The position numbers and the translations under genes are program-made. A stretch of 64,000 bases of DNA from Eutreptiella sp. 'Long Island Sound 2002' (Eukaryota > Protista > Euglenida), in contig OZ038378.1 in the NCBI GenBank assembly GCA_964036045.1, positions 182,280,001 to 182,344,000 of the forward strand. Reading direction: 5' to 3'. The number at the start of each line of letters is the position of its first letter. Position 1 is the stretch's first letter. The notes under the pieces are model-generated. The model made no database searches. It was not told the DNA's origin and saw nothing but the letters and a program-made list of their open reading frames with translations. Below are positions 1 to 64,000 of the stretch, piece after piece.

Positions 1-639
1 TGCCTACCAGCGTGGCAGTTCCAGCTGCATTTCCTGGTATCAGGTTTAGCCCATCCTCACTACGTGTGCTTTCCACTGCTGCAGAGTGTGGTGGCAGTTG
101 TGGGACCCTCTCACAGTAAAACGTCTTGGTGCAATCCAGGCCATAAACCCTCATTCAGATACTTAATAAAACAAAAGTGTCAAACCCTCACAAATACACC
201 TGCACTCCCTCTCTGCATTGCACACGCACCAACAACAACTACCCAGGGAAGACCATGCGAACAAAACCCGCGGATATACGGAAATAGGCAGCTGGCACCA
301 TGCCCGCTTGGCCGATTTATGGGCCGTAGCACTGCACCACATACCCGCATGAAGCACAAATGGTCCCTTTCGCAGTGAGCACAGAAGCAGTCACATCTCT
401 TTTACGCCCTCGACTCGAGCCTTGTTTGGACAAGGCGTTGTCTGCGCAAAGGGATGGGATGCGTCCCCTGACCGGTGCCACTCCCTGCACACTGCACACA
501 CACCGCTCAGGGCACTGATCAGCAGTTCGTTGCAGACAGTGTCCATACATGGTCGGCACTTGGGAAGGGAAGGCTGGCTCTCTTTGAGGGGCAGTGGGGC
601 CAAACGGGGCCGTGGTGAATAGTTGGGGTGAGGACCAGG

Positions 640-715
640 ACAACCTCCCGGAATTGAACCCGCGTTTGTACCCCTTTCAGACCTTCCGTGCTTCATTGCG
701 TTGTGCCACGAAATG
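640..715 (-). other. tRNA-like (Pol III A-box/B-box) relic, possible SINE head
   Basis: Minus-strand TGGCACAACGC (708-698) and GGTTCAATTCC (660-650) at tRNA-like spacing; anticodon and acceptor stems do not pair properly. Confidence 0.3.
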
Positions 716-3580
716 CCAGACCCTTTGAGCCATCAAGGGCCGTCTCGTCAAGCAGACACCTCCTGTCCTACATGTGAACGGGAGTGTTGAGGTTGTGCAC
801 CACGACTACTACTGAAGAGGGAGGGTGCGGGTGCGTGCCGACCTTCCAAAAAAATGCAGAATGCGCTGACAAAGCGGTGAAAAATGCAAGGTTCTGATGG
901 TAGACAACCAGCAATAGTGCTATATTTCTGCAACCAGGCACACGTCAAGGGTGATCCAACCTATCAAATCGAATCTCTGCCCAGGTCAGGCAAATACAGT
1001 GTCACCGGCCTGGAACAAATCATTGCATACCGAAACAACAGATTTCAGGTCCAGGTGCCGTAGGCTAGTCCTATGAGGGATTGCAGCCTCCTCTATTTCA
1101 GTTCATACACATGAAGTAATACAAATAATACATACGTAGCTTGTACATTTTGGGACTTTTGCATCATGTCTGGAGCCTTCTTGTATTTCTTAGAATCCAA
1201 ATGCCCTTGTACTTGTCGCTTGTATTGCAGCCTTGATCACAATTCATTCTCTTGGCGGCTGTTCATTTTTGTCATGAAGATTCTGCGGTTCTTAACTGAT
1301 AACTATTGAATCTACTCGTACTTGTGAATCTAGGCCAGTTTCGCAAACAAGGGCTACACACTAGCAGTGGCCTCGGACTGCTGAGAAGCAAATTCCTCTT
1401 GACCCTCAAAATAAGACATCAGGCCGAAAGGGGCCTGCCACAAAACATCAGACAAAATGTTTCAGCATGATTCCATTGTGGCTCATCATGGTCCATATGC
1501 ACTACATGTACATGTTGTGCATATGGATGCCATGCGCGTATCATGCATATGGACACTGCGCACGGTTCAGTATTGGCGCAAAGGTTGGTGTGCGTTCAGG
1601 TTACATGTCGGAACAACAACCTGTGCACAATGCCTTTCTTCCTCCTCCCCACGAAGACAGTGGTTCAGCATTTGACTGCTTACAATTCACGGCCTCAATT
1701 CCAGACAGCACCAGAAGCAGCCCCTCGGGTGTTGGGTCGGTGCAGATATCACTTCCTCACCCTTGAACCAGGAGTGCCAATATCACCTTCTCATCAGAGG
1801 TAGCGGATGCCATTGGGGTGTGCAGGGAAGTCAGTGTTTCGGGCGGGGGTAGTGTGAAAGGGCGATGGAACCCCCCAAAAGCGGAGCCGGGGCTCCGGGA
1901 ATAAGGGATTCAATCGACAGTCCGCCACTGTGCAGTCAGGCGTCGCTAATTCCATTACAGTTCCATTTGCAGCTGAAGAACTTTCCGGCGCCTCCAAATG
2001 GCACACAAAGGGCGCCCTGTTGTCTCAATTTCGCTTAGGTCTCACAAAAGTAGGGTCACCAAGAGTGGCTTGGACAAGGCGTGGCTCATGTGCAATCCTT
2101 AGATACCGTATTCATGGTGCCAAAATCATTTCTATAAAAAAAATCCGGTGCCTCTTGTAAGGGTAGTGTGCTTGGACCAGGTGATTGCTCAATGACCCCT
2201 GGGGGAGGTGGGCCAGGGTGTGGCCACCCACCCAGCCACCAACCTGTCCTCTTTGGGGGTTCATGTTTTGCCTTACCATCATGCAACTCAGGGTGGCCTA
2301 TACCTGTGAACTTAATAAAACCCCAATGGCGGTAATTCCGAGCAAGGATCCTCCATGTGGGCGCCAGTAGTCCCCTTTGCCCCGAATTCACTCCCCTATA
2401 TCCCACAAACGACTGAACCAGTTCTGCTACTCCCCAAATCCCGGGTTATCTTGGAGGCATCTATGTTCAACCCCTGAAAGGAATGCCACCATTGCCAAAA
2501 AAAGGGCCCCCGACCCAGTGGCTGTTGGCGAAAAAGACAAAAAAATCATTTTCAACCGGTTGCTTGGACTAGGTGTTGCTTGGAAGAGGTGTTGTTTGGA
2601 CAATGTGTTGGCTGTACCAGGGGCGGTGGGGCTACACAGGGGATGTGGTCACGTGCACTGCATGCCATCAATTTGAATATTAGACAGCCACAATCCAGAA
2701 CTGTGCAGTGCCAGTGCCCTGAGGTCTGCCCACTAAGGGCTGCACCCCTGGCCGTCGGCCAAAGGCTTGAGCCGCGGCTTTTCATGCAACGCTGCGCAAC
2801 GCTCTGGGCCACACACGCTTGGTCTATTGAAGGCACGCCGTTGCGGGTGCTGTTCGGCGACCACCATCCGCATGGCGCAGGACCATCTGCACTTCAATGA
2901 GGCGCAAATCAGTGGCCTCTCGCAGTTTGCTACAGCTGCACGCTCAGTTCCTTTTTGGGAGCCAATCAGGATAGTTGAGTCCATGCTGCAGGTCCGGAGG
3001 ATGGCCCCCTCCCTTCCCTCCTCAGAGTCACCAGAGTGGCCCCAATATATAATACCTCCCCAGCCTCTGTACAGCGGTGCGTACCATTCCCCTCGGCTCT
3101 GCCATCTATCCACAAGGGAATCCGCACCTGAGCACGACTGGCTATTGTCGGCACCACAGCAATCGCGGCCCTTTGACCAAACCCCCTCCCCCTAGATACA
3201 GCTGCTGCCCAGCCTCACGCTTCACAAGCCCCAATCCCTGACCACAACCACAACCACAAATTCCAATTCCTGAGACGATTCGCCATGCTAAAGTAGAGGC
3301 GGTCTGATAATTACGGACACCACCTGCAAGTTGTACCCTTGGGACTATATCGAGGAAGACGGCCCCTCTCTGAAAAACGGTGAAGGTCCGCAAGCGGATG
3401 AGTGAATCGGCGATGTGGGCTGGCCGAATCTCAGAACAAACAGACCAAACCCACACTCTTGCCCTCTGCCGTCATATTGCAAACAAGGGAGGCTGTTGAT
3501 GGGGCGTTGCAGGGAGACATCGCACGCAATAGGCCGAGTCTTCCGCCGCTTCGGCGCCCTGGCGTTCCCTCGAGGCCATG

Positions 3581-3778
3581 TTACTTGCCGCCTCCGATGA
3601 CGGCGCCCGTCTTCTCGTCGTACTGCAGGCCGCCTGTCCAGCCCGGGGGGTGCGGTACCGCCCCGGGCACGTCGAATGCGTGCACATTCTCCTGCGGCTG
3701 CAGCATACGATCCAATTCGCCGTTGGTGTTGTAGGAGGCCACGATGCGCTTCACGAAATCAGGAGTGTGCCTCTCCGC
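3581..3778 (-). CDS. HCAR: HCAR exon 9 (terminal)
   Basis: ctgcag|AERHTPDFVKRIVASYNTNGELDRML...GAVIGGGK-TAA. Confidence 0.88.
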   Translation of the reverse strand, partial: AERHTPDFVKRIVASYNTNGELDRMLQPQENVHAFDVPGAVPHPPGWTGGLQYDEKTGAVIGGGK

Positions 3779-6700
3779 CTGCAGACCAACAGAACGGGCG
3801 TCTCTCGCTGCATCCGATCAGACCACCGCTTGGCTTCTCCCGCTACCCCAAATGGTCTGTCTGCATGCGTGAAATGTCCAGAAGACCAACAAACCGCCTT
3901 CAACAACCTTCGACAACAACCAGCAACAACCACGTTCCTCGACAACCCTCACAAACCCCAGCAATTCTCAACAACTCGAAAACCGAAAGCTCAGATCAGC
4001 CCCAGACGACCCGACACAACCCAAAACAGCCGCACGCGTGGCATCCGGCGGCACAGTACTTGTCCCTCACACCTGTTCTCTGCCCATGTTCCGCACGCAG
4101 TACAGCCAATTCCGCAAGTAGTGGTAGTCCAAAGAGTAACGCCCAAACTCCAGCCCCTTGGGCCCTATCCACTGGAGAATCGTGGGCAACAGATTGGCCA
4201 CAAACGGCGGAGGCCCAGTCGGGGGCCCTTTTCCAAAAAATGCCGCGTCATCGGCCTCGAGCGTCTGCAGCACGAAGGGCTTCCGGTTCCCGGAGTCGAC
4301 GGTTGGCATGACCTCCAGGCGGTCGCGAATGAGGTCGAACATCTGGCGGCCACGGGCGTTACGGACGGTGACGTACTGCGGGTGTTTGGTCATGGGCGTC
4401 TGCACAGGAAGAGGGAGAGAGACCGAGAAGGGGAAGAGGTGGACGTCCAAGACCTTCCCAGGGATAGATATAGTGGCGGGGCTGGTCCCCCGCCCCCAGA
4501 GACCCCCCCAGCCCCCCCCGCACCTGACGAAGTGACGACGACGAAATTCGGCCAGCCAGTTTTGGCCAATTTTCACAACTTTTGACCCTTGAAAAAAAAA
4601 AGACTTTTGGGCCCCCATCACATACATCTTCGAGTTCAGCACATTCCGCTGATCAATTTAATGGGCCTCATGAGATTTTTTGACAGAAAATTTTCTCGAG
4701 ATTTTGGACCACTTTTGGCCCCTTAGACAAAAAATTCGGCGGCTTCAGCACCAAAATTTACCCTTTACCATAAGATGGACAATGGAGTTTCGCGATCGTC
4801 ATTTCGTCATCTCGGGGCCCTCAGACCCCCAACCCAACCCACCCCACCCCACCCCCATCAAAATAACTCGGTCACTAGTATATCCATCCCTAGACGTTCC
4901 CCAAAACCCTCTGCGAGCTTTGACGACACTCGGCACCCATCAAAACCCGCCCGAAAACCCCCTTGACAACCCTCCTCATCACTTCGCAGCCTGCAACTCC
5001 CGTTCACAGCCGTCCACACCCCTACACAAAACCCCGCCCCCCTCCGCACAATTGGGGTGCCTCCGCACAGTTTGGATGTGATAGACGGCACCCTCGGCGA
5101 CTGCAGCAGCGGACAAGCGGGCAACTCACGGAATGGGACCTGGAAATACGGAACTCCCATGTACCCGACAACGATATCCGCCAGACCATTGGTGTAATCA
5201 AAGCAGGACCGGCAGGGCTCTCCGATGACCCCGTGCGCCAAATAATTCGACGGCAGAGAGAAATATGGGATAATCTCATAATCATTTTCGATGGGGGAGC
5301 CCGGGAGATGTTTGATATGCACACAGTAGTCCTGCGGTACAATGACGAGGCTACACTTGGAGATGGGGACGGAGGTCGGAGTATCGGATGCGGATGAAGA
5401 GCAAGACTCTGGACAGGGGCGGGGGGACAAGGGCATCGAGGTCCGTGCCTCTCACAATCACGAGTGCTCGGCAGTTATTGGCATTGCTCTGCGCGCTGCG
5501 GCGTCGTTGACTGCCCCAACTTTGGCGGGTCTTGTCAGCCCACCCGAGATCTCAGAGGTCCCGGACACCAATGAAAAGTGTTGCCACAGAAATACCCGGG
5601 ACCAGTACTGTGCCTACGCTCGAGGGAAATGCCCGGGGACAGGCACACGTTATTTTTGGCCCCGAGCCGGACAATCCAGCCCCCCGTGGGCGCGAAGAAA
5701 TTGCTCCGCCGGGGGGGACGTGGCACAAACGCCATTTCCTGACCCCCCCCCCCCTCCTGCACCCTCGGCTGCCGTGCCGGGACCCTTTCCGAGCCTGTGC
5801 TGCAGATGATGCAGCAAAGCTGACAGAAATTTGAAGAAACTTGAAATGGAAGTGGCTCTCCCGTAGTGAGACCAATCTCTGATGACCTCATTTGCACAAA
5901 AGAATTGGCAATCCAAAAGCGCCAGTGAAGGCAAGAGCGCAAGGCAGCGGCAGCACAGCAAGTGACAACCCTGAGCCAAGCCTCCACCACAAAGGCTGCG
6001 ACATATTGTCGGGTGACGGGTGTGTGTGGAGGGGCCAGGGTTCCCCAACATTTATGACGCAAAACGACCCCTGCAATGCGCTGATCATTTTGGGTGGAAA
6101 ATGGCAGCCCATTTCCCATGCCATGACCACCAACAAACGTCACTTCTCCGTCGGGGGGGAACCGCCAGTGTCTCACCAGTCGCCCCTGCGCATCCGGGAC
6201 TGGTGTACAACGCACCACTCCGACAGCGGGGCAGCAGCCGCATAGACGAGGCTCCTCGTGTGGCCGCAGTCTCGCCGCAAGTGGACACAGCCTCCAGGAA
6301 CACTTCTGTCGTTGTCGCCGGGGGATTCTGGACCCGGCCCACGCGTTGCCTCTCTGGCAGTGAGCTACGGCTCTTGTCGCAATAGTCGAAGCAACAGGCA
6401 CCGAGACAGGGGCACATTTACACGAGAGGAAGGAGGGGGGGGGGGGGCTCGTTTGAGGGGGTCATGACACGGGGGAGAAGAAGGAGACGAAGCCTGCCCT
6501 CGCCTGCTCAGGGAGCATGTGTGACCGTCGGACCGGGGGGGAGGGTGGCGGATGCAACACCCGTTGGCCCAGCGCGCAATGCGCGACGGGGGTAGCGGAG
6601 GGGCCAGGGGGGCACACCTGCATGAACTCATACCCGATGACCGTGTCAGGGGACTTGGAAGCCACATCCAAAAACTTCTGGAGGCCGTCCCGCGGGCCGT

Positions 6701-9700
6701 TGTCCGCGCAGTTGGTACCGATGATGTACAGCTCCTCGAGTCCCAGGTACTTCTCGATCGAGCGCACCGCCTGCACTTGGCATCCGACGCCTACACAACG
6801 ACAGGCATTGGGGTCTGTGGGCGCACTCATCGCAATGGCTTGGGGCAGTGGGGGGTCTGAAGAGAGGAGCAAGCGACTTTCCTCCCTCCCCATCCTCTTT
6901 CAGTTGCTGAAGTGAAAGGCCAATACAAGAAAAAAAAAGCAGCACGGCCTCTTTGCTTTAAATCTTATCCGATGAACAAAGCCAGCAAGGCAGCAACAAA
7001 GCAAAATCGTTCAGAGCTGGAACCTGAAGCAGGTCCTGCTGGGGATGACGACATCGAGAAGATTGGTGCATCAGTGAGGGGCACACAAAGTGGCAGATGC
7101 CCACTTCATGCAACTGCTCCCCGAAGCCTTGGGGCAGGGGGTAGGCTGGGGCCTGAGGGTGGGGCGCTGCTGAGGGTGCTGGCTCTCCCTGCCCCATTCA
7201 CTCCCTCCCAATCCAATGGTCAAAACCCTGCGCCAAATGGCCAATTGGGGGCTTTTGGGGAGCCTTCACTTGGGCCCAAAAGCGCACCGCATCACCATCT
7301 TGAGGAACCCCACCCCTTTGGACCCCCCCCCACCCCCTTCGCCCGGTACCTCACCACGGGTCCCGGGTCAGGGAAAGGGGGGTTTTGGATACTACATTTT
7401 TTCACTTCCTTGAAGTGTTGTGACATGATAACGATGGCAGGCAACATGCTGGACGGGACACACCAACAAGACAGCGCCCCACGTAGGGTATGCTATGCTT
7501 GTCTAGTGTTATCAAAATGAAGCTCAGGATAGGATCACATTACAACAAATTGGAGAATCAAAAGGACTGTTGGCAAGTGATGACAGAAATGACGAATCAT
7601 ACAAAATTTCGCTGGAAGCAAGTAGACCGTATGATGGTTAATTTGAAAAAGGCCAAACAAATGGCCCGGATCACAGACAAGCATACATCCGTTGTTACGG
7701 ACCCGATGAACGTTGAAGTAGCTCAAAGAGAAGTGGTTTTGGACAACAATTTTAATTCGAGTCGAAGACACCTTGAGCCACATTAACCCGCTGCAATAGG
7801 TGGGGTGAATCAATCACAGAGCAATGCAGCACCACATATGGGGATTTCGTGGGAAATGGGTCACCAACGATGCCTCCATGTTGGTCACTATCGATTATCG
7901 CAATGCTTACCCGATGCTGTTGGTCACCTTCATTCAAGAAGCGCATAATTTCTTGTCCTTTCCACCAATGTTTGTAAAGCTTGTCCTTGCAATCCTCTTA
8001 TTGTAGTACAACCTTTTTTCGGCAGCGCGGCGATGAAAGAAGTCACTTTCTCGAAGGATGGAGGAATCTATCAAATAGAGGGGACCCGGTTTCTCCTCAA
8101 CGGTTTTCTTTTTGTGTGGCAATCGTTATGTACCCACTGCGCCAATTGCACACGCGGCTGGGGTTGTAATTGTACCTTGATGATTTTTGCGTCACGTTGT
8201 TTTGTGAATATCTTTGGAACCAAGTGGGAGTGGGTTTTCCACGAATTGAGAAACTTTTGTGCGATGTTCCGCTTGCGGTTGAACTTGGGCAAGTGAGTCA
8301 CCATGCTTTCGGCAGGCGGCTGCATTGGCACCAGGATCGCCTGCCGACGAACCTGAAAATTCTAAAAACAGCCAGATTCAGGCGCCTAAGGTCACTTGAA
8401 CCAAAAAATTCCCGAACAGGCCACCTACAAGTGCCCCGGTCTCCAGACCCTAGAAATACCGAAACTGGGCGGTCTGCTTCGGTCTGCTAGGTCTGCTAAA
8501 ACACAGAAATTTCGAACCCATCCAATTTGATGCCCCCAGTTAGTACTGTTGTAAGACGGGGCGTCTTAGAAAATCTAAGACACATGTAAGACGCATGTAA
8601 GACGCATGTAAGACGGATGTAAGACGCATGTAAGACGGATGTAAGACGCATGTAAGACGGATGTAAGACGCATGTAAGACGCCCCGTCTTACATAATCTA
8701 AGACGGGGCGTCTTAGAAAATCTAAGACGGGGCGTCTTAGATTATCTAAGACGCCCCGTCTTAGATTATGTAAGACGCCCCGTCTTAGATTATGTAAGAC
8801 GCCCCGTCTTAGATAATCTAAGACGGGGCGTCTTAGATTTTCTAAGACGCCCCGTCTTAGATTATGTAAGACGGGGCGTCTGGTACTTGGAATGTGTATT
8901 GCAGTGTGTGATGGATTGAACGAATAATATGATAATAATAGAATGAAAAATATGAAAAAGAGAGGTGTGTAGGACGGGGTTGGTCATACAGATCTAATAC
9001 CATGCAAATCCGAAAGATTTGCGTAAATAATTAATTCCCGGCACAAGGTGTTATTGTCCGCAAAAAAAATGTGTAAAAAATTATTTATTGGCTTCATGCC
9101 TTACGCAAAAATGGGTTCCCGGTCCCATCGCTCCATCCTATCAATCCATCCCATCACTCCATCCCATCACTCCATCTCACCACTCCATCCCATCACTCAC
9201 TTCCTTAACCGGGCCCTCTTCTGCGAAGGTGGTTGCAAACAGGGAAGGTTAGGGAAGGTATGCCTGTTTTTCTCTTGTAGGTTTCGTTTGGTCAGCGCGG
9301 AACGTTTCCGAGATCGATATCAGTGATGTAGTGCAGCGAGCGCCAAAATCAGAGAGGAAGTATGAAAACAATCAAAAACGAGGTTGGGTTAACAAATTCT
9401 CTCCTTTCCAAAACCCGGGCAAGCGACCTGGGGCCTAGCCACAGGGTGGCAGGTGACTGTTTGGCACGATATTGGTTTGTGGTAAGTAGGAGCTTTGTCT
9501 GGACCACTGCGACCTAAATAGACCGCTGTGCTTAAATAGGTGGGATCAGTTACTACCTTTGGGTCAAACAAGATATTGGGTGATTGTAAGTAGGTACGTC
9601 TCCCTTCCCAACCCTGGGCGACAGACCTGGGGCCCAGCCACTGGGTGGCGGGTATGCAGACCTACTTGTTTGAAGGATGGATGCACTAGTAGCACTAGTA

Positions 9701-12700
9701 AAGATAGGTAGGTGCAGTAGCAATTGTTTCGTTTATTTTCGTTTTGTGCTATTTTGGCGCGGCAATTTTCAGCCTAAGAAGCAAACCAGGGTTGGCGCCG
9801 GAATGGAAACCCGAGGGGTCAACAATGCCTATGGCGGCTCTGGTTTGTTTCTGCAAAACAGCAATCTTTCTTTGCGGCACTGATGCCGTGAAGTTAAGAC
9901 TGCCCCTTAGCGCCCTGCATTGGCTATGCAGGAGCGAATTGTCAAGCCCTGTCGTCAGGTGAGTCTGGTATATGAGGTACTGGTTACCCGGGGAAACAAA
10001 ACATTTGTATGCCTGTGTAGGAATGGACTGCAATCCCAGTGTCCAACTCATCCACATTTGTATGCCTGTGTAGGAATGGACTGCAATCCCAGAGTCCAAC
10101 TCATCCACATTTGTATGCCTGTGTAGGAATGGACTGCAATCCCAGAGTCCAACTCATCCACATTTGTATGCCTGTGTAGGAATGGACTGCAATCCCAGAG
10201 TCCAACTCATCCACATTTGTATGCCTGTGTAGGAATGGACTGCAATCCCAGAGTCCATTTTTGGAGGGAAAACAGGCGGATACAAGTGCAATGCTTCACC
10301 CCCCACTATCTCTGTAGGTCCCCCTGCGAGGGGGGACCTTGTCAAATTTCCTTCACCCCCCACTATCTCTGCAGGTCCCCCTACGGGGGGGACCTTGTCA
10401 GGCAGTTACAGGTCAACATACCCCTTAAGCCCCTCCCCCTTGCTCTCGACCCCTTCCCCGACCTCCGGTGCCTTTGGCACTAGCCATTCCCAATCAAGGA
10501 AACAAACAAAAGTCTGTTAAACACAAGGGGGCCACTGGCAGCACCGCTTTCGCAAATTTTATTTTTTCTTTTTTGGGGACTGTCTCTTTCAATGTTAAAC
10601 TGGTGCTGTCTGATGGCTGGGTGCCTGGGCAGGCAGGTTTCACCTTCTTGCCCTACAGGGGGGGGAGGAGAGGACGCCCAGGCACCCAAGGGGTCCAAGA
10701 GAGCATGGTGGGATATAAAAATAAAAACCTGTAAGTTCCTCTCCTGCCCTCCCCGCCAGGGCCACCCCCGCCTTGTTTGCCCCCAGCCTTCGGGTTCCAC
10801 ACATTCAGTGACTTTAACAGGTCAGGGATGTTGAAGACTTTAAAATTTTTTTGTGGTGTGTATGTGTTACGATTCACATGGTTCATTACTCAGGAATTGC
10901 ACCCAGCCCCTCCTGTTTTGCACTCTTTTGTGACGGCTTTGTAAAGGAATTTGTTCGGGAAAACCTCAGCATAGGCCACAGAGGACAGACTCATTGACCT
11001 GCAGCACTGTCGAAACCCCCTCTCCCTTGCGGTGTTGTGTTGTGACGTTGTGCCAACAGGTGTTCTGTAGAGTTCCAAATTTGTGTGTTGCATGTCAGCA
11101 TGTATTAGCAAGAAGTATTGACAAGAAGGGTGAAAGGAAGGAAGAGAATACTTGCAGCAAAGTACATGGATGCAAGCAGTTGTAAAAAGAGATTAGAACA
11201 GGAGAAGGGAACAACACCACATAATAGAATGGGATGTTGCTGATGTGAAAGTGGACACGGCAAAAGTTATGGTGCAGCCATTGTTGCTGTGCACCCTGCT
11301 ACAGGGTGCACTTGTGTTGCTTTGTGACGATGTTGTACACTCTTGCCTTTCATAGCAAACTACTGCATTGATTGTGCCATGCTTGTCCTATGTATAGGAG
11401 CTCTATATGTCTGCATTTCAGCGTTGTGAGGGCTGCTTGTGGCCTTTGGATGCTGCAGGCTGGTGCACAAAGGGGCGATTGCACTGTGCTCCTTGTGGTT
11501 GCCCGTTCAAGAATGATGGATCTTGCCCCCGTTGCAACCAAGTAGTGTGGGACGACAATTTACAATACTACGTTCCACTCTTGCAAGACACACAGGAAGA
11601 CATGGTGGCGGCAGACGTGTCGGACTCTGGGTCTGACAGTGGGTGGGATGCCCCATCTCTACAATGGTCACCGACACCACCACCTTCGTTCCATGAGTTT
11701 GAGTCTTCCTCGGACTCCGACTTTTGAGAGGGTCCTCAATGCCGTTTCCATGAAGACTGGCACACTTTGTGTCGAACACGGTGTTTTTCAACACCACTGC
11801 TTGCCCCACTTGGTGGGGCCATTTGAAATTGTGCTGTGTGTCTTTTCGTAGTTGTTGCACAGGCAATTGATTGACGTTTGGAGGCCTAGGTACTCTACCC
11901 CCCGGGGGGGGGGGTCTGCGTGCTGTTTTTTGGGATTTTGGGTGCCCTCCGGAAACCCCCCCCCTGTTCGGGGCAAAATTTACCACTGTACGGGCCATTG
12001 TGCGGGGCGGACCTTTTTTGTTAGAAAACCCTCAGCAGGGCATTGCGTAGTGACCCCAATCACCAAAATATGTTCAGAATGTATACCACCAATAAGCCAA
12101 ATGTTAGCAGAGACATGTCATAGCTAAGTTGGTACATGCGGATATTCACAGGGGTGAAGTCATGGGTTCAATTCCCACCTCTGGCGCTTTTCTGGCGCTT
12201 CTTCTGGAGCTTCTGGCGCTTTCTCTGGCGTTTTTTCGGTATTACAAGTGCACATGACATGCATTGGACACAATCACAAACAACCCGGAACCTTTTCTGG
12301 CGTTGTTTTCTGCGCTTGTGGCGCTTTTGTTGGCGGTTTTCTGGCACTCCTGGCGCTTTTGTGGCGCTTTTTCTGGAGCTTCTGGCGCTTTCTCTGGCGG
12401 TTTTTCAGTGTTACAAGTGCACATGACATGCATTGGACACAGTCACAAAGAACCCGGAACCTTTTCTGGCGTTGTTTTCTGCGCTTCTGGCGCTTTTTCT
12501 GGCGCTTTTTCTGGCGCTTCTGGGCTTGTGCAGCATTACAAGTGCACATGACATGCATTGGACACATGCATTGGATTTCTTTGCTTTGCGCAAGGGTTTC
12601 ACTGGTTTCACTGGTACAGCACGCTGGCAGTAGTAGTGGTGGGCCAATAGTGGATTGGGCCTGTTTTCTCGACATCACCTGTAGGCCTCGAGTGCCCTGT

Positions 12701-15700
12701 TACACATTGTTGGCAGCCGTGGGCGGTAGCTGAGTTGTTAGTACATTGTAGTGCACAGGGTAGGATTATTGGATGTATATACCCTTGGAGGCTTGTCAGT
12801 AGCACAAATGTCATTGCCCTTCGTGGAGGTGTTTGGCCCATGGACGAGGAAACCCAAGACTTCGTCCTCGGGTTTCTGGTGAAGCATTTCCATTGCTACG
12901 TGGAGTTTATCCGTCATGAAGGCCACGACGCCGCTCTAGATATCATTGTGGATGACATTCGTCGATCAAAAAACAGTATGCAATGTGTCCTACCTTGGCC
13001 AATTTGTGTGCCACTTGTTACCTCTGTTTGTATGTTGCATTTTATTAGGTGCTTGTACTACAGCTATGACATCTATGTTCATGAAAGGGAGGGATTGCAC
13101 ACATAAATTGTCAGATTTTTCGCTAAGAAAATTGGATTTTGGTCTTTATGCCATCCATGAAAGTCCCCGTGACCACTGTAAGCAGTACCCTAATGGTACA
13201 TATACCTGCTTTCAGAGGTGGATGCACAGGTTCGAACCCTGTTGTATACATTCCAGTAATCTAGGGCAAACTAGGTTTGAATCCCAGTTTTTCATGTGGG
13301 CTCACAAAAATTTTGTGTTGGCACCTCTAAAAACTCAGCACACCCGCCCCCCCTTGGGGGGGGGGGGGGCAGACCCCCCTCCCCCCAAACCCCTTAACAG
13401 GAACTCCGCCCTTAGGAATCAGCTGCAAATATCTAAAGGCAACCAAGAATGGACAGCATTCATGCAACAGGGGTTAACAACATTTATCCCAAGGCTTGTA
13501 ACTAACAGCGATGATCCACTGAGATCCAGGAAATGCACCACCTATCCAGAAAGTTGCTCATGTATGGGTCTGCGGCGCTGTAGGGCAATGGAATAGTGTG
13601 GGGTTGTGGGGCTACTGTGTCAGAGAGTTGTGCACATGCGCACTGTTCTTTGCACTGTCAGTGAACACTTGTCACAGGTTCTCTACCGACAGACAAGCGT
13701 ACAGCACGACAGTTGGTGTTGGACATGCTGATCCGTGTTTGGCGTAGTGGCGTACCGTTCCTCAGTCCAACATACCAGACAGTGGGCCACGAGTGCACCG
13801 TTGATGAGGCCGCACCGCCGAAATACCTCCTCCCATGGACCCCGCACTGTGTCAAGTGCCGTGGCGAAGTGCTGCAGCAATATGGGAGGATAAGGTACAC
13901 TGAAGAGTCAGTCACACGGCAGCCCATAGCTCTAATTTCGATGCGCTGCCACCGATGTCTGGCATTGTACGGCTACGATACAGTAACAGTGGGTGAGGGT
14001 GAGGACGAGGAGGTGTACAGGTTGTCACTTCCGAGAGATCACATTGTACTGGCACGCAATGTGTTTGGCCGCCCATATGTCCATGAGTTACAGCAGCGCA
14101 TAGTATTGCAGTTTGCAAGCTTCCAGGCAGAGGGTGGTGTCAAGGAAGTACCGCACACCAAACTCCAAGAGGTTGTTTTCTTGGATTGGTGCATGCGGTA
14201 CTACCGTGAGGCGCGAGGGCAGTCCCTTTTTAGGTGCCCAGATTTGCACACTGTTGTCTCAGAGGTGACAGGGTTCCTTCGTCTCAATGGCTTGCCCAGT
14301 AAACATCATCAGTGCTCTGCATGTGAGCCCGCTCATCTCAATCACATTCGCGGTATGCCAACGGTACGCCCAGACATAAAACGACATACAGCAGAGGTAT
14401 ATGATAGGTGTGTCGTCGTGGATTGCATTTCAAAGGTGTGCAGACGGGTTTGCATGTACGGTATTCGGCAGAATAAGCGTGACCCGTCAACTGGCCTGCA
14501 CGTACAAGCACAGTGTAGCAAAGCACCCGTGCCTGGTACGTGCTTCTGTAAAGAACATTCCACCCCTGGGCACGTGGTGTACACACAGGTGCTTGAAGGT
14601 GATGTTGGCAGTGATGTCATGGAGGCATTGCCAGAGGCTTCATCAGGGGACTCTGAGCATGAAACTACAGATGCCTATAGTACTGCACAGGAGGAGGAAA
14701 CTGCTGTGTCACGGAGTCCACAGCCCACATTGGACACAGAATACACATCTATGCTCCATGAAATTGCTCTTTCTCATGCTACAGGTGCCACCTGCACTCC
14801 AAGCACAACAACAACGCAACAGTCACAGCAACAGCCACCACACACGGCAGCAGGACAGGGGCGGGGAAAGGGTGGTCACCAGGGTGCAAAGCAAAAAATG
14901 CGCCGCAAAACAGTGTGGTCCGTTTCTGGTCAAGGATGCAAAAAGAAGGTTGTCGTTTTCACTGGGTTCACCAATGGTTTGATGACAGTGTCTCGCCCTT
15001 GTACATTTGTTGTGCATTTCGACGAGATGGTGGGCGCTGAGGGGTCCCACCAAATTCTGTACAATTTGTGGTCTATCTCGACCCGCCACAGAACAGGTGG
15101 AATTTCTTTTGATTGGATTTTGTTTGATTATGCATGCAGGCTTTCGCAAACATCTGCCAAATACAACGTGCTGTCTGATGTGCAGTGCGTGTTGGACCGA
15201 TTTCATGGTACCGTGCATAAATGTCAAGGGTACGGGATGTCGCAATTCCCAGAGTTGTCGCGCGTGAACAGCTCAGCGGCTGAACAAGGCAACAGTACGA
15301 CAGGTCGCTATAGCTTTGCTGCTAACCCCAGGGACGCGGACACTTTTTATTTTTACATTGCCAACTGCTTGGAGGGCCGCAACAGGTACATCATTGGTGG
15401 CCATAAGGCATCTGCTATAACCGCGTTGGGAGGTTTGCAACCAGTCGAAGGAGTACATGATGATGAAGACCCAACGTCGTGGGTCGTAGATGTTGCACCA
15501 CTTGCAGGCTCTAGCCAATTTTGCACTTTTGTGGCCCGCCTGGCCAAATTGTACCACCTTCGAGCTACGTGGGCTGCAGACCCGTCTTATGTCCCCTTTA
15601 ATCCCTTCTCCGCTTTTGCTCATAGGGACAGTGTGAGGAATGTGCCAGCCCTCAATCCGCATACCCATGGTTCTGCGCGTAGTACTTCCAGTACCGTGGC

Positions 15701-18700
15701 GCGGACACCTGCCGCATCTGCTGCATCTACCGTTTGCACAACTGCAACATTTGGTAGCCCTGCAGTGACTACATCCAGTGCTACTGCACCATCTGCTGCA
15801 CCTGTGGTGAATCCCACCTCTGTGCCCATGGAGACCATTTCTGTCAGTAGTGATGATGATATTTTGACAGCCCCAGTGCAGGACCCTGCAGTCCTAGGAG
15901 TGGTGAAGACTGAGCCTGGTGACAATGTCCCTCCTTCCCTGGGCACAGGTGCTTCCGCTGACGTGCCGCAAGACCCCTTTTCCACTGCACAGGACGTGTC
16001 TACATCCCCCCTTGTTGATCCCTATGCACGCAGCCCAAGGTTGTCTCCCCATGCATCATTGGATGACATTTCTTTTGGCGAGAATGATGCTTCGATAGCT
16101 GCAATGGAGGACACGGACCCAGAGGTCCTTCGGCATTTCAAGATTGAGCCTGATGTCAATGTCCCTCCTTCCCTGCACACACTTAGTTCAGCACGTGTGA
16201 TGCGCAAACCCTTTTTCACCGACCGGCGCACGTTTGCATCCCCCTCTGCACATCCTTATGCACGTAGCCCAGCATCCTCTCCCCACGTGTCCGCTTCTCG
16301 TTTTGACATCAGCCCTGACGACCCCTCCACTGGTAACGCTTCTGATGGGGCCCCAAGAGTGGTCCGTGCACGTGGCAAAAAAGCCAAGGTTTACAAGAGT
16401 TCCAGTTCACGCCCTGGCACTGTTGTTCAGGCTGCTGCAGGCCCCGATGCGATTTCTTTTGTACATAACTACACTCTGCTTGGAGATGTGGACCGGGGTC
16501 ATTTCACGCGAACACAGCAGCCTATTCCTCTACAATCCGGTGTATGGGACTACGCGGCCGAGCCTGAAGCATTTCAGGCCCTCTTGGCCCCACCCTTTGG
16601 CATGCAGGAAGTACACAGTAAGCCCAACATGCTCCAATTGCTGCAGAAGGTGAAAGGGAAACAACTTTTTTCTGTGCGCAGACTATGGTCCACCCTATTT
16701 GCAAATAGGAAGCACCCCCCCTCCATGTCACAATTCAAGGCCATGCTTGTCCATCTCCACCAGGCACATTTGGTACTGCTTGTGATTGTGGGTGCCAGGG
16801 CCAGATCAAGCGCATGTCTCATGCTGCCTGCCCCCTGCCCTGCCCCTGCTATTCTTGTTCAGAACAACATTACGGTGGACGAGTGGGATGCACGTTGCTC
16901 TGCAGATTGCTTGTACTCCGTGGCATTTGACCAAAGTTCAGTGCCTAAGCCACCACCTCGGAGGCGGCGGTAAATGAACCATGCCAACTTGGCAACCCCG
17001 AAGCAATGGCAGAACATTTGGCATGGACCGGAAGTCTGTTCGTCAGTGGTGCTTTGCTGCCTTTTTGTGTCTCACACATTAGGGACACGATGCTTGATTG
17101 CCATATGCATCAACGCCCAAACTGCTGCGTTGTTACTCCAAAATGATTTGTTGCAAAATGGGTGCAGAAGTAAACAACAACACCCAGCGCCAACAATCAT
17201 GCCTGGGGGTCTCCCACCTCAGTACCCTAGAGGGCTAATGAGGCTTAACATCCGAAAATGGATGGTAACATGGGACATGCTCAGAGTACAGCTGCTACTG
17301 CCACCATAAGGGAGATGATGCTTCAGTGCCATATGCATCTATGCCCAAACTGCTTGGTTGTTACTCCCTGCAAAATGGGTGCACAATTAAACAACAACAC
17401 CCAGCTGCAACATTTGGGCCTGGGGGTCTCCCACCTCAGTACCCCACAGGGCAAACAAGGCTTAAAATCGGATGGTACCACGGGACAAACTCAGAGTATG
17501 GCTGCTACTGCCACCATAAGGGAGACGATGCTTCAGTGCCATATGCATCTATGCCCAAACTGCTTCGTTGTTACTCCCAAATGATTTGTTGCAAAATGGG
17601 TGCAGAATCAAACAACAACACCCACCTGCAATTGTATTGGGTGGGGTCGGGGGGGGGGGGGGGCTCCCAAGGGACTGGTACACAACCTGCTTATGTAGTT
17701 TCTCACCCTGTACAGGTGAAAAAACGAAATTTCCGAAAGTGATTTTTTTGATATCCCGGCCACTCACAATGACCATCCAAGCTGTGTAAAGCATGTTTTG
17801 AGCAGCATTTAGGTGTTTTCCACCCTATTTGGGGATTGAGTGTGTTTTGGGGGGCATCCCATCTACAGTTTGTAGACACTGTCTGCCCCAAGTGTCTGCC
17901 CCAAGTAGACGCGGCCTGCTAATTGTAGACACCGTGCGCATGTTGTAGACGCGAAGTGCCAATATTTGGGAAGGGGGCCGAAGGCCCCCTTCCCCACCTA
18001 ACGGCCCGGTGGCAGCGTTCACCCGCGCACACGGGCATGGTGTTCTGTGGTCTGTAGACACTGTGCACCACAAGTAGACGCGGCCTGCTAATTGTAGACA
18101 CCGTGGGCATGTTGTAGACGCGAAGTGCCAATATTTGGGAAGGGGGCCACCAAACGGTCCGCTGGCAGCGTTCACCCGCGCACACGGGCATGGTGTTCTG
18201 TGGTCTGTAGACACTATCTGCCCCAAGTAGACGCGGCCTGCTAATTGTAGACACCGTGCGCATGTTGTAGACGCGAAGTGCCAATATTTGGGAAGGGGGC
18301 CGCAGGCCCCCTTCCCCACCAAACGGTCCGCTGGCAGCGTTCACCCGCGCACACGGGCATGGTGTTCTGTGGTCTGTAGACACTGTGCACCACAAGTAGA
18401 CGCGGCCTGCTAATTGTAGACACCGTGCGCATGTTGTAGACGCGAAGTGCCAATATTTGGGAAGGGGGCCACCAAACGGTCCGCTGGCAGCGTTCACCCG
18501 CGCACACGGGCATGGTGTTCTGTGGTCTGTAGACACTGTTTGCCCCAAGTAGACGCGGCCTGCTAATTGTAGACACCGTGGGCATGTTGTAGACGCGAAG
18601 TGCCAATATTTGGGAAGGGGGCCGAAGGCCCCCTTCCCCACCAAACGGTCCGCTGGCAGCGTTCACCCGCGCACACAGGCATGGTGTTCTGTGGTCTGTA

Positions 18701-21700
18701 GACACTGTGCACCACAAGTAGACGCGGCCTGCTAATTGTAGACACCGTGCGCATGTTGTAGACGCGAAGTGCCAATATTTGGGAAGGGGGCCGAAGGCCC
18801 CCTTCCCCACCTAACGGCCCGGTGGCAGCGTTCACCCGCGCACACGGGCATGGTGTTCTGTGGTCTGTAGACACTGTGCACCACAAGTAGACGCGGCCTG
18901 CTAATTGTAGACACCGTGGGCATGTTGTAGACGCGAAGTGCCAATATTTGGGAAGGGGGCCGAAGGCCCCCTTCCCCACCAAACGGTCCGGTGGCAGCGT
19001 TCACCCGGCGCAGGTAGGGTGTTTGGTAGTTTGTGGTTTGTTTCCTACATTTGTATTATGTCCTGATCTTGTTCAATCCCATAGCTTTTTGACTGAATAA
19101 AACTGCACCTGTACCTACTCTAAGACACCTTGTTCTTATTAATGTAAGAGGCCCCGTCTTAGATAATCTAAGACGCCCCGTCTTAGATTTTCTAAGACGC
19201 CCCGTCTTAGATTTTCTAAGACGCCCCGTCTTAGATTTTCTAAGACGCCCCGTCTTAGATTTTCTAAGACGGATGTAAGACGCATGTAAGACGCATGTAA
19301 GACGGATGTAAGACGGATGTAAGACGGATGTAAGACGGATGTAAGACGGATGTAAGACGGATGTAAGACGCCTCCAAATCTAAGACGCCCCGTCTTACAA
19401 CAGCCCTCCCCCAGTAACCCAAACCTGAAAATTCTGAACTCAGCCTTACAGTGGCAGCAACAAAGGATGGGCAACCATGGAGGAGCAACACAGCAGCACA
19501 GGCAGCGTTGTATGGAGGCTTGCCGCTCCAAAAGGCATGCCGGCAGAGCCACATGATGAGATGGTGCAGCATGGCATTGCGGGTACAACAGTGATAGACA
19601 GAAGGAAAGGATGAGGGAAGGGTCCCATGCTGGGAAGCTTTTGATGTCTGGGATGGCTCTGAAAATTTCCCTCAAAATTGCACATGTTGAAGTCCCAGCC
19701 TCGTCGCCGCCGCCCCCCAACAGACATCCGACCAGCCCCCCCTCCCTTGGCTGCGTGAGGCCACGGCAATCCGGGGGGGCTACCACGGTTCAATCTCAAC
19801 TAACCGAAGTAACCACCACATGGCTCAAATCTGCCCCATACAGCGCAAATTCCATGGGCTGCACTCATAAACATGCAAACCCCCCCACCTATAGCCCCTC
19901 CCAGGGGCTACATGATTCTAGATGAATGCCAGAGCTGAGGTGGGGGGGGGGTATACGTGTGTGTGTGGGGGGGGGGGGTTGTAGGTCAGGATATTGTCCA
20001 ATTTTGCCTTCGGCGCTTCGCACCATCTGTTGTTTGCTGTGTGTTAAGTTTCCGCTTATTTTTCCCTCCCGGATGTTGATTTAGAATTGCCCCACACCGT
20101 GCATGATGACAGTGATGATGATGAGGGTGATGACCCTTTTGATGAACTTCATGATCCTGGCAATGGAGATGAGGAGGACGCGAACAATGACATCGCCACT
20201 CTGGAGCAAGGCATTGCTGTGTTGCAGCTCTGCAATCCACGGCTGATATTGCAGACCCATCACCAGACATGGGTGAGGAGGGGAGCCACGCAGTATGGTG
20301 GATCGATGCGTGGTCTTCCTATGCATCCTCCATTGTTGCATGGCCATTGGCCGGCTCCAAGTGGCGTTCATCGAGGCACGCATTGTGGACCCCCCGAAGA
20401 AGAACGCTGAGGCCGTGCAACCGGTTCTCTATCGGGCCTGCACGGGTGTGAAGTTTGGTGCCTCAGCGACACCCGACGGGCTATTTCTGTTGTGAAGATC
20501 GCCGAATCATTCAAAAGACGTGGTTACATCTGGCCCACACCAGATGGCAGCCACATTCATCTGCGCGAGCTCCCAAACTATAAATATGAGCCCACCTCTT
20601 TGATTTGGTTCAGGGCTAAGCGTGTCCTTGAAGCAGACAAAACTGCTGACCAACCTCCAGCAAAAAAGACAAAGGCACAGCCCTTTTTGATGCAAATGCG
20701 GAAGAAGTAATTGGCAGCAAACTATCCTGCAGTTGTGGCCCACACGCTTTGGTGCTCCGTATCTTTGCACAGCTCAGTCTTTGAAGTTTGGTGAGAAGGG
20801 GGGGCTATAAGTCCCTGGATGACTGCAAAGAATGGAGGGGGGGGGGTTATAGGTGGTGGTTGGAGGCTTACGCAACATTGATGTTGGATCAAGTGCCGAT
20901 TCCCTTTCTTGTTCAAGCAGCTGGGGAGGGCTACTGCTCAGTCCGGCTGTGTGCACTCAAATGGGCCCAGCGGGGCACATGCCCTTTGTCTGCCACGTGT
21001 GGTCCCTCCCGAACGAGCGGGCTTTGAGGACCCCTTTTCGAGGAGACCCCCCTCTTTACTTGGGCGGGGGCGGAGTTGGGGGGCGGAGTTGGGGGGCGGG
21101 GGAGGAGGTGGAGTGGGCCAACGGTGGTGTTCTCCCACACCACGTAAGCCTCCCTCCCTCCGCTTCGCTGGTTGGGTCTTTACTTGTGCCCAATTGGGCA
21201 CTAAATCCCTTAGAAAAGCCTGATACATGGGACAAAAGTATCCCCCAATGAGCTGACGGCCACGGTATGCCAATCCGAGGGACACTGCCTGTGCACTCAC
21301 TGCCTTCCACTGCCCCGACAACAATTCGAAGGGGCTACCAATGAAAAGCAGCTTCTTCACATCGGGCAACGCTTCCAGATGTGCCAACACGGAGAGGTTG
21401 GGGCTGTAGGAGGGCTTAACCCCTTTGGACGCAATAATGTCCTCCACCGTGCGGGCCACGACGGGCTTTGGGGTGAACCTGAGCACGAGAACAACGGTAG
21501 GGCGCAGGGCACCCTGACTTCCCGCTCATCACAGCACTGGTACGGTTTGATGCGACGGCGGTGCCCAACTGATGCCCGAACATCCAGGCCCTACTGCCAG
21601 CCCTAGCACCGGCCCTCGCCCCAGCACTTGCATGATCCCAACCATCACGTGTGCAAAGACAATGCCAGAGCCCAGCAGCGCACAATGGTTTGCGCTCGAA

Positions 21701-24700
21701 GTTTGCAGCAAAAAGTCCCGTGGTCTACTGAGAAGTTCGTGCCAACAACAACAGAAAACTAAAAGTGTGTTCGCGGTTCTGTGGCTGGGGTAGGGCTGCG
21801 CGTGTCCCTTGCCCCCCTCCAACAGTACCACTGGGTGGAGGTCCCGGTTCCTTGACCGACGCTCGTCAACTTCACTCCGCCCATCCTCAAGTCAGACCGA
21901 TCAGATGGAACTGGAAGGCGCACCGTCCCCAAATAAGAAATGGATTTCTGTGTCTTCAGCAGCCGGACCAAGAGAAGCAATTCTTCTTTGAGGGGGATCG
22001 TGCATGGGTCGGACATTTGTCGACCCAAGAGGCTCCAAACGGGCTGCCGAAGACGGGTTGGTTGCTGGTAGTCAGACAGGTTGGGAAAGCTCCACGTGGT
22101 TGACAGGATGAGGGCGTCCCTACATCCGCATTGTTGTGCATATGTTCAATGTCTTGTTGCATGTGTGTCATAATGGGGCATACCCAGAATGCAGCAAGAC
22201 GTAGCTCCGACCTGGAGGAGCTGCTTCCGAGGCCAATCCTGCCCCTACTCGGTCTCTGTTGGCCAGCTCTATGCCGAGTCGCGGGCATAGCCATGGCCAT
22301 GGCTCAACACCGCCCTGTACGGACTGATGGCCCTCCCCCAAACCCCCTTCACGACGTGACTCTCCCAGGCCCAGGACCGGACAGTCCCGGTCACAAAGAG
22401 CCGTCGCTTGAGAACAGAGAGTGTGGCGTGGGCACGACCTGTCCTCCGGATCGCTCTGCACACAGACCACGGCATCCACAGCCCCGGTCTCGAGCATCTG
22501 GATCGCCATTTGTGTGACGATCCCCGTCCACTGCGGTGTGCCCTTTGCGGACGCGTACCTACAGAGCACGGGCACAGCGACGACGGGGGATGGGGGCGGC
22601 CCCCCCGGAAGCGGCCCCGAGGTGCACGGGGGAGGGGACTCCTCGGCTGACGCGAGGTTCCCCCCCAAACTACCTGTCGGCTGCCCCCCCAAAAGTGCGG
22701 CTCTTGCGACGGGAGGGTTAGGGGTTAGCGGGTCAGGGCCTGCCTGTGGCCTGCCCTATCCCACCCCTGGCCCCCCGGTATGTCGCGGCGCGTCGCAAGA
22801 GCGGCCAGGACATTAAAAGACGCCAACCCCCCCCAAAAGTGCGGGGGACGAATTAGGGTCCAAAGTGGAGAGCAGGTGTGTGGCTATAGGCAGCCATGGA
22901 CCAAATTGTCCTTCTGGCGCCTTTGGTGCCCGTGGACTCCTGAAGCCGGTACCTTTGGCAACTAACTGTTGGCCGGAGGTCAGGTGTGGACCCGCCACTA
23001 AGCTCCAGCCACGCCTGCCTTCACACGGCCTTCAATTCCAACTCAGTTCCATTCGTGTTCGTGTCGCTGGGACAGTTCCATCCAGTTCTGCTCCCTCTCT
23101 GAAAATAGGGTCAGGGCGGGGGGGGGGGGGGGTAAAGTGCCTCGAAGTGTTCCGGGAGCATGGCGTTCCGGGGGCACAGCGTTCCGGGTCCAAGTGTTCA
23201 AGGGTTCTGAAGGCCAAAGGGTCTGGGGGCACAGTGTCCCAGCGGGCCCTCTGGTGTGGGGCGGTGGTTCAGGGGATCCACGGCCTTCCCTCCCTTCGCC
23301 CGGGGTATGACGGCCTTCGTCGGCGTCCCGGTCACCTCAGCTTCCCCGGACACCAGAGGCTACATCTTCTGGTCTTCCCACTGCACGGCGCACGAAGAAC
23401 CGTCCATATCCCCCTGGCACTGCCCTGATCACGCACCCCCACAGCCGCTGGACACGCAGAAATCACACCCGTCGGGCTGGGGGGTGATATCCCACGAAGG
23501 CTTCGCATTCCTGGCGTACAGCACCTCTTCGGCGACGCCCGTGTATGCCTCGTCCTCTCGCCGGCCCCTGCCGTGCACTTGCTCTTCTAGGGACTGCATT
23601 AGAAAGGGGTCGGACTGGAGAATGGGCTGCGATTGCCATCTGTGCGCTGGGAGTGTGCGAGCACTGCCACACACCCACCGCAGCAGGGGCTGACTCCTGC
23701 GGATTCATAACTATGCTGGAGAATGGTAGTGAATGACCACTGGGCCTGGAAGTTGTTGAAAATGGATACATTTCTCATTCCTCAGCCCTGATACCCCCTG
23801 GAGCTCTGTCTGGAGACTGTGCCGTGCCAGAGGATGTGGTTAACAGTGGCCTTACGTTGACGCCTTGAATGGACTACAGCTCCGATAGCTCAGAGTACAA
23901 TAAAATATGTTGTGGCCCGGTTTAACCCGCTGTTTAGACAAAAGGCCTAAGCTACGACGAGTGGTCCGAACGCCCCACTCCATCCTCATGACAGAGACCG
24001 TGAGGGGGAAGACGGGGCGTCATGGCTGCTGTGACTCACTCAAGGTGCTCCGAGGGTGGAGGGTCCATAAAGGACAAGAATGGCCCAACCACGTCCAACA
24101 TGACCCGGAAGCGCTGCAGTGAAATGGACGAGTCCTGCAGAGACTGTCCACGAAACTCATCCTCTGAAGGCTGACGAGAGCCTTGTGACTGTAGCCGGTG
24201 ATATACCGCGATTGAGACAAGCAGGTCACACAGAAGACATGGCGGTGAATACGGTTACACTCACGAATACCGTGCCCATACATCATTTCTGGAGCACCTT
24301 CGCCGCCGCAATGCGACACGGGTGTCCGTCTGGGGCCGCAGGAGGTACGTTCCCTAACTCCGCAAACAGAACCACGATCATAGATTCGCATCTCTGGTCA
24401 CAGCCCCCGCTGCCAAGGTCAACACCTGTGCGTACACCAACGGGCCAAGCAATACAGCATAACCCAATGTGAAGCCCGACGGATTCCAGAAATGGTTGGT
24501 TTGCAGATTGTTTCTTTAAGTTCTTGCTTCAGTTGGCGTGTCTACACCGCTTTTTACTGACTGAACACTCATCAGAAGAGATCATGTACTGAACACAATA
24601 TCCGTGGTGAATGGCCTGAAGTGAAGCCAAAAGTCAGGAGTTGACACTTGGGACACTGGGAGAGCGGTGTTAGGGGATTCTTCACAGCGCAAAGGCAGAA

Positions 24701-27700
24701 GAAAACAACAAGTGTGGCGAACAGGCAAGCCATGCGGTCCCAGGAAGGCATGGGATGCGACCAGGTGTTCCAGGGCGCCGCTAGGAAGCGCTCTTTCCTT
24801 TGGAACTACAGACCAAGAACACTGGACACGCACGCCGGAGATATGGCCGCAGGGTGTACCTCACACTTGGACATGCCGTCACCGATAAAAGCGCAAGACT
24901 CCTTCACGTGCGCAATGAGGTATGTGTCACACAGTCCGCACCGGGAGCACAATTCTTTGGCTGGGTAGCGCTCACGCGGAGTGCCTGGTTTGATGCCCTG
25001 GGATCGGGGGGGCTCAGTCTCCACTGCCATGGTCGCCCATTGAGGGGCAACGTCGATGGGGTCCAACAGCATCATGGAGGGCCTTCTGCTGAGGCACAGT
25101 AGCAGAAGGCAATTGGGTCGGGGCAACATATTTGTGAAGGTGGGGAGGGAGGGAGAGGGAGAGAGGAACGGAGGGTGGGGGTATGGAGGTTGGTGCAAAG
25201 TTTGGTGCCGCCCACCCAGGGACGGTTTATGTGGCTGCTGTGTCGACATTGTAAACTCCCGCCCCAAAAATAAGAACTAGTTCTTAGCTTTGGTCCAGCT
25301 GGTGGCGGTATCCGCGGACGTCATTATTTTTCGGGGTGGTTCCTATTTAGTTTCTTGACCATGGCACCTCCAAGAGAGTCCAAGGTAGTTCTTACCTTTG
25401 GCACACTCCATGGAAACCCCGAGGTGGTTCTTATTTTTGGGTTCGTTTTTATTTTGGGCCCGGTTCTTATTTTTGGGGCGGGGGTTTACCATGCCACATG
25501 TGGCTTGGGTGGTGGACACCATGAAAACCTTGAGTTGCAGTCTGGTCCTGTGGCTGTGGACACCATGCAAGTCCTGCCGCGCTCCACGGGTCACAGGCCA
25601 TATTGTGGTCCGGGTACTATGCTGAGAAGCAGCCTTTGCTGCCCGCTCATCACTGTCCAGTGGCATGAGCGGTTGGTGCCCACGCTTCAGCGGCTGCACA
25701 CCGGGTCACAGTCAAGAAGTCACCATCTTTGGAGTGGTCACCTCAGCCCGGAGGGCATGCACAATACTTCAGGCCTCAGAAGTATCCAGACTGGGTGGCA
25801 GGCAGGAGGGAAATGGAGGGGAATAGGGGAATGGGGGAAATGGGGTGCAAACGGGAGAAATGTGGGGGAAGTGGGGACACTAGGACAGTTCAAGGGAAAA
25901 GGGTGGAGGAGATTGGTTAAAACGGAACTACTTCTTTCTACAACCGGAAAATTTGTTAAAATTCTACTGGTGCAACCGATCCCCCGGCGTCCAGGCATGG
26001 TGTGGGTCGGGAAGAGCAACAATAATCATACCACTCAATAAAATGCTGAATTTTCCACTCTTTTTGTCTCCAATCCCAGTAACATGACTAATCTAGAACA
26101 ACACTGAAATGCAAAACGGTGGCATGGTGCATGTCCTCTTTCATATCTTGCTGCCGTTGGTTGTGGACCCAGTTCAGTGATAAAAAGCAACGGTGAGCAT
26201 CACAGGATGTGGCTAGAATGGCCAGACACGGCGCGCAGTAGCATGCAACAGAAGTGGAGTTGCTGATATTCCACCCCGCTAAACCCCCCCCCCCCAAATA
26301 ACATACCCCGGGGTACGGTATTTGCCTGACGCTCAATAGGGCCAGGGGGGTACACTATTTGGGGGGGTACACTATTTGGGTGTTTCGCTGTCACCCTCAC
26401 CCTCACCCCTGATGAGGCTTTTGTGAATGTGTGTGTCACAGGGGCTGATGGAGCTGGAGCAGCACCTTCTGCTGCTGTGTCCCACGCCTCCAGCAACGTC
26501 TCCAATGTAAAGAGGCAAACCACAATCACCACTTTCTTCAAGTGAGCTACTGTGCAGTGATGTTGAGACCGTATCCTAAATCTGGTTGTGTTTCGTTTGC
26601 TTGTATGTGATGAAAAGGGGGTACAGTATTTGGCAAAACGCTTATTAAGCCAAGGGGGGTACACTATTTGGGGGGGTACACTATTTGGGGGGGGTACGCT
26701 ATTTGGGGGGTGGGGTTTAATCCAAAATGCAAAAATTGTCCGTTGCAACTGCAGCTGGGAACTTCCAACAAACGTCCCACAAAAAAAAAACTCTCACTCA
26801 TGCAAAAGAGACATTTGTGGGCGACAATATTAGTACCCATGCCTTCCTTGCATTGTAATGCAGGTGTTTGCTGCGGGTCAAATACCCTCGCATGCTCAGC
26901 AAAAGGGGATTACCAGCACTGCGCACGCACCGCTATTAATTCGTAGTGGCTTCTGGACGGTTGCTACTAATTCTTGGTGGCTTCTGAATGGCTTCTGTTT
27001 CTTTCTATTGTCTTCTAGATGGTTGCTATTATTTCTTAGTGGGCTCTGGATGGTTGATGTTAATTCCCACTGGGCTCAGGCTTCTTCGGGCTCCGGTGCA
27101 ATATTACTCTTCAGCCCCCTCAGCTTATGCCCCACCTGGGACTCGAACTGGGGAGCCCTGCTGCAGGCGTCATTCGCCACATGGCAGCTCAGCCACGTGA
27201 CCTCGTCTGCTGTGTTTGGTTTCGGGCGGATTGAAGAACACAGGGTCAACTCAATATTCGCATGCACAATGCCTATGGCTCTGATCACAAACATGAGACT
27301 CGAACGAAGGGTGCCCGGATGGTCCGTGCCCATTCAATGGCAACTGCACAGTACACGGCACATGCCCAAAGCCTTGACGCATACCTCCAGCGCTGCCACA
27401 CTGCGACCACGGCCACTGTGAACACCCCTGCAAACGCCCACAGCGCCGTTGGGATGGCGCCGAGCCCAACAGCGTCGCTGACCACACGGGGGGTGGAAGC
27501 GCCAGGGGTCTCTGGCAGCCCCCCCAGGGCCGCAATGCTCTGGGGCCTGCCAGGCTGGGCATGGGGGCCAGCACGGAGGTGCACGGGATTCCGGACGGCG
27601 GGCGTGAGCATCGAGGCTGAAGCCGTGACCGTGGGCTGGACGTAGGCAAAACTGGCGGGGCTGGAGCTGCCCAAGTACAGCGCCGTGCAGCAGAACGAGA

Positions 27701-27797
27701 GGGTGACGAGTGCCAGGGCACCGCATGTTGCGGGGCTGTATGGGGCATGGCCCTGGGGCAGGGGCTGCAGGGGGAGGAGCCGCTCCTGGGAGGCCAT
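3581..27797 (-). CDS. HCAR: 7-hydroxymethyl chlorophyll a reductase (FrhB/F420-hydrogenase beta family, 2x4Fe-4S/FAD), plastid-targeted; 9 exons, 638 aa
   Basis: Exons 27797-27385, 25088-24860, 23593-23469, 22558-22439, 21478-21339, 6790-6618, 5331-5140, 4399-4073, 3778-3581. All introns are GT-AG with matching phases; total 1917 nt. Motifs YPAKELCSRCGLCDT..HVKESCAFIGDGMS, QWTGIVT, VVCVQSDPEDR, GVKPS.SPNL, GVGCQVQA, GTNCADNG, YEFMQDY, CRSCFDYTNGLAD, HPQY.TVRN, GPKGLEFGRYSLDYH match plant HCAR rather than cyanobacterial BciB (from recall, not a search). Confidence 0.93.
4073..4399 (-). CDS. HCAR: HCAR exon 8
   Basis: gtgcag|TPMTKHPQYVTVRNARG...GPKGLEFGRYSLDYHYLRNWLYCVRNMGREQ|gtgtga. Confidence 0.93.
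5140..5331 (-). CDS. HCAR: HCAR exon 7
   Basis: ccgcag|DYCVHIKHL...PYFSLPSN...CRSCFDYTNGLADIVVGYMGVPYFQ|gtccca. Confidence 0.92.
6618..6790 (-). CDS. HCAR: HCAR exon 6
   Basis: gtgtag|GC VGCQVQAVRSIEKYLGLEELYIIGTNCADNGPRDGLQKFLDVASKSPDTVIGYEFMQ|gtgtgc. Confidence 0.93.
7500..8300 (+). pseudogene. Decayed non-LTR (LINE-like) reverse transcriptase fragment
   Basis: Frameshifted and stop-interrupted RT motifs in the correct order: GFRGK..TND, TIDYRNAY (~7890), RGDPVSP..F (~8077), LYLDD (8170-8184), F...FRLRLNLGK. Confidence 0.7.
8546..8880. repeat. Left subterminal array: 11-bp GTAAGACG(C/G)AT units and 24-bp palindromic TCTAAGACG-ccc/ggg-CGTCTTAGA units
   Basis: Read directly from the sequence. 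Confidence 0.95.
9125..9200. repeat. Short tandem CCATCCCATCACT-like repeat
   Basis: About 5 degenerate 13-bp units. Confidence 0.7.
10002..10257. repeat. 53-bp minisatellite, ~4.8 copies
   Basis: Unit CATTTGTATGCCTGTGTAGGAATGGACTGCAATCCCAGAGTCCAACTCATCCA starting at 10002, 10055, 10108, 10161, 10214. Confidence 0.95.
11407..11727 (+). CDS. Small Cys-rich (zinc-ribbon-like) protein with acidic Ser-rich tail, inside the transposon
   Basis: True ATG; CEGC...C...HCAPCGCP...CPRC followed by a DSGSDSG...ESSSDSDF tail; same strand as the transposase. Confidence 0.35.
   Translation: MSAFQRCEGCLWPLDAAGWCTKGRLHCAPCGCPFKNDGSCPRCNQVVWDDNLQYYVPLLQDTQEDMVAADVSDSGSDSGWDAPSLQWSPTPPPSFHEFESSSDSDF
12178..12570. 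repeat. Complex satellite: TTCTGGCGCT-type units interleaved with three TTACAAGTGCACATGACATGCATTGGACAC blocks
   Basis: Blocks near 12242, 12411 and 12536. Confidence 0.85.
12840..12975 (+). CDS. Probable 5' exon of the KDZ transposase (MDEETQDFVLGFLVKHF...DDIRRSKN)
   Basis: ATG at 12840; phase-1 donor A|gtatgc at 12976 matches the phase-1 acceptor at 13678, giving a continuous ~1143-aa ORF. Confidence 0.55.
13678..16973 (+). CDS. KDZ transposase, main exon (CxC5-like, CxC6-like, KDZ catalytic core, low-complexity linker, unrecognised C-terminal region)
   Basis: Uninterrupted ~1.1-kaa ORF. Motifs LLPWTPHCVKC...RCHRCLALYGY (CxC5-like), HQCSAC...VVVDC...C...FCKEH (CxC6-like), GLMTVSRPC...MVGAEGSHQI, ILFDYACRL, LDRFHGTVHKC, VNSSAAEQGNS. 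Acceptor gtcacag| at 13677. Confidence 0.87.
17101..17625. repeat. Three degenerate ~210-228-bp tandem copies just downstream of the transposase
   Basis: CCATATGCATC..CCCAAACTGCT..GTTGTTACTCC..AAATGGGTGCA..AAACAACAACACCCA at ~17101, 17329, 17539. Confidence 0.8.
17880..19007. repeat. 169/153-bp minisatellite, ~7 units, with GNA-triloop hairpins
   Basis: CAAGTAGAC unit starts at 17902, 18071, 18224, 18393, 18546, 18715, 18884 (periods 169, 153, 169, 153, 169, 169). Confidence 0.95.
19143..19403. repeat. Right subterminal array: 24-bp palindromic units followed by 11-bp GTAAGACG(G/C)AT units
   Basis: Read directly from the sequence; same motifs as the left array. Confidence 0.95.
20290..20710 (+). 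pseudogene. Possible degenerate RAG1/Transib-like DDE transposase fragment
   Basis: VFLCILHCCMAIGRL ... ATPDG, loosely resembling the RAG1 DALHCDIG ... MNGN spacing; interrupted by stops; assignment from recalled motifs only. Confidence 0.3.
21339..21478 (-). CDS. HCAR: HCAR exon 5
   Basis: ctcag|G FTPKPVVARTVEDIIASKGVKPSYSPNLSVLAHLEALPDVKKLLFI G|gtagcc. Confidence 0.92.
22439..22558 (-). CDS. HCAR: HCAR exon 4
   Basis: ctgtag|G YASAKGTPQWTGIVTQMAIQMLETGAVDAVVCVQSDPED AG|gtcgtg. Confidence 0.92.
23469..23593 (-). CDS. HCAR: HCAR exon 3
   Basis: atgcag|SLEEQVHGRGRREDEAYTGVAEEVLYARNAKP...GG|gtgtga; an alternative same-phase donor lies 27 nt upstream. Confidence 0.85.
24860..25088 (-). CDS. 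HCAR: HCAR exon 2
   Basis: ctcag|C...RYPAKELCSRCGLCDTYLIAHVKESCAFIGDGMSKCE|gtacac. Confidence 0.92.
25247..25493. mobile_element. MITE-like element in HCAR intron 1
   Basis: Inverted repeat GTAAAC(T/C)CCCGCCCCAAAAATAAGAAC, 26/27 match, at 25251-25277 and 25463-25489; no clear TSD. Confidence 0.6.
26308..26710. repeat. Duplicated GGGGGTACACTATTTGGG module in HCAR intron 1
   Basis: Modules at ~26308-26382 and ~26617-26710. Confidence 0.7.
27385..27797 (-). CDS. HCAR: HCAR exon 1: bipartite plastid-targeting presequence (TM - Ser/Thr/Pro/Ala-rich transit peptide - TM + basic residues)
   Basis: MASQERLLPL...GALALVTLSFCCTALYL...SSSPASFAYVQPTVTAS...ALWAFAGVFTVAVVAVWQRWR; donor AG|gtatgc. Confidence 0.85.
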
Positions 27798-27805
27798 GCA
27801 AAAGA

Positions 27806-27830
27806 TCTGGAGAGGCATGTGCGAGGGGCC
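27806..27830 (-). promoter_or_regulatory. Candidate spliced-leader (trans-splice) acceptor / outron end of HCAR
   Basis: Pyrimidine-rich ...cctctccag|atcttttgcATG; the AG lies 9 nt upstream of the ATG. SL use is inferred, not shown. Confidence 0.45.
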
Positions 27831-28869
27831 GAGAGGGGGCAAAGGCGACAAAAGCCGGTAAACACAGGCAGGCCCCGGAACTGTGTTTGTTCACGGTAGT
27901 TCAGGACTGCTGACCGTGGAGGCCTATTGGTGCAGAACGCAACCTCTGAAAGCGTGTTGCCGGGGTCCACATCAGACGGGGCAATGAGGCAACTCGTAAC
28001 ACCCCCCATCCCCCTTGCGCATGCACGGGCAAAGTCAGTAGAACGGCTCAGACCGCGTATGTGGCAGAGGGGGGGGAGGCGGGGCACACCATTCAACTGC
28101 TAGGCCCAGACTAATATGCAGCAGACAGAGGTTCCTATTCCAGTGATTTGCTGCCTGGCACAGTGGCCCTTGGGCAATGGGGTTGATCATTGAGTTGGGT
28201 GGGATCAGGGAAAGGGACTTGTCAATACCAAACATGAGTAGAGTAGTGAGCCAAGCGATGGGATAGTGCTTTGACCAAAACGGCCCCGTGAAGCGCTTGA
28301 TGCTGCTTGTTGCTTATACACGATGTATGGGGATGGCGTGCAAACCCCTCTCTCTTGTACAACGGCCCGCAATGCCTTGCCTTTTGCCCTGGCTGCGGGG
28401 AGGAGGGGGTTGCTGGGTGTTTTGAAGGTGACAAAGCGCCTTTTGCCCAGAGGGCTGTAGTTCGACAAGACCCTGGTTGAGGCAAAAGAAACAGACTTCC
28501 GGCGCGTTGCACCACTGGCCTGCCCGATGACACGCCCACTGACAGAACAAGATACATTGACACATTGCCAAAGGAAAGCCTGAAATCTACCATCCACAGG
28601 TACCAAAAAGGGCCCAATCCTCCACAGGTTCCAAAAGGCCCTTCCACACCGGCCATTGGCATTGCATTGGCTATCATACACAAATACGGACAAATGTGCT
28701 GCATCCAGCCAAATGCCTCCCATGCACCAGAGGGTTGTCGCAGTTACCCCAAGGCCCGTCCTACATGCCTTCAATCCTATCTTCTGTGCCCTCGTTTTCG
28801 TCTTGCAGCTGTCATAATACGGGGCATGTACACCATGTTTCCTTCCGAGGGGACAAATCAAAACAGGCC

Positions 28870-29430
28870 ACATAACCCCTGCTGTCTCAGGGTCCCAAGA
28901 GCATGGAGGAATAAACAACTCAACATAACTCCTGAGGTCTCGCGGTCCCGGGAGCCGGGAGGAACCAACAAAGCCTACATAACCCTTGTCGTCTGGGTAC
29001 GTGTTTGGGAACGAACCTGGGTATGCATCTTGGTATGCATTTGGGACCATGCCTGGGTGCGCGTCTGGGTACGTGCTTGGGTACGCACCTGGGTCGTCCC
29101 AAGAGCATGGAGGAATCGAAAAAGGCTGCGTAACCCCTGCTGTCTTTGAGTCCCCAAAGGGGGCAGGAATCCAAGAAGACTACATCACCCTTGCCGTCCT
29201 GGGGTCCCTAGAGGAGGGAGGAATAAAAAATGGTCAAATGACCCACCACGTCTCGGCGTCCTGGGAATGGGAAGGAATCTAAAACGGCAACACAACCCCA
29301 CTGGCTGAAGGTCCCCAGGGCAGGGAGGAATCAAAAAAGGCGACAGGACCTTGCCATCTCGGGGTCCCCACAGGGAGGAACCAAAAAACGGTGCAAAACC
29401 CCTGCAGGTCCCCAATGCTGGGATGAAAGG
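28870..29430. repeat. Degenerate ~55-bp tandem repeats with an embedded 12-bp tandem array (28990-29097)
   Basis: Recurrent GTCCC(C)A..G(G)GAGGAATC/AAAAA motif; 12-mers of the CTGGGTACGTGT type. Confidence 0.65.
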
Positions 29431-29752
29431 TCTTACTATTTTCAAGGACACTTGCCCAAACACTCAAAGCCAAATGTTATACTCGTGTGATACTCACAAA
29501 AAACCATACCCAAGAAAAACATACTCAAGAAAAAAATATGCTTTTTCCAAATATTTCATTTTGTGCTCACGTAAAACTAGAAAAGAGACGGTCGAAAATA
29601 TCTTTCCTCTTTTTCAGTTGCATGACTCTACCGCCCACACACACAAAAGCTGCACACCTAGAACAGTGCACACTACGCCACTACAGAGAACGCACACTGC
29701 GTAGTGCAAAATCTGAGGGGAGCGCAATTGGCAACACCCCCCCCCCGATTCC

Positions 29753-29789
<37 letters not shown>

Positions 29790-31149
29790 TCTCTCTCTCT
29801 CTCTCTCTCTGTTTTTCTCTCTAGCAGTTGTTGCAATTTGGAGAGAAACCACCTTGCATTGATGTAATTGTCACAAGGGTCTTCATATCCTTGGTGGTTG
29901 GTGACCGTGGCCAAGTGCAATCTGCGGTTGCGTGATTGTGTTGGAAAATGGTGGCAGCCTTCTGGGGACATAGGCATTTTGCCTTGACTTGATTGGGGCC
30001 CAACTTGTAGCAATATGCAGCACTATGTGGGCCGTTACTAATAAGCCATACTACTGATTCGCAATGAGCTGGCTCATAACGCGAATCCACAAAGGACGTT
30101 GTTTCTTGGAGATAGCAAGGCAATGGCCATGAAGGTTGGAATCCGCTTTGGAGTGTGTAAGAACCCATTTGCCGATGTGTTGCACTGTGAATGTACACAA
30201 CGGCCGGTGATTCCCCACCATCATAATACACCATCCACCTATAACAAAGAGCGTGCAGTAAAACCAGGTGAAAATGGGCTAAAATGGCTAAAAATGGGTG
30301 AAAACGGGTGGCAATTGAAATGTGCCACATCCTCAACGCACAAGAAGCGTAACAAAAACCTATTATGGAACAACAGACTTGTGAAAAAGGGCCAACACTC
30401 AGGTTCAACTAGTTGCCAACATACAACAGTTTGCACTATGTGCAGAGCATTCCCCAACACCTGCTGCTTGTAAGGGGTTATCACTAGATCACAGTGTGCA
30501 CCGTGCAAAGTGCCCTCGGTGCAAAATGTTGAGCATTTGGGGTGTTGTGCAGTGTGCAGAGTGCGCGGTGTGTAAAATGTGCATGCAAATGGTGTGCACC
30601 AAGCTGCTTGCAAAACCAAAAAGGCCATATGTTGACTTGACCTCCCCCACGCTTGGGGGGACAACAAGGAAAACACTGAAAATGATGGAAAACTTCCTAT
30701 TGTACCCACAAACAAACTTGTATCTGTTTTTTTTGCATGCACAAACACAAGCAAGACACAAGCAGTGATAGCACTTGAAAACAATACCTCGTGTTGTTAT
30801 GTCAAATTGTTCTCGCAAAGGGAGGGGGTGTGGGCTATGTTGACCTACTAGGCTTCTTTTGCTTCTGAACAGAACACATTCAAAACACTCTGTAGACTGC
30901 TCATTATGTAGACCGCAAAGTTTGCTATGGGACTCACATGGTCAAACCCAAACGACCCCATTATGTGGATTCGCACAGTCAAGCGAACTGTTGAATTCTC
31001 CTTTCATTTGCAGTCATTTTGAGGAGAGACAACACACTGACAAAGCATTGAAAACGGATGCATGAATCTTATGCTACTGGGTACCCCATGTTTGGGCACT
31101 TCCAGGCTCATGTGGCACTTACGAAATCAAATGGTATTGTGCACTCGGC

Positions 31150-31385
31150 GTGGGGAATGTGTCCTGCGCGCCGCAGGCGCACCGCAGGGTAAGGGTAATT
31201 TGCTGTGGCATAATCAGCACCGCATCAATTTTCCTCACTTTTGGGTGAAGGAAGTAGGTCAAACGGGCACAATGATGAGGCACAATACTCAAAACGGACA
31301 AAACTCTCGTAATAACCACTCCCCATTCAAAAGTATGGTTCATTTTCCCCGTTCCATGATAATTACCCAAAAGGTTAGCAGGATT
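31150..31385 (+). repeat. Dispersed repeat family R1, copy 1
   Basis: Aligns by eye with 41145-41365 (GCAGGGTAAGGGTAATT...TTTTGGGTGAAGGAAGTAGGTCAAA...TACTCAAAACGGACAAAA). Confidence 0.85.
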
Positions 31386-33015
31386 AGTGTTCCCGTGCAC
31401 TAGCGAGAAGTCTTGAGGGGCGAAAAAAAGGTGCCCGGCAATGCTTACAAAAATATAAGGGCCCATTTTGCAGACAAATCAAATGGTCCCAAACACTGTG
31501 GCATCATGGTTCCCCGCTGTTCGCAAAACTTCGGCGCCGTGTGGAACGCAGTACGACCCAAAACGCCCCCGGCCTTTGGAACCAAGTCCTTCGGCCTGCT
31601 GCACGTGGACCCTGCCACCACCGCCCATGCTGTGGCCTAAACTTAGTGCGATTCATCTTCACATGTCAAGGCATCATCCACGGAACTGTGGGCGAACACC
31701 CGCGATCATCAGCGCAGAGGTCTGATTCCTTCCGATATCGCGGTCTGTGACAATGGCAAGGGAGGCAGAGGAGGCGGGGGTTCACCAACCCCCTCGTGGA
31801 GGGACAGAGGAGCGAGGGGGCACAGCCCTCCAGGAGACCCTTTCGTGGGCCTTCACGGCCTGACCTGATCTACGGAAAGTGGCAACGACGTTTGCAGCGA
31901 TACACCACCTGCCCCTTCACGCATGACCTGATATCTCCGGCCTCCTTCAGCAGGTGTACACTGATGACCCGCCCCCCCCCCCCCGTCCTCCTCAGATACC
32001 CTTTCCTGTACCCCTGTGTGCGGCAATATAACGGGAGCTCTACGCAGGAACGCACAGGTACACGCACAGCAGCGGCATTCCTGTGCCGCGGTGACGAAAA
32101 AAGTGAGGAAGAAAATTTCCGTCTCATTTGAACGCGATCGTTGCTTCGATTCACACATTCGCATCCCAAACACCCACCCAATCGCGATATCATGGCCCCT
32201 TCTGAGTGGCATCCACTTGGTCTAGCAGGTGGCTAGGGATCACTACGTATCGGTACACATTTCCCCCAATGAACAGGAACTGCTGTCCTTGACTTCTGTG
32301 TACCCCCCTCCTTTCCGGAGAGACGACGGGGTGTGGGTGCACGCCGTCCCCAACTGGTCAAAGGAACTCTGTGGATGCTCCGCGCCCAATGTGGGAATGT
32401 GTGGGAGGCGGGGCCTCATGAGGTTTAGGGCATTGCATGGGCCCCGTCGCCTGCGCCGCTGGCGCAAGACTCTGGGCAGATCGTCAGGGTCAACAGGAGT
32501 AGTAAAGAGGTGCTGAGCAGCCCCGACGACCCTGGGCTGTGTGTCAATAGAAAAGGTGCACTGGCGCATGGCAGTGATCCTCAGCCGCGACGGCGGAGGG
32601 CAAGTGCCCGCCACACTGCCACACGACCGCCACGGAGGTGCTCGGAGTGGCCGTTGCTGGTACGCGATGCGGCGGTGGCCTTTGCATATATAATGAGGCG
32701 TTGGTTATCTCTGCCCCCCCTCCCGCAGCACTTGTGAACACCGCTTTCGGGATCGGCAGGCAATGTGCCACACTCCATTCGTAGGGCCCCTGGCCGTATC
32801 CCGCGGTTATGTCCAGCGCTGTAACTAAGAGGGGTGTGGTCCCCCTCGGCCGCCGCCCCTCCCCCGTCCCACTCACCCCCTCTTGTCCCGTCCACGGATG
32901 TGTGTCCACGGTGTCCCCAGACAGGGACGAGCACTCATCCACTGCATCCATGTCCACACGGTGACAGACAACCGTGGGCATCTACCCTGGGGCATGTCTG
33001 TCCACGGATCGCCAA

Positions 33016-33348
33016 CCCCCTGTGTGACATTCCGTCTGGTTGTTGTTCCTTTACGGGGCCCTGGACAGTCACCCGTTCTTCCCTTCGCATGTTGCGTCGG
33101 GTCGCTACTTTCTGTCGGCCGCTGCGGCCGGTGCTCTTGCTGGTGTCGTTTCCGCGTTCGCGGAGCCCAGTAGTTGGTGTGTTGGGACTGTGCTGAATGT
33201 GGCATGGTGTGCCGTTTGCGTGTCAGCGGCGCCCAATAGTTGGCGTATTGAGGATGTGCTGGTTGTTGCCGGGGTCGTTTGACTGTGTTTGCTGTCCACA
33301 CACCTCTGTCCACAGGCCGTCCATTGCCTGCCTCGCTGTGTTTCTGTG
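33016..33348 (+). repeat. Dispersed ~330-bp repeat family R2, copy 1
   Basis: CCCCTGTGTGACATTCCGTC...GGGGCCCTGGACAGTCACCCGTTCTTCCCTTCGCATG...CCTGCCTCGCTGTGTTTCTGTG; also at 37973 and 50303. Confidence 0.92.
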
Positions 33349-34253
33349 CGGCCCACCCCCACCCCCCACCCCCACCCCGAGCCTGGTGCGATTCTTATTG
33401 ACAGCCTTGGTTGTGTCTCACTACAGAGCGGGGGAGGGGGGGGGATGGCCCGCCTTGAAATACCTGAAGCTTGCACAGTGTGCCGGGCCTGAGCAGGGGC
33501 ACTGCGCCGCCCCCCCCCCCCCCCGCCCCCACCCACCCACATCAAGTCGCGGGAAGAACGGTGGCAGAATCCCCCGCCGCCGTATGACAGACCGCTAAAT
33601 GGGCCATCATTCGTCGACAGACCAAACGAATGTTCGGATGCGCCATGCCCCCCTCCCTCTCCCTCCCTCCCAAGCCCCCAGTCGGCGGCCAACGGACCGT
33701 GGTCAATGGCCACCCAACGGCCATCAGCTGGTGACCGGGTGATCGGGGCATGTTCTGTTTGATGTTCCGCGGTTCAGCTCCAAGACTTTGGGGGGAAGGG
33801 CGTCCAGAAGCGCCCTGTGTCCCACTTGACATGCAGCGGGGCAGAGCAGTGCTGTCGGGCTCTGGGGTCAAGTCGTGCGGTGGGATGCGTGTTCCATAAC
33901 GCCGCTGACGGTGCGCAACCCGTTGCACTGGCGCTTTCCGTTGTTCTAAGACTACCGCTGGGGCAGAAAGGGCGAAGGCTCTGGCGGAGCACAGGATCTG
34001 TGTTTGGTGGTGCAGAGCCGTACCCTCGGAGGAGTTGTGTCTCACTCCGAGTGAAACTGGGGGACGTTCGTGTCCGCGGTCGTCAGTCACCGTTGTGGAA
34101 TGCGGTCCCCCCAGCCACAACCGCCGGCTGTCCTCCGCAGAAAACCACATCCCCCAAGGGACGGCTCTTATCCCACGCCTCAAAGCGGTTGCAGCGGCCC
34201 AACTGCCCGCCTCCGGGAGTGACAGCGCGACACAGCGCATGCAGCGCAGGCCG

Positions 34254-34426
34254 TCAGGCGGGGCCGGGGCTGCACGGCCGATTGTTGGAGGCGTCGATGC
34301 AGAACGACGTGAGCACTGCCGAGGCCTTCAGGTCCAGCGACGCTGTGGCGCACAGCTGGTGGTCATCGGGCACCACCGCCGTGTACTCGGGCAGCCACTC
34401 TACACTTTGCCTTGACCAATGCACCC
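34254..34426 (-). CDS. PRMT7: PRMT7 terminal exon
   Basis: VHWSRQSVEWLPE...LCATASLDLKASAVLTSF...PGPA-TGA. Confidence 0.8.
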
Positions 34427-37400
34427 CTGGACACGACGAAGACACCAGCCGGAGCCAAGCGGGCACGAACCGTGCGGCAGAAGCGGCGGCGGGTACACAC
34501 AAAACGAGGAGAGGCTGCGACGCACTGCGAAAGGTTGGCGGGAAAAAATGGCAAAATGGCCAATGTCACGGGCTCACTTGGGGCACAAAAGCCGTGACCT
34601 GAAGATGGAGGGTGGGAGGGGGGGCCAGGGGAACGGACGGAGGTATTGGTTGTGCCCGATATCACAATGCAAACAGCACGCGCACTGTGGCCCATGCACG
34701 TGAACACCCAATGACAATCCTTCGCATGCAGCATCGCATCTGCGCGCAGTATGCGACCCCTACTGCAAAGCGATCGAGCCTGCAGAGATTGGAAAGGCCG
34801 CGCACGTGAACGGACTAACACAAAAGCACGACCGTGATTGCAGACGCCGCGAACGCCTTACACAGCCGCACAGCGCACCGTTGCATCCGCCCCGCTCCGC
34901 CCCTCCACACACACACAAACGGTGTAAACCCCCAGTTCGCCCCAAGCCGTCGGATGCAACTTAGAGTTTACAAGTCTGCCACAATGCGCACAACATATAC
35001 AGAGTGGCGTACCCATATAATATGAACCCTGAGCATGCAGCGCCACATTTGGGGTTTCCTTACAGCCCCTGCCGCCTCTCCCCCTTCCCCCCCCTAACCC
35101 GTCTACGTACAAACATAGCCACAGGCATCTTACCCTCCTGGCACAAAACACAGGACCTCCAACGACGTAACCAATCGTAGAGCTGTGCCACGTGAGCTGT
35201 GCCATCTGCTACAGTCGGTCAGCCGCCCCCCTATACCCACACATACTGCGCAGACAGGCCGGGCTCTTCCGTGACGGGACCGTAGAGACTGGCCTCTGAT
35301 GCCCGGCAGCGGCACGAGTGATCACCCGGTAGCACGGGGGCGGCCGCCAGCCAATGTGTGACCCCGAGGGGTGTTCGACAGTTTGGGGGGCTGTAGGGGG
35401 GGGGGGGGGACCCCCACCCCCCTCCGAAGGGGGGGGGGGGGGACCCCTCCCCCCCCCCTTGGTTGACCCAAACCCAGCACCTTTTCCGGCAGGCCCCGTC
35501 CAAGCGCGCAAACACACAAAGCTAACAAGATGCACTGTGAATGGTCATTGTTTTGCTGCACTGCAGCACTTTCAGAGTAGTATTGAATGTTGCCTTGAGT
35601 TCGCCCAAAGGCCTTTCCTTCCCCTTGTCACAAACCACAGACATATATGTAGAGAAGCGAAGGGAGCCACAGACATATAGAGAGAGAGAGAGAGAGAGAG
35701 AAGCGAAGGGAGGGGAGGGGCCTCAAGCTTCGGGCTGACGTTTGCAGTTAACATGTCTGGGTCAAACAAACAAGTGGAACACCCCACATTTCACACGGGG
35801 GGCAAAATCAGAAGTGGCCCACAAAGTGGGCAAATTGGCTACCTCCGCTTCAAAGCGGGGGACTAAATCAGAAGTGGCCCACAAAGTGGGCAAGGTGGCT
35901 ACATAACCTTTTTTGTGCTTTTCAGCCATTTTTGAATTCTCCACAAAATTCTGAGTATTTTGAGGATAGACACATAGGGTGGAACAAGAAAAATTCCCCC
36001 TGCCGTATGCCTAAAACAAAATCTCCGGCGCCTCCGGCGCCGACAAAGCACCTTGTTCCGTGCGACAATTTTGGGGTCCGTAGAGGGGGGGGGGGGTCCC
36101 CCCCCCCCCCCCCTTTGGGGTCGGGTCCTGACCAGGGGCGGCCCCCGTGCCCGGTAGCCCAAGTCACATGGCGCCGTCCAGGTTCCACTACCACAGGGAC
36201 GGAGGACAACCGCGAGCGCTATGCCCAGCGTTTGCCCTGGTGGCCGGGGCTCCGGGATGCCATCAAAGCGGAGGGCCCAACGAGGTCTTGCTCGCCCTCC
36301 CACCGCCGGTCACCGGTGCAGTGCGGTGACGCCGCCTCTTGTGGGAGATGGCCGCTGCGCTCCGCCACGGCGCATGTGCCAGTGGCACTGCTTGCGTCAC
36401 GCTGGCATCGCTGCGGGATTGCGGCGGCGGCGGGCGGGTGCCAACTTCTCACCAAATCCCAAGAAGGGGGTAAAAAAGCTTTGCGGGCAGAACGGGACAC
36501 CGTTACTGGCCACGTCATCCCCAACCCCTTCCCCTCCTCGCAGGCCAGCCAAGGGCCATTTTGGCACCACTCGGGGAAATCGCGGGGAACACCCCTGACC
36601 CATAATTTCAAATGTACGTTCCCCCCCATTTTTATTAAGAAAGCCGAATGCACCCAAATTTGTTCCCGACGAAGCATTTCCGCGCGTCGTGCCGCGCGTG
36701 TTACCAAAATTAGTTCCGGCTCTCCCTCAGCAGCTACTGGGACGCATGTCAGCAGGAGGGCACAGCTAATCGCCATTTGCAGGGGTCGCCTGGGCCCTGA
36801 GGGCGTGCATGCCATTTCACGCCGGGGTGCTCCTCGAGTTGCAGACCGGGAGTGTCTGTGTGTGTGCGCACCGCACCTCTTTAGGCCTGCGTGCAGCACT
36901 GGAGGTGTGGTGTCAGATGCGCAGGTCATGACCCCTGGGCCCAGATTGGCACGCACCACTGATGCCACAGGGTAGTGGTGAGTGAACAGCAAATGCGAGC
37001 CAGCAGGCAATTGCTTGCGGTCATTTCAGCGCCTGGCCAGCCCCGGCTGGCCCACCCACCCACCCATCCGGACGTACCTGGGAGGGGGGGGGGTCCTGCT
37101 CAGGTCTGCCCAAAGGCGGGGCTGGGCTTGAGCTTGCCGCGTGCCCCCCTTGAGTTCAAAATGCTCCTGTTTGGCATTTGGCCCATGCCCCACATGAGCA
37201 CACAGGTGCTGCCATGGTGCAGAAGAATGAGGGATAAAGCAGCACAAAAAGTGTCCATAAGGCGCGGAGACAGACCAAGGACGGCGAACAGTTGGCATCG
37301 TCTGCAAAAGCTACAGCCAACACCTGAGCTTCTGTGGTGACCATTTCCAGTTTTCCACCACCCAACACCCCCAAAAAGCGGGAAATGGCCCAAAAAAATG

Positions 37401-40400
37401 GTTCGAATCAGCTATGACCTGCTGGCCAGCCAGCCTTGGGGCCAGGGTGCCTCCCTGCCTCTATCCCTCACTCCATCCCTCCCTCAACCCCAAGGTTCGA
37501 GGCAAATCTGGCACTGATTGGTCCACACACCAGCATTTGGCAAAGGGTACCCACGGAGTGTGTACTCGGAAGGCCACGGGCCCGGACGAAGGTCGACATC
37601 CACCCACATCAGAATGGCATGTGCGGTACCTGCAAACATCACACGAGACTACATCGGTCCAGGTGCCACGGAAGAGCCCATGCCGATTCGCCTTTTGCAT
37701 TCCCCCGACCAAACGCTCCCTGCCAGGCCTCCGGTGTTCCCCCGAAGACCAGCCTCAACCAGCACAAGGCACCTCGAACCGTGCTTCCCACCCACCCATC
37801 CGCTGTGGGGGCGGGGCCCCCCTGAGCGGGACCCCCACGTCCTCCATGGTGCCCCCTGCCACGGGGAGCAGGCCTCATGTGCAACCGAGCCCAAGGCTGT
37901 GGTTTGGAGGGGACTTGGGGATCCTGTGACACAGCGTCCAGGGTAGGGGTGCATTGGGAGGGGGGCAGGCACCCCCCTGTGTGACATTCCGTCGGGTTGC
38001 TGTTTCTTTACGGGGCCCTGGACAGTCACCCGTTCTTCCCTTCGCATGCTGCGTCGGGTTGCTGCGTTCTGTCGGCCGCTGCCGCCTACGTTCCTGCTGC
38101 TGTCGTTTTCGCGTTGGCGGAGTCCCGTAGTTGGCGTACCGGGGTTGTGCTGATTGCTGCGGGGGTTGTGCTGATTGCTGCGGGGGTTGTGCTGATTGCT
38201 GCGGGGGTTGTGCTGATTGCTGCGGGGGTCGTTTCTCGGCCGTTGCCGCCCACTCCCCTCCGCATTCTGGTCGTCCACCACCTGCCTCGCTGTGTTTCTG
38301 TGGGCATGTGGTCCATCGGGTTGCTGTTTCTTCACCCACCTGCCCCCTCCAGGGCGCCCAGCTTACGCCCAGCCACTGTCTCCCTGACGGCAAGTGCCAG
38401 CTTCAATGACATTTGTAACCCACAGTAACCGCCCCCAACCGCATTGGCAACATCCTCCGACTGCCTGTCTAACCCCTTCCCTTCTAATGCATCCCTGGCC
38501 CAGGGGCTCTGTATGGCCAACCGTCACACGTCAGACTTGTGCGGCAGACGTTCAGCAGTCGGCCCCCCCGGCAGTCGGTTGTGCGACACCGCAATCCGCA
38601 GCGCGTGTTCCCCGGTGCACTTCTGCGTCCGGATTGCCCAGGCGCACCCGCACGCACCGCCGCACCCACGTCGGTGGCGCACTTCCGGCGCTGCGGTCGA
38701 TTTGGCTGCTGCCCGTCCAGACCACCCCCCGCCCCCCGCCCCACCGCAACGGAGGGGCCATTCAGGTGGTGTGCCCTCTGTGCTGGGTGGCGTGATGGAC
38801 GCCCTGGGGGCCCTGTAGGGCAGGGCAGCAGCGCTTGACGCGCCCTGGGGCCCGTCCAGCAGCTGTCGGTATGACCTCCCGCCAAGCGTCCCCTTCCACA
38901 CGGATGACACCCACACGCGGACCTTGCGGTGTACAGATCGAGAGGGACCCCAACACTGGACACACGAAGCTACCCCCATGTGTGCGTGCGCGCACACACA
39001 CGTCCCGCACGCAAGACAACCTCCAGCACCATGACTAGAGAAACGGGCGCACAGGCGCGGGACACCCATGTGACCCGGCGTGCCCCCCGTGGCATGTGCA
39101 CACACACGAGGCATGGGGTCTGGGGGCTATCGCCCACAATGTGGGTGTCTTGCGGGTTGCATGGCCCAGAATGGCCAAACATGGCGTGAAAGGGGCCACA
39201 AGTAGTAAAAAACCTGGCGAGAGGGGGGATTGTCGGAGAGTGAGAGTTGCTAGTTTGTAAGGTGGTGAGGTGGAAAAAGGTTTGTATTTTTGGAGTCTAC
39301 GGGTTTGCCCCAGGTTACTAAAGAAAGAACATGGTGTAACTGAATGGTATGGGGCTGCATCTCTGCCCACAAAATGGGTGTTTGGCGGGTTGCATGGCCC
39401 AGGATGGCCAAACATGGCGATGATAGCCACTTCAATCGGAGAGGAAGATGTGACCCTTTTGACGCCAATTGGACGATTCTCCAACATATCGTCTTGTTCA
39501 GGTTGAACTCTTGCTTTTATGGTTTCCGGACATCAAAATGCACAAATTTATATCCCCCCTATTGTCGTCCCCGAAATGATATGTTGGAGATGTAGGCCTG
39601 GCCGGTTGTTGATTGTAGCCTGCTAGGGACACCATCGTTTTTCGTGAAAACCGGCCAACTTCCCTACTTCGCACAGCCCCGCCACTGTTTTGTTTGGCCA
39701 TGGGACCTTGATTTTCGAACTCCACATATCCAAAGTTGGTGGGTACCAACTTGTCAACAAAATCCATCCCTACCTCGAGAAAATCCAAAAACGGCCAACA
39801 AACCCCGACTTTGCGTCAAAAAAGCCTTAATCACCCACCCACCCCACACCCCTCAAACGCCCATATATATAGCATATTGAGAGTGTAACTCGTCTGATTC
39901 CTAAATGGAGTCTGGGGCAGATTCACTTGCACAGGAGGAGCTACTATCCCAATCATCTTGTGGAGGCATTGGATGAGGGTTTTGATCTTGTAGGATTAGA
40001 AGCCACTTGTCGTCAAATAGTAAGAAGCGGCTGTACCCTGGGCTGCATGGTTCAAATCACAACAGGCCGGCCGGCCTTGTGACGGGGCACTTTGATTCTC
40101 TCTCCGTCGTGTCAGGCAGGGGCAGGCGCCCAGACCGCGCGAGATGATAGTTTTGAAGAGGCCTTGACCCACCCCAGCCCCGCCACACGACAATCAGAGT
40201 ACACCTGCTTTGATGATGGGCACACGGCTGTCGCTCTTCCGATAAATGCCATCTGCAAGACGACACCGAGGCGTGTTCCGGGGTGAAGAGAGGGGGTGGT
40301 TGCATAGCCACTTTGCTTTCTTCGCCCTCTTTGGGGCCTCAAGCTGAAATGGGGTTGCATGACCACTTTGAATCGTTCCTCCTTTCTGGGGCCGCCGAGA

Positions 40401-43400
40401 TGGCAGTCGTTAATTCGTCAATTTGATCCCTTCGACCTCTGTGGAGTCCCCAGGGTGGTAGGGGTTACGTAGGGACTTTGATTTCTTCCCCGTCTTTGGG
40501 GTACATGCCTCTATTCCCATGCAAGCCCCATGGATACCGGCATATCCAAAGAGCCTGCCTGATCGTACAGTGTGGAGACCGCAGCATCTACGCCCCGCTG
40601 CCCCTCTTGAGCAAGTCCGTTGACCTTCGAAGGGTCGACTGTCAGAAGCGACAGCGTGCTCTCCCCCGCCCTTCAGCCTTTCGCATCGAGTTGGACGTTG
40701 GGCCACCACTGCTCTGTGTTTCGTGGGCGTCTTAAACCCACTGCCTGTGCCCCTGCTGCGGTCCCACTGTACTTCATACCGCGGTCTACCACCTTGGCAC
40801 CGACAGAGAATCGATGCATTGGCCCACAGAGAACCTTCCAATACAAATCGCTCTGACGCTCATTTGCCACAAGGAACCCGCACAGCAAAAACCCAGCAAG
40901 GCGGATGCGGACAGGCACACAAAGAGCACAGCAGTCCCATTTTCCGGTGTGGTGGGCTCTGCAGTGCCGACGACATGGGGCGTGACCTGCAGCGGCGGCC
41001 TTGATGTGGTCAATGGGCTCACTGAAATTGAAATGCAACAGTGGCACCGGATTGGTGAGCAGAGTGTGTTCGTATTCCCAGACGCAGAGCGGCAGATGGG
41101 CGTCCTCACCTGAGGGACATGCGGCACATGTGGGGGGTGCCAAGGGGAATGCTTCCTGCGGGCTGCAGGCGCAGCAGGGTAAGGGTAATTAGCTTTAGGG
41201 TAATTGGACCCGCATTAATTTTCCTCAATTTTGGGTGAAGGAAGTAGGTCAAAAAAGGAACAATGGTGAGGCACTATACTCAAAACGGACAAAAGCGTTG
41301 CGATAACCACTGCCCACGGTTCACAAAGTGTACAATTTCCCCTGTTCCAGGATAATTACTTAAGTTGCGCGCTGCAGGCGCCGCAGAATTAGCGTTCACA
41401 AGGAGGGTTGAACGACGAAGGAGCAGAACGTTGCGTACGCCCCTGACTCATCGTTGTGGCCGCGGTCGTGGCAGTGGCAGTAGCAGTTGCCTGATGGGTG
41501 GGTTTAAGCAGTCACGCGTTGGTAACCGAAGGGCCACTGCACGCCACCCCATGCGCGTGGCACACGTTCCAGTGACCGCATGTGGAGCCGCGTGCCAAGC
41601 AGAGGACGATGCACAAAGCGACGCGCAAGTGAGCCAAAGATCGAGGGCAGAGATGTCGACAGCACATGTCAATGCTTTTACCTGCGCAACCTGATGGCCC
41701 TTGCTTCGTCTTGTGTGAACAGCAGCCGCGTTTTGGCCGCGTTTGGGTACCACTGCACTTTGCAGGAATGGGACGTGGGGTCGGGGCCTCGCCCACCACC
41801 AATTTATGTGTGCCCGTAAACCGGAAGGTCGAGCGCATGTTTGCGTCATGTGCGCTCTGTTGTGCTGTTTTCACGTAGAAAAGGTACCTGATTGCCTTCC
41901 ACATAAGTTCGCTTGTGACTGAGACTGAACCACGTGGACTCACTTGTTCGGCCTTTGTTAATGACAGCTACCTCTCTTCCCTCGCAGCAGACGCGCCCCA
42001 CCCGCCATTCTCCCCCTGTCGTAGCACACCAGTGGGGTTACAAGTGGGGGATGGGTCCGAGGGGGTGTGGGGCATCCAACCACCCAGAACACCCCTTTCC
42101 AAAACAACGATGCACCCTCTGGGGGTCTATTAGGAGTGTGGGGATGCATTGACCTGGACCCGAGGACAAGGGGAACCTGTAAACCCTGCGGCAGCGTGGC
42201 AAACGTTGTACTTGTGGTGCTCCACAAGCCCAAGTGGCGGGTGCAAGCAATGGCTGGGGGTTTCAGACCCACTCACCCATGGACTCAGGGCTAAATTATA
42301 AAGGGGGAAGCGGGAGGTCTGGGATTTTTCAGCCACCCACCCGAACTGAGAGCCCCCCCAAGACCCACAAAGCAAAAAAAAAAAAATCCGGATAAACGGA
42401 GCCTCTCCGCGGTATACCCCCGTGTCATCCCCTCTTTCCTCCGCCCAACGACAGAGCGCAGCTGAACAGGGCGTTCACGCCTGTTGGAGGTGCTTGTGCA
42501 CAAATTTGCCACGAGGAGTGTATCGTTCCGTGTTGGTGTTGAATGGGCTTGTGAGCGTTGCTTGGGGCACGGCCCCTGAGGTGAGAACCGAACGCAACAA
42601 CACGCCTCACCATACCACGGCCACGCAGGAAGCCCCTCAGACATGGACGCGTTCGGACATTAGATATTCGCACAAACCTGTGGCCAGCCTTTGGGCTTCT
42701 GCAAACGGGGTGTGATCAAAGCCATGGACGCTGGATATAAACCCGTGAGCCGAGGCCAAATGCTTAAATTGCACCAACGCGGCCATGAGGCGAGCCTACG
42801 TCGCACGGCATTGATGAGGGACAAGGGACAAAAATAGCAACCAAAACACGTGCGTTCAGCAAGTGCACGTGGCAAATGAGCCCCCCGGAACAGCATTCCA
42901 CCCCTTTTCCTATGGGCCGTTCCCCTGAATGACTCACATGGTCTCCCTTGTACTGTTCCTTCCCTTTCTACTATGATCTCTTTAGGGTCTTGGTGTTGTA
43001 TTTCAGACAACAATGCCCATAAGTCATGCGGGGCTGCAATTGGACAGCCCCCTCCCTTCCCCGGGGTGGCTCCCGTGACGGGAGCCCCAGACAGGCCCAC
43101 AGGGTGTGGGGGGTGGGGGATCCGGGATACCCCAACATATATCCCTCAAAATGATCGCCACGACGCGCTGATCATTTTGAGGTACATATCATGGGGAATA
43201 TTTTTCCAAACTTTTTCGTTCGGGCCGCTTTGCAGCCCGATTTCTGAGCCAGGACTGGTTCTCAGACTGCCACTTGAGAAGGGCTCTCTCATGGCTGCCC
43301 CTTTCCCTGCCCCCCCCCCCCCCCGGGGTAAGGGGGCTCGAACTGCCACCCCTGCAAACCCGAGTAATGTTTTTTGAAACGTTTTAATGCGAGTAATTTT

Positions 43401-44638
43401 GTATTTTTGTTATGTTGTAATCGAAGTACAATTTTTTCACACCCCACTGTGCGTGACTTTAAAACATTCTACTTGCATTACAACGCGAAGAACAAATTGG
43501 TACTTGTGTTTCAGCAAAAACAATCAATTGTGTCACAATGTATTTGTACTTGACTTACTTTTCCTCCACCTAAGAGCCCCCCCCGCAAAACCTCGAGAGG
43601 TTTACTGGTTTGCAACGGACAGAGTCCTCCAGGGACATCCACGCGGCCTCGACACTCAGGCCACTCACGACTTAGCTCCAGCTGCGCCTGCCTTCACACG
43701 ACTTCATGCTTTCTCCATTCGAACAGCACACGGATGTGTAATGTACTTCTGGGTCTCTGTCCTCCCTCAAATTCCAATTCTTCAACATCAAACAAGAGAC
43801 CCTCTTGGAGAACGTGTGCAAAAGACACGAGAATGATTCGATGGGGAGCGTGGCCTACCCAGACCGAACAAAGATAATGCGGATGAGCAATCACAGCCAA
43901 TGTAATTCAATCATCATGATGATCATAATTATGAATTGTATAATTGTATGTACTGAATGAATCATAATTATGAAGTGTATCAAACCGACTCAATGTATTG
44001 TGCTAGACTGGTTTGGGTGAGGGCATTGCCTTGTATGCACCTCTACCCACGGAGGCATTGCGTGGAAACTAGGCGGGAGGTGTTGGATGCGTTGGGAAAA
44101 TTCAGGGGCAGTGAAAGGCGGAGTATTCATAGCAGTGCAGGGCCAAGGACTTTGGGTGTGCGTGGAGGGGGTGGGGAAGAACCTGATTTGGCACGACCAC
44201 AGCCTCCGAATGAAGCTTGGGCTGCATCGCCGTCCTCAAGTACCAAAAGTTCAAGTAATTCCAAACGGGCCGATTGCACATGGACTGGGAAGAGAACAAG
44301 GGGCTGTGACACGGGCCCATTATCAGTGCCGCCACCGGAACTCAGGGGCAGTGGAACAGCAGAGCGGGTGGAAGAGCAGGAGGGGACTGTGACACAGGAG
44401 GGAGGGAGGCCACCGGGACCCGCTGGTGCGTGCAGGGCGCTGCACTCTGGGGGGCAATATGTGGGTATGAGGGAACAGAAAAGGGAAATGGAAGCTGATA
44501 TGGCGCACGAGGAGGACACGTGGGACGTAGATTCTCCGCAGAAACTGTCCCGATTCGTTAACCGCTTGGCACCACAGGCCAACCGGGCAGGGGTCGGCAG
44601 GCGTCAGGCAGCTTGATACATGCACGTGCACGCGCGCG

Positions 44639-44718
<80 letters not shown>

Positions 44719-45273
44719 GAGAACCGCGAACAAAACAAAGCAAAACAAAGCAAGAAAGCGGTATGGAGAAAGCTTCTCAGGAACTGCAGAGCAGGCCTAG
44801 ACGTTTTCGGTCTGTTGAAGAGCCTGCAGTTCGCAGGGCAACGAATTTGCAGGCAGTGGGGAATCCACCCTTCCCCAGACCTCAATAAATCCTTCGAGGA
44901 TTTCGAGGTCCCCAATTGCCGCAGCCATTAAACACAATCAGTGCTGGGAGCCACCACCCAACCGCACACCCACAAGGGGGTAGGAATGCACAGGAACCAG
45001 GGGGCGGTCAGTGCATGAAGCAAATGAATGTCCTCGCACAATGCCGATATATATCCCTCCGGCTGGAAGACAGGGGAGATGTCAGTATCAGTACATCGGT
45101 CCCCCTCCCAGACTGCATGGCGGCAGAGCCAGCGGAACTACCTGGAGCATGCCCGATGCCGCCCGCAAGGCTAGTAGTGAGCCACCGCATATACCGCGCG
45201 CATAATGTTCTCCACGCGCCATGGAGGCGCACAGCTTTATGGAGCGCTCGCAGCACCGTCATGCGTGCATAAT

Positions 45274-45311
<38 letters not shown>

Positions 45312-48300
45312 TGTTACGACCAAAACGGAAGGGTAAAAGACATGGAGTCGATGCCTTGGAGTACAGGAGACGCAGTCAGCAGCTGCGAGAACCCAAACAG
45401 AACAGGGCGAAGCTCAGCCCTGACACATACACTTACATGCACTCAGCTGGCGGCAAGAAACACCGACAAAACAACCTGCACTGAATCAGGGCGGGGGGTT
45501 CTCAGTCGGCGTACATAACCGCCCCCCCTCCTTCCCCTTGGGGGGGGTAGACGGCGTGTCATGCAAGGAGAAGATACTGCCCGGCAAAACACCCTCAGAC
45601 AAGAATGGGGGGCGGAACGCAATGGGACACACGGCGACGACCTGATAGAAGCAATCGCCAACAACGGCGCGGACCTGACCCCACTCCTCTTTCCAAGGCT
45701 CGGACTGTGCGCCGGCCCAGACATCAAAATTGGTCAGCCCGTTGAGGCGGGCGGTCTCCAGCGGCAGCCGACGATTTCTCGGATTGAGCCCAACGACCCG
45801 CACTACAGACACAATGCGCCGCAGGCACACGACGGCTCCGCAGGGGCAAGCACTTCGCTCCCCCCCAAAAGGGGCGCCTCAAGGCGGACGGCAACAGCGC
45901 CCTGGGGCGCCCGCGTCGTCCACGCACACAGGCCTCAGGGCACGGGGGCCACACCATCGGGCAATGCCTTCGCCACGAGCAGCCCAGCGAAGGACCCGTC
46001 ACAAATGTCCAAAACGGTGCCTTCCGTCAGCGTCCCCGTTGCCGCCTGCGGAGCAACAGCGCAGCGCCGGCGCCATGCCAAGGCCCGAGGAGGCCCGCGG
46101 GAACACGCACGTCCCGCGCCCTTTGACAGAGGAGTGCGAGCGAGAGCGAAACCCGGGGCTGCACACCTCCAAGGCCTGACGCAGGAGCTGTCCTCTTGAG
46201 GCATCGTTGAGGGCAAGAATGCGGTGTGTTGGCAGCAACTGCCATCCACAAGCACACGATGATGGGGCCGGAGGGGGCGGTGGACTCGTTCCCTGTGCCA
46301 CGGGAAGGTGGGGTACAGGCGATGGAGGGGGTCTGGGGCTCGACTACGGGGCGGAGTGCCGGGAGTTGAGACAGGGGGCGCGGTCTTAGCCCCCCCCCCC
46401 CCCCTGTCCAAGCAACGGTGAATGCCCAGGGCCCGGTGTTGCTTGGACAAGGGTGTTGCCTACGCGTTACGCTGTGCATGGAACATGCGCAAAGACATTG
46501 TGTACTATTCTGAAAACCAAGAGGCAAAACATGCCACGCTAGGCCATCATGCCCAAATCAGCTTCCTTGACACCAAATATGAACATCGTGCACCTCAAAA
46601 CCAAGGCATCAGACAGCACACACAGCACAGAGTGGGACCAATTGAACAATGCACCGCCAAAATCCACGCTGCGAAAATTGACAGAGCCAACGCCTAGTGC
46701 TGCTTGGACATGGGCGTTGTTGCTTGGACGGGGGGGGGGGGTAAATGCTGCCCCACAAGTGCTCTGGGAAATGTGCGGGCCGACAGAGGGTCTCCCAACA
46801 GGTCCATGGGGCCCATGAATTGTTACGCTCAGATTTCGCAATTGATGTGCATTGCACGCCTCTGTCATGTTTCCCTTCGGTGCGTGAAACAGCCGTTGTG
46901 TACGTCCGCGCGGCAGCTGACAGTCCCGCGACGGCAATCGAAGGTTCAATGAGTGGAGGGTGCCGACGCTCAGTCAGTCGCCGTGGGCTGTGGGGCGGTT
47001 AGCAGCTGCTGCCCAACCGCGGCTTTCTTGCAGTGCAGGCATGAGATGTCTCGGAAGTATGGAATCATTCTGCTTCCGTCTGCAACATCTGCCTTCATCA
47101 GCCGCGTCCGGCCGGTCCGTGGCCCAACCTGAGCTCGCCCAATGGGATGAGGCTGCCTCTTTGTACAATGGTACCATCGAAGTGAACACCACGGACTGAC
47201 GGCCGCGGCCTTGTATTTACAAGAAAAATGTGTCCCGGAGGTTTTTGTTGCGGTGCTTGATAATGAACACGGAGACGATACACAGAGGCACACCGAAAGA
47301 CGCAGCCAGATGTCGAAATCATTGTGGGCAGCAGACAACTTCACTTCCTGTCCGTTTGTCACCTGAACAACAAACATACATGACCTTTGTACGGGACCCC
47401 CGGGGCTGGGGGGTCTGTAATAACCCCCCCCCTCCTCCAGAATGTTTCCCCTGCGATACTAATTTTCGCCAAATGCATGGGGCAAGGGAGGGATTGGGGC
47501 TGAGAGCGTAAACCCCAGTCCGGGGGGCGCTGCATGTTGCAGATGTCGTGGTGAGGTTGTCAGCCTCCGCTCGCAGACTACAAGTTTGATCAAGATGAAC
47601 ATTTTGAGGATGCATGTGTTACACTTGCTGCAGCGTCTTCTCCAGCTGCTGCACGCCACTGCTGCTGTTTCCAACGCGAAGAAGCATGCCAAACCTACTT
47701 CTTTCTTCAAGTGACTGGGGCAGGCCTGTGGCACTGTGGCTGCCAGTTGTTCATGCTCGGCGTGCTCTCGGGTGGCTCAAAGGGGGATGGGTTTTGGCAA
47801 AGCCCTCATTAAGGCAAGCGGATACATTTGCGGGGGGCGGAAATTCTGGGGATCGGGGTTTTGGGTTGGTGATACTGCATAACGCCGTTACCCGAGAGGA
47901 GTCCCCGATCAGCAACGAAAAGGCGCAAAGAAGGGCAAAGTCCACGTGACAGAACTCCCGTTCTGCGGCGCTTGCGGGGCCAGCAGTGTTCTCCAAAATC
48001 TCAGATTGCAGAGAGGCGGGTACGGGAATTTTTGGGGGTCTGGAGGGGGGGGGGGTCTGGATGGATGGATGACCGGCCGCCCCCCTTGTCCCGGGTGGTG
48101 AAGTGCGTATGGAGGAGCGCACATGTCTGAGCCTACGTCAACGGATCAGGGACGCACCTGTGAGACGTTCGCGAATGGCCAAATTGCCTGGTGCCAGTGG
48201 TCTTGCCAATGCCTGAGGAGGATACGGAGCCCTGTGAGTCAGTACACCTCCACCGAAACATCCGTGTCACAGTCACGGACATGCGCTGTTTGACACTACA

Positions 48301-51300
48301 CATCGAGCACCCTGTGGAATGGTTCGTTTTTTTTTGGGGGGGGGGGGTGAGATGCAATGTTTTGGGGGAGAGTGGAACGGCGGTCACGGTGCTCAGGCCG
48401 GTAGCATTCTACCCGCGTGAGGAGGGAGGATTTGCTGGTTGCCGACAGTTTGGTTATACTGAGTAAACGATGAGACAAAACATGAGAAATAATGGAGTAA
48501 AAACTGAGTCAAAAACCCCGTTTTTGGACTCGGTTTTGACTGAGGAAAAAGAAGCCCTTTTCTCAGTTTCGGAACTTAGTAAAAAAAAAACGTTTCTAAA
48601 ACAAAACAATCAGTTTTACTGCAGACCGCGGCATAGCCCTCCAGGTCTGGGCAAGCACAGTACTTGAGCGTACGGAAGGGTGCCGCAAGCGCTTCTCTTG
48701 ATGCGTTGGTGCACCTGCCCACCAAAGTTTGCCACAGCCCCTTCGAGCCAACCGCAACTGCAGTCTTTTTGTCGTGAACGCCAACACTCAACGTCCCCCG
48801 ATGGCTCATTACCTAAACTGCGGAGCTTTGTGCGCTTCAGCATCGCGCAGCAAAAGCAAAAGCCGTGTTACAGGAGTGTTCCATGGAGGCGGGTGGGGGT
48901 TACTGTGATTCACGTCAGTTATCGGAAGTTGAGGCCACACGGCGGAGGTGGGGTTGGGTGTGAGGGGGGCAAGTGTGCGCACTCGTGCCTTCGGTACGTA
49001 TTCGGCCCAGCACCGCCACAGCAGCCGCGGACGGAGGAGGCAGCGCAGCGCAGCGCATTAACGCCGGGCCGGTCCTGGCGACCACATGCACACCCCATTG
49101 GGCGTGCGTTGCCCCGCCGATCCCGTGGGCTGCCTGGCATTTGTCTCCGCGCGCGCGCGCGTGTGTGTGTGGAGGGGGTCGGGTATGCAGACCGTGCCCT
49201 TAGCCATGGCCGACACGCACCACTTTTTAATGACAGGCCCACGTGCGGACCGTTGGCCGAGGTCAGGCACAGGCCCGTTCGCGGGAATCTTGGCTCAGTG
49301 CATCTGGATTTTGCTGGTCCACAGTACTTTGGGGTCGGAGGGGGGCTATGTCGGGGGGCTGAGGCCGGTAAAAAAGGGGGGGGGGGGCGTCACTCCAGGG
49401 CATCCACCCAACCGCAACAGTGGATTCCTTGACCTTGTGACCCAAAATGGGGTGTTCCCGCCAGCCGCTCCTTTTAATGGGGGGGGGGGTCCAGCCCCCC
49501 CCGCCGCCCGTGGTGCTTAGTCTTTAGAGGCGCCGAAGGCGTCGAAGACAATTTTTGGTCTAAGCTCATTGGCGCCGAAGGTGCCATAGAAAATTTTTGA
49601 TTGGCCAAAGGCCCGGAAGCAAATTTGGCCCAAGGGGGTGTGTGTGTGCCCCCCCGCCGAAGTGGTGCTGAGTACTTAAAAGGGGCCCTGTGGTTGGCAT
49701 GTGTGCGTTTGCAATCCCCCATTGCAAAGCGGAGGCAGAGGAATCAAAGTGGCTACATCACCCACGCCGTCTCGGGGTCCCCACGTTGGCGAGGAGGTGA
49801 CCCAGTGGTCTGGGCCACGTACGTGGCACTATCTTGGGCCCCGATGCGGGGGGGGCGGGGGGTCCTTGGGTTGGCTGAACCAGGGCTCCCGGGAGGCCCG
49901 TCGGTCACACGGGGGGACTGGCAGGGGCCCAAGGTCAGACCCCCCGGGACCAGGTCAGACATCGGGCGAAAGGTCCGGCACAGCACCGTCCCCGACGGCG
50001 TCGAGGCCGCGCGACGCCTTCTTGCAGCGGCGGTGAGACACCGCACACACGCGCTCACACCGGCGGCCGGGCACAGACCATGTGAACGTGCGTTGGTGCG
50101 GCTCGGCCCAGTGATCAGACGTGCGGGGGTAGCAGACTGCCTGAGAGGGTCCCCCCGCGAGCAAAGGGCGTACTCCTACCCACTTGTGGTACTCGCAACA
50201 AACCCACATCCCTCTGCATGCATCATTCTCTGTGCGGGAAGCATGGGGCGGAATGGGGCAAGAGATGTGCAAGACCGGGGACACACGCACCTGCCCCCCC
50301 CCCCCCCTGTGTGACATTCCGTCTGGTTGTTGTTTCTTTACGGGGCCATGGACAGTCACCCGTTCTTCCCTTCGCATGTTGCGTCGGGTCGCTGCTTTCT
50401 GCCGGCCGCTGCGGCCGGTGCTGTTGCTGGTGTCGTTTCCGCGTTCGCGGAGCCCAGTAGTTGGTGTGTTGGGGCTGTGCTGAATGTGGCTTGGTGTGCC
50501 GTTTGCGCGTCAGCGGCGCCCAATAGTTGGCGTATTGAGGATGTGCGGGTTGTTGCCGGGGTCGTTTGACTGTTTTTGCTGTCCATGCGCCTCTGTCCAC
50601 AGGCCGTCCATAGCCTGCCTCGCTGTATTTCTGTGTGCGTGAGGCCCAGGTGCCCTGTTCCTCCACGCGCTGTCCGGCCGTCCACCATATGTCCTTTTCC
50701 CCCTCACGGCTGGTCTGCCCCTGATGGGCTCCCGCTCCTTTTGCGCAAACAGCCCATCTGGGCTGCGGGAGACACCCCCCACCTGATGCCGGTTGAGCAG
50801 GGGTTGCCCTGGCACCCGGTAGCGACGGGGCTGGCTGGCCATCCCCTTTGTTGTCGCTGCCTCCCATGCGCACGCTCTCCCATCCGCTCCATTCTGGTTC
50901 CCGGTTCCCGCTGTTCTGGTTGCCTCCCCTGCCTCGCTGTGCTCCTCCTCCTTGTCTGCTGTGCTCGCCCTTGTCCCTCCTGGTGCGGCTCCCGCGTCCT
51001 GCCCCATTCCCAGCACAATTAACAAAAAGCCAATCAACCAAAATATGCGAAAAAAAATGCGGGAAAATGCGGAAGTATGTGAAGCGCATAACCCCCCCCC
51101 CCTGAGCAGAGGGACATACCCACTGTCCGGGTCCGTCGTGTACGGGGCCACGCCGGGCCACAACTGCAGGGTCCAGTGCATCAGGACCCCGTCCACTGTG
51201 CCGTCATGGACCGCGGGGACCGACAGGTCCGCGGCCCCAGTGCCGGGGCACGACTGCGTGAAGTCCACGTCGAACACCGGAAACGGATCGCTGCGACAAG

Positions 51301-54300
51301 TCCGAACGGTGCGTCAAAAGGATCGGCGGACGGACGGACGCATTCGGGGACGGCTACCGAAGGACGTGCCCCGGCGCTGGTTCGAGATGTACGCAAATGA
51401 GGGGGACAATGGGCCTTTGGTTGGAGAGCGGGAGAGAGCGGGAGAGCGACGAATTGTAAGTGGCGGAGGGACAGGGACGTCCCTCCGCCTTGAGGCACAG
51501 GCAGACACGGGGTGAGTCATGCAGGGAGGCAGGTGGTTGGGGGGGGGGGTGGAGACAGCAACGGAGCGAGGGGTGGCGGAAGGGGCGTGGGGGATCAGCG
51601 AACGCGGACTGGGGAGGCGCTACCGGGGGGTTTGCCGCAGAGGCGGAGGCAGTGTGCCGATTGGTACTGCCGGGTGTACGCAGTGGTGTGACTTGTCACG
51701 AGGAAATTCTTCGCGTGGCTTGTCCCAAGCCCCTGGGGACATGTATCTCCACCGGGTCAGAGTGGGACCGTTATCCCTCTGCTCACAAGTGCTGCTTCTG
51801 CCCCTGGGCGACCCTCCCACGCCGGCGCTGGTATTGCTTCACATGCCCATCACATTGGAGTCCGGAGGGCGCTCACCACCGCCGATGTGGGAAAGGTACC
51901 ACAGCGTTCCGGATCACCAAATGCTACCCATCGGTACCCATCGGGGGGGCGCAGCATTTCCAGGCGTTGTTGCCCTCGGGCTTTTGGGCGGCGGCGGCGG
52001 GGGGGGCGGGGCTTGGGTTCTGAAGTGTCGAATGATTTGAACGATTTTGAGGCCGTTGGATGTCTGCGCCTTCGACGCCGGGCTTCACCACAACAGATGT
52101 ACAGTGATGAAGCACCACTTCCGTAAATACCCCCAATTGACCAACGGAAAAGGCCAGCAGCCCAGGCTGCACTTGAAAAGGAATTACGCGGGGGAAATGA
52201 CTTCGTGTGAGGCGTTGCCGGTGCCTCGGATGGAGGGATGCCACGAGGCTGCGGCGGCACCTGCCCACTGTCCTACTGTCTCGGCGTCTGTGGACACCCT
52301 CGTGGGCCCAGTGCAGCCCCACCGGCACCCCTACTGACCACCCCATTCCCCCATTGCGTACCTGAGGTTCACTGCGTCGGGGATCATAGGCGAGTGCACC
52401 GGAATGATCTTCCTTCCTCCGGAACACGCGGCAAACTTCAAAGCCCCGGCCTGACGCCACAAGCAAACGAGAGATTGGGGCGTGCGCATGCGTCAGCCCG
52501 CGCTTCTGACGCATTGCAATGAGGAAGCTTTGGGCACATGTAGCGGGGCATGCCCGGGACAATCCCGCGCTGCACGGCCCAGCGCGTGCCGGTGCAGGCC
52601 GCAACGGGCGTACTCCCACGGCACATGCGACGACCCCCAGATCGGTCACTCACTACGGACTGCAGCCCAGTGCTCATGCCGCCGAGTGGATGAGGCAGTG
52701 CACCGTGCTACATAACAACACGTCAAGACGATGAATGCCCGTCTCTTCATTGCCCCATTGAACGTGCATATCAAGAAGAACCGGACTGTTACAAAGGGGA
52801 AACAAGCGGAGGAGTTGTGGTACGTTCAGGCCCCGGCACTTCATGACATCGAGTAGCAATGCACCGCCATGCTGCAACGGTCTCTCTGCCCACCGCCGCA
52901 CAGGGCACTCACCAATCCTCTACACAGGGGTCGGGGGGTGGGTAAGACCTAAGTAAGGTGCGCGAAGCGGCAGACTAACCTTGTTTAACACAGGGGTCGG
53001 CGGGGGGTGGGGGGTCGGGACAATGCCCAAATGTTGCTGCTCTCCTGGCAGCTGGCGGCGTCAATCGACTGCTCGCCACTCACGAGGATCCACAAAGCCG
53101 CTGTGTTGGCCCACCGTTGCTATCTTTCTATCGGTGGCGGGTCGTGGCACCGACACATGAAAGATCCACACGGCAATACCGTTCGGTGCGGAGTGTAAAC
53201 ACGGCAGAATGGCCCGGGGGGTGGGGGCGGGGCAGGGGCGGCAGTAGGCCTGCCTCTTGCCTTTACCTCTGCGCTTGGCCTTGTCCGTCCCACCCGCGAG
53301 ACACGTCGCGCGCGCCCCCCTGGCCCTGCCGCCCGGGAGCACGGGACGCGTACCGCGGCACTGCCCGCGAGGTTGTGCATCGCGCGGACGGACGGGCTTT
53401 GGATCAATCGCCCGAAGATCGTGGCGGAATAGGGGACAGTGGGAGCGGACGGCATCAGCAGGCGCTCCCGGGCGTCCCTGAGGGACGGGAGCACCCCTTC
53501 TCCGATCAGGTGACTGTCCAAGATCTCGGACACCACCATATCGCACTGAGAGAGAGCGACGGGTGAAGCGCAGAGTGGACATTCAGGTGGAGGGTGGTCA
53601 GGGGGGCGGCGGGTCCTCATCGTGCATGACCGTATCTGTGTGTGACGGGACGGTGGATCCTGCGAGGGGCACCAGGACATCTGACCGACAGAGGCAGACG
53701 GTGTTGTCTCGTGGAACGTGATGGGCTCTACTGCACGCAGTTGACGACCAGCGAGTCTCCCTTGACCACCAACCGCCAGTGCCACTGCAGCACAGGACCA
53801 GTGCGCACCGCAACTTTGCACGCACTTCGCTCTCAAGACTTCTACGGCGTGGAATACCGCCGAAATCAGGTTCGTGCGGTCCCGAAAAATATGGGCATTG
53901 AGGTGGTACCCAACCGTTTTGAAACTGAAAGTGTGTCACGTGTTTGTGGTCCAGTTTCGGTCGTTTGCCACGTATTTGTGACCCGATTTCAGTCACACCG
54001 TCGCATCCGGGGCATTCTGGGGTTTCACCAGGACACAAACCGGCCCGACGGGGGCAGTCCTGGAGCCAAAAAAGGTGTTCTAAACCTCCTGCGGAGGGGG
54101 CGTACCTGGCGCAGTGCACTCGCGGTGGAGGAATCAATGCGTGCCGGGGCTGAGGCAGCCAGCGGTTTCAAGGGTTCCTAGTTCCAAGCCATCAACTCCG
54201 TGGGACTGTGTGTTGGTATTTGGGATTTGGTATCAGGGAGGGGGTTGGGTCGGGTTAAGGCCTCTCCCGGTCGCTTACCACCCACGGCCTGCGCTGCGGT

Positions 54301-57300
54301 CCCTGCGCGACTCGACTGGGAGAGACGAACCTGCTGGCCCGGGAACAAGGCCTGCCGGGCTGGTGACAGCCCCCTGACTCCGGGATGGCGCTTGCGGGCG
54401 GGAGACACCGCCGTGCCTGTGTGTGCGTGCGGGCTACCGTGTGGGATGGGGGGGGGCACGCCACGCCTGGCCCGGCCTCACTGTCCGGTGTCCTGGCGGT
54501 GTGTCGGTGGCGGGGGTCGTTCTTACCGCGGGCGCACCGTGGCGTTGGCGCCGGGAAGGGGTCTGCGGGGGTGTTGGTGTGTGGGGGCACTCAGTCAAAC
54601 CTCTGCCTGGACCCCCTGACATGCAATGACGAGGGAGGGGGAGGGGGGCTGGTCAGGAAGAGGGTGAATCGCAGCAAAGGGCACATGTGGCGACCACCCT
54701 ACCACTGAGTGGTCGGCACTCCGGACTGTCACACACGCGAGCGCGGCCTGCAGGCCGAGGCCTGTGCGTTCAGGATTTTATAGGATCGACCAACGAGTCG
54801 GCAAACCGCATGTGCTCATGATTACAAGATGACTTGGGGCGGGGAGGAGGAGGAGGAGGAGGAGAGAATGCAGCTGTTCCGGGCAGCCCAATAGCCCATG
54901 AGCGCGCCCGGGCAGTGGTTTCACGCACACATGTCATGTGTGCGGTACCTCCTCATGCCCCTCCTCACTTGGCTACCTCCGGGCCCGAAAATAGGGGGAG
55001 CCGGGCTCCACTCCCAGCCCCCGGAGGGAGGGGGCGATCGCGGTTCGTGGGGCAGATGTGGATGACATTGTCACGTGGACGAGGGCATTCACAGACCACA
55101 TACTTTGTCAGGGATGTCAACCCCCACCACAACGGATGTGCTCCGCCTGGGCAGTACCGTAACTCGCGACTTGAGGCCGGATAACTCAAGTATCTGTTGG
55201 CTCAGCACGACAAGCGACTGAAAGCCTTCGCAGGCGTAGACGTGTGCAGCGCCAGCCCTGTGCGACATGACCAGAACAGTTATCACCTTCCGGCACGCGG
55301 CGAGTGAGGGAGCGCGTGCGGAATTCGTCTGCACACGTTGAAGAAGACGGGGAAATGCGAATGTTCGGCACGTGCTTTGCATGTGTTCGGTAGGTCCTTG
55401 GCCAGGCATGGTACGTTGGTGTTGGAGCACCAATGCGCACCCAGAGAGTCCGTTCGGAGAGGCGGACGAGGTGCTGGAAGTGGCTGGTGCACTGCCAATA
55501 TGTGACGAAGAAGGCAGGATACCCAAAGACGAGCGGAGAGGAATAACAACCGCTACATGACCCATGCTGCCTCCCCTGCTCTTGAAATTGCACACACAGA
55601 CAAACAGACGCACCCACATCCACACCCACACCCACACCCACACCCACACCCACACCCACACCCACACACAGAGATATATATGGGCGTTTGACCGGGGGAG
55701 GGGGGGTGGATTCCGATGCAAGATCGGAGTTTTTTCAGTTCTCGCCGTTTTTCTCAAAAATATTGTTCCGGAGGGGGGGGGGGGGGGGGGCATGTTATAA
55801 CTTTTTGAAAGAAAGAAGAAAAGGTCGTTTCGGAAAGGTAGGGTCATGGGGGGGTAGGTGACCATATTTTTTCGCCCCGGGCCGCCGAACTTGGGCGTTT
55901 CGGCATCCGCTTGTGAACCTTGGTCTACACTGCATGCAAGGTTTTCAAGGCGCTCGGCCCGGTCCTCCAACATATCGTTTCAATGACGAGAAAAGGGGGT
56001 ATATAAATTTGTGCATTTTGATGCGCCGAATTCAAAAATGCAAGAGTTTCGGCTCAACAAGACAATATGCTGGAGAATTGCCCTGTTTACTGCCCTGATG
56101 TCCACCACCATGCTGATCACAGCCAGTTTAGTCGGAGAGGAAAATGTGACCGTTTTGACGCTACTTGGCCGATTCTCCAACATATTGTCTTGTTGAGGCT
56201 GAACTCTTGCGTTTTTCAATTCAGCACATCAAAATGCACAAATACATCTTCCCCCCTTTTTCGGCACCAAAGGGATATGTTGGATATGTAGGCCCGGCCG
56301 GTTGTTGCCTGTGGCTTGCTATTGAGGGACACCAGCGTTTTTCCTGAAAACCAGCCAACTTCCCTACTTCGCCCAGCCCAGCCACTGTCTCGTTTGGACA
56401 TGGGACCTTGATTTTTGGATTCTCCATGTCCAAAAATAGGGGGGGTACCTTATCCCATATGACATATCCCCAGTATCATGACAAAAATCCAAAAAAAAAA
56501 ACGGCTGAAAAAACTCCGACTTTGCGTCAAAATGGCCATTATCACCCCCGCCCCCCGGCCAAACGCCCATATATATCCACCCGCCCGCACGCACGCACGC
56601 ATGCACGCGCACACACACACACATGCACGCACACGCACCGTGCAGCCATCATTGCAAGCAGTCCACTGCCCGTTCCAATGTCAAGAACGGTGGGCGGGCG
56701 CCCGTGAGTGTCGGTAAATTGTTGCACAGCCAATCGGATCGCTTCGTCATAAAGGTCGTTGCGCACGGAGTCCCGCAGCATCGGAGGAAACCAGAGCCTG
56801 TGCGAAACACGCAGACAGCCTCCTTTGTCACTTTCCCATGCCCCCGAACGTGGCGTACATACAGTTGGCGGTATGTTGAAGAATGGGGAGGGAAATGGGG
56901 TCAAGAAGCAGACGCTCGATTCTAGCGATGCTTTTGAGCCCCATCCCTGTGCCCTTGCCAGCCATGTTACTTCCTGAAGGACTCTGGGGGGTTGCCGTTA
57001 AAACCCAATAATTGCGAAAATTGAAAACGGGCCCAACAACGGAAGAGGGGTGCGGCACAAACAAAACGAATACCTCCATTTCTACATTGTATGGCAGTGA
57101 GGCAAAGAGCGGTAAGCAGCACAGCAAGACGTGCAGATCTGGGGGGGGGGGCTTAGTGCCTGGGAACCAGAGTCGTGTTTTGTGCGGATGTGTCGCAGAC
57201 TGGGTGAGGGAGAAAGTAGATGATTGCGTCGTGGATGGGAAGAGTACAAGGTCTGAACGCTGTCTGCCTTGGGCAGCCTTTGGTCTGTACCATGCAAGCT

Positions 57301-58018
57301 TTGATGATTTGCGAAAACCATTGATTCTCAGCACGTGTCAAAACACAGAAATCCAAAAAATGCAACGATTTCTGTTCCGTCCACAAATCGCGAAAAAGGA
57401 ACAATCATTTGGATCTGCACGTCTTGTGCAGGTCAGCTCCCGAGGCTGACACTCCCAGGGCTGGCACTGCCACCAGAGGCTCAGCCGCACTGGTGCTTAA
57501 TGCGCACGTTCTGCACTGTCTGATAATGGGCATCCTGGGGCTTCCTGTGGCTCATGCCGCACGGCCCCTGTTCCGCCGATTGCGCGAGGACGGGGCCCTT
57601 CCCTTCTCTCTCCTTCCCTCACACCGAACAGAATACGCCTGCGCACAGACACAGCGCTGGTCCCACTGTGCGCCCCCCCGCGATCCCGGACCCCACTGGC
57701 AACGCCACGGCACGGCGCACTGCAAGACGCCGCGGCAATGCGAAGAGGAGCCGCGAGTCTCGACCTGAGCATACTGATGGTCTTTGGGTCGCGCTGCCCC
57801 TCGCTCTCCATCGGGACCCACTCAAGACCTCCATTTTGAGGGTCGAGCCGCGCCCGCAGCTGCACTTCTTTCGTGGTGCCATCCTCTTGGTCAGCCTCGG
57901 CCACGAGGATCTCGTCTGCGTTGGCCTCCGTAAACGGATCGGTCGCCTGCGCAATGGGGGGGCGGTCCACGACGGCTGGTGGCGTACCGCGTAGTGGAAC
58001 GGGTATCTCGCATGTAAC
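34254..58018 (-). CDS. PRMT7: Protein arginine N-methyltransferase 7-like (two tandem PRMT modules), 17 exons, 740 aa; probably the C-terminal part of an RMT2-PRMT7 fusion
   Basis: Exons 58018-57765, 56797-56639, 55257-55104, 53545-53354, 52871-52720, 51290-51120, 48212-48158, 47362-47294, 46292-46167, 46045-45955, 45802-45642, 44284-44183, 42795-42678, 41109-40987, 40252-40205, 37629-37555, 34426-34254. All GT-AG and phase-consistent (2223 nt). Motifs LDPQNGGLEW, MLRDSVRN, VLDIGTGSGLLAMMAARAGA, VYACE, VSEILDSHLIGEGVLP, WQDHW, CACG..ND, DGSF, FWYLRTA, GFD, VWEY, GTAHAILMWVD. Confidence 0.87.
37555..37629 (-). CDS. PRMT7: PRMT7 exon
   Basis: ttgcag|GT TAHAILMWVDVDLRPGPWPSEYTL C|gtgggt. Confidence 0.83.
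37973..38302 (+). repeat. Repeat family R2, copy 2, with an internal 21-bp tandem expansion (GGGGTTGTGCTGATTGCTGCG x4)
   Basis: Direct alignment with copies 1 and 3. Confidence 0.9.
39410..39870 (+). repeat. Dispersed repeat family R3, copy 1
   Basis: Aligns with 56100-56580; both end in AAACGCCCATATATAT. Confidence 0.88.
40205..40252 (-). CDS. PRMT7: PRMT7 micro-exon (probable)
   Basis: ttgcag|AT GIYRKSDSRVPIIKA G|gtgtac; phase 1 to phase 1. Confidence 0.6.
40987..41109 (-). CDS. PRMT7: PRMT7 exon
   Basis: EDAHLPLCVWEYEHTLLTNPVPLLHFNFSEPIDHIKAAAA. Confidence 0.85.
41145..41365 (+). repeat. Dispersed repeat family R1, copy 2 (PRMT7 intron)
   Basis: See copy 1. Confidence 0.85.
42678..42795 (-). 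CDS. PRMT7: PRMT7 exon
   Basis: ARLMAALVQFKHLASAHGFISSVHGFDHTPFAEAQRLAT G|gtttgt. Confidence 0.85.
44183..44284 (-). CDS. PRMT7: PRMT7 exon
   Basis: cccag|SMCNRPVWNYLNFWYLRTAMQPKLHSEAVVVPNQ|gttctt. Confidence 0.85.
44647..44715. repeat. (CA)n microsatellite
   Basis: About 34 units. Confidence 0.97.
45642..45802 (-). CDS. PRMT7: PRMT7 exon
   Basis: RVVGLN...ARLNGLTN...VRAVVGDCFYQ. Confidence 0.82.
45955..46045 (-). CDS. PRMT7: PRMT7 exon
   Basis: AATGTLTEGTVLDICDGSFAGLLVAKALPD. Confidence 0.85.
46167..46292 (-). CDS. PRMT7: PRMT7 exon (start of second module)
   Basis: GTSPPPPPAPSSCACGWQLLPTHRILALNDASRGQLLRQALE|gtgtgc. Confidence 0.82.
47294..47362 (-). CDS. PRMT7: PRMT7 exon
   Basis: VTNGQEVKLSAAHNDFDIWLRLS|gtgtgc. 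Confidence 0.85.
48158..48212 (-). CDS. PRMT7: PRMT7 exon (THW-loop equivalent)
   Basis: ctcag|G HWQDHWHQAIWPFANVSQ|gtgcgt. Confidence 0.88.
50303..50636 (+). repeat. Repeat family R2, copy 3
   Basis: Near-identical to 33016-33348. Confidence 0.92.
51120..51290 (-). CDS. PRMT7: PRMT7 exon
   Basis: DPFPVFDVDF...HDGTVDGVLMHWTLQL...YTTDP. Confidence 0.9.
52720..52871 (-). CDS. PRMT7: PRMT7 exon (probable)
   Basis: HGGALLLDVMKC...PVLLDMHVQW...; weak donor gttgtt chosen to satisfy phase 2. Confidence 0.55.
53354..53545 (-). CDS. PRMT7: PRMT7 exon (double-E loop)
   Basis: CDMVVSEILDSHLIGEGVLPSL...PYSATIFGRLIQS. Confidence 0.93.
55104..55257 (-). CDS. PRMT7: PRMT7 exon (post-I)
   Basis: AGAAHVYACE...RSTSVVVGVDIPDK|gtatgt. 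Confidence 0.92.
55611..55670. repeat. (CACACC)n microsatellite
   Basis: Read directly from the sequence. Confidence 0.95.
55950..56580 (+). repeat. Dispersed repeat family R3, copy 2, with an internal partial duplication
   Basis: TCGGAGAGGAA.ATGTGACC...GATTCTCCAACATAT...CCAACTTCCCTACTTCGC...CCGACTTTGCGTCAAAA shared with copy 1. Confidence 0.85.
56639..56797 (-). CDS. PRMT7: PRMT7 exon (motif I, SAM binding)
   Basis: LWFPPMLRDSVRNDLY...VLDIGTGSGLLAMMAA. Confidence 0.93.
57765..58018 (-). CDS. PRMT7: PRMT7 region exon 1 (acidic linker + QLRARLDPQNGGLEW)
   Basis: ccgtag|GTT in phase 0; donor AG|gtcgag; no in-frame ATG before the conserved N-terminal motif. Confidence 0.75.
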
Positions 58019-58793
58019 CTACGGCCCTGGGCTCGAGCCTCTGGAGCCTTGCAGAGCCCCAAGAATTGCGTACTCATCGAAAGTGAACCTGCGAATGGCT
58101 GTTGCAGCGGGGGGAGAGGGGGGGGGGGTCTTCCTCAAGGGCTGGGGGGGTGCCGTGCAGTACAACCGGTGTTCAGGGCCATGCCTTTTGTGTGATCCGC
58201 TTTTGTTCGTGAGCTCATTTGTGAGGGGCATTGCGGTGGGGGAGGGGGGGGGGGCGTGCCGTTTTGTGGGTGGGCGTGGGCCACAAAGCAACTACGCGTG
58301 TTGGGTGTAGACTGCCCGCTTGCAAGTGCGTGCCGCCGTGTGTACAGGAGGGGGCCTGGGAGGGCGGCGGGGGGGGGGTCCCACAAAGGCTGTGGGTGGG
58401 TGGGTGTAGTACAGCCGGTGTCCAGTGCCATGTCTTCTGTGTGGTCTGCTTTGGTTGAGCGAGGGCGTTTGTGCGGGGCGGGGGGGGCGGTGCGGAGGAG
58501 GGGGGGCGGTCGCAGGTTTGTGTACCAGGGTCGAATGTCTGTCCCACTGTCCACGGCTGCAGCATTCCGCCCCTGCGGAGTCCATTCCCCCCGCCATCGC
58601 TGACACGCTACACGTTCCCGAGCCGCGCCCTGTCGGGGGGGGGGGGCGGGGCGGAGGGTACTGCCGCTTGAAATGGGCGGGGGGGGGGGGTCAGCCATCG
58701 CACTCCAGCGCGTGCGCTCAGGGACAGTGTCGTGTTGCAGACTAAAACGCCAGCCCTTTGTACGTCTGCCACAGCCCCTGCGCACGGGCACAC

Positions 58794-58847
58794 CTCTTCC
58801 TCCGGAGCAGAAGCAGGACTTTGTTTGGCCGCTGCGGATGTGGGCCC
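58794..58847 (-). CDS. Linker micro-exon between RMT2 and PRMT7
   Basis: ccttcgtttgtgtgcag|GPTSAAAKQSPASAPEEE|gtgtgc; phase 0 to phase 0. Confidence 0.6.
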
Positions 58848-59807
58848 CTGCACACAAACGAAGGAAGCGAGTGCCCTCCGCAGTGCTCGCGGAGGAGGGC
58901 CCTACGCAGTGCCCGAGACACGGCACGGGCCGGCACGGGGCCGCAGGAGACGGCCGCGGCCGGTGTCGTAACGGTGGGTGTGGGTGCGGGCACGACGAGC
59001 CATCAAAGCAACGGCAAACGGACGTGCCACTGGGCGGTGGAGCATGGGACCGTTCTCATTGGACGGCCTCCTCGTTCGGGGCTTTGGCTTGGCCTCTTGT
59101 GCGTGTTTGGCGGGGCGGGGGGGGGGGCTTAGAGGCTGAACAGGTGTCCGGGTGGGGGGTGGGGGCGGGGGCCCGGCCAGCACCCCCTCCCCCGGGGGTG
59201 AGGGGTGAGGGGGGGGGGGGGGCGTGCCTCTTGTGTGTGGCGAGGGCGGGAGAAAATAGGGAGGAGTGAGTCTGGAGGCGCATGGCAACCGCGCCGAGGA
59301 GGTGTGGGGGTAGGGGCCAAGCAATCAAGGCAACACAAACGACTCTTTCGTGTGTACAGAGCGTACGTGGCCGAACGATGCATAGGGCCTGCGGACGCGG
59401 CCCTGATTGACGGCGCCGTGCGCCCGGGGACTCTGGACGTGCTTCACTCACCCAACGCCTCTCATACGGCGTGTGTGGGGGGGGGGGGGGGGGGGATAGC
59501 AGGTGGTGGAGTAGGATCGATGTCCTGCACCATGTCTTTTGTAGGACCTGATTTTGTTGGTGGAGTTCCATCTTGTGGGGCAGTTTGTAGGGAGGAGCGG
59601 ACGGATTGGCGGGGGGGGTGTGTAGGGAAGGGAGGATTCCACACATCCTGGTTGGGGGCCCGTGTGTTTGCAACGGGGGACCCCAGACCAACAACAACCG
59701 GGGCACTGTCGAGGGGTCCCAGCGATACGACCCACTGGCCCCTCCCCGTGCCTCAGGAGGCTGCCTTCGACGCCTGCCCTGACCCCCGGCACGAGGTCGC
59801 ATCGTAC

Positions 59808-59945
59808 CTCATCGTTGTCAGACTCCTCCTCAGGGTAGTAAATGGCCGTGGGGAGGAAATACTCTTTGCGGTCGTGCCAGTACTTGCGTCGGACCCCGTC
59901 CCAAGTCTTGTCGTCGACGTCAATAGGCACCGTTTGGAAATCAAC
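59808..59945 (-). CDS. RMT2: RMT2 exon carrying the end of the RMT2 domain, with no stop codon
   Basis: ctcag|VDFQTVPIDVDDKTWDGVRRKYWHDRKEYFLPTAIYYPEEESDNDE|gtacga; the W..V...Y....Y..P motif is the normal Rmt2 C-terminus. Confidence 0.83.
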
Positions 59946-60033
59946 CTGAGTGTGTCACGCCACATCATACACTACATCCCAGGCTATTGCACGGGACAGT
60001 GCACTGTACCACACCACACCACACTACAAAACG

Positions 60034-60380
60034 GCACAGCACAGCACAGCACAGCACAGCACAGCACAGCACAGCACAGCAGGAGCTACGCCTGCACCAG
60101 CATGCGGAGCGAGAGGGGGTACAGCGGGAACTCCTGGAGTAAGGACGGTCGCCAGGGGGGTGACGACCAGGTCTTCCCGGCTCCCCCTCCCTCCGCCAGA
60201 ATCCCCACACTTACACACGGCGCGCACACGACACACACAGCCCCGCCCGTTTACCTGTACCCGTGGGTAGACATCCCGGCCATTGCCTTCTGGTAACAGC
60301 GCCTTCGGCACAGCACAGCACAGCACAGCACAGCACAGCACAGCACAGCACAGCACAGCACAGCACAGCACAGCACAGCG
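60034..60380. repeat. Two (CAGCA)n microsatellites (60034-60080 and 60308-60379)
   Basis: Read directly from the sequence. Confidence 0.95.
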
Positions 60381-62034
60381 CACCATCATTACCACGACAG
60401 TACATCTTCCCCATGGGGGGCACTCAGGCTCAGACGCTGACACCAACACCCACCCTAACCTTTTGGGCCCTGTGGGGTGGGGGTGTGGGTGGGTGGAAGG
60501 GTCCTGGGGGGGGGGGGCGCCGGGCTGCAGTCCCGGGTACCCCAACAGACATACCTCAAAATGCCTCGTCGCACTGATCATTTTTGAAAACACATATTTG
60601 GGGGTTTTGAAAAAACAATTTCAGCCCTCTGGGGGGGTCTGGTCCCAGCAGCCAAGTGTTGGGGGCTGGATGGGGGAGGGCAGGGGTCTGAACAAATATT
60701 CATGTTTTGCATACGTATTTGGATTCCCCAAGAAATTCTGAGCATTTTGAGTGTGCACACATGGGGTAACAACGCAGGCTTACCCCTCACCATATGCTGA
60801 AAATTTCCGGCGCCTTCGGCGCCAAATTTGAGCCAGATGTGGTCCCGACCTCCTCAACGTTTTGGACCTCTGGGGAAATTGGTAGTGGTAGTGGTAGTGA
60901 GCCCGGGCGTGTACGGGCACCGCATAACAGTTGCGACCAGCCCCCGGCCCCGACCTTCCGGGACGGCAGCTGTGACCCGATTCCCTAGCAGACATGTACA
61001 CGGGCCGGGGCATGCCTTGAGGACTTCCGGGCGTTTGCCACATGCGTGGTACAACATGTGCTCCCTGATGCCGGGTGAGAAAGGATGGTAGGGGGCTGGA
61101 CAAAGAACTGGGATTTCCATGTGTTTGTCTCAGGTGGGGTACAACTTGTGCTCCCAGGATTCGTACTGGGGGTTCCTGGATGCGTGGCTGGATGCATAAC
61201 CACTCAACCACTGGGACCCGTGCTAGAAAATAGCGCGGGGTAAACCGGGACTTCCTGGCGTTTGTCTCGGGGTGGGGTTTTACTTGTGATCCTGGGACCG
61301 GTCGAGGCCTTGTTGCTGGGGGGGGGGGGGGGCACCCATCCTTTCTCCCTGGCCTCCTCTTTTCCCCGGGGGGGGGGGGGGGCAAAAGCCTGCCGCCCCG
61401 TTTCCTGGCTCCCAACCGGGGGCCAGCCCACGGCCTGCACCCTCGCTTTGTGGTGGCTTAAATTTGGGCTGACAGAGCTCTGGGGAAATTGGGAGACGGG
61501 TGGGGGGTGGGGGTGTCAGGTCTGAGCCCGAGTGCCCCCCATGATCTTCCCCAAACAGCATCAGAAGGCCATGGTCGTGCCACAACATGCTCAAACAACG
61601 ACCTGCGCATGGCGGAGCTAGCCCTCTGGTTCAATGCACCATATCACCAACACAAAGCACGGCACACGGCTGCTTCGCATGCCCGGCGTCTTAAGAAGTA
61701 CACACGGTGGCAGCGCAGCCTCACAGCGCGGGTGCCCATCAAAAGTCGATTGAACGGTCCAATGGGACAGTTCTCTGAAGTCTGTGACACCTTTCCTCTG
61801 CCGTAGCGGCGACAGCCTCAAGACAGTATGCACCGCACAGTGCCTTGCTTTGACCTTGCAATGCATCCGCCATCTGCAGCAAATCTGACGCTGCAAATGG
61901 GGCGATGAATTGTTTCTTGGCCCTTTGGGCTCATAAACGCCGGCTGCTTGGGTGCCACTTAGACAATCGCATCCATGCAGAGATCCCTTGAGCCACGACC
62001 ACAACCAATGCCACCACATGAGGCCACATGACAC

Positions 62035-62175
62035 CTCGAACTCCAAGCGTTGAAGCTCCAATTGTACGCTTTGGCAGGCCACGGCATGGAAGAAGACATT
62101 CTTGGGAGCAAGGCCGTTGAAGAAGGAATACATTCCACCGGGTCGCAAAATGTCCGGCAGGATATCATGGAAGTC
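62035..62175 (-). CDS. RMT2: RMT2-type (type IV, GAMT-like) arginine methyltransferase, internal exon; 5' exons lie outside the window
   Basis: cctag|DFHDILPDILRPGGMYSFFNGLAPKNVFFHAVACQSVQLELQRLEFE|gtgtca; matches the recalled Rmt2 L.P.G..SFFNGL motif. Confidence 0.85.
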
Positions 62176-64000
62176 CTAGGCGCATGCGGCAGGTGCGGGG
62201 TTGCACATTAGGCTGGCTGCAGTGCTGACTCCATGCCATACCCCTGTGTGTACATATCCCTCACTTGGTGGGTTCCATACCGAAACATCCTTCTGCCGTT
62301 CTGGCACACCCCTGCTGCCCTGGAAAAAAAAGCAAACCGAACCAGCAGCAGTACGTTCACACGGTGTTGCTTGCTGAATGCTGATGCTGCTTCTGCAAAG
62401 GATGTGAAGACGTGGGGCTGGGGGGGGGGGGGGGCTCATTTGCTCTGCGGTGTGCTGATAAGACCGGTACGTTAACGTGTAGTACATAATGCGTCCAGTT
62501 TCATGTCCAGCGTCAGTGATTTTGTTTGAATCTGCTTGTAATTGGTCCGTCCTCGGGGTGTTTGGTGAGTCTTAGACGAGTTCAGGGCGTAATATTGTGA
62601 GCAATAGTGCGACATATGTCGTGCTGCTCACATTTGCCCACTTGCAAATGCACTCCTCTGCCAGCGCTGACAGGCTTCACAGCCATTCCCAAACTGGAAG
62701 GTTGCATCACCGGAGGTGTGCTGCTCCACGCATTTTGCCGCAGGTCAGGTGCTTCCAGACGGTGCGCTGAGGATCGCTGGACCCTGGATCCCAGGTGCAG
62801 CACAGTAAGCGACCAGGGTTGTTTGATGCTGATCCATGCCTGCAGAGCATGGTGGTGACCTGGTTTTCCTGTGCCCATTCCTGTAGCCATAATCCCACCC
62901 TGAACCCTGGGGGCCTGAGACTCCGGTTGTTGCAAAGGCTGAGGGTCCAGACACTCAGGACGGATGTAAAATAGAGCCCATTGCATTTGCCATCCGCTCC
63001 GTGGGTGTGTACACCTGCCCGCAATGTTGTTGGGATGCACAGCTGTACACTTCTTCATCCCGTGCCACGCACACGGACGGGGGAGGTTCCGGGCGTGGGC
63101 AAGGCACGCCAACTGTGTACGTCGCTCCCCCTCAACAGGCATCAACACAGCCTGTCTATGAACCCCCTGCACACAAATTGTGATGACACGGATGGCAGCA
63201 ATACACTTCAACCCACTTTGCACCCAACAAACTGGGTACATTGTGCGAAAGCAGGAATAATGACTGGGGTTCGACGTGTTTGGCAAACTACAAAACTGTG
63301 CACTGCATGTGCACAGTTTTTTTTCGGGGGGGGGGGGGGGGGTAAGACACAGCTGGGAATGGGGGAGGGGGCTTGATCAGTCACCCACCGGAGCCACATA
63401 ACGAGTTTGCTCGCCAAGGTGCCCACAGAGGAGTTTGCTTTGGGCACTCCCCTGTCTTTTTTGGGACATGCCCGGGATTTTGGAGGGTAAGATTCCCCAA
63501 CAGCGAGGGGCCAGAGATCCATTTGAAGGATCTACAGGTCAGGGAGGGCGTTCGAGCCCACTTTCTGGACCCCCCCCCCTTCGCAAACGTGCCACGTGAT
63601 CGAAGCCTAAAACAAGCCCCAGAGAGCGATCCCGCAGCGGGTGTGGGCACGTCACACACGTCCCTTGTTCTCGCAGCGCAGAGATAATGTCGAGGTATGT
63701 GTGGACGTGATACCATGTTCCGGATGTTCAGATTTGTATTCATTGGCCGTGGCGTCTCCCACCCCTCGACCCATGCCGTGGCAACCTGCGACACTTGTTT
63801 TAGAGGCTGGGCGTTCCGGTTCCTCAACCCACGAAAAAGACATCAAATAGATAAAAAGTGCTCAGGCTTCCGAGAGACGGCACGGTGTGCCCAGATTCGG
63901 GTTTTCCAGCCCTCAATGTGCCCCATGGACTCCCCTGGGGCACACATGCTCGTGGGACCTTCAAGCACTCTGGAGGGTTCCGGTGCGGCCGTCGCGATCC

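Follow-up and report, generated by a model that had tools for sequence, protein, structure and literature searches.

A probable KDZ-superfamily DNA transposon with an unusual end design in a euglenid genome

The window, a stretch of 64,000 nucleotides of euglenid DNA, contains a 10.87-kb element (positions 8541 to 19407 or 19408) with 25-nt perfect inverted repeats, subterminal TAAGACG arrays, and a 1082-codon open reading frame (ORF). The element is most probably (roughly 0.9) an autonomous cut-and-paste DNA transposon of the KDZ (Kyakuja–Dileera–Zisupton) superfamily, representing a young marine-protist family. This reading draws on what is observed of its anatomy, mobility, homology, and fold. 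The kind of element, the KDZ group, is already known; this example extends it to another host lineage and has ends of unusual design. The original prediction was of an intact, mobile transposon of ~10.9 kb with an uninterrupted transposase ORF, and the ends, the inverted repeats, and a frame open over 13713–16973 are all present. Its features are as follows.

8534–8540, unstranded: target-site duplication (TSD), left copy, CCCCAGT if 7 bp long; a length of 8 bp would take in the C at 8533
8541–8545, plus strand: left tip of 5 nt, beyond the inverted repeat: TAGTA in this copy, CAGTA in five others
8546–8570, plus strand: left 25-nt perfect terminal inverted repeat (TIR), beginning CTGTTG and holding a TAAGACG/CGTCTTA palindrome
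8576–8682, plus strand: direct 11-nt units (TAAGACGCATG), ~9.7 copies
8675–8881, unstranded: palindromic 24-nt units (TAAGACGCCCCGTCTTA core), ~8 copies
10374–10868, unstranded: 495-bp module, non-coding-looking; the second KDZ family has a version 84% identical in nucleotides (L007 9019–9491)
11407–11727, plus strand: small Cys-rich ORF, 106 aa, of doubtful coding status, overlapped by short metatranscriptome contigs
13725–16973, plus strand: transposase gene, 1082 codons from the first ATG (13725), frame open from 13713
13818–14021, plus strand: CxC5-like N-terminal cysteine cluster, residues 36–103, PF18718 13.7 bits, below threshold
14421–14423, plus strand: D237, proposed first catalytic Asp (VVVDC), on strand β1 of the model
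14574–14882, plus strand: low-complexity disordered linker within the catalytic core, about residues 288–390, pLDDT below 50
15126–15128, plus strand: D472, proposed second catalytic Asp (FDYAC), directly after strand β4
15195–15206, plus strand: D495-R-F-H498 motif, after β5, aligning with D..H, which is invariant in PF18758-positive proteins
15282–15284, plus strand: E524, proposed catalytic Glu (AAEQ), on a helix, aligning with the invariant E of NTEVCEQ
16485–16907, plus strand: C-terminal domain, about residues 925–1065, conserved with the second family
17893–19012, plus strand: internal satellite, 169-nt unit (higher-order 322/491), 28 same-strand GTAGAC motifs, 85–89% with the second family
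19145–19271, unstranded: right palindromic 24-nt units, ~5 copies
19265–19370, plus strand: right direct 11-nt units (TAAGACGGATG), ~9.6 copies
19379–19403, minus strand: right 25-nt perfect TIR
19404–19408, plus strand: probable right terminal 5 nt, CCCTC (earlier count CCCT)
19409–19415, unstranded: TSD, right copy, CCCCAGT

Mobility is evident from the copies. Besides that of the window, five full-length copies lie in the same assembly, each at another locus, and copy lengths range from 10.4 to 12.2 kb. All six insertions (window, L001, L003, L005, L006, and L012) have identical termini and a target duplication of their own. The family had also been predicted to be new, and among 5.8 billion proteins searched, those within 90% identity of the transposase are this genome's copies alone; the corresponding 90%-identity cluster comprises 26 sequences, all from assembly ERZ25074135. 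Word-indexed protein searches, with either a protein or an alignment as the query, returned almost nothing beyond the genome's own copies.

The copies are also young, as had been proposed. Their ORFs differ at 18–20 positions per 3246 nt (identity about 99.4%) with a pN/pS of 0.6–1.1, and four are intact (window, L001, L005, and L006). The family may be active at present. A less probable but still serious alternative is that the family is extinct, with all copies being recent fossils whose ORFs are intact merely through youth. The pN/pS values among copies agree with this, as values near 1 are also typical of dead copies, but neutral values are expected for active families too. The ORF is broken in L003, L012, L002, and L011, whereas four of the six complete insertions combine an intact 1082-codon ORF with perfect termini. 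A scan of metagenome contigs gave 0 matches to the left terminus and 0 to an empty site or insertion polymorphism; the latter leaves extinction some room. Near-identical contigs, however, were recovered under two organism labels as well as from three estuary metagenomes. The faintness of the RNA signal likewise allows for extinction: short, low-depth metatranscriptome contigs, for which contaminating DNA is a possible source, hint at transcription of the element. Those aligned to the transposase gene show no splice joints.

The perfect 25-nt inverted repeat, as originally described, has 2 matches in the window versus 0 in 100 shuffles. The 5 nt to the left of it belong to the element, since copies inserted elsewhere keep these bases constant. 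The flanking duplication is not due to chance: each of the five other copies, at its own locus, is flanked by a separate duplication that has the same register. The 8-mer CCCCCAGT does lie at 8533–8540 and 19408–19415, so that the predicted 8-bp TSD, with 5 nt on the left and 4 nt on the right inside it, is exact in the window; its length is probably one base off. A C follows CCCT at the right end in six of six insertions, and a 7-bp duplication that leaves 5 nt beyond the inverted repeat at each end is exact in all six copies, compared with four (window, L001, L003, and L006) for a duplication of 8 bp. By this sequence comparison, it is therefore more likely that the element tips are 5 nt on each side (YAGTA...CCCTC) and that the duplications are 7 bp. 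The 9-bp readings for this first family were rejected.

That the same element instead ends in CCCT (4 nt) and makes an 8-bp TSD, as in Zisupton and Dileera, is unlikely. Elements of those two groups do make 8-bp TSDs (PMC12730594), and L010, a copy of the second family, is compatible with 8 bp and 5-nt ends. Both mismatches against the 8-bp reading, in L005 and L012, are a T in the left copy where C is required, and C/T is the commonest type of change. However, the two fall at the same position, adjoining the right end where C is constant in 6/6 copies, and two hits at one site are very unlikely given a divergence of about 0.3–0.6%. The 7-bp reading also yields symmetric ends of 5 nt each and a symmetric target context, with a pyrimidine before the duplication in 6/6 and a purine after it in 5/6.

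The element holds 49 occurrences of TAAGACG or its complement, 48 of them at its two ends; the other 53 kb of the window hold two. The left and right 11-nt arrays share a strand and are thus direct, not inverted. The 106-aa Cys-rich ORF has no Pfam support and no usable Atlas match.

The transposase very probably consists of a candidate N-terminal CxC5-type cluster, a split DDE core of the RNase H fold, a long disordered linker, and a conserved C-terminal domain. Candidate catalytic residues D237, D472, and E524 and the DRFH motif are found where they had been predicted, in blocks conserved across relatives, and D237, D472, and E524 presumably perform catalysis. The linker shows no conservation in P0019, the nearest of the divergent relatives, and the C-terminal domain has no usable match in the Atlas or Pfam. 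A first structure model, without the D237 strand, was poor (pLDDT 56.5) and was replaced by one of residues 215–575 (pLDDT 71.8). The replacement places D237 on β1, D472 after β4, and E524 on a downstream helix. Searching the PDB, Foldseek found nothing at E ≤ 0.001; the top 32 VIA-align matches are, without exception, DDE integrases or transposases (Z 5.9–9.2). The nearest Atlas models are mostly of KDZ/CxC clusters. The catalytic core is thus predicted from the model to adopt a DDE/RNase H fold.

Membership in KDZ, the central claim of the original prediction, is supported by profile–profile, feature, and fold evidence, with the transposase being a very divergent member; a match at Pfam thresholds to PF18758 or the CxC families is absent. 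The whole ORF has no Pfam match at E ≤ 1 (KDZ, hAT, MULE, and CACTA all absent), the core alone has no PF18758 match at E ≤ 10, and the core, N-terminus, and C-terminus searched separately gave nothing above threshold. Residues 36–103 score 13.7 bits for CxC5 against a cut-off of 26.9, and P0019 scores 13.5–17.8 bits for KDZ against the PF18758 cut-off of 26.6. A relative, P0024 (E 6.7e-22), reaches 38.4 bits for CxC5 in the homologous region, which is above threshold. Exhaustive phmmer extends to P0054 from amphioxus (PF18758, 31 bits) and to P0057 (PF18758). In the Atlas feature search (score 0.96, 212 of 256 features shared), the family-bearing matches are all KDZ/CxC5/CxC6. A MAFFT alignment of whole proteins and fragments was too gappy for use. 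Aligned with hhalign, the profile of this family (seven members lacking a Pfam match) matches 17 PF18758-positive proteins with a probability of 99.87% and an E of 7e-32 over 148 columns that span RPC, YDxAC, DRFH..H..C, and VNSxxEQ. The profile match, the CxC5 domain of P0024, and the DDE/RNase H fold together support KDZ membership.

It is very improbable that the protein belongs to another superfamily of the 8-bp-TSD or CxxH type (hAT, MULE, CACTA/Plavaka, or P) and resembles KDZ through its RNase H fold alone: Hermes, the P element, Transib, and RAG1 are also among the fold-search matches, and a direct Pfam KDZ match is absent, but the hhalign match is specific to PF18758-positive proteins and takes in family-specific motifs, hAT, MULE, and CACTA lack a Pfam match at E ≤ 1, Atlas neighbors by feature and by shape are mostly KDZ/CxC, and hAT, P, and Transib chains (Z 5–6.3) rank below retroviral-type cores. 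The hAT dimerization domain and BED-type finger specifically have no Pfam match at E ≤ 1, and Hermes has a Z of 6.3.

Within KDZ, Zisupton reportedly goes back to Bohne et al. 2012 and is said to be a Repbase superfamily. Like Zisupton and Dileera, whose hosts include algae, fungi, and animals, the element is bounded by TIRs, encodes a KDZ-domain transposase in the range of about 1000–1400 aa, and has a TSD of the 7–8-bp class (PMC12730594, PMC9297572, PMC8226300). Unlike them, it more likely makes a TSD of 7 bp than their 8 bp, its transposase lies below the PF18758 threshold, and it has no TET/JBP cargo; Zisupton genes are also multi-exonic (PMC9297572), in contrast to the one uninterrupted ORF here. 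The earlier label Zisupton-like is supported as far as KDZ is concerned, but its main basis was an 8-bp TSD, where 7 bp is the likelier length, so the subgroup may be Zisupton or another. Fungal Kyakuja shares the KDZ transposase, probably the 7-bp TSD, and a 5'-CA start, but is reported to have CA..TG termini without TIRs (PMC12730594), whereas here a perfect 25-nt TIR lies 5 nt in from each end and the termini are CAGTA...CCCTC.

The ends of En/Spm likewise combine short TIRs with a short motif, bound by the transposase, that recurs many times subterminally. Ac/Ds is built from the same parts (PMC3260210), and in both systems the arrangement of the motif differs between one end and the other. 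Ac/Ds (hAT) and En/Spm (CACTA) belong to unrelated superfamilies; peculiar to the present family are its motif, its palindromic 24-mer grammar, and its unmatched 5-nt tips.

A second KDZ family in the same genome has a transposase about 30% identical to that of the window, and the two have in common the end design, the 495-bp module, and the 169-bp internal satellite. Taken jointly, the two families could, although this is rather doubtful, represent a distinct euglenozoan lineage within KDZ that follows rules of its own for cleavage, modules, and duplications. Cleavage may occur 5 nt outside a conserved inverted repeat that begins CTGTYG. The 495-bp segment and the motif-bearing 169-bp satellite may outpace the divergence of the transposases by moving between families. 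The element ends may also induce local duplication of host DNA on a kilobase scale; candidate cases lie within L002 1283–17683 and L009 3460–16228, and Ac-induced re-replication in maize is an analogue.

A mechanism can be proposed in which the transposase would bind the approximately 49 TAAGACG motifs packed in the first 340 and last 260 nt and would pair both element ends. Cleavage would follow 5 nt outside the 25-nt inverted repeats, and the ends would be joined to staggered target cuts, most likely 7 nt apart, whose repair would leave the flanking duplication. The TAAGACG motifs and the CxC domain presumably have a role in DNA binding.

Few eukaryotic DNA transposons have been studied as little as KDZ elements, for which, to our knowledge, no structure or biochemistry exists. 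In the literature searched, Zisupton and euglenids are never mentioned together. With several intact copies, a single-exon gene, defined ends, and a candidate binding motif, the family offers a practical start for the first biochemistry of a KDZ transposase and is a possible genetic tool in euglenids. It is also a warning for annotation, since Pfam thresholds miss this KDZ branch entirely.

Several smaller observations concern other loci and the window at large. An Rfam scan of the whole window matched no family. The element ends of L008, a third lineage (P0022), could not be defined. L011 was rejected as a complete copy; with no ends within 10 kb, it is a fragment amid LTR retrotransposons. 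A difference between the window and L004 inside the ORF was likewise rejected, and the sole difference within the element is 1 bp at 9392.

The element at 8541-19407/8 is a real, complete and young DNA transposon of the known Kyakuja-Dileera-Zisupton (KDZ) kind, and it represents a new, very divergent family of that superfamily. It has one long reading frame, and its ends carry repeat arrays on the inner side of each inverted repeat:

13713-16973: transposase ORF, first ATG at 13725; a single long ORF of 1082 codons
8576-8682 and 19265-19370: direct arrays of an 11-nt unit, about ten units
8675-8881 and 19145-19271: palindromic arrays of a 24-nt unit, five to eight units

The original prediction of an uninterrupted frame is correct. 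The assignment to KDZ, as a new family, is supported, and the evidence for KDZ is the feature search, the phmmer relatives, the profile comparison and the fold. The direct Pfam match to KDZ or CxC domains that was expected does not appear. A scan of the whole ORF gives no family at E ≤ 1, the isolated core gives no match, and CxC5 on residues 36-103 reaches only 13.7 bits. An Atlas feature search scores 0.96, with 212 of 256 features in common, and every neighbor bearing a family is KDZ, CxC5 or CxC6. Exhaustive phmmer finds 44 matches among 1.84 billion representatives, including P0024 (CxC5 at 38.4 bits), P0054 from Branchiostoma belcheri (PF18758 at 31 bits), and the PF18758-positive P0057 and P0086. 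When a profile of seven family members, all below the Pfam cut-offs, is set against one of 17 PF18758-positive animal proteins, the probability is 99.87% (E 7e-32, 148 columns), and the alignment spans the RPC, YDxAC, DRFH..H..C, and VN(S/T)xxEQ blocks. Pfam apart, these results agree on a KDZ transposase, though a divergent one.

The model of residues 215-575 has a pLDDT of 71.8, with ordered parts near 90 and a disordered linker (about residues 288-390). Asp237 lies on the first strand, Asp472 just past the fourth, Asp495 and His498 after the fifth, and Glu524 on a helix, a predicted arrangement that is the DDE layout. All 32 of the best solved-structure matches are DDE integrases or transposases, led by foamy virus integrase (Z 9.2) and ASV integrase (Z 8.9), with Z ≥ 8 in 13 chains. 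The nearest Atlas shapes are mostly KDZ/CxC clusters.

The element ends are defined by a perfect 25-nt inverted repeat starting CTGTTG, at 8546-8570 and 19379-19403. These repeats are as originally described, and a 24-nt search of the 64 kb hits just this pair, with no hit in 100 shuffles. The heptamer TAAGACG is the base of both array types. It or its complement occurs 49 times within the element, 48 of them in the outermost 340 nt on the left or 260 nt on the right, and twice in the other 53 kb of the window. The 11-nt arrays have the same strand orientation left and right, and therefore the ends are not mirror images.

The chief corrections to the original prediction are the register of the target-site duplication and the symmetry of the ends. 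The sequence CCCCCAGT is present at 8533-8540 and 19408-19415. The proposed duplication length of 8 bp, leaving 5 and 4 nt outside the inverted repeats, is probably wrong. The base after the right-end CCCT is C in all six insertions. An 8-bp reading matches exactly in four of the six, whereas the loci L005 and L012 are mismatched at that one base (left T, right C). Keeping 8 bp needs two mutations at one base in very young copies, which is far less likely. If the C is taken as the last base of the element, a 7-bp duplication is exact in 6/6, 5 nt lie beyond the inverted repeat at both ends (YAGTA and CCCTC), and the target context becomes symmetric, with a pyrimidine preceding the duplication in 6/6 and a purine following in 5/6. 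We put the probability that the duplication is 7 bp at about 0.8. Published KDZ duplications are 8 bp in Zisupton and Dileera and 7 bp in Kyakuja (PMC12730594).

Eight loci were retrieved for comparison of copies. One, L004, is the window's own locus and differs inside the element only by 1 bp, which lies outside the ORF at 9392. As foreseen, other copies carry their own flanking duplications: L001, L003, L005, L006, and L012 have the same termini at separate insertion sites, with a short duplication at each. Copies range from 10,412 to 12,248 bp, and most of the variation comes from repeat copy number. Four copies keep an intact transposase ORF (window, L001, L005, and L006). In L003 a frameshift breaks it close to its start, L012 carries a split ORF, and those of L002 and L011 are truncated. 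Intact ORFs have 18-20 differences per 3246 positions, which agrees with the recent age first proposed, and pN/pS is 0.6-1.1, a substitution pattern indicative of neutral drift after very recent insertion. All 26 members of the 90%-identity transposase cluster come from one ENA assembly, ERZ25074135. At L011, big Ty3/Gypsy-type polyprotein ORFs (RVT_1, RNase H, rve, chromo; 1-7655 and 17421-22268) sit either side of the truncated copy, forming a nest of transposons.

A sister family is encoded in the same assembly:

L007 about 7930-15396: sister-family element

Its transposase, P0019 (1069 aa), shares 29% identity along the whole protein and 37% in the best-matching core segment. Homology takes in the CxC region, the Asp237 block and the core, as well as a C-terminal domain (about residues 925-1065) with no match elsewhere in Pfam or the Atlas. 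The L007 element begins with 4-5 unmatched nt and then CTGTCG, and the tip plus CTGTYG design is thus a lineage trait. Its repeats differ, with 10-nt GTACGACACA arrays, inverted there, and 55-nt repeats holding the palindrome CGACGCGTCG. It has its own flanking duplication, which fits 7 or 8 bp; that of another copy, L010, fits 8 bp.

The transposase genes of the two families have no detectable nucleotide similarity. Common to both are a 495-bp segment, 84% identical (window 10374-10868; L007 9019-9491), and an internal 169-nt satellite, 85-89% identical (window 17893-19012; L007 13768-14782). The satellite is confined to these elements among all DNA examined, and holds 28 same-strand GTAGAC motifs resembling the end motifs of both families. 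Two non-coding modules are thus 84-89% identical where the transposases are only about 30% identical, a likeness that points to either recent exchange between families or independent capture of the same repeats.

In one copy per family, left-flank DNA is repeated directly beyond the right end. At L002, 1283-4657 and 14317-17683 (3.4 kb, 99.6% identity) are so related, starting 6 bp past the end; at L009, 3460-5949 and 12893-15372 (2.5 kb, 100%) start 0 bp past it. Beyond the duplicated flank comes a left-end remnant of the element (6 and 856 nt, respectively), and the target duplication is absent at both loci. The structure looks like an end-mediated local duplication, by analogy with Ac-induced re-replication. 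Unequal exchange or assembly error may instead have produced it.

The stretch is present at high share in sequencing runs of two organism labels and in three estuary metagenomes, and 4.8-kb contigs from both labels show 12-17 differences against 12.5-17.3 kb. The only contigs along the ORF from two estuary metatranscriptomes are short (150-270 nt) and low in depth and show no splice joints, compatible with weak transcription or DNA carry-over. Finding the element in estuaries is consistent with the putative euglenid host. No paper in the literature searched names both Zisupton and euglenids, and this KDZ family is in a host group without such a report there.

Contig depth over 11894-12681 is 5-10 times that of the rest of the element, with many loose ends in DNA and RNA runs alike; parts of this interval (CTGGCGCTTTT-type repeats, 12576-12639) recur in other, partly expressed, sequences. 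On the minus strand, 27251-28096 and 28205-29050 hold two neighboring ORFs of exactly 281 aa each, possibly a repeat or a pair of tandem genes. Positions 1-1742 of L008, close to a third KDZ-like lineage that is degraded (P0022), consist of a palindrome-based 52-nt tandem repeat in 33 copies (CAAATATTTG...CCGTCAAATATTTGG).

What the first reader, a model, noticed from the sequence alone, without database searches (positions are those of the whole stretch)
34254..62175. Apparent RMT2-PRMT7 fusion: a type-IV and a type-III arginine methyltransferase in one polypeptide
Seen in sequence: the RMT2 C-terminal motif at 59945-59808 runs with no stop into a phase-0 GT donor. A phase-0/0 micro-exon follows (58847-58794), then a phase-0 acceptor at 58018 opens an acidic/Pro-rich stretch leading straight into the conserved PRMT7 N-terminal motif (LDPQNGGLEW). 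That exon has no in-frame ATG until 57811, after the motif, so PRMT7 cannot start there. Established: Rmt2 makes delta-N-methylarginine on ribosomal protein L12, and PRMT7 makes omega-monomethylarginine; they are normally separate genes. Inference: a three-module methyltransferase joined by a ~75-aa flexible linker. I know of no such architecture, but have not searched.
Basis: partly seen in the sequence, partly recalled or inferred. Interest (0 to 1): 0.82.

Follow-up and report, generated by a model that had tools for sequence, protein, structure and literature searches.

The report
Probable RMT2–PRMT7 fused methyltransferase gene
In this euglenid genome the gene for an RMT2/GAMT-type methyltransferase has no stop codon and the adjacent PRMT7 gene has no start codon, and RNA contigs show splicing out of the first and into the second, so the two arginine methyltransferases are most likely made as one long protein, though the middle splice junction has not been seen.

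Summary
On the minus strand the last RMT2-type exon (59945-59808) ends at a phase-0 GT donor without a stop. The first PRMT7 exon has no in-frame ATG ahead of its conserved N-terminal motif.

- **RNA evidence.** Metatranscriptome contigs join 62035|59945 and leave the genome exactly at 59808. They also join about 36 nt lying in the micro-exon's depth bin to PRMT7 exon 1.
- **Correction.** The acceptor used is at 57946, not 58018.
- **Frame.** All three joints are phase 0, so RMT2, the 18-codon micro-exon and PRMT7 form one open frame.
- **Alignment.** PRMT7 exon 1 aligns with the extreme N-terminus of stand-alone protist PRMT7s, so it begins where they have their Met.
- **Gene content.** PRMT7 is complete: two modules, intact motif I and double-E loop, stop at 34254. 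Both junction exons are single-copy in the genome.

Caveats:
- The 59808→58847 junction was not observed, and two unaligned letters hint at another acceptor.
- RMT2 identity rests on weak GAMT matches plus motifs recalled from memory.
- The Euglena longa homologue is not fused; the E. gracilis protein has no RMT2 part, though its 5' end may be truncated.
- None of 267 retrieved PRMT7-like proteins has an RMT2 part.

Verdict: a probable lineage-specific fusion (about 0.65), a new variant of known enzymes.

The parts
62035..62175 (-). RMT2/GAMT-type exon D (class I methyltransferase motif III region, ...RPGGMYSFFNGL...)
   Evidence: Open frame with AG|..|GT borders. An RNA contig joins it to exon E with 0 mismatches (X1 record 2).
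59808..59945 (-). Last RMT2-type exon (E). It ends in phase 0 with no stop codon, donor GT at 59807-59806.
   Evidence: The RNA contig stops matching the genome exactly at 59808 and has 2 further letters that do not fit the intron. Single copy in the genome.
58848..59807 (-). Presumed intron between RMT2 exon E and the micro-exon. This junction was not directly observed.
   Evidence: No specific RNA coverage except a high-copy repeat bin. 36 hypothetical ATG..GT first exons can be drawn here, none with RNA support.
58794..58847 (-). 54-nt micro-exon (18 codons, Ala/Ser/Pro/Glu-rich), phase 0/0, no ATG
   Evidence: RNA depth in bin 58792-58982 (0.49) equals 36 nt x depth 2.6 of the contig that continues into PRMT7 exon 1. 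DNA depth there is single-copy.
57947..58793 (-). Intron.
   Evidence: The RNA contig does not match 57946-57981 upstream of the AG at 57948-57947.
57765..57946 (-). PRMT7 exon 1: acidic N-terminal extension plus the L-x-A-x-L-D-P-x-x-G-G-L-x-W motif. No in-frame ATG before 57811.
   Evidence: RNA contig X1 record 1. Alignment A1 to the N-termini of stand-alone protist PRMT7s. tblastn with P0006, E 1.9e-5. Single copy.
56639..56797 (-). PRMT7 exon 2: SAM-binding motif I (VLDIGTGSGLL)
   Evidence: Best solved relative is mouse PRMT7 4c4a residues 33-85, E 4.6e-6. 334 library hits at E<=0.001.
55110..55271 (-). PRMT7 exon (post-I / motif II region), borders approximate
   Evidence: tblastn with E. 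longa P0007 and with P0006.
53369..53548 (-). PRMT7 exon with the double-E loop (SEILDSHLIGEG), borders approximate
   Evidence: Mouse PRMT7 4c4a residues 138-194, E 7e-6, and C. elegans PRMT7. 60% identity to the E. longa and E. gracilis proteins.
52373..52444 (-). PRMT7 exon, approximate
   Evidence: Colinear tblastn HSP with P0155.
51128..51298 (-). PRMT7 exon (beta-barrel part of module 1), approximate
48161..48214 (-). PRMT7 exon with the HWQDHWHQ (THW-type loop) segment, approximate
   Evidence: 67-71% identity to P0155 and P0007.
47306..47368 (-). PRMT7 exon, approximate
46173..46295 (-). PRMT7 inter-module exon, approximate
45959..46021 (-). PRMT7 module 2, degenerate motif I (VLDICDGS)
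   Evidence: 81% identity to P0007 and 62% to P0155.
45642..45800 (-). PRMT7 module 2 exon, approximate
44186..44260 (-). PRMT7 module 2 exon, approximate
42664..42792 (-). PRMT7 module 2 exon, approximate
41024..41113 (-). PRMT7 module 2 exon, approximate
37538..37630 (-). PRMT7 module 2 exon, approximate
34254..34415 (-). Last PRMT7 exon, stop codon at 34256-34254
   Evidence: The open segment ends at 34257. Colinear HSPs with the C-termini of P0007 and P0155.

Best explanation
A single long gene on the minus strand encodes one polypeptide. It starts beyond the window end and ends at 34254. The product has three parts: an N-terminal RMT2/GAMT-type class I methyltransferase module, a short acidic and Ala/Ser/Pro-rich connector, and a complete PRMT7.

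The connector is the RMT2 tail, an 18-aa micro-exon and the acidic N-terminal extension native to PRMT7. The PRMT7 has an active first module with motif I, a double-E loop and a THW-type loop, followed by a degenerate second module.

Mechanistically, the ancestral RMT2 stop was replaced by a GT donor at 59808. The ancestral PRMT7 start was replaced by an AG acceptor at 57946. Cis-splicing through the 54-nt micro-exon keeps the frame.

- **Shown:** donor use at 59808, the 62035|59945 junction, and an upstream exon joined to 57946.
- **Inferred:** that the 59808 donor pairs with the 58847 acceptor, that the product is translated as one chain, and that both enzymatic modules are active.
For: - **RNA junctions.** RNA contigs with 0 mismatches join 62035|59945 and leave the genome at 59808.
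- **RNA, micro-exon.** A second contig of similar depth (2.6 vs 3.2) carries 36 nt upstream of 57945 that do not match the adjacent genome. Those 36 nt account exactly for the RNA depth in the single-copy bin holding the micro-exon. 36 nt is longer than the 26-nt spliced leader as I recall it, so this is not a trans-splice site.
- **Frame.** Phases are 0/0/0 and no stop occurs.
- **No start.** There is no in-frame ATG in the micro-exon or in exon 1 before 57811. Yet exon 1 aligns residue for residue with the N-termini of stand-alone PRMT7s, and the Salpingoeca rosetta Met falls at the exon start.
- **No stop.** RMT2 exon E ends a few residues after the ...YFLP... segment, where, as I recall, GAMT ends, but without a stop (own knowledge for GAMT).
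- **Single copy.** Both junction exons are single-copy in the 2.28-Gb genome. No other intact RMT2 or PRMT7 copy of the host type was found.
- **Contiguity.** DNA contigs span 56640-59995 without mismatch, so the adjacency is not an assembly artefact.
- **Intact PRMT7.** The PRMT7 part is colinear with E. longa P0007 over residues 42-666.
Against: - The 59808→58847 junction itself is not covered by any contig.
- The two letters beyond 59808 did not align even to the intron's first G. That would be unexpected if the next exon began with G, as 58847 does. Alternative acceptors at 58831 or 58885 begin with C and would shift the frame, giving a stop in the motif-I exon.
- RNA support comes from one low-depth environmental metatranscriptome, as contigs only.
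- The E. longa homologue is an unfused ORF flagged complete, and the E. gracilis one shows no RMT2 part.
- None of 267 PRMT7-like proteins has an RMT2-like segment, so there is no phylogenetic corroboration.
- RMT2 identity is weakly supported: GAMT at E 0.26-0.8 for one exon and no Pfam or NCBIfam hit.
Confidence: 0.65

Rival explanations
1. Two separate neighbouring genes. RMT2 splices from 59808 to an unrecognised terminal exon carrying its stop. PRMT7 mRNA starts with a spliced leader and/or an unrecognised ATG-containing first exon that splices into the micro-exon or 57946.
For: - The middle junction is unobserved, and the 2 overhanging letters do not fit a G-initial exon.
- 36 hypothetical ATG..GT phase-0 exons can be drawn between 59807 and 58848, for example an exon ending ...ATG|GTGCAG at 59531.
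- Relatives in Euglena and a TARA contig are unfused.
Against: - RNA depth is zero in 59365-59746 and 58983-59173, while the flanking exons are covered.
- It requires two undetected exons.
- It does not explain why the stop and the start are missing exactly at the homologous protein ends while the frame stays open across all three pieces.
Confidence: 0.2
2. A read-through (conjoined) transcript that is not productively fused. The 59808 donor pairs with a C-initial acceptor (58831 or 58885). RMT2 then acquires an out-of-frame tail that stops inside the PRMT7 motif-I exon. PRMT7 would be made, if at all, from the internal ATG at 57811 or from another mRNA.
For: - The first letter after 59808 in the RNA contig is apparently not G.
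- Both alternative acceptors are preceded by AG and start with C.
- I followed the frame by hand exon by exon from the sequences; this was not a tool computation.
Against: - The 58847 acceptor has by far the better pyrimidine tract.
- This reading would leave the conserved PRMT7 N-terminal motif untranslated despite its conservation.
- It would give RMT2 a tail of roughly 125 aa of nonsense residues (my hand count).
Confidence: 0.1
3. PRMT7 here is a decaying gene that lost its start codon, and the apparent continuity with RMT2 is coincidental.
For: - There is no ATG before the conserved motif.
- The gene is only 40-60% identical to the Euglena homologues.
Against: - All detected exons are open and colinear over about 24 kb, with intact motif I, double-E loop and HWQDHW segment, and a proper stop.
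- Exon 1 is transcribed and spliced.
- It is the only host-type PRMT7 in the genome.
Confidence: 0.04

Closest known systems
PRMT7 (type III protein arginine methyltransferase; mouse 4c4a, C. elegans 3wst; protist homologues such as Salpingoeca rosetta XP_004993667, Euglena longa EP00668_P001029)
   Same: - Two tandem PRMT modules, with motif I, a double-E loop and an HW loop in the first and a degenerate motif I in the second.
- The same N-terminal L-x-A-x-L-D-P-x-x-G-x-L-x-W motif preceded by an acidic stretch.
- Best solved relative for two separate exons.
   Different: It has no start codon of its own. Its first exon begins at a used 3' splice site at the position where other PRMT7s have their Met, and is joined in RNA to upstream sequence.
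RMT2 (yeast type IV, delta-N-methylarginine on ribosomal protein L12) and guanidinoacetate N-methyltransferase (GAMT; 3orh, 1khh, 1xcj)
   Same: - Five colinear exons carry class I methyltransferase motifs in the order typical of this subfamily: ...VMMEWE..., GFGMG, EAHP, GRWQD..FYDTY, PGG.YSFFNGL, W.GV.RKYW.
- For exon C, four of the five PDB hits are GAMT, at the homologous position.
- The type IV assignment of Rmt2 is from PMC4860837. The motif resemblance to yeast Rmt2 is from my own memory.
   Different: - It has no stop codon after the domain.
- Statistical support from tools is weak (E 0.26-0.8, no Pfam or NCBIfam model hit).
- The N-terminal part of the gene lies outside the window and was not modelled.
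- RMT2-like and GAMT-like function cannot be told apart here.
Stand-alone euglenid PRMT7 homologues: Euglena longa GGOE01001232.1.p1 (P0007) and E. gracilis EG_transcript_5763 (P0155)
   Same: Colinear with the window's PRMT7 exons from motif I to the C-terminus at 40-80% identity per exon.
   Different: - Neither protein has an RMT2 part, and the E. longa ORF is flagged complete; the E. gracilis protein starts at an internal-looking Met, so its 5' end may be truncated.
- They lack the LDP..GG..W motif.
- The window's genome has no closer copy of them, so it is a different species and the fusion is at most lineage-specific.

Membership tests
PRMT7 | SAM-binding motif I (VLD-h-G-x-G-x-G) in the first module, preceded by the ML-x-D-x-x-RN segment | tested here: met
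   Exon 56797-56639 matches mouse PRMT7 4c4a residues 33-85 at E 4.6e-6, ahead of PRMT9, PRMT4 and PRMT1.
PRMT7 | Double-E loop with both catalytic Glu nine residues apart | tested here: met
   SEILDSHLIGEG aligns to TELFDTELIGEG of 4c4a residues 138-194, E 7e-6.
PRMT7 | Two tandem PRMT modules in one chain, the second with a degenerate SAM motif | tested here: met
   Colinear HSPs to P0007 residues 42-666. The module 2 motif reads VLDICDGS.
PRMT7 | N-terminal L-D/N-P-x-x-G-x-L/V-x-W motif at the very start of the protein | tested here: met
   Alignment A1 has invariant A, G and W. The motif is present, but it sits after a splice acceptor rather than after a Met.
PRMT7 | Forms only omega-monomethylarginine (type III activity) | not testable with these tools
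   This needs an enzyme assay.
RMT2 / GAMT (RMT2-domain methyltransferases) | Sequence similarity to the RMT2/GAMT catalytic core | tested here: inconclusive
   - For exon C, four of five PDB hits are GAMT, but at E 0.26-0.8.
- Exons A, B, D and E gave no GAMT hit.
- No Pfam or NCBIfam hit.
- The motif resemblance to yeast Rmt2 is recalled, not computed.
RMT2 / GAMT (RMT2-domain methyltransferases) | Class I methyltransferase motif order (I, post-I acidic residue, II, III) in one open, colinear exon series | tested here: met
   Exons A-E carry GFGMG, IIEAHP, FDAIFYDTY and RPGGMYSF in order, with consistent splice phases.
RMT2 / GAMT (RMT2-domain methyltransferases) | Delta-N-methylation of Arg in ribosomal protein L12 (type IV) | not testable with these tools
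   Established for yeast Rmt2 only (PMC4860837).
Gene fusion (single ORF, single transcript) | Continuous reading frame across all junctions | tested here: met
   59808 is phase 0, the micro-exon is 54 nt and stop-free, and 57946 is phase 0.
Gene fusion (single ORF, single transcript) | RNA molecules spanning from one gene into the other | tested here: inconclusive
   Donor use at 59808 and the micro-exon|57946 junction are supported. About 17 nt between the two contigs, including the 59808|58847 junction, are uncovered.

The most novel reading that the evidence does not exclude
A natural three-module enzyme in which an RMT2-type (delta-N) and a PRMT7-type (omega-N mono) arginine methyltransferase are tethered in one chain. 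This would act as a Rosetta-stone link, implying that the two act on the same substrates or complex in this euglenid (for example ribosomal or RNA-binding proteins). My searches found no such architecture.
Probability: 0.4. Interest if true: 0.7.

Novelty: new variant of a known kind. Interest (0 to 1): 0.55.

Why it matters
RMT2 and PRMT7 are the two least understood arginine methyltransferase types. Rmt2 has essentially one known substrate, and the physiological targets of PRMT7 are debated.

A natural fusion would argue that the two enzymes work on a common target or in a common complex. It would also offer a ready-made construct for testing whether delta- and omega-methylation are coordinated.

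It would be a clean example of gene fusion by loss of a stop and a start codon with recruitment of a micro-exon, in a lineage where trans-splicing normally separates neighbouring genes. If the junction is not confirmed, the locus is simply two ordinary neighbouring genes with incompletely known ends.

Tried and rejected
- **Word-index protein searches.** Searches with PRMT7 exon 1, alone and as a region of its open segment, found only the window's own ORF.
- **Metagenome scan.** A scan with the RMT2 C-terminal exon gave one chance match (L006, an AT-rich contig, 12 residues).
- **Atlas searches.** Two RMT2 exons gave no usable hit.
- **Family models.** Pfam and NCBIfam scans of the exons gave nothing for RMT2 and only sub-threshold generic methyltransferase hits for PRMT7.
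- **Library hits with motif I far from the N-terminus** (P0028, P0084, P0078 and others). They looked like possible fusions but are PRMT-PRMT tandem proteins with no RMT2 part.
- **Contig C2026.** A 985-aa open frame matching PRMT7 was considered as a retrocopy of the fusion. It is instead an intron-less, stramenopile-like stand-alone PRMT7 (called ORF 956 aa), probably foreign DNA in the assembly.
- **Second copy of RMT2 exon D on C14.** It was examined as a possible processed pseudogene that would record the mRNA structure. It is a decayed DNA duplicate carrying intron sequence and no exon E.
- **P0006.** The contig of this closest N-terminal homologue could not be read.
- **TARA contig of P0008.** It shows an in-frame stop upstream of its Met, so it is unfused.
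- **Literature.** Searches found no report of an RMT2-PRMT7 fusion.
- **Scan of 57700-60000.** The promoter/terminator scan was uninformative, and no spliced-leader match was found anywhere in the window.
Full report
**Setting**

The window is G000:C1:182280001-182344000 of a 2.28-Gb assembly. The organism is a euglenid.

It is not the Euglena gracilis of EukProt. EG_transcript_5763 (P0155) and E. longa P0007 match the genome best at this very locus, but only at 40-60% identity per exon.

**Checking the observation**

- On the minus strand, 59945-59808 translates openly (VDFQ...SDNDE) and is followed by GT. Read-through would add 114 further codons before a stop.
- 58847-58794 is an 18-codon open stretch flanked by a strong pyrimidine tract plus CAG on one side and GT on the other.
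- The frame carrying LDPQNGGLEW is closed by TAG at 58021-58019, and its first ATG is at 57811.

So the sequence statements hold.

**RNA evidence**

Only one RNA data set held the locus, an estuary metatranscriptome kept as contigs (X1). Three DNA-like runs of the organism cover exons and introns alike.

- **X1 record 2** (279 nt, depth 3.2, no mismatch). It lies on 62173-62033 and 59943-59808. Allowing for the two letters that fit either side, this is the GT-AG junction 62035|59945.
- **X1 record 1** (202 nt, depth 2.6, no mismatch, sense orientation). It lies on 57945-57780 with 36 letters on its 5' side. The orientation of record coordinates follows from comparing X2 record 15 with X4 record 31.
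- **Consequence for the acceptor.** The acceptor used is the AG at 57948-57947, and the exon starts at 57946, phase 0. It does not start at 58018.
- **Where the 36 letters lie.** The depth table accounts for every X1 bin from these two contigs. Bin 58792-58982, which is single-copy in the DNA runs, has depth 0.49, exactly 36 nt x 2.6 / 191. The 36 letters therefore lie there, as expected for the 3' end of the micro-exon, with one G fitting either side.
- **Not a trans-splice site.** 36 nt also exceeds the 26-nt spliced leader (length as I recall it), so 57946 is not a trans-splice site in this molecule.

What is missing is the roughly 17 nt between the two contigs, including the 59808|58847 junction. 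A caveat follows from this. If the next exon began with G, as 58847 does, the first overhanging letter should have aligned to the intron's G. It did not. Acceptors at 58831 and 58885 start with C. By my own hand reading of the sequences, they would shift the frame and lead to a stop inside the motif-I exon.

**The PRMT7 part**

- Exon 56797-56639 has mouse PRMT7 as its best solved relative (4c4a, E 4.6e-6).
- The exon around 53548-53369 also has mouse PRMT7 as its best solved relative (E 7e-6), with both glutamates of the double-E loop in place.
- The library search with the motif-I exon returned 334 proteins at E<=0.001.
- E. longa P0007 (700 aa, source flag 'ORF type: complete') and E. gracilis P0155 align colinearly from 56799 to 34332. 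The alignment includes an HWQDHWHQ segment, a degenerate second motif I (VLDICDGS) and the C-terminus, which ends at the stop 34256-34254.
- The PRMT7 part is therefore a complete two-module PRMT7.

**The PRMT7 N-terminus**

Exon 1 (57946-57765) aligns over its whole length with the first 40-90 residues of stand-alone PRMT7s from diverse protists. These share an acidic A-x-x-E-E-L-V stretch followed by L-x-A-x-L-D-P-x-x-G-G-L-x-W. The Met of the Salpingoeca rosetta protein falls at the start of the exon.

So the exon border coincides with the ancestral protein start, but the ATG is absent and a used splice acceptor sits there instead.

**The RMT2 part**

Five colinear exons with consistent phases carry class I methyltransferase motifs in the order I recall for RMT2 and GAMT.

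| Exon | Location |
|---|---|
| A | L003 4549-4409 |
| B | L003 1294-1190 |
| C | L003 496-375 |
| D | window 62175-62035 |
| E | window 59945-59808 |

Tool support is thin. For exon C, four of the five PDB hits are guanidinoacetate N-methyltransferase at the homologous position, but at E 0.26-0.8. The other exons and the Pfam and NCBIfam models gave nothing. I therefore file it as an RMT2/GAMT-type module with moderate confidence. The gene's 5' part was not modelled.

**Copy number and contiguity**

- Both junction exons occur once in the genome.
- The only other piece is a decayed copy of exon D with three stops on C14.
- A DNA contig covers 56640-59995 without mismatch, so the adjacency is real.

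**Is the architecture known?**

None of the 267 PRMT7-like proteins retrieved contains a segment resembling any RMT2 exon at blastp E<0.1. The E. longa homologue is unfused, the E. gracilis protein shows no RMT2 part, and a TARA Oceans relative has an in-frame stop before its Met. Literature searches found nothing. The fusion, if real, is lineage-specific and not described in what I could search.

**Conclusion**

The most economical reading is a gene fusion. RMT2 lost its stop, PRMT7 lost its start, and cis-splicing through a 54-nt micro-exon keeps one frame. The product would be an RMT2-type module, a connector and a two-module PRMT7.

| Reading | Probability |
|---|---|
| Gene fusion, one polypeptide | about 0.65 |
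| Two genes with undetected terminal and initial exons | 0.2 |
| Out-of-frame conjoined transcript | 0.1 |
| Decaying PRMT7 | 0.04 |

**Limits of this work**

I did not build, search or fold the joined spliced protein. All searches were exon by exon, by reference.

Noticed in passing
L003 1882-1917 (minus) = about 1.9 kb beyond the window end, inside the RMT2 intron between exons A and B: There is an exact spliced-leader 3' part (TTCTGAGTGTCTATTTTTTTTCG) preceded by a run of about 17 G, on the same strand as the gene. It looks like a retroposed capped trans-spliced RNA. Another reader already noted it as s1-195348.
   Followed up: partly
G000:C2026:28825-31695 (L015 3825-6695, plus strand): An intron-less 956-aa stand-alone PRMT7 with a stramenopile-like N-terminus (MYSGFSK...) sits on a 40-kb contig. 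Its gene style is unlike the host's, so it is probably foreign DNA in the assembly.
   Followed up: partly
G000:C14:12057755-12057895 (L017 4955-5095, minus): This is a decayed duplicate of RMT2 exon D (82% DNA identity, three stops). Homology starts exactly at the exon's 5' border and continues into pieces of the downstream intron. No exon E was detected.
   Followed up: partly
window 60030-60090 and 60250-60400, and 61275-61465: Pentanucleotide (GCTGT)n arrays and other very high-copy repeats lie inside the RMT2 intron. DNA-run word depth there reaches 10^4-10^5 against a baseline of about 6-30.
   Followed up: no
window 58100-58600 (minus): Two diverged copies of a repeat of roughly 100 nt (...AAGACATGGCACTGGACACCGGCTGTACT...) lie in the intron between the micro-exon and PRMT7 exon 1. 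They are multi-copy in the DNA runs, and RNA contigs end with loose ends there.
   Followed up: no
window 56500-56639 (minus): A (GT/GC)-rich simple repeat lies directly after the donor of the PRMT7 motif-I exon. The reads tool masked it.
   Followed up: no
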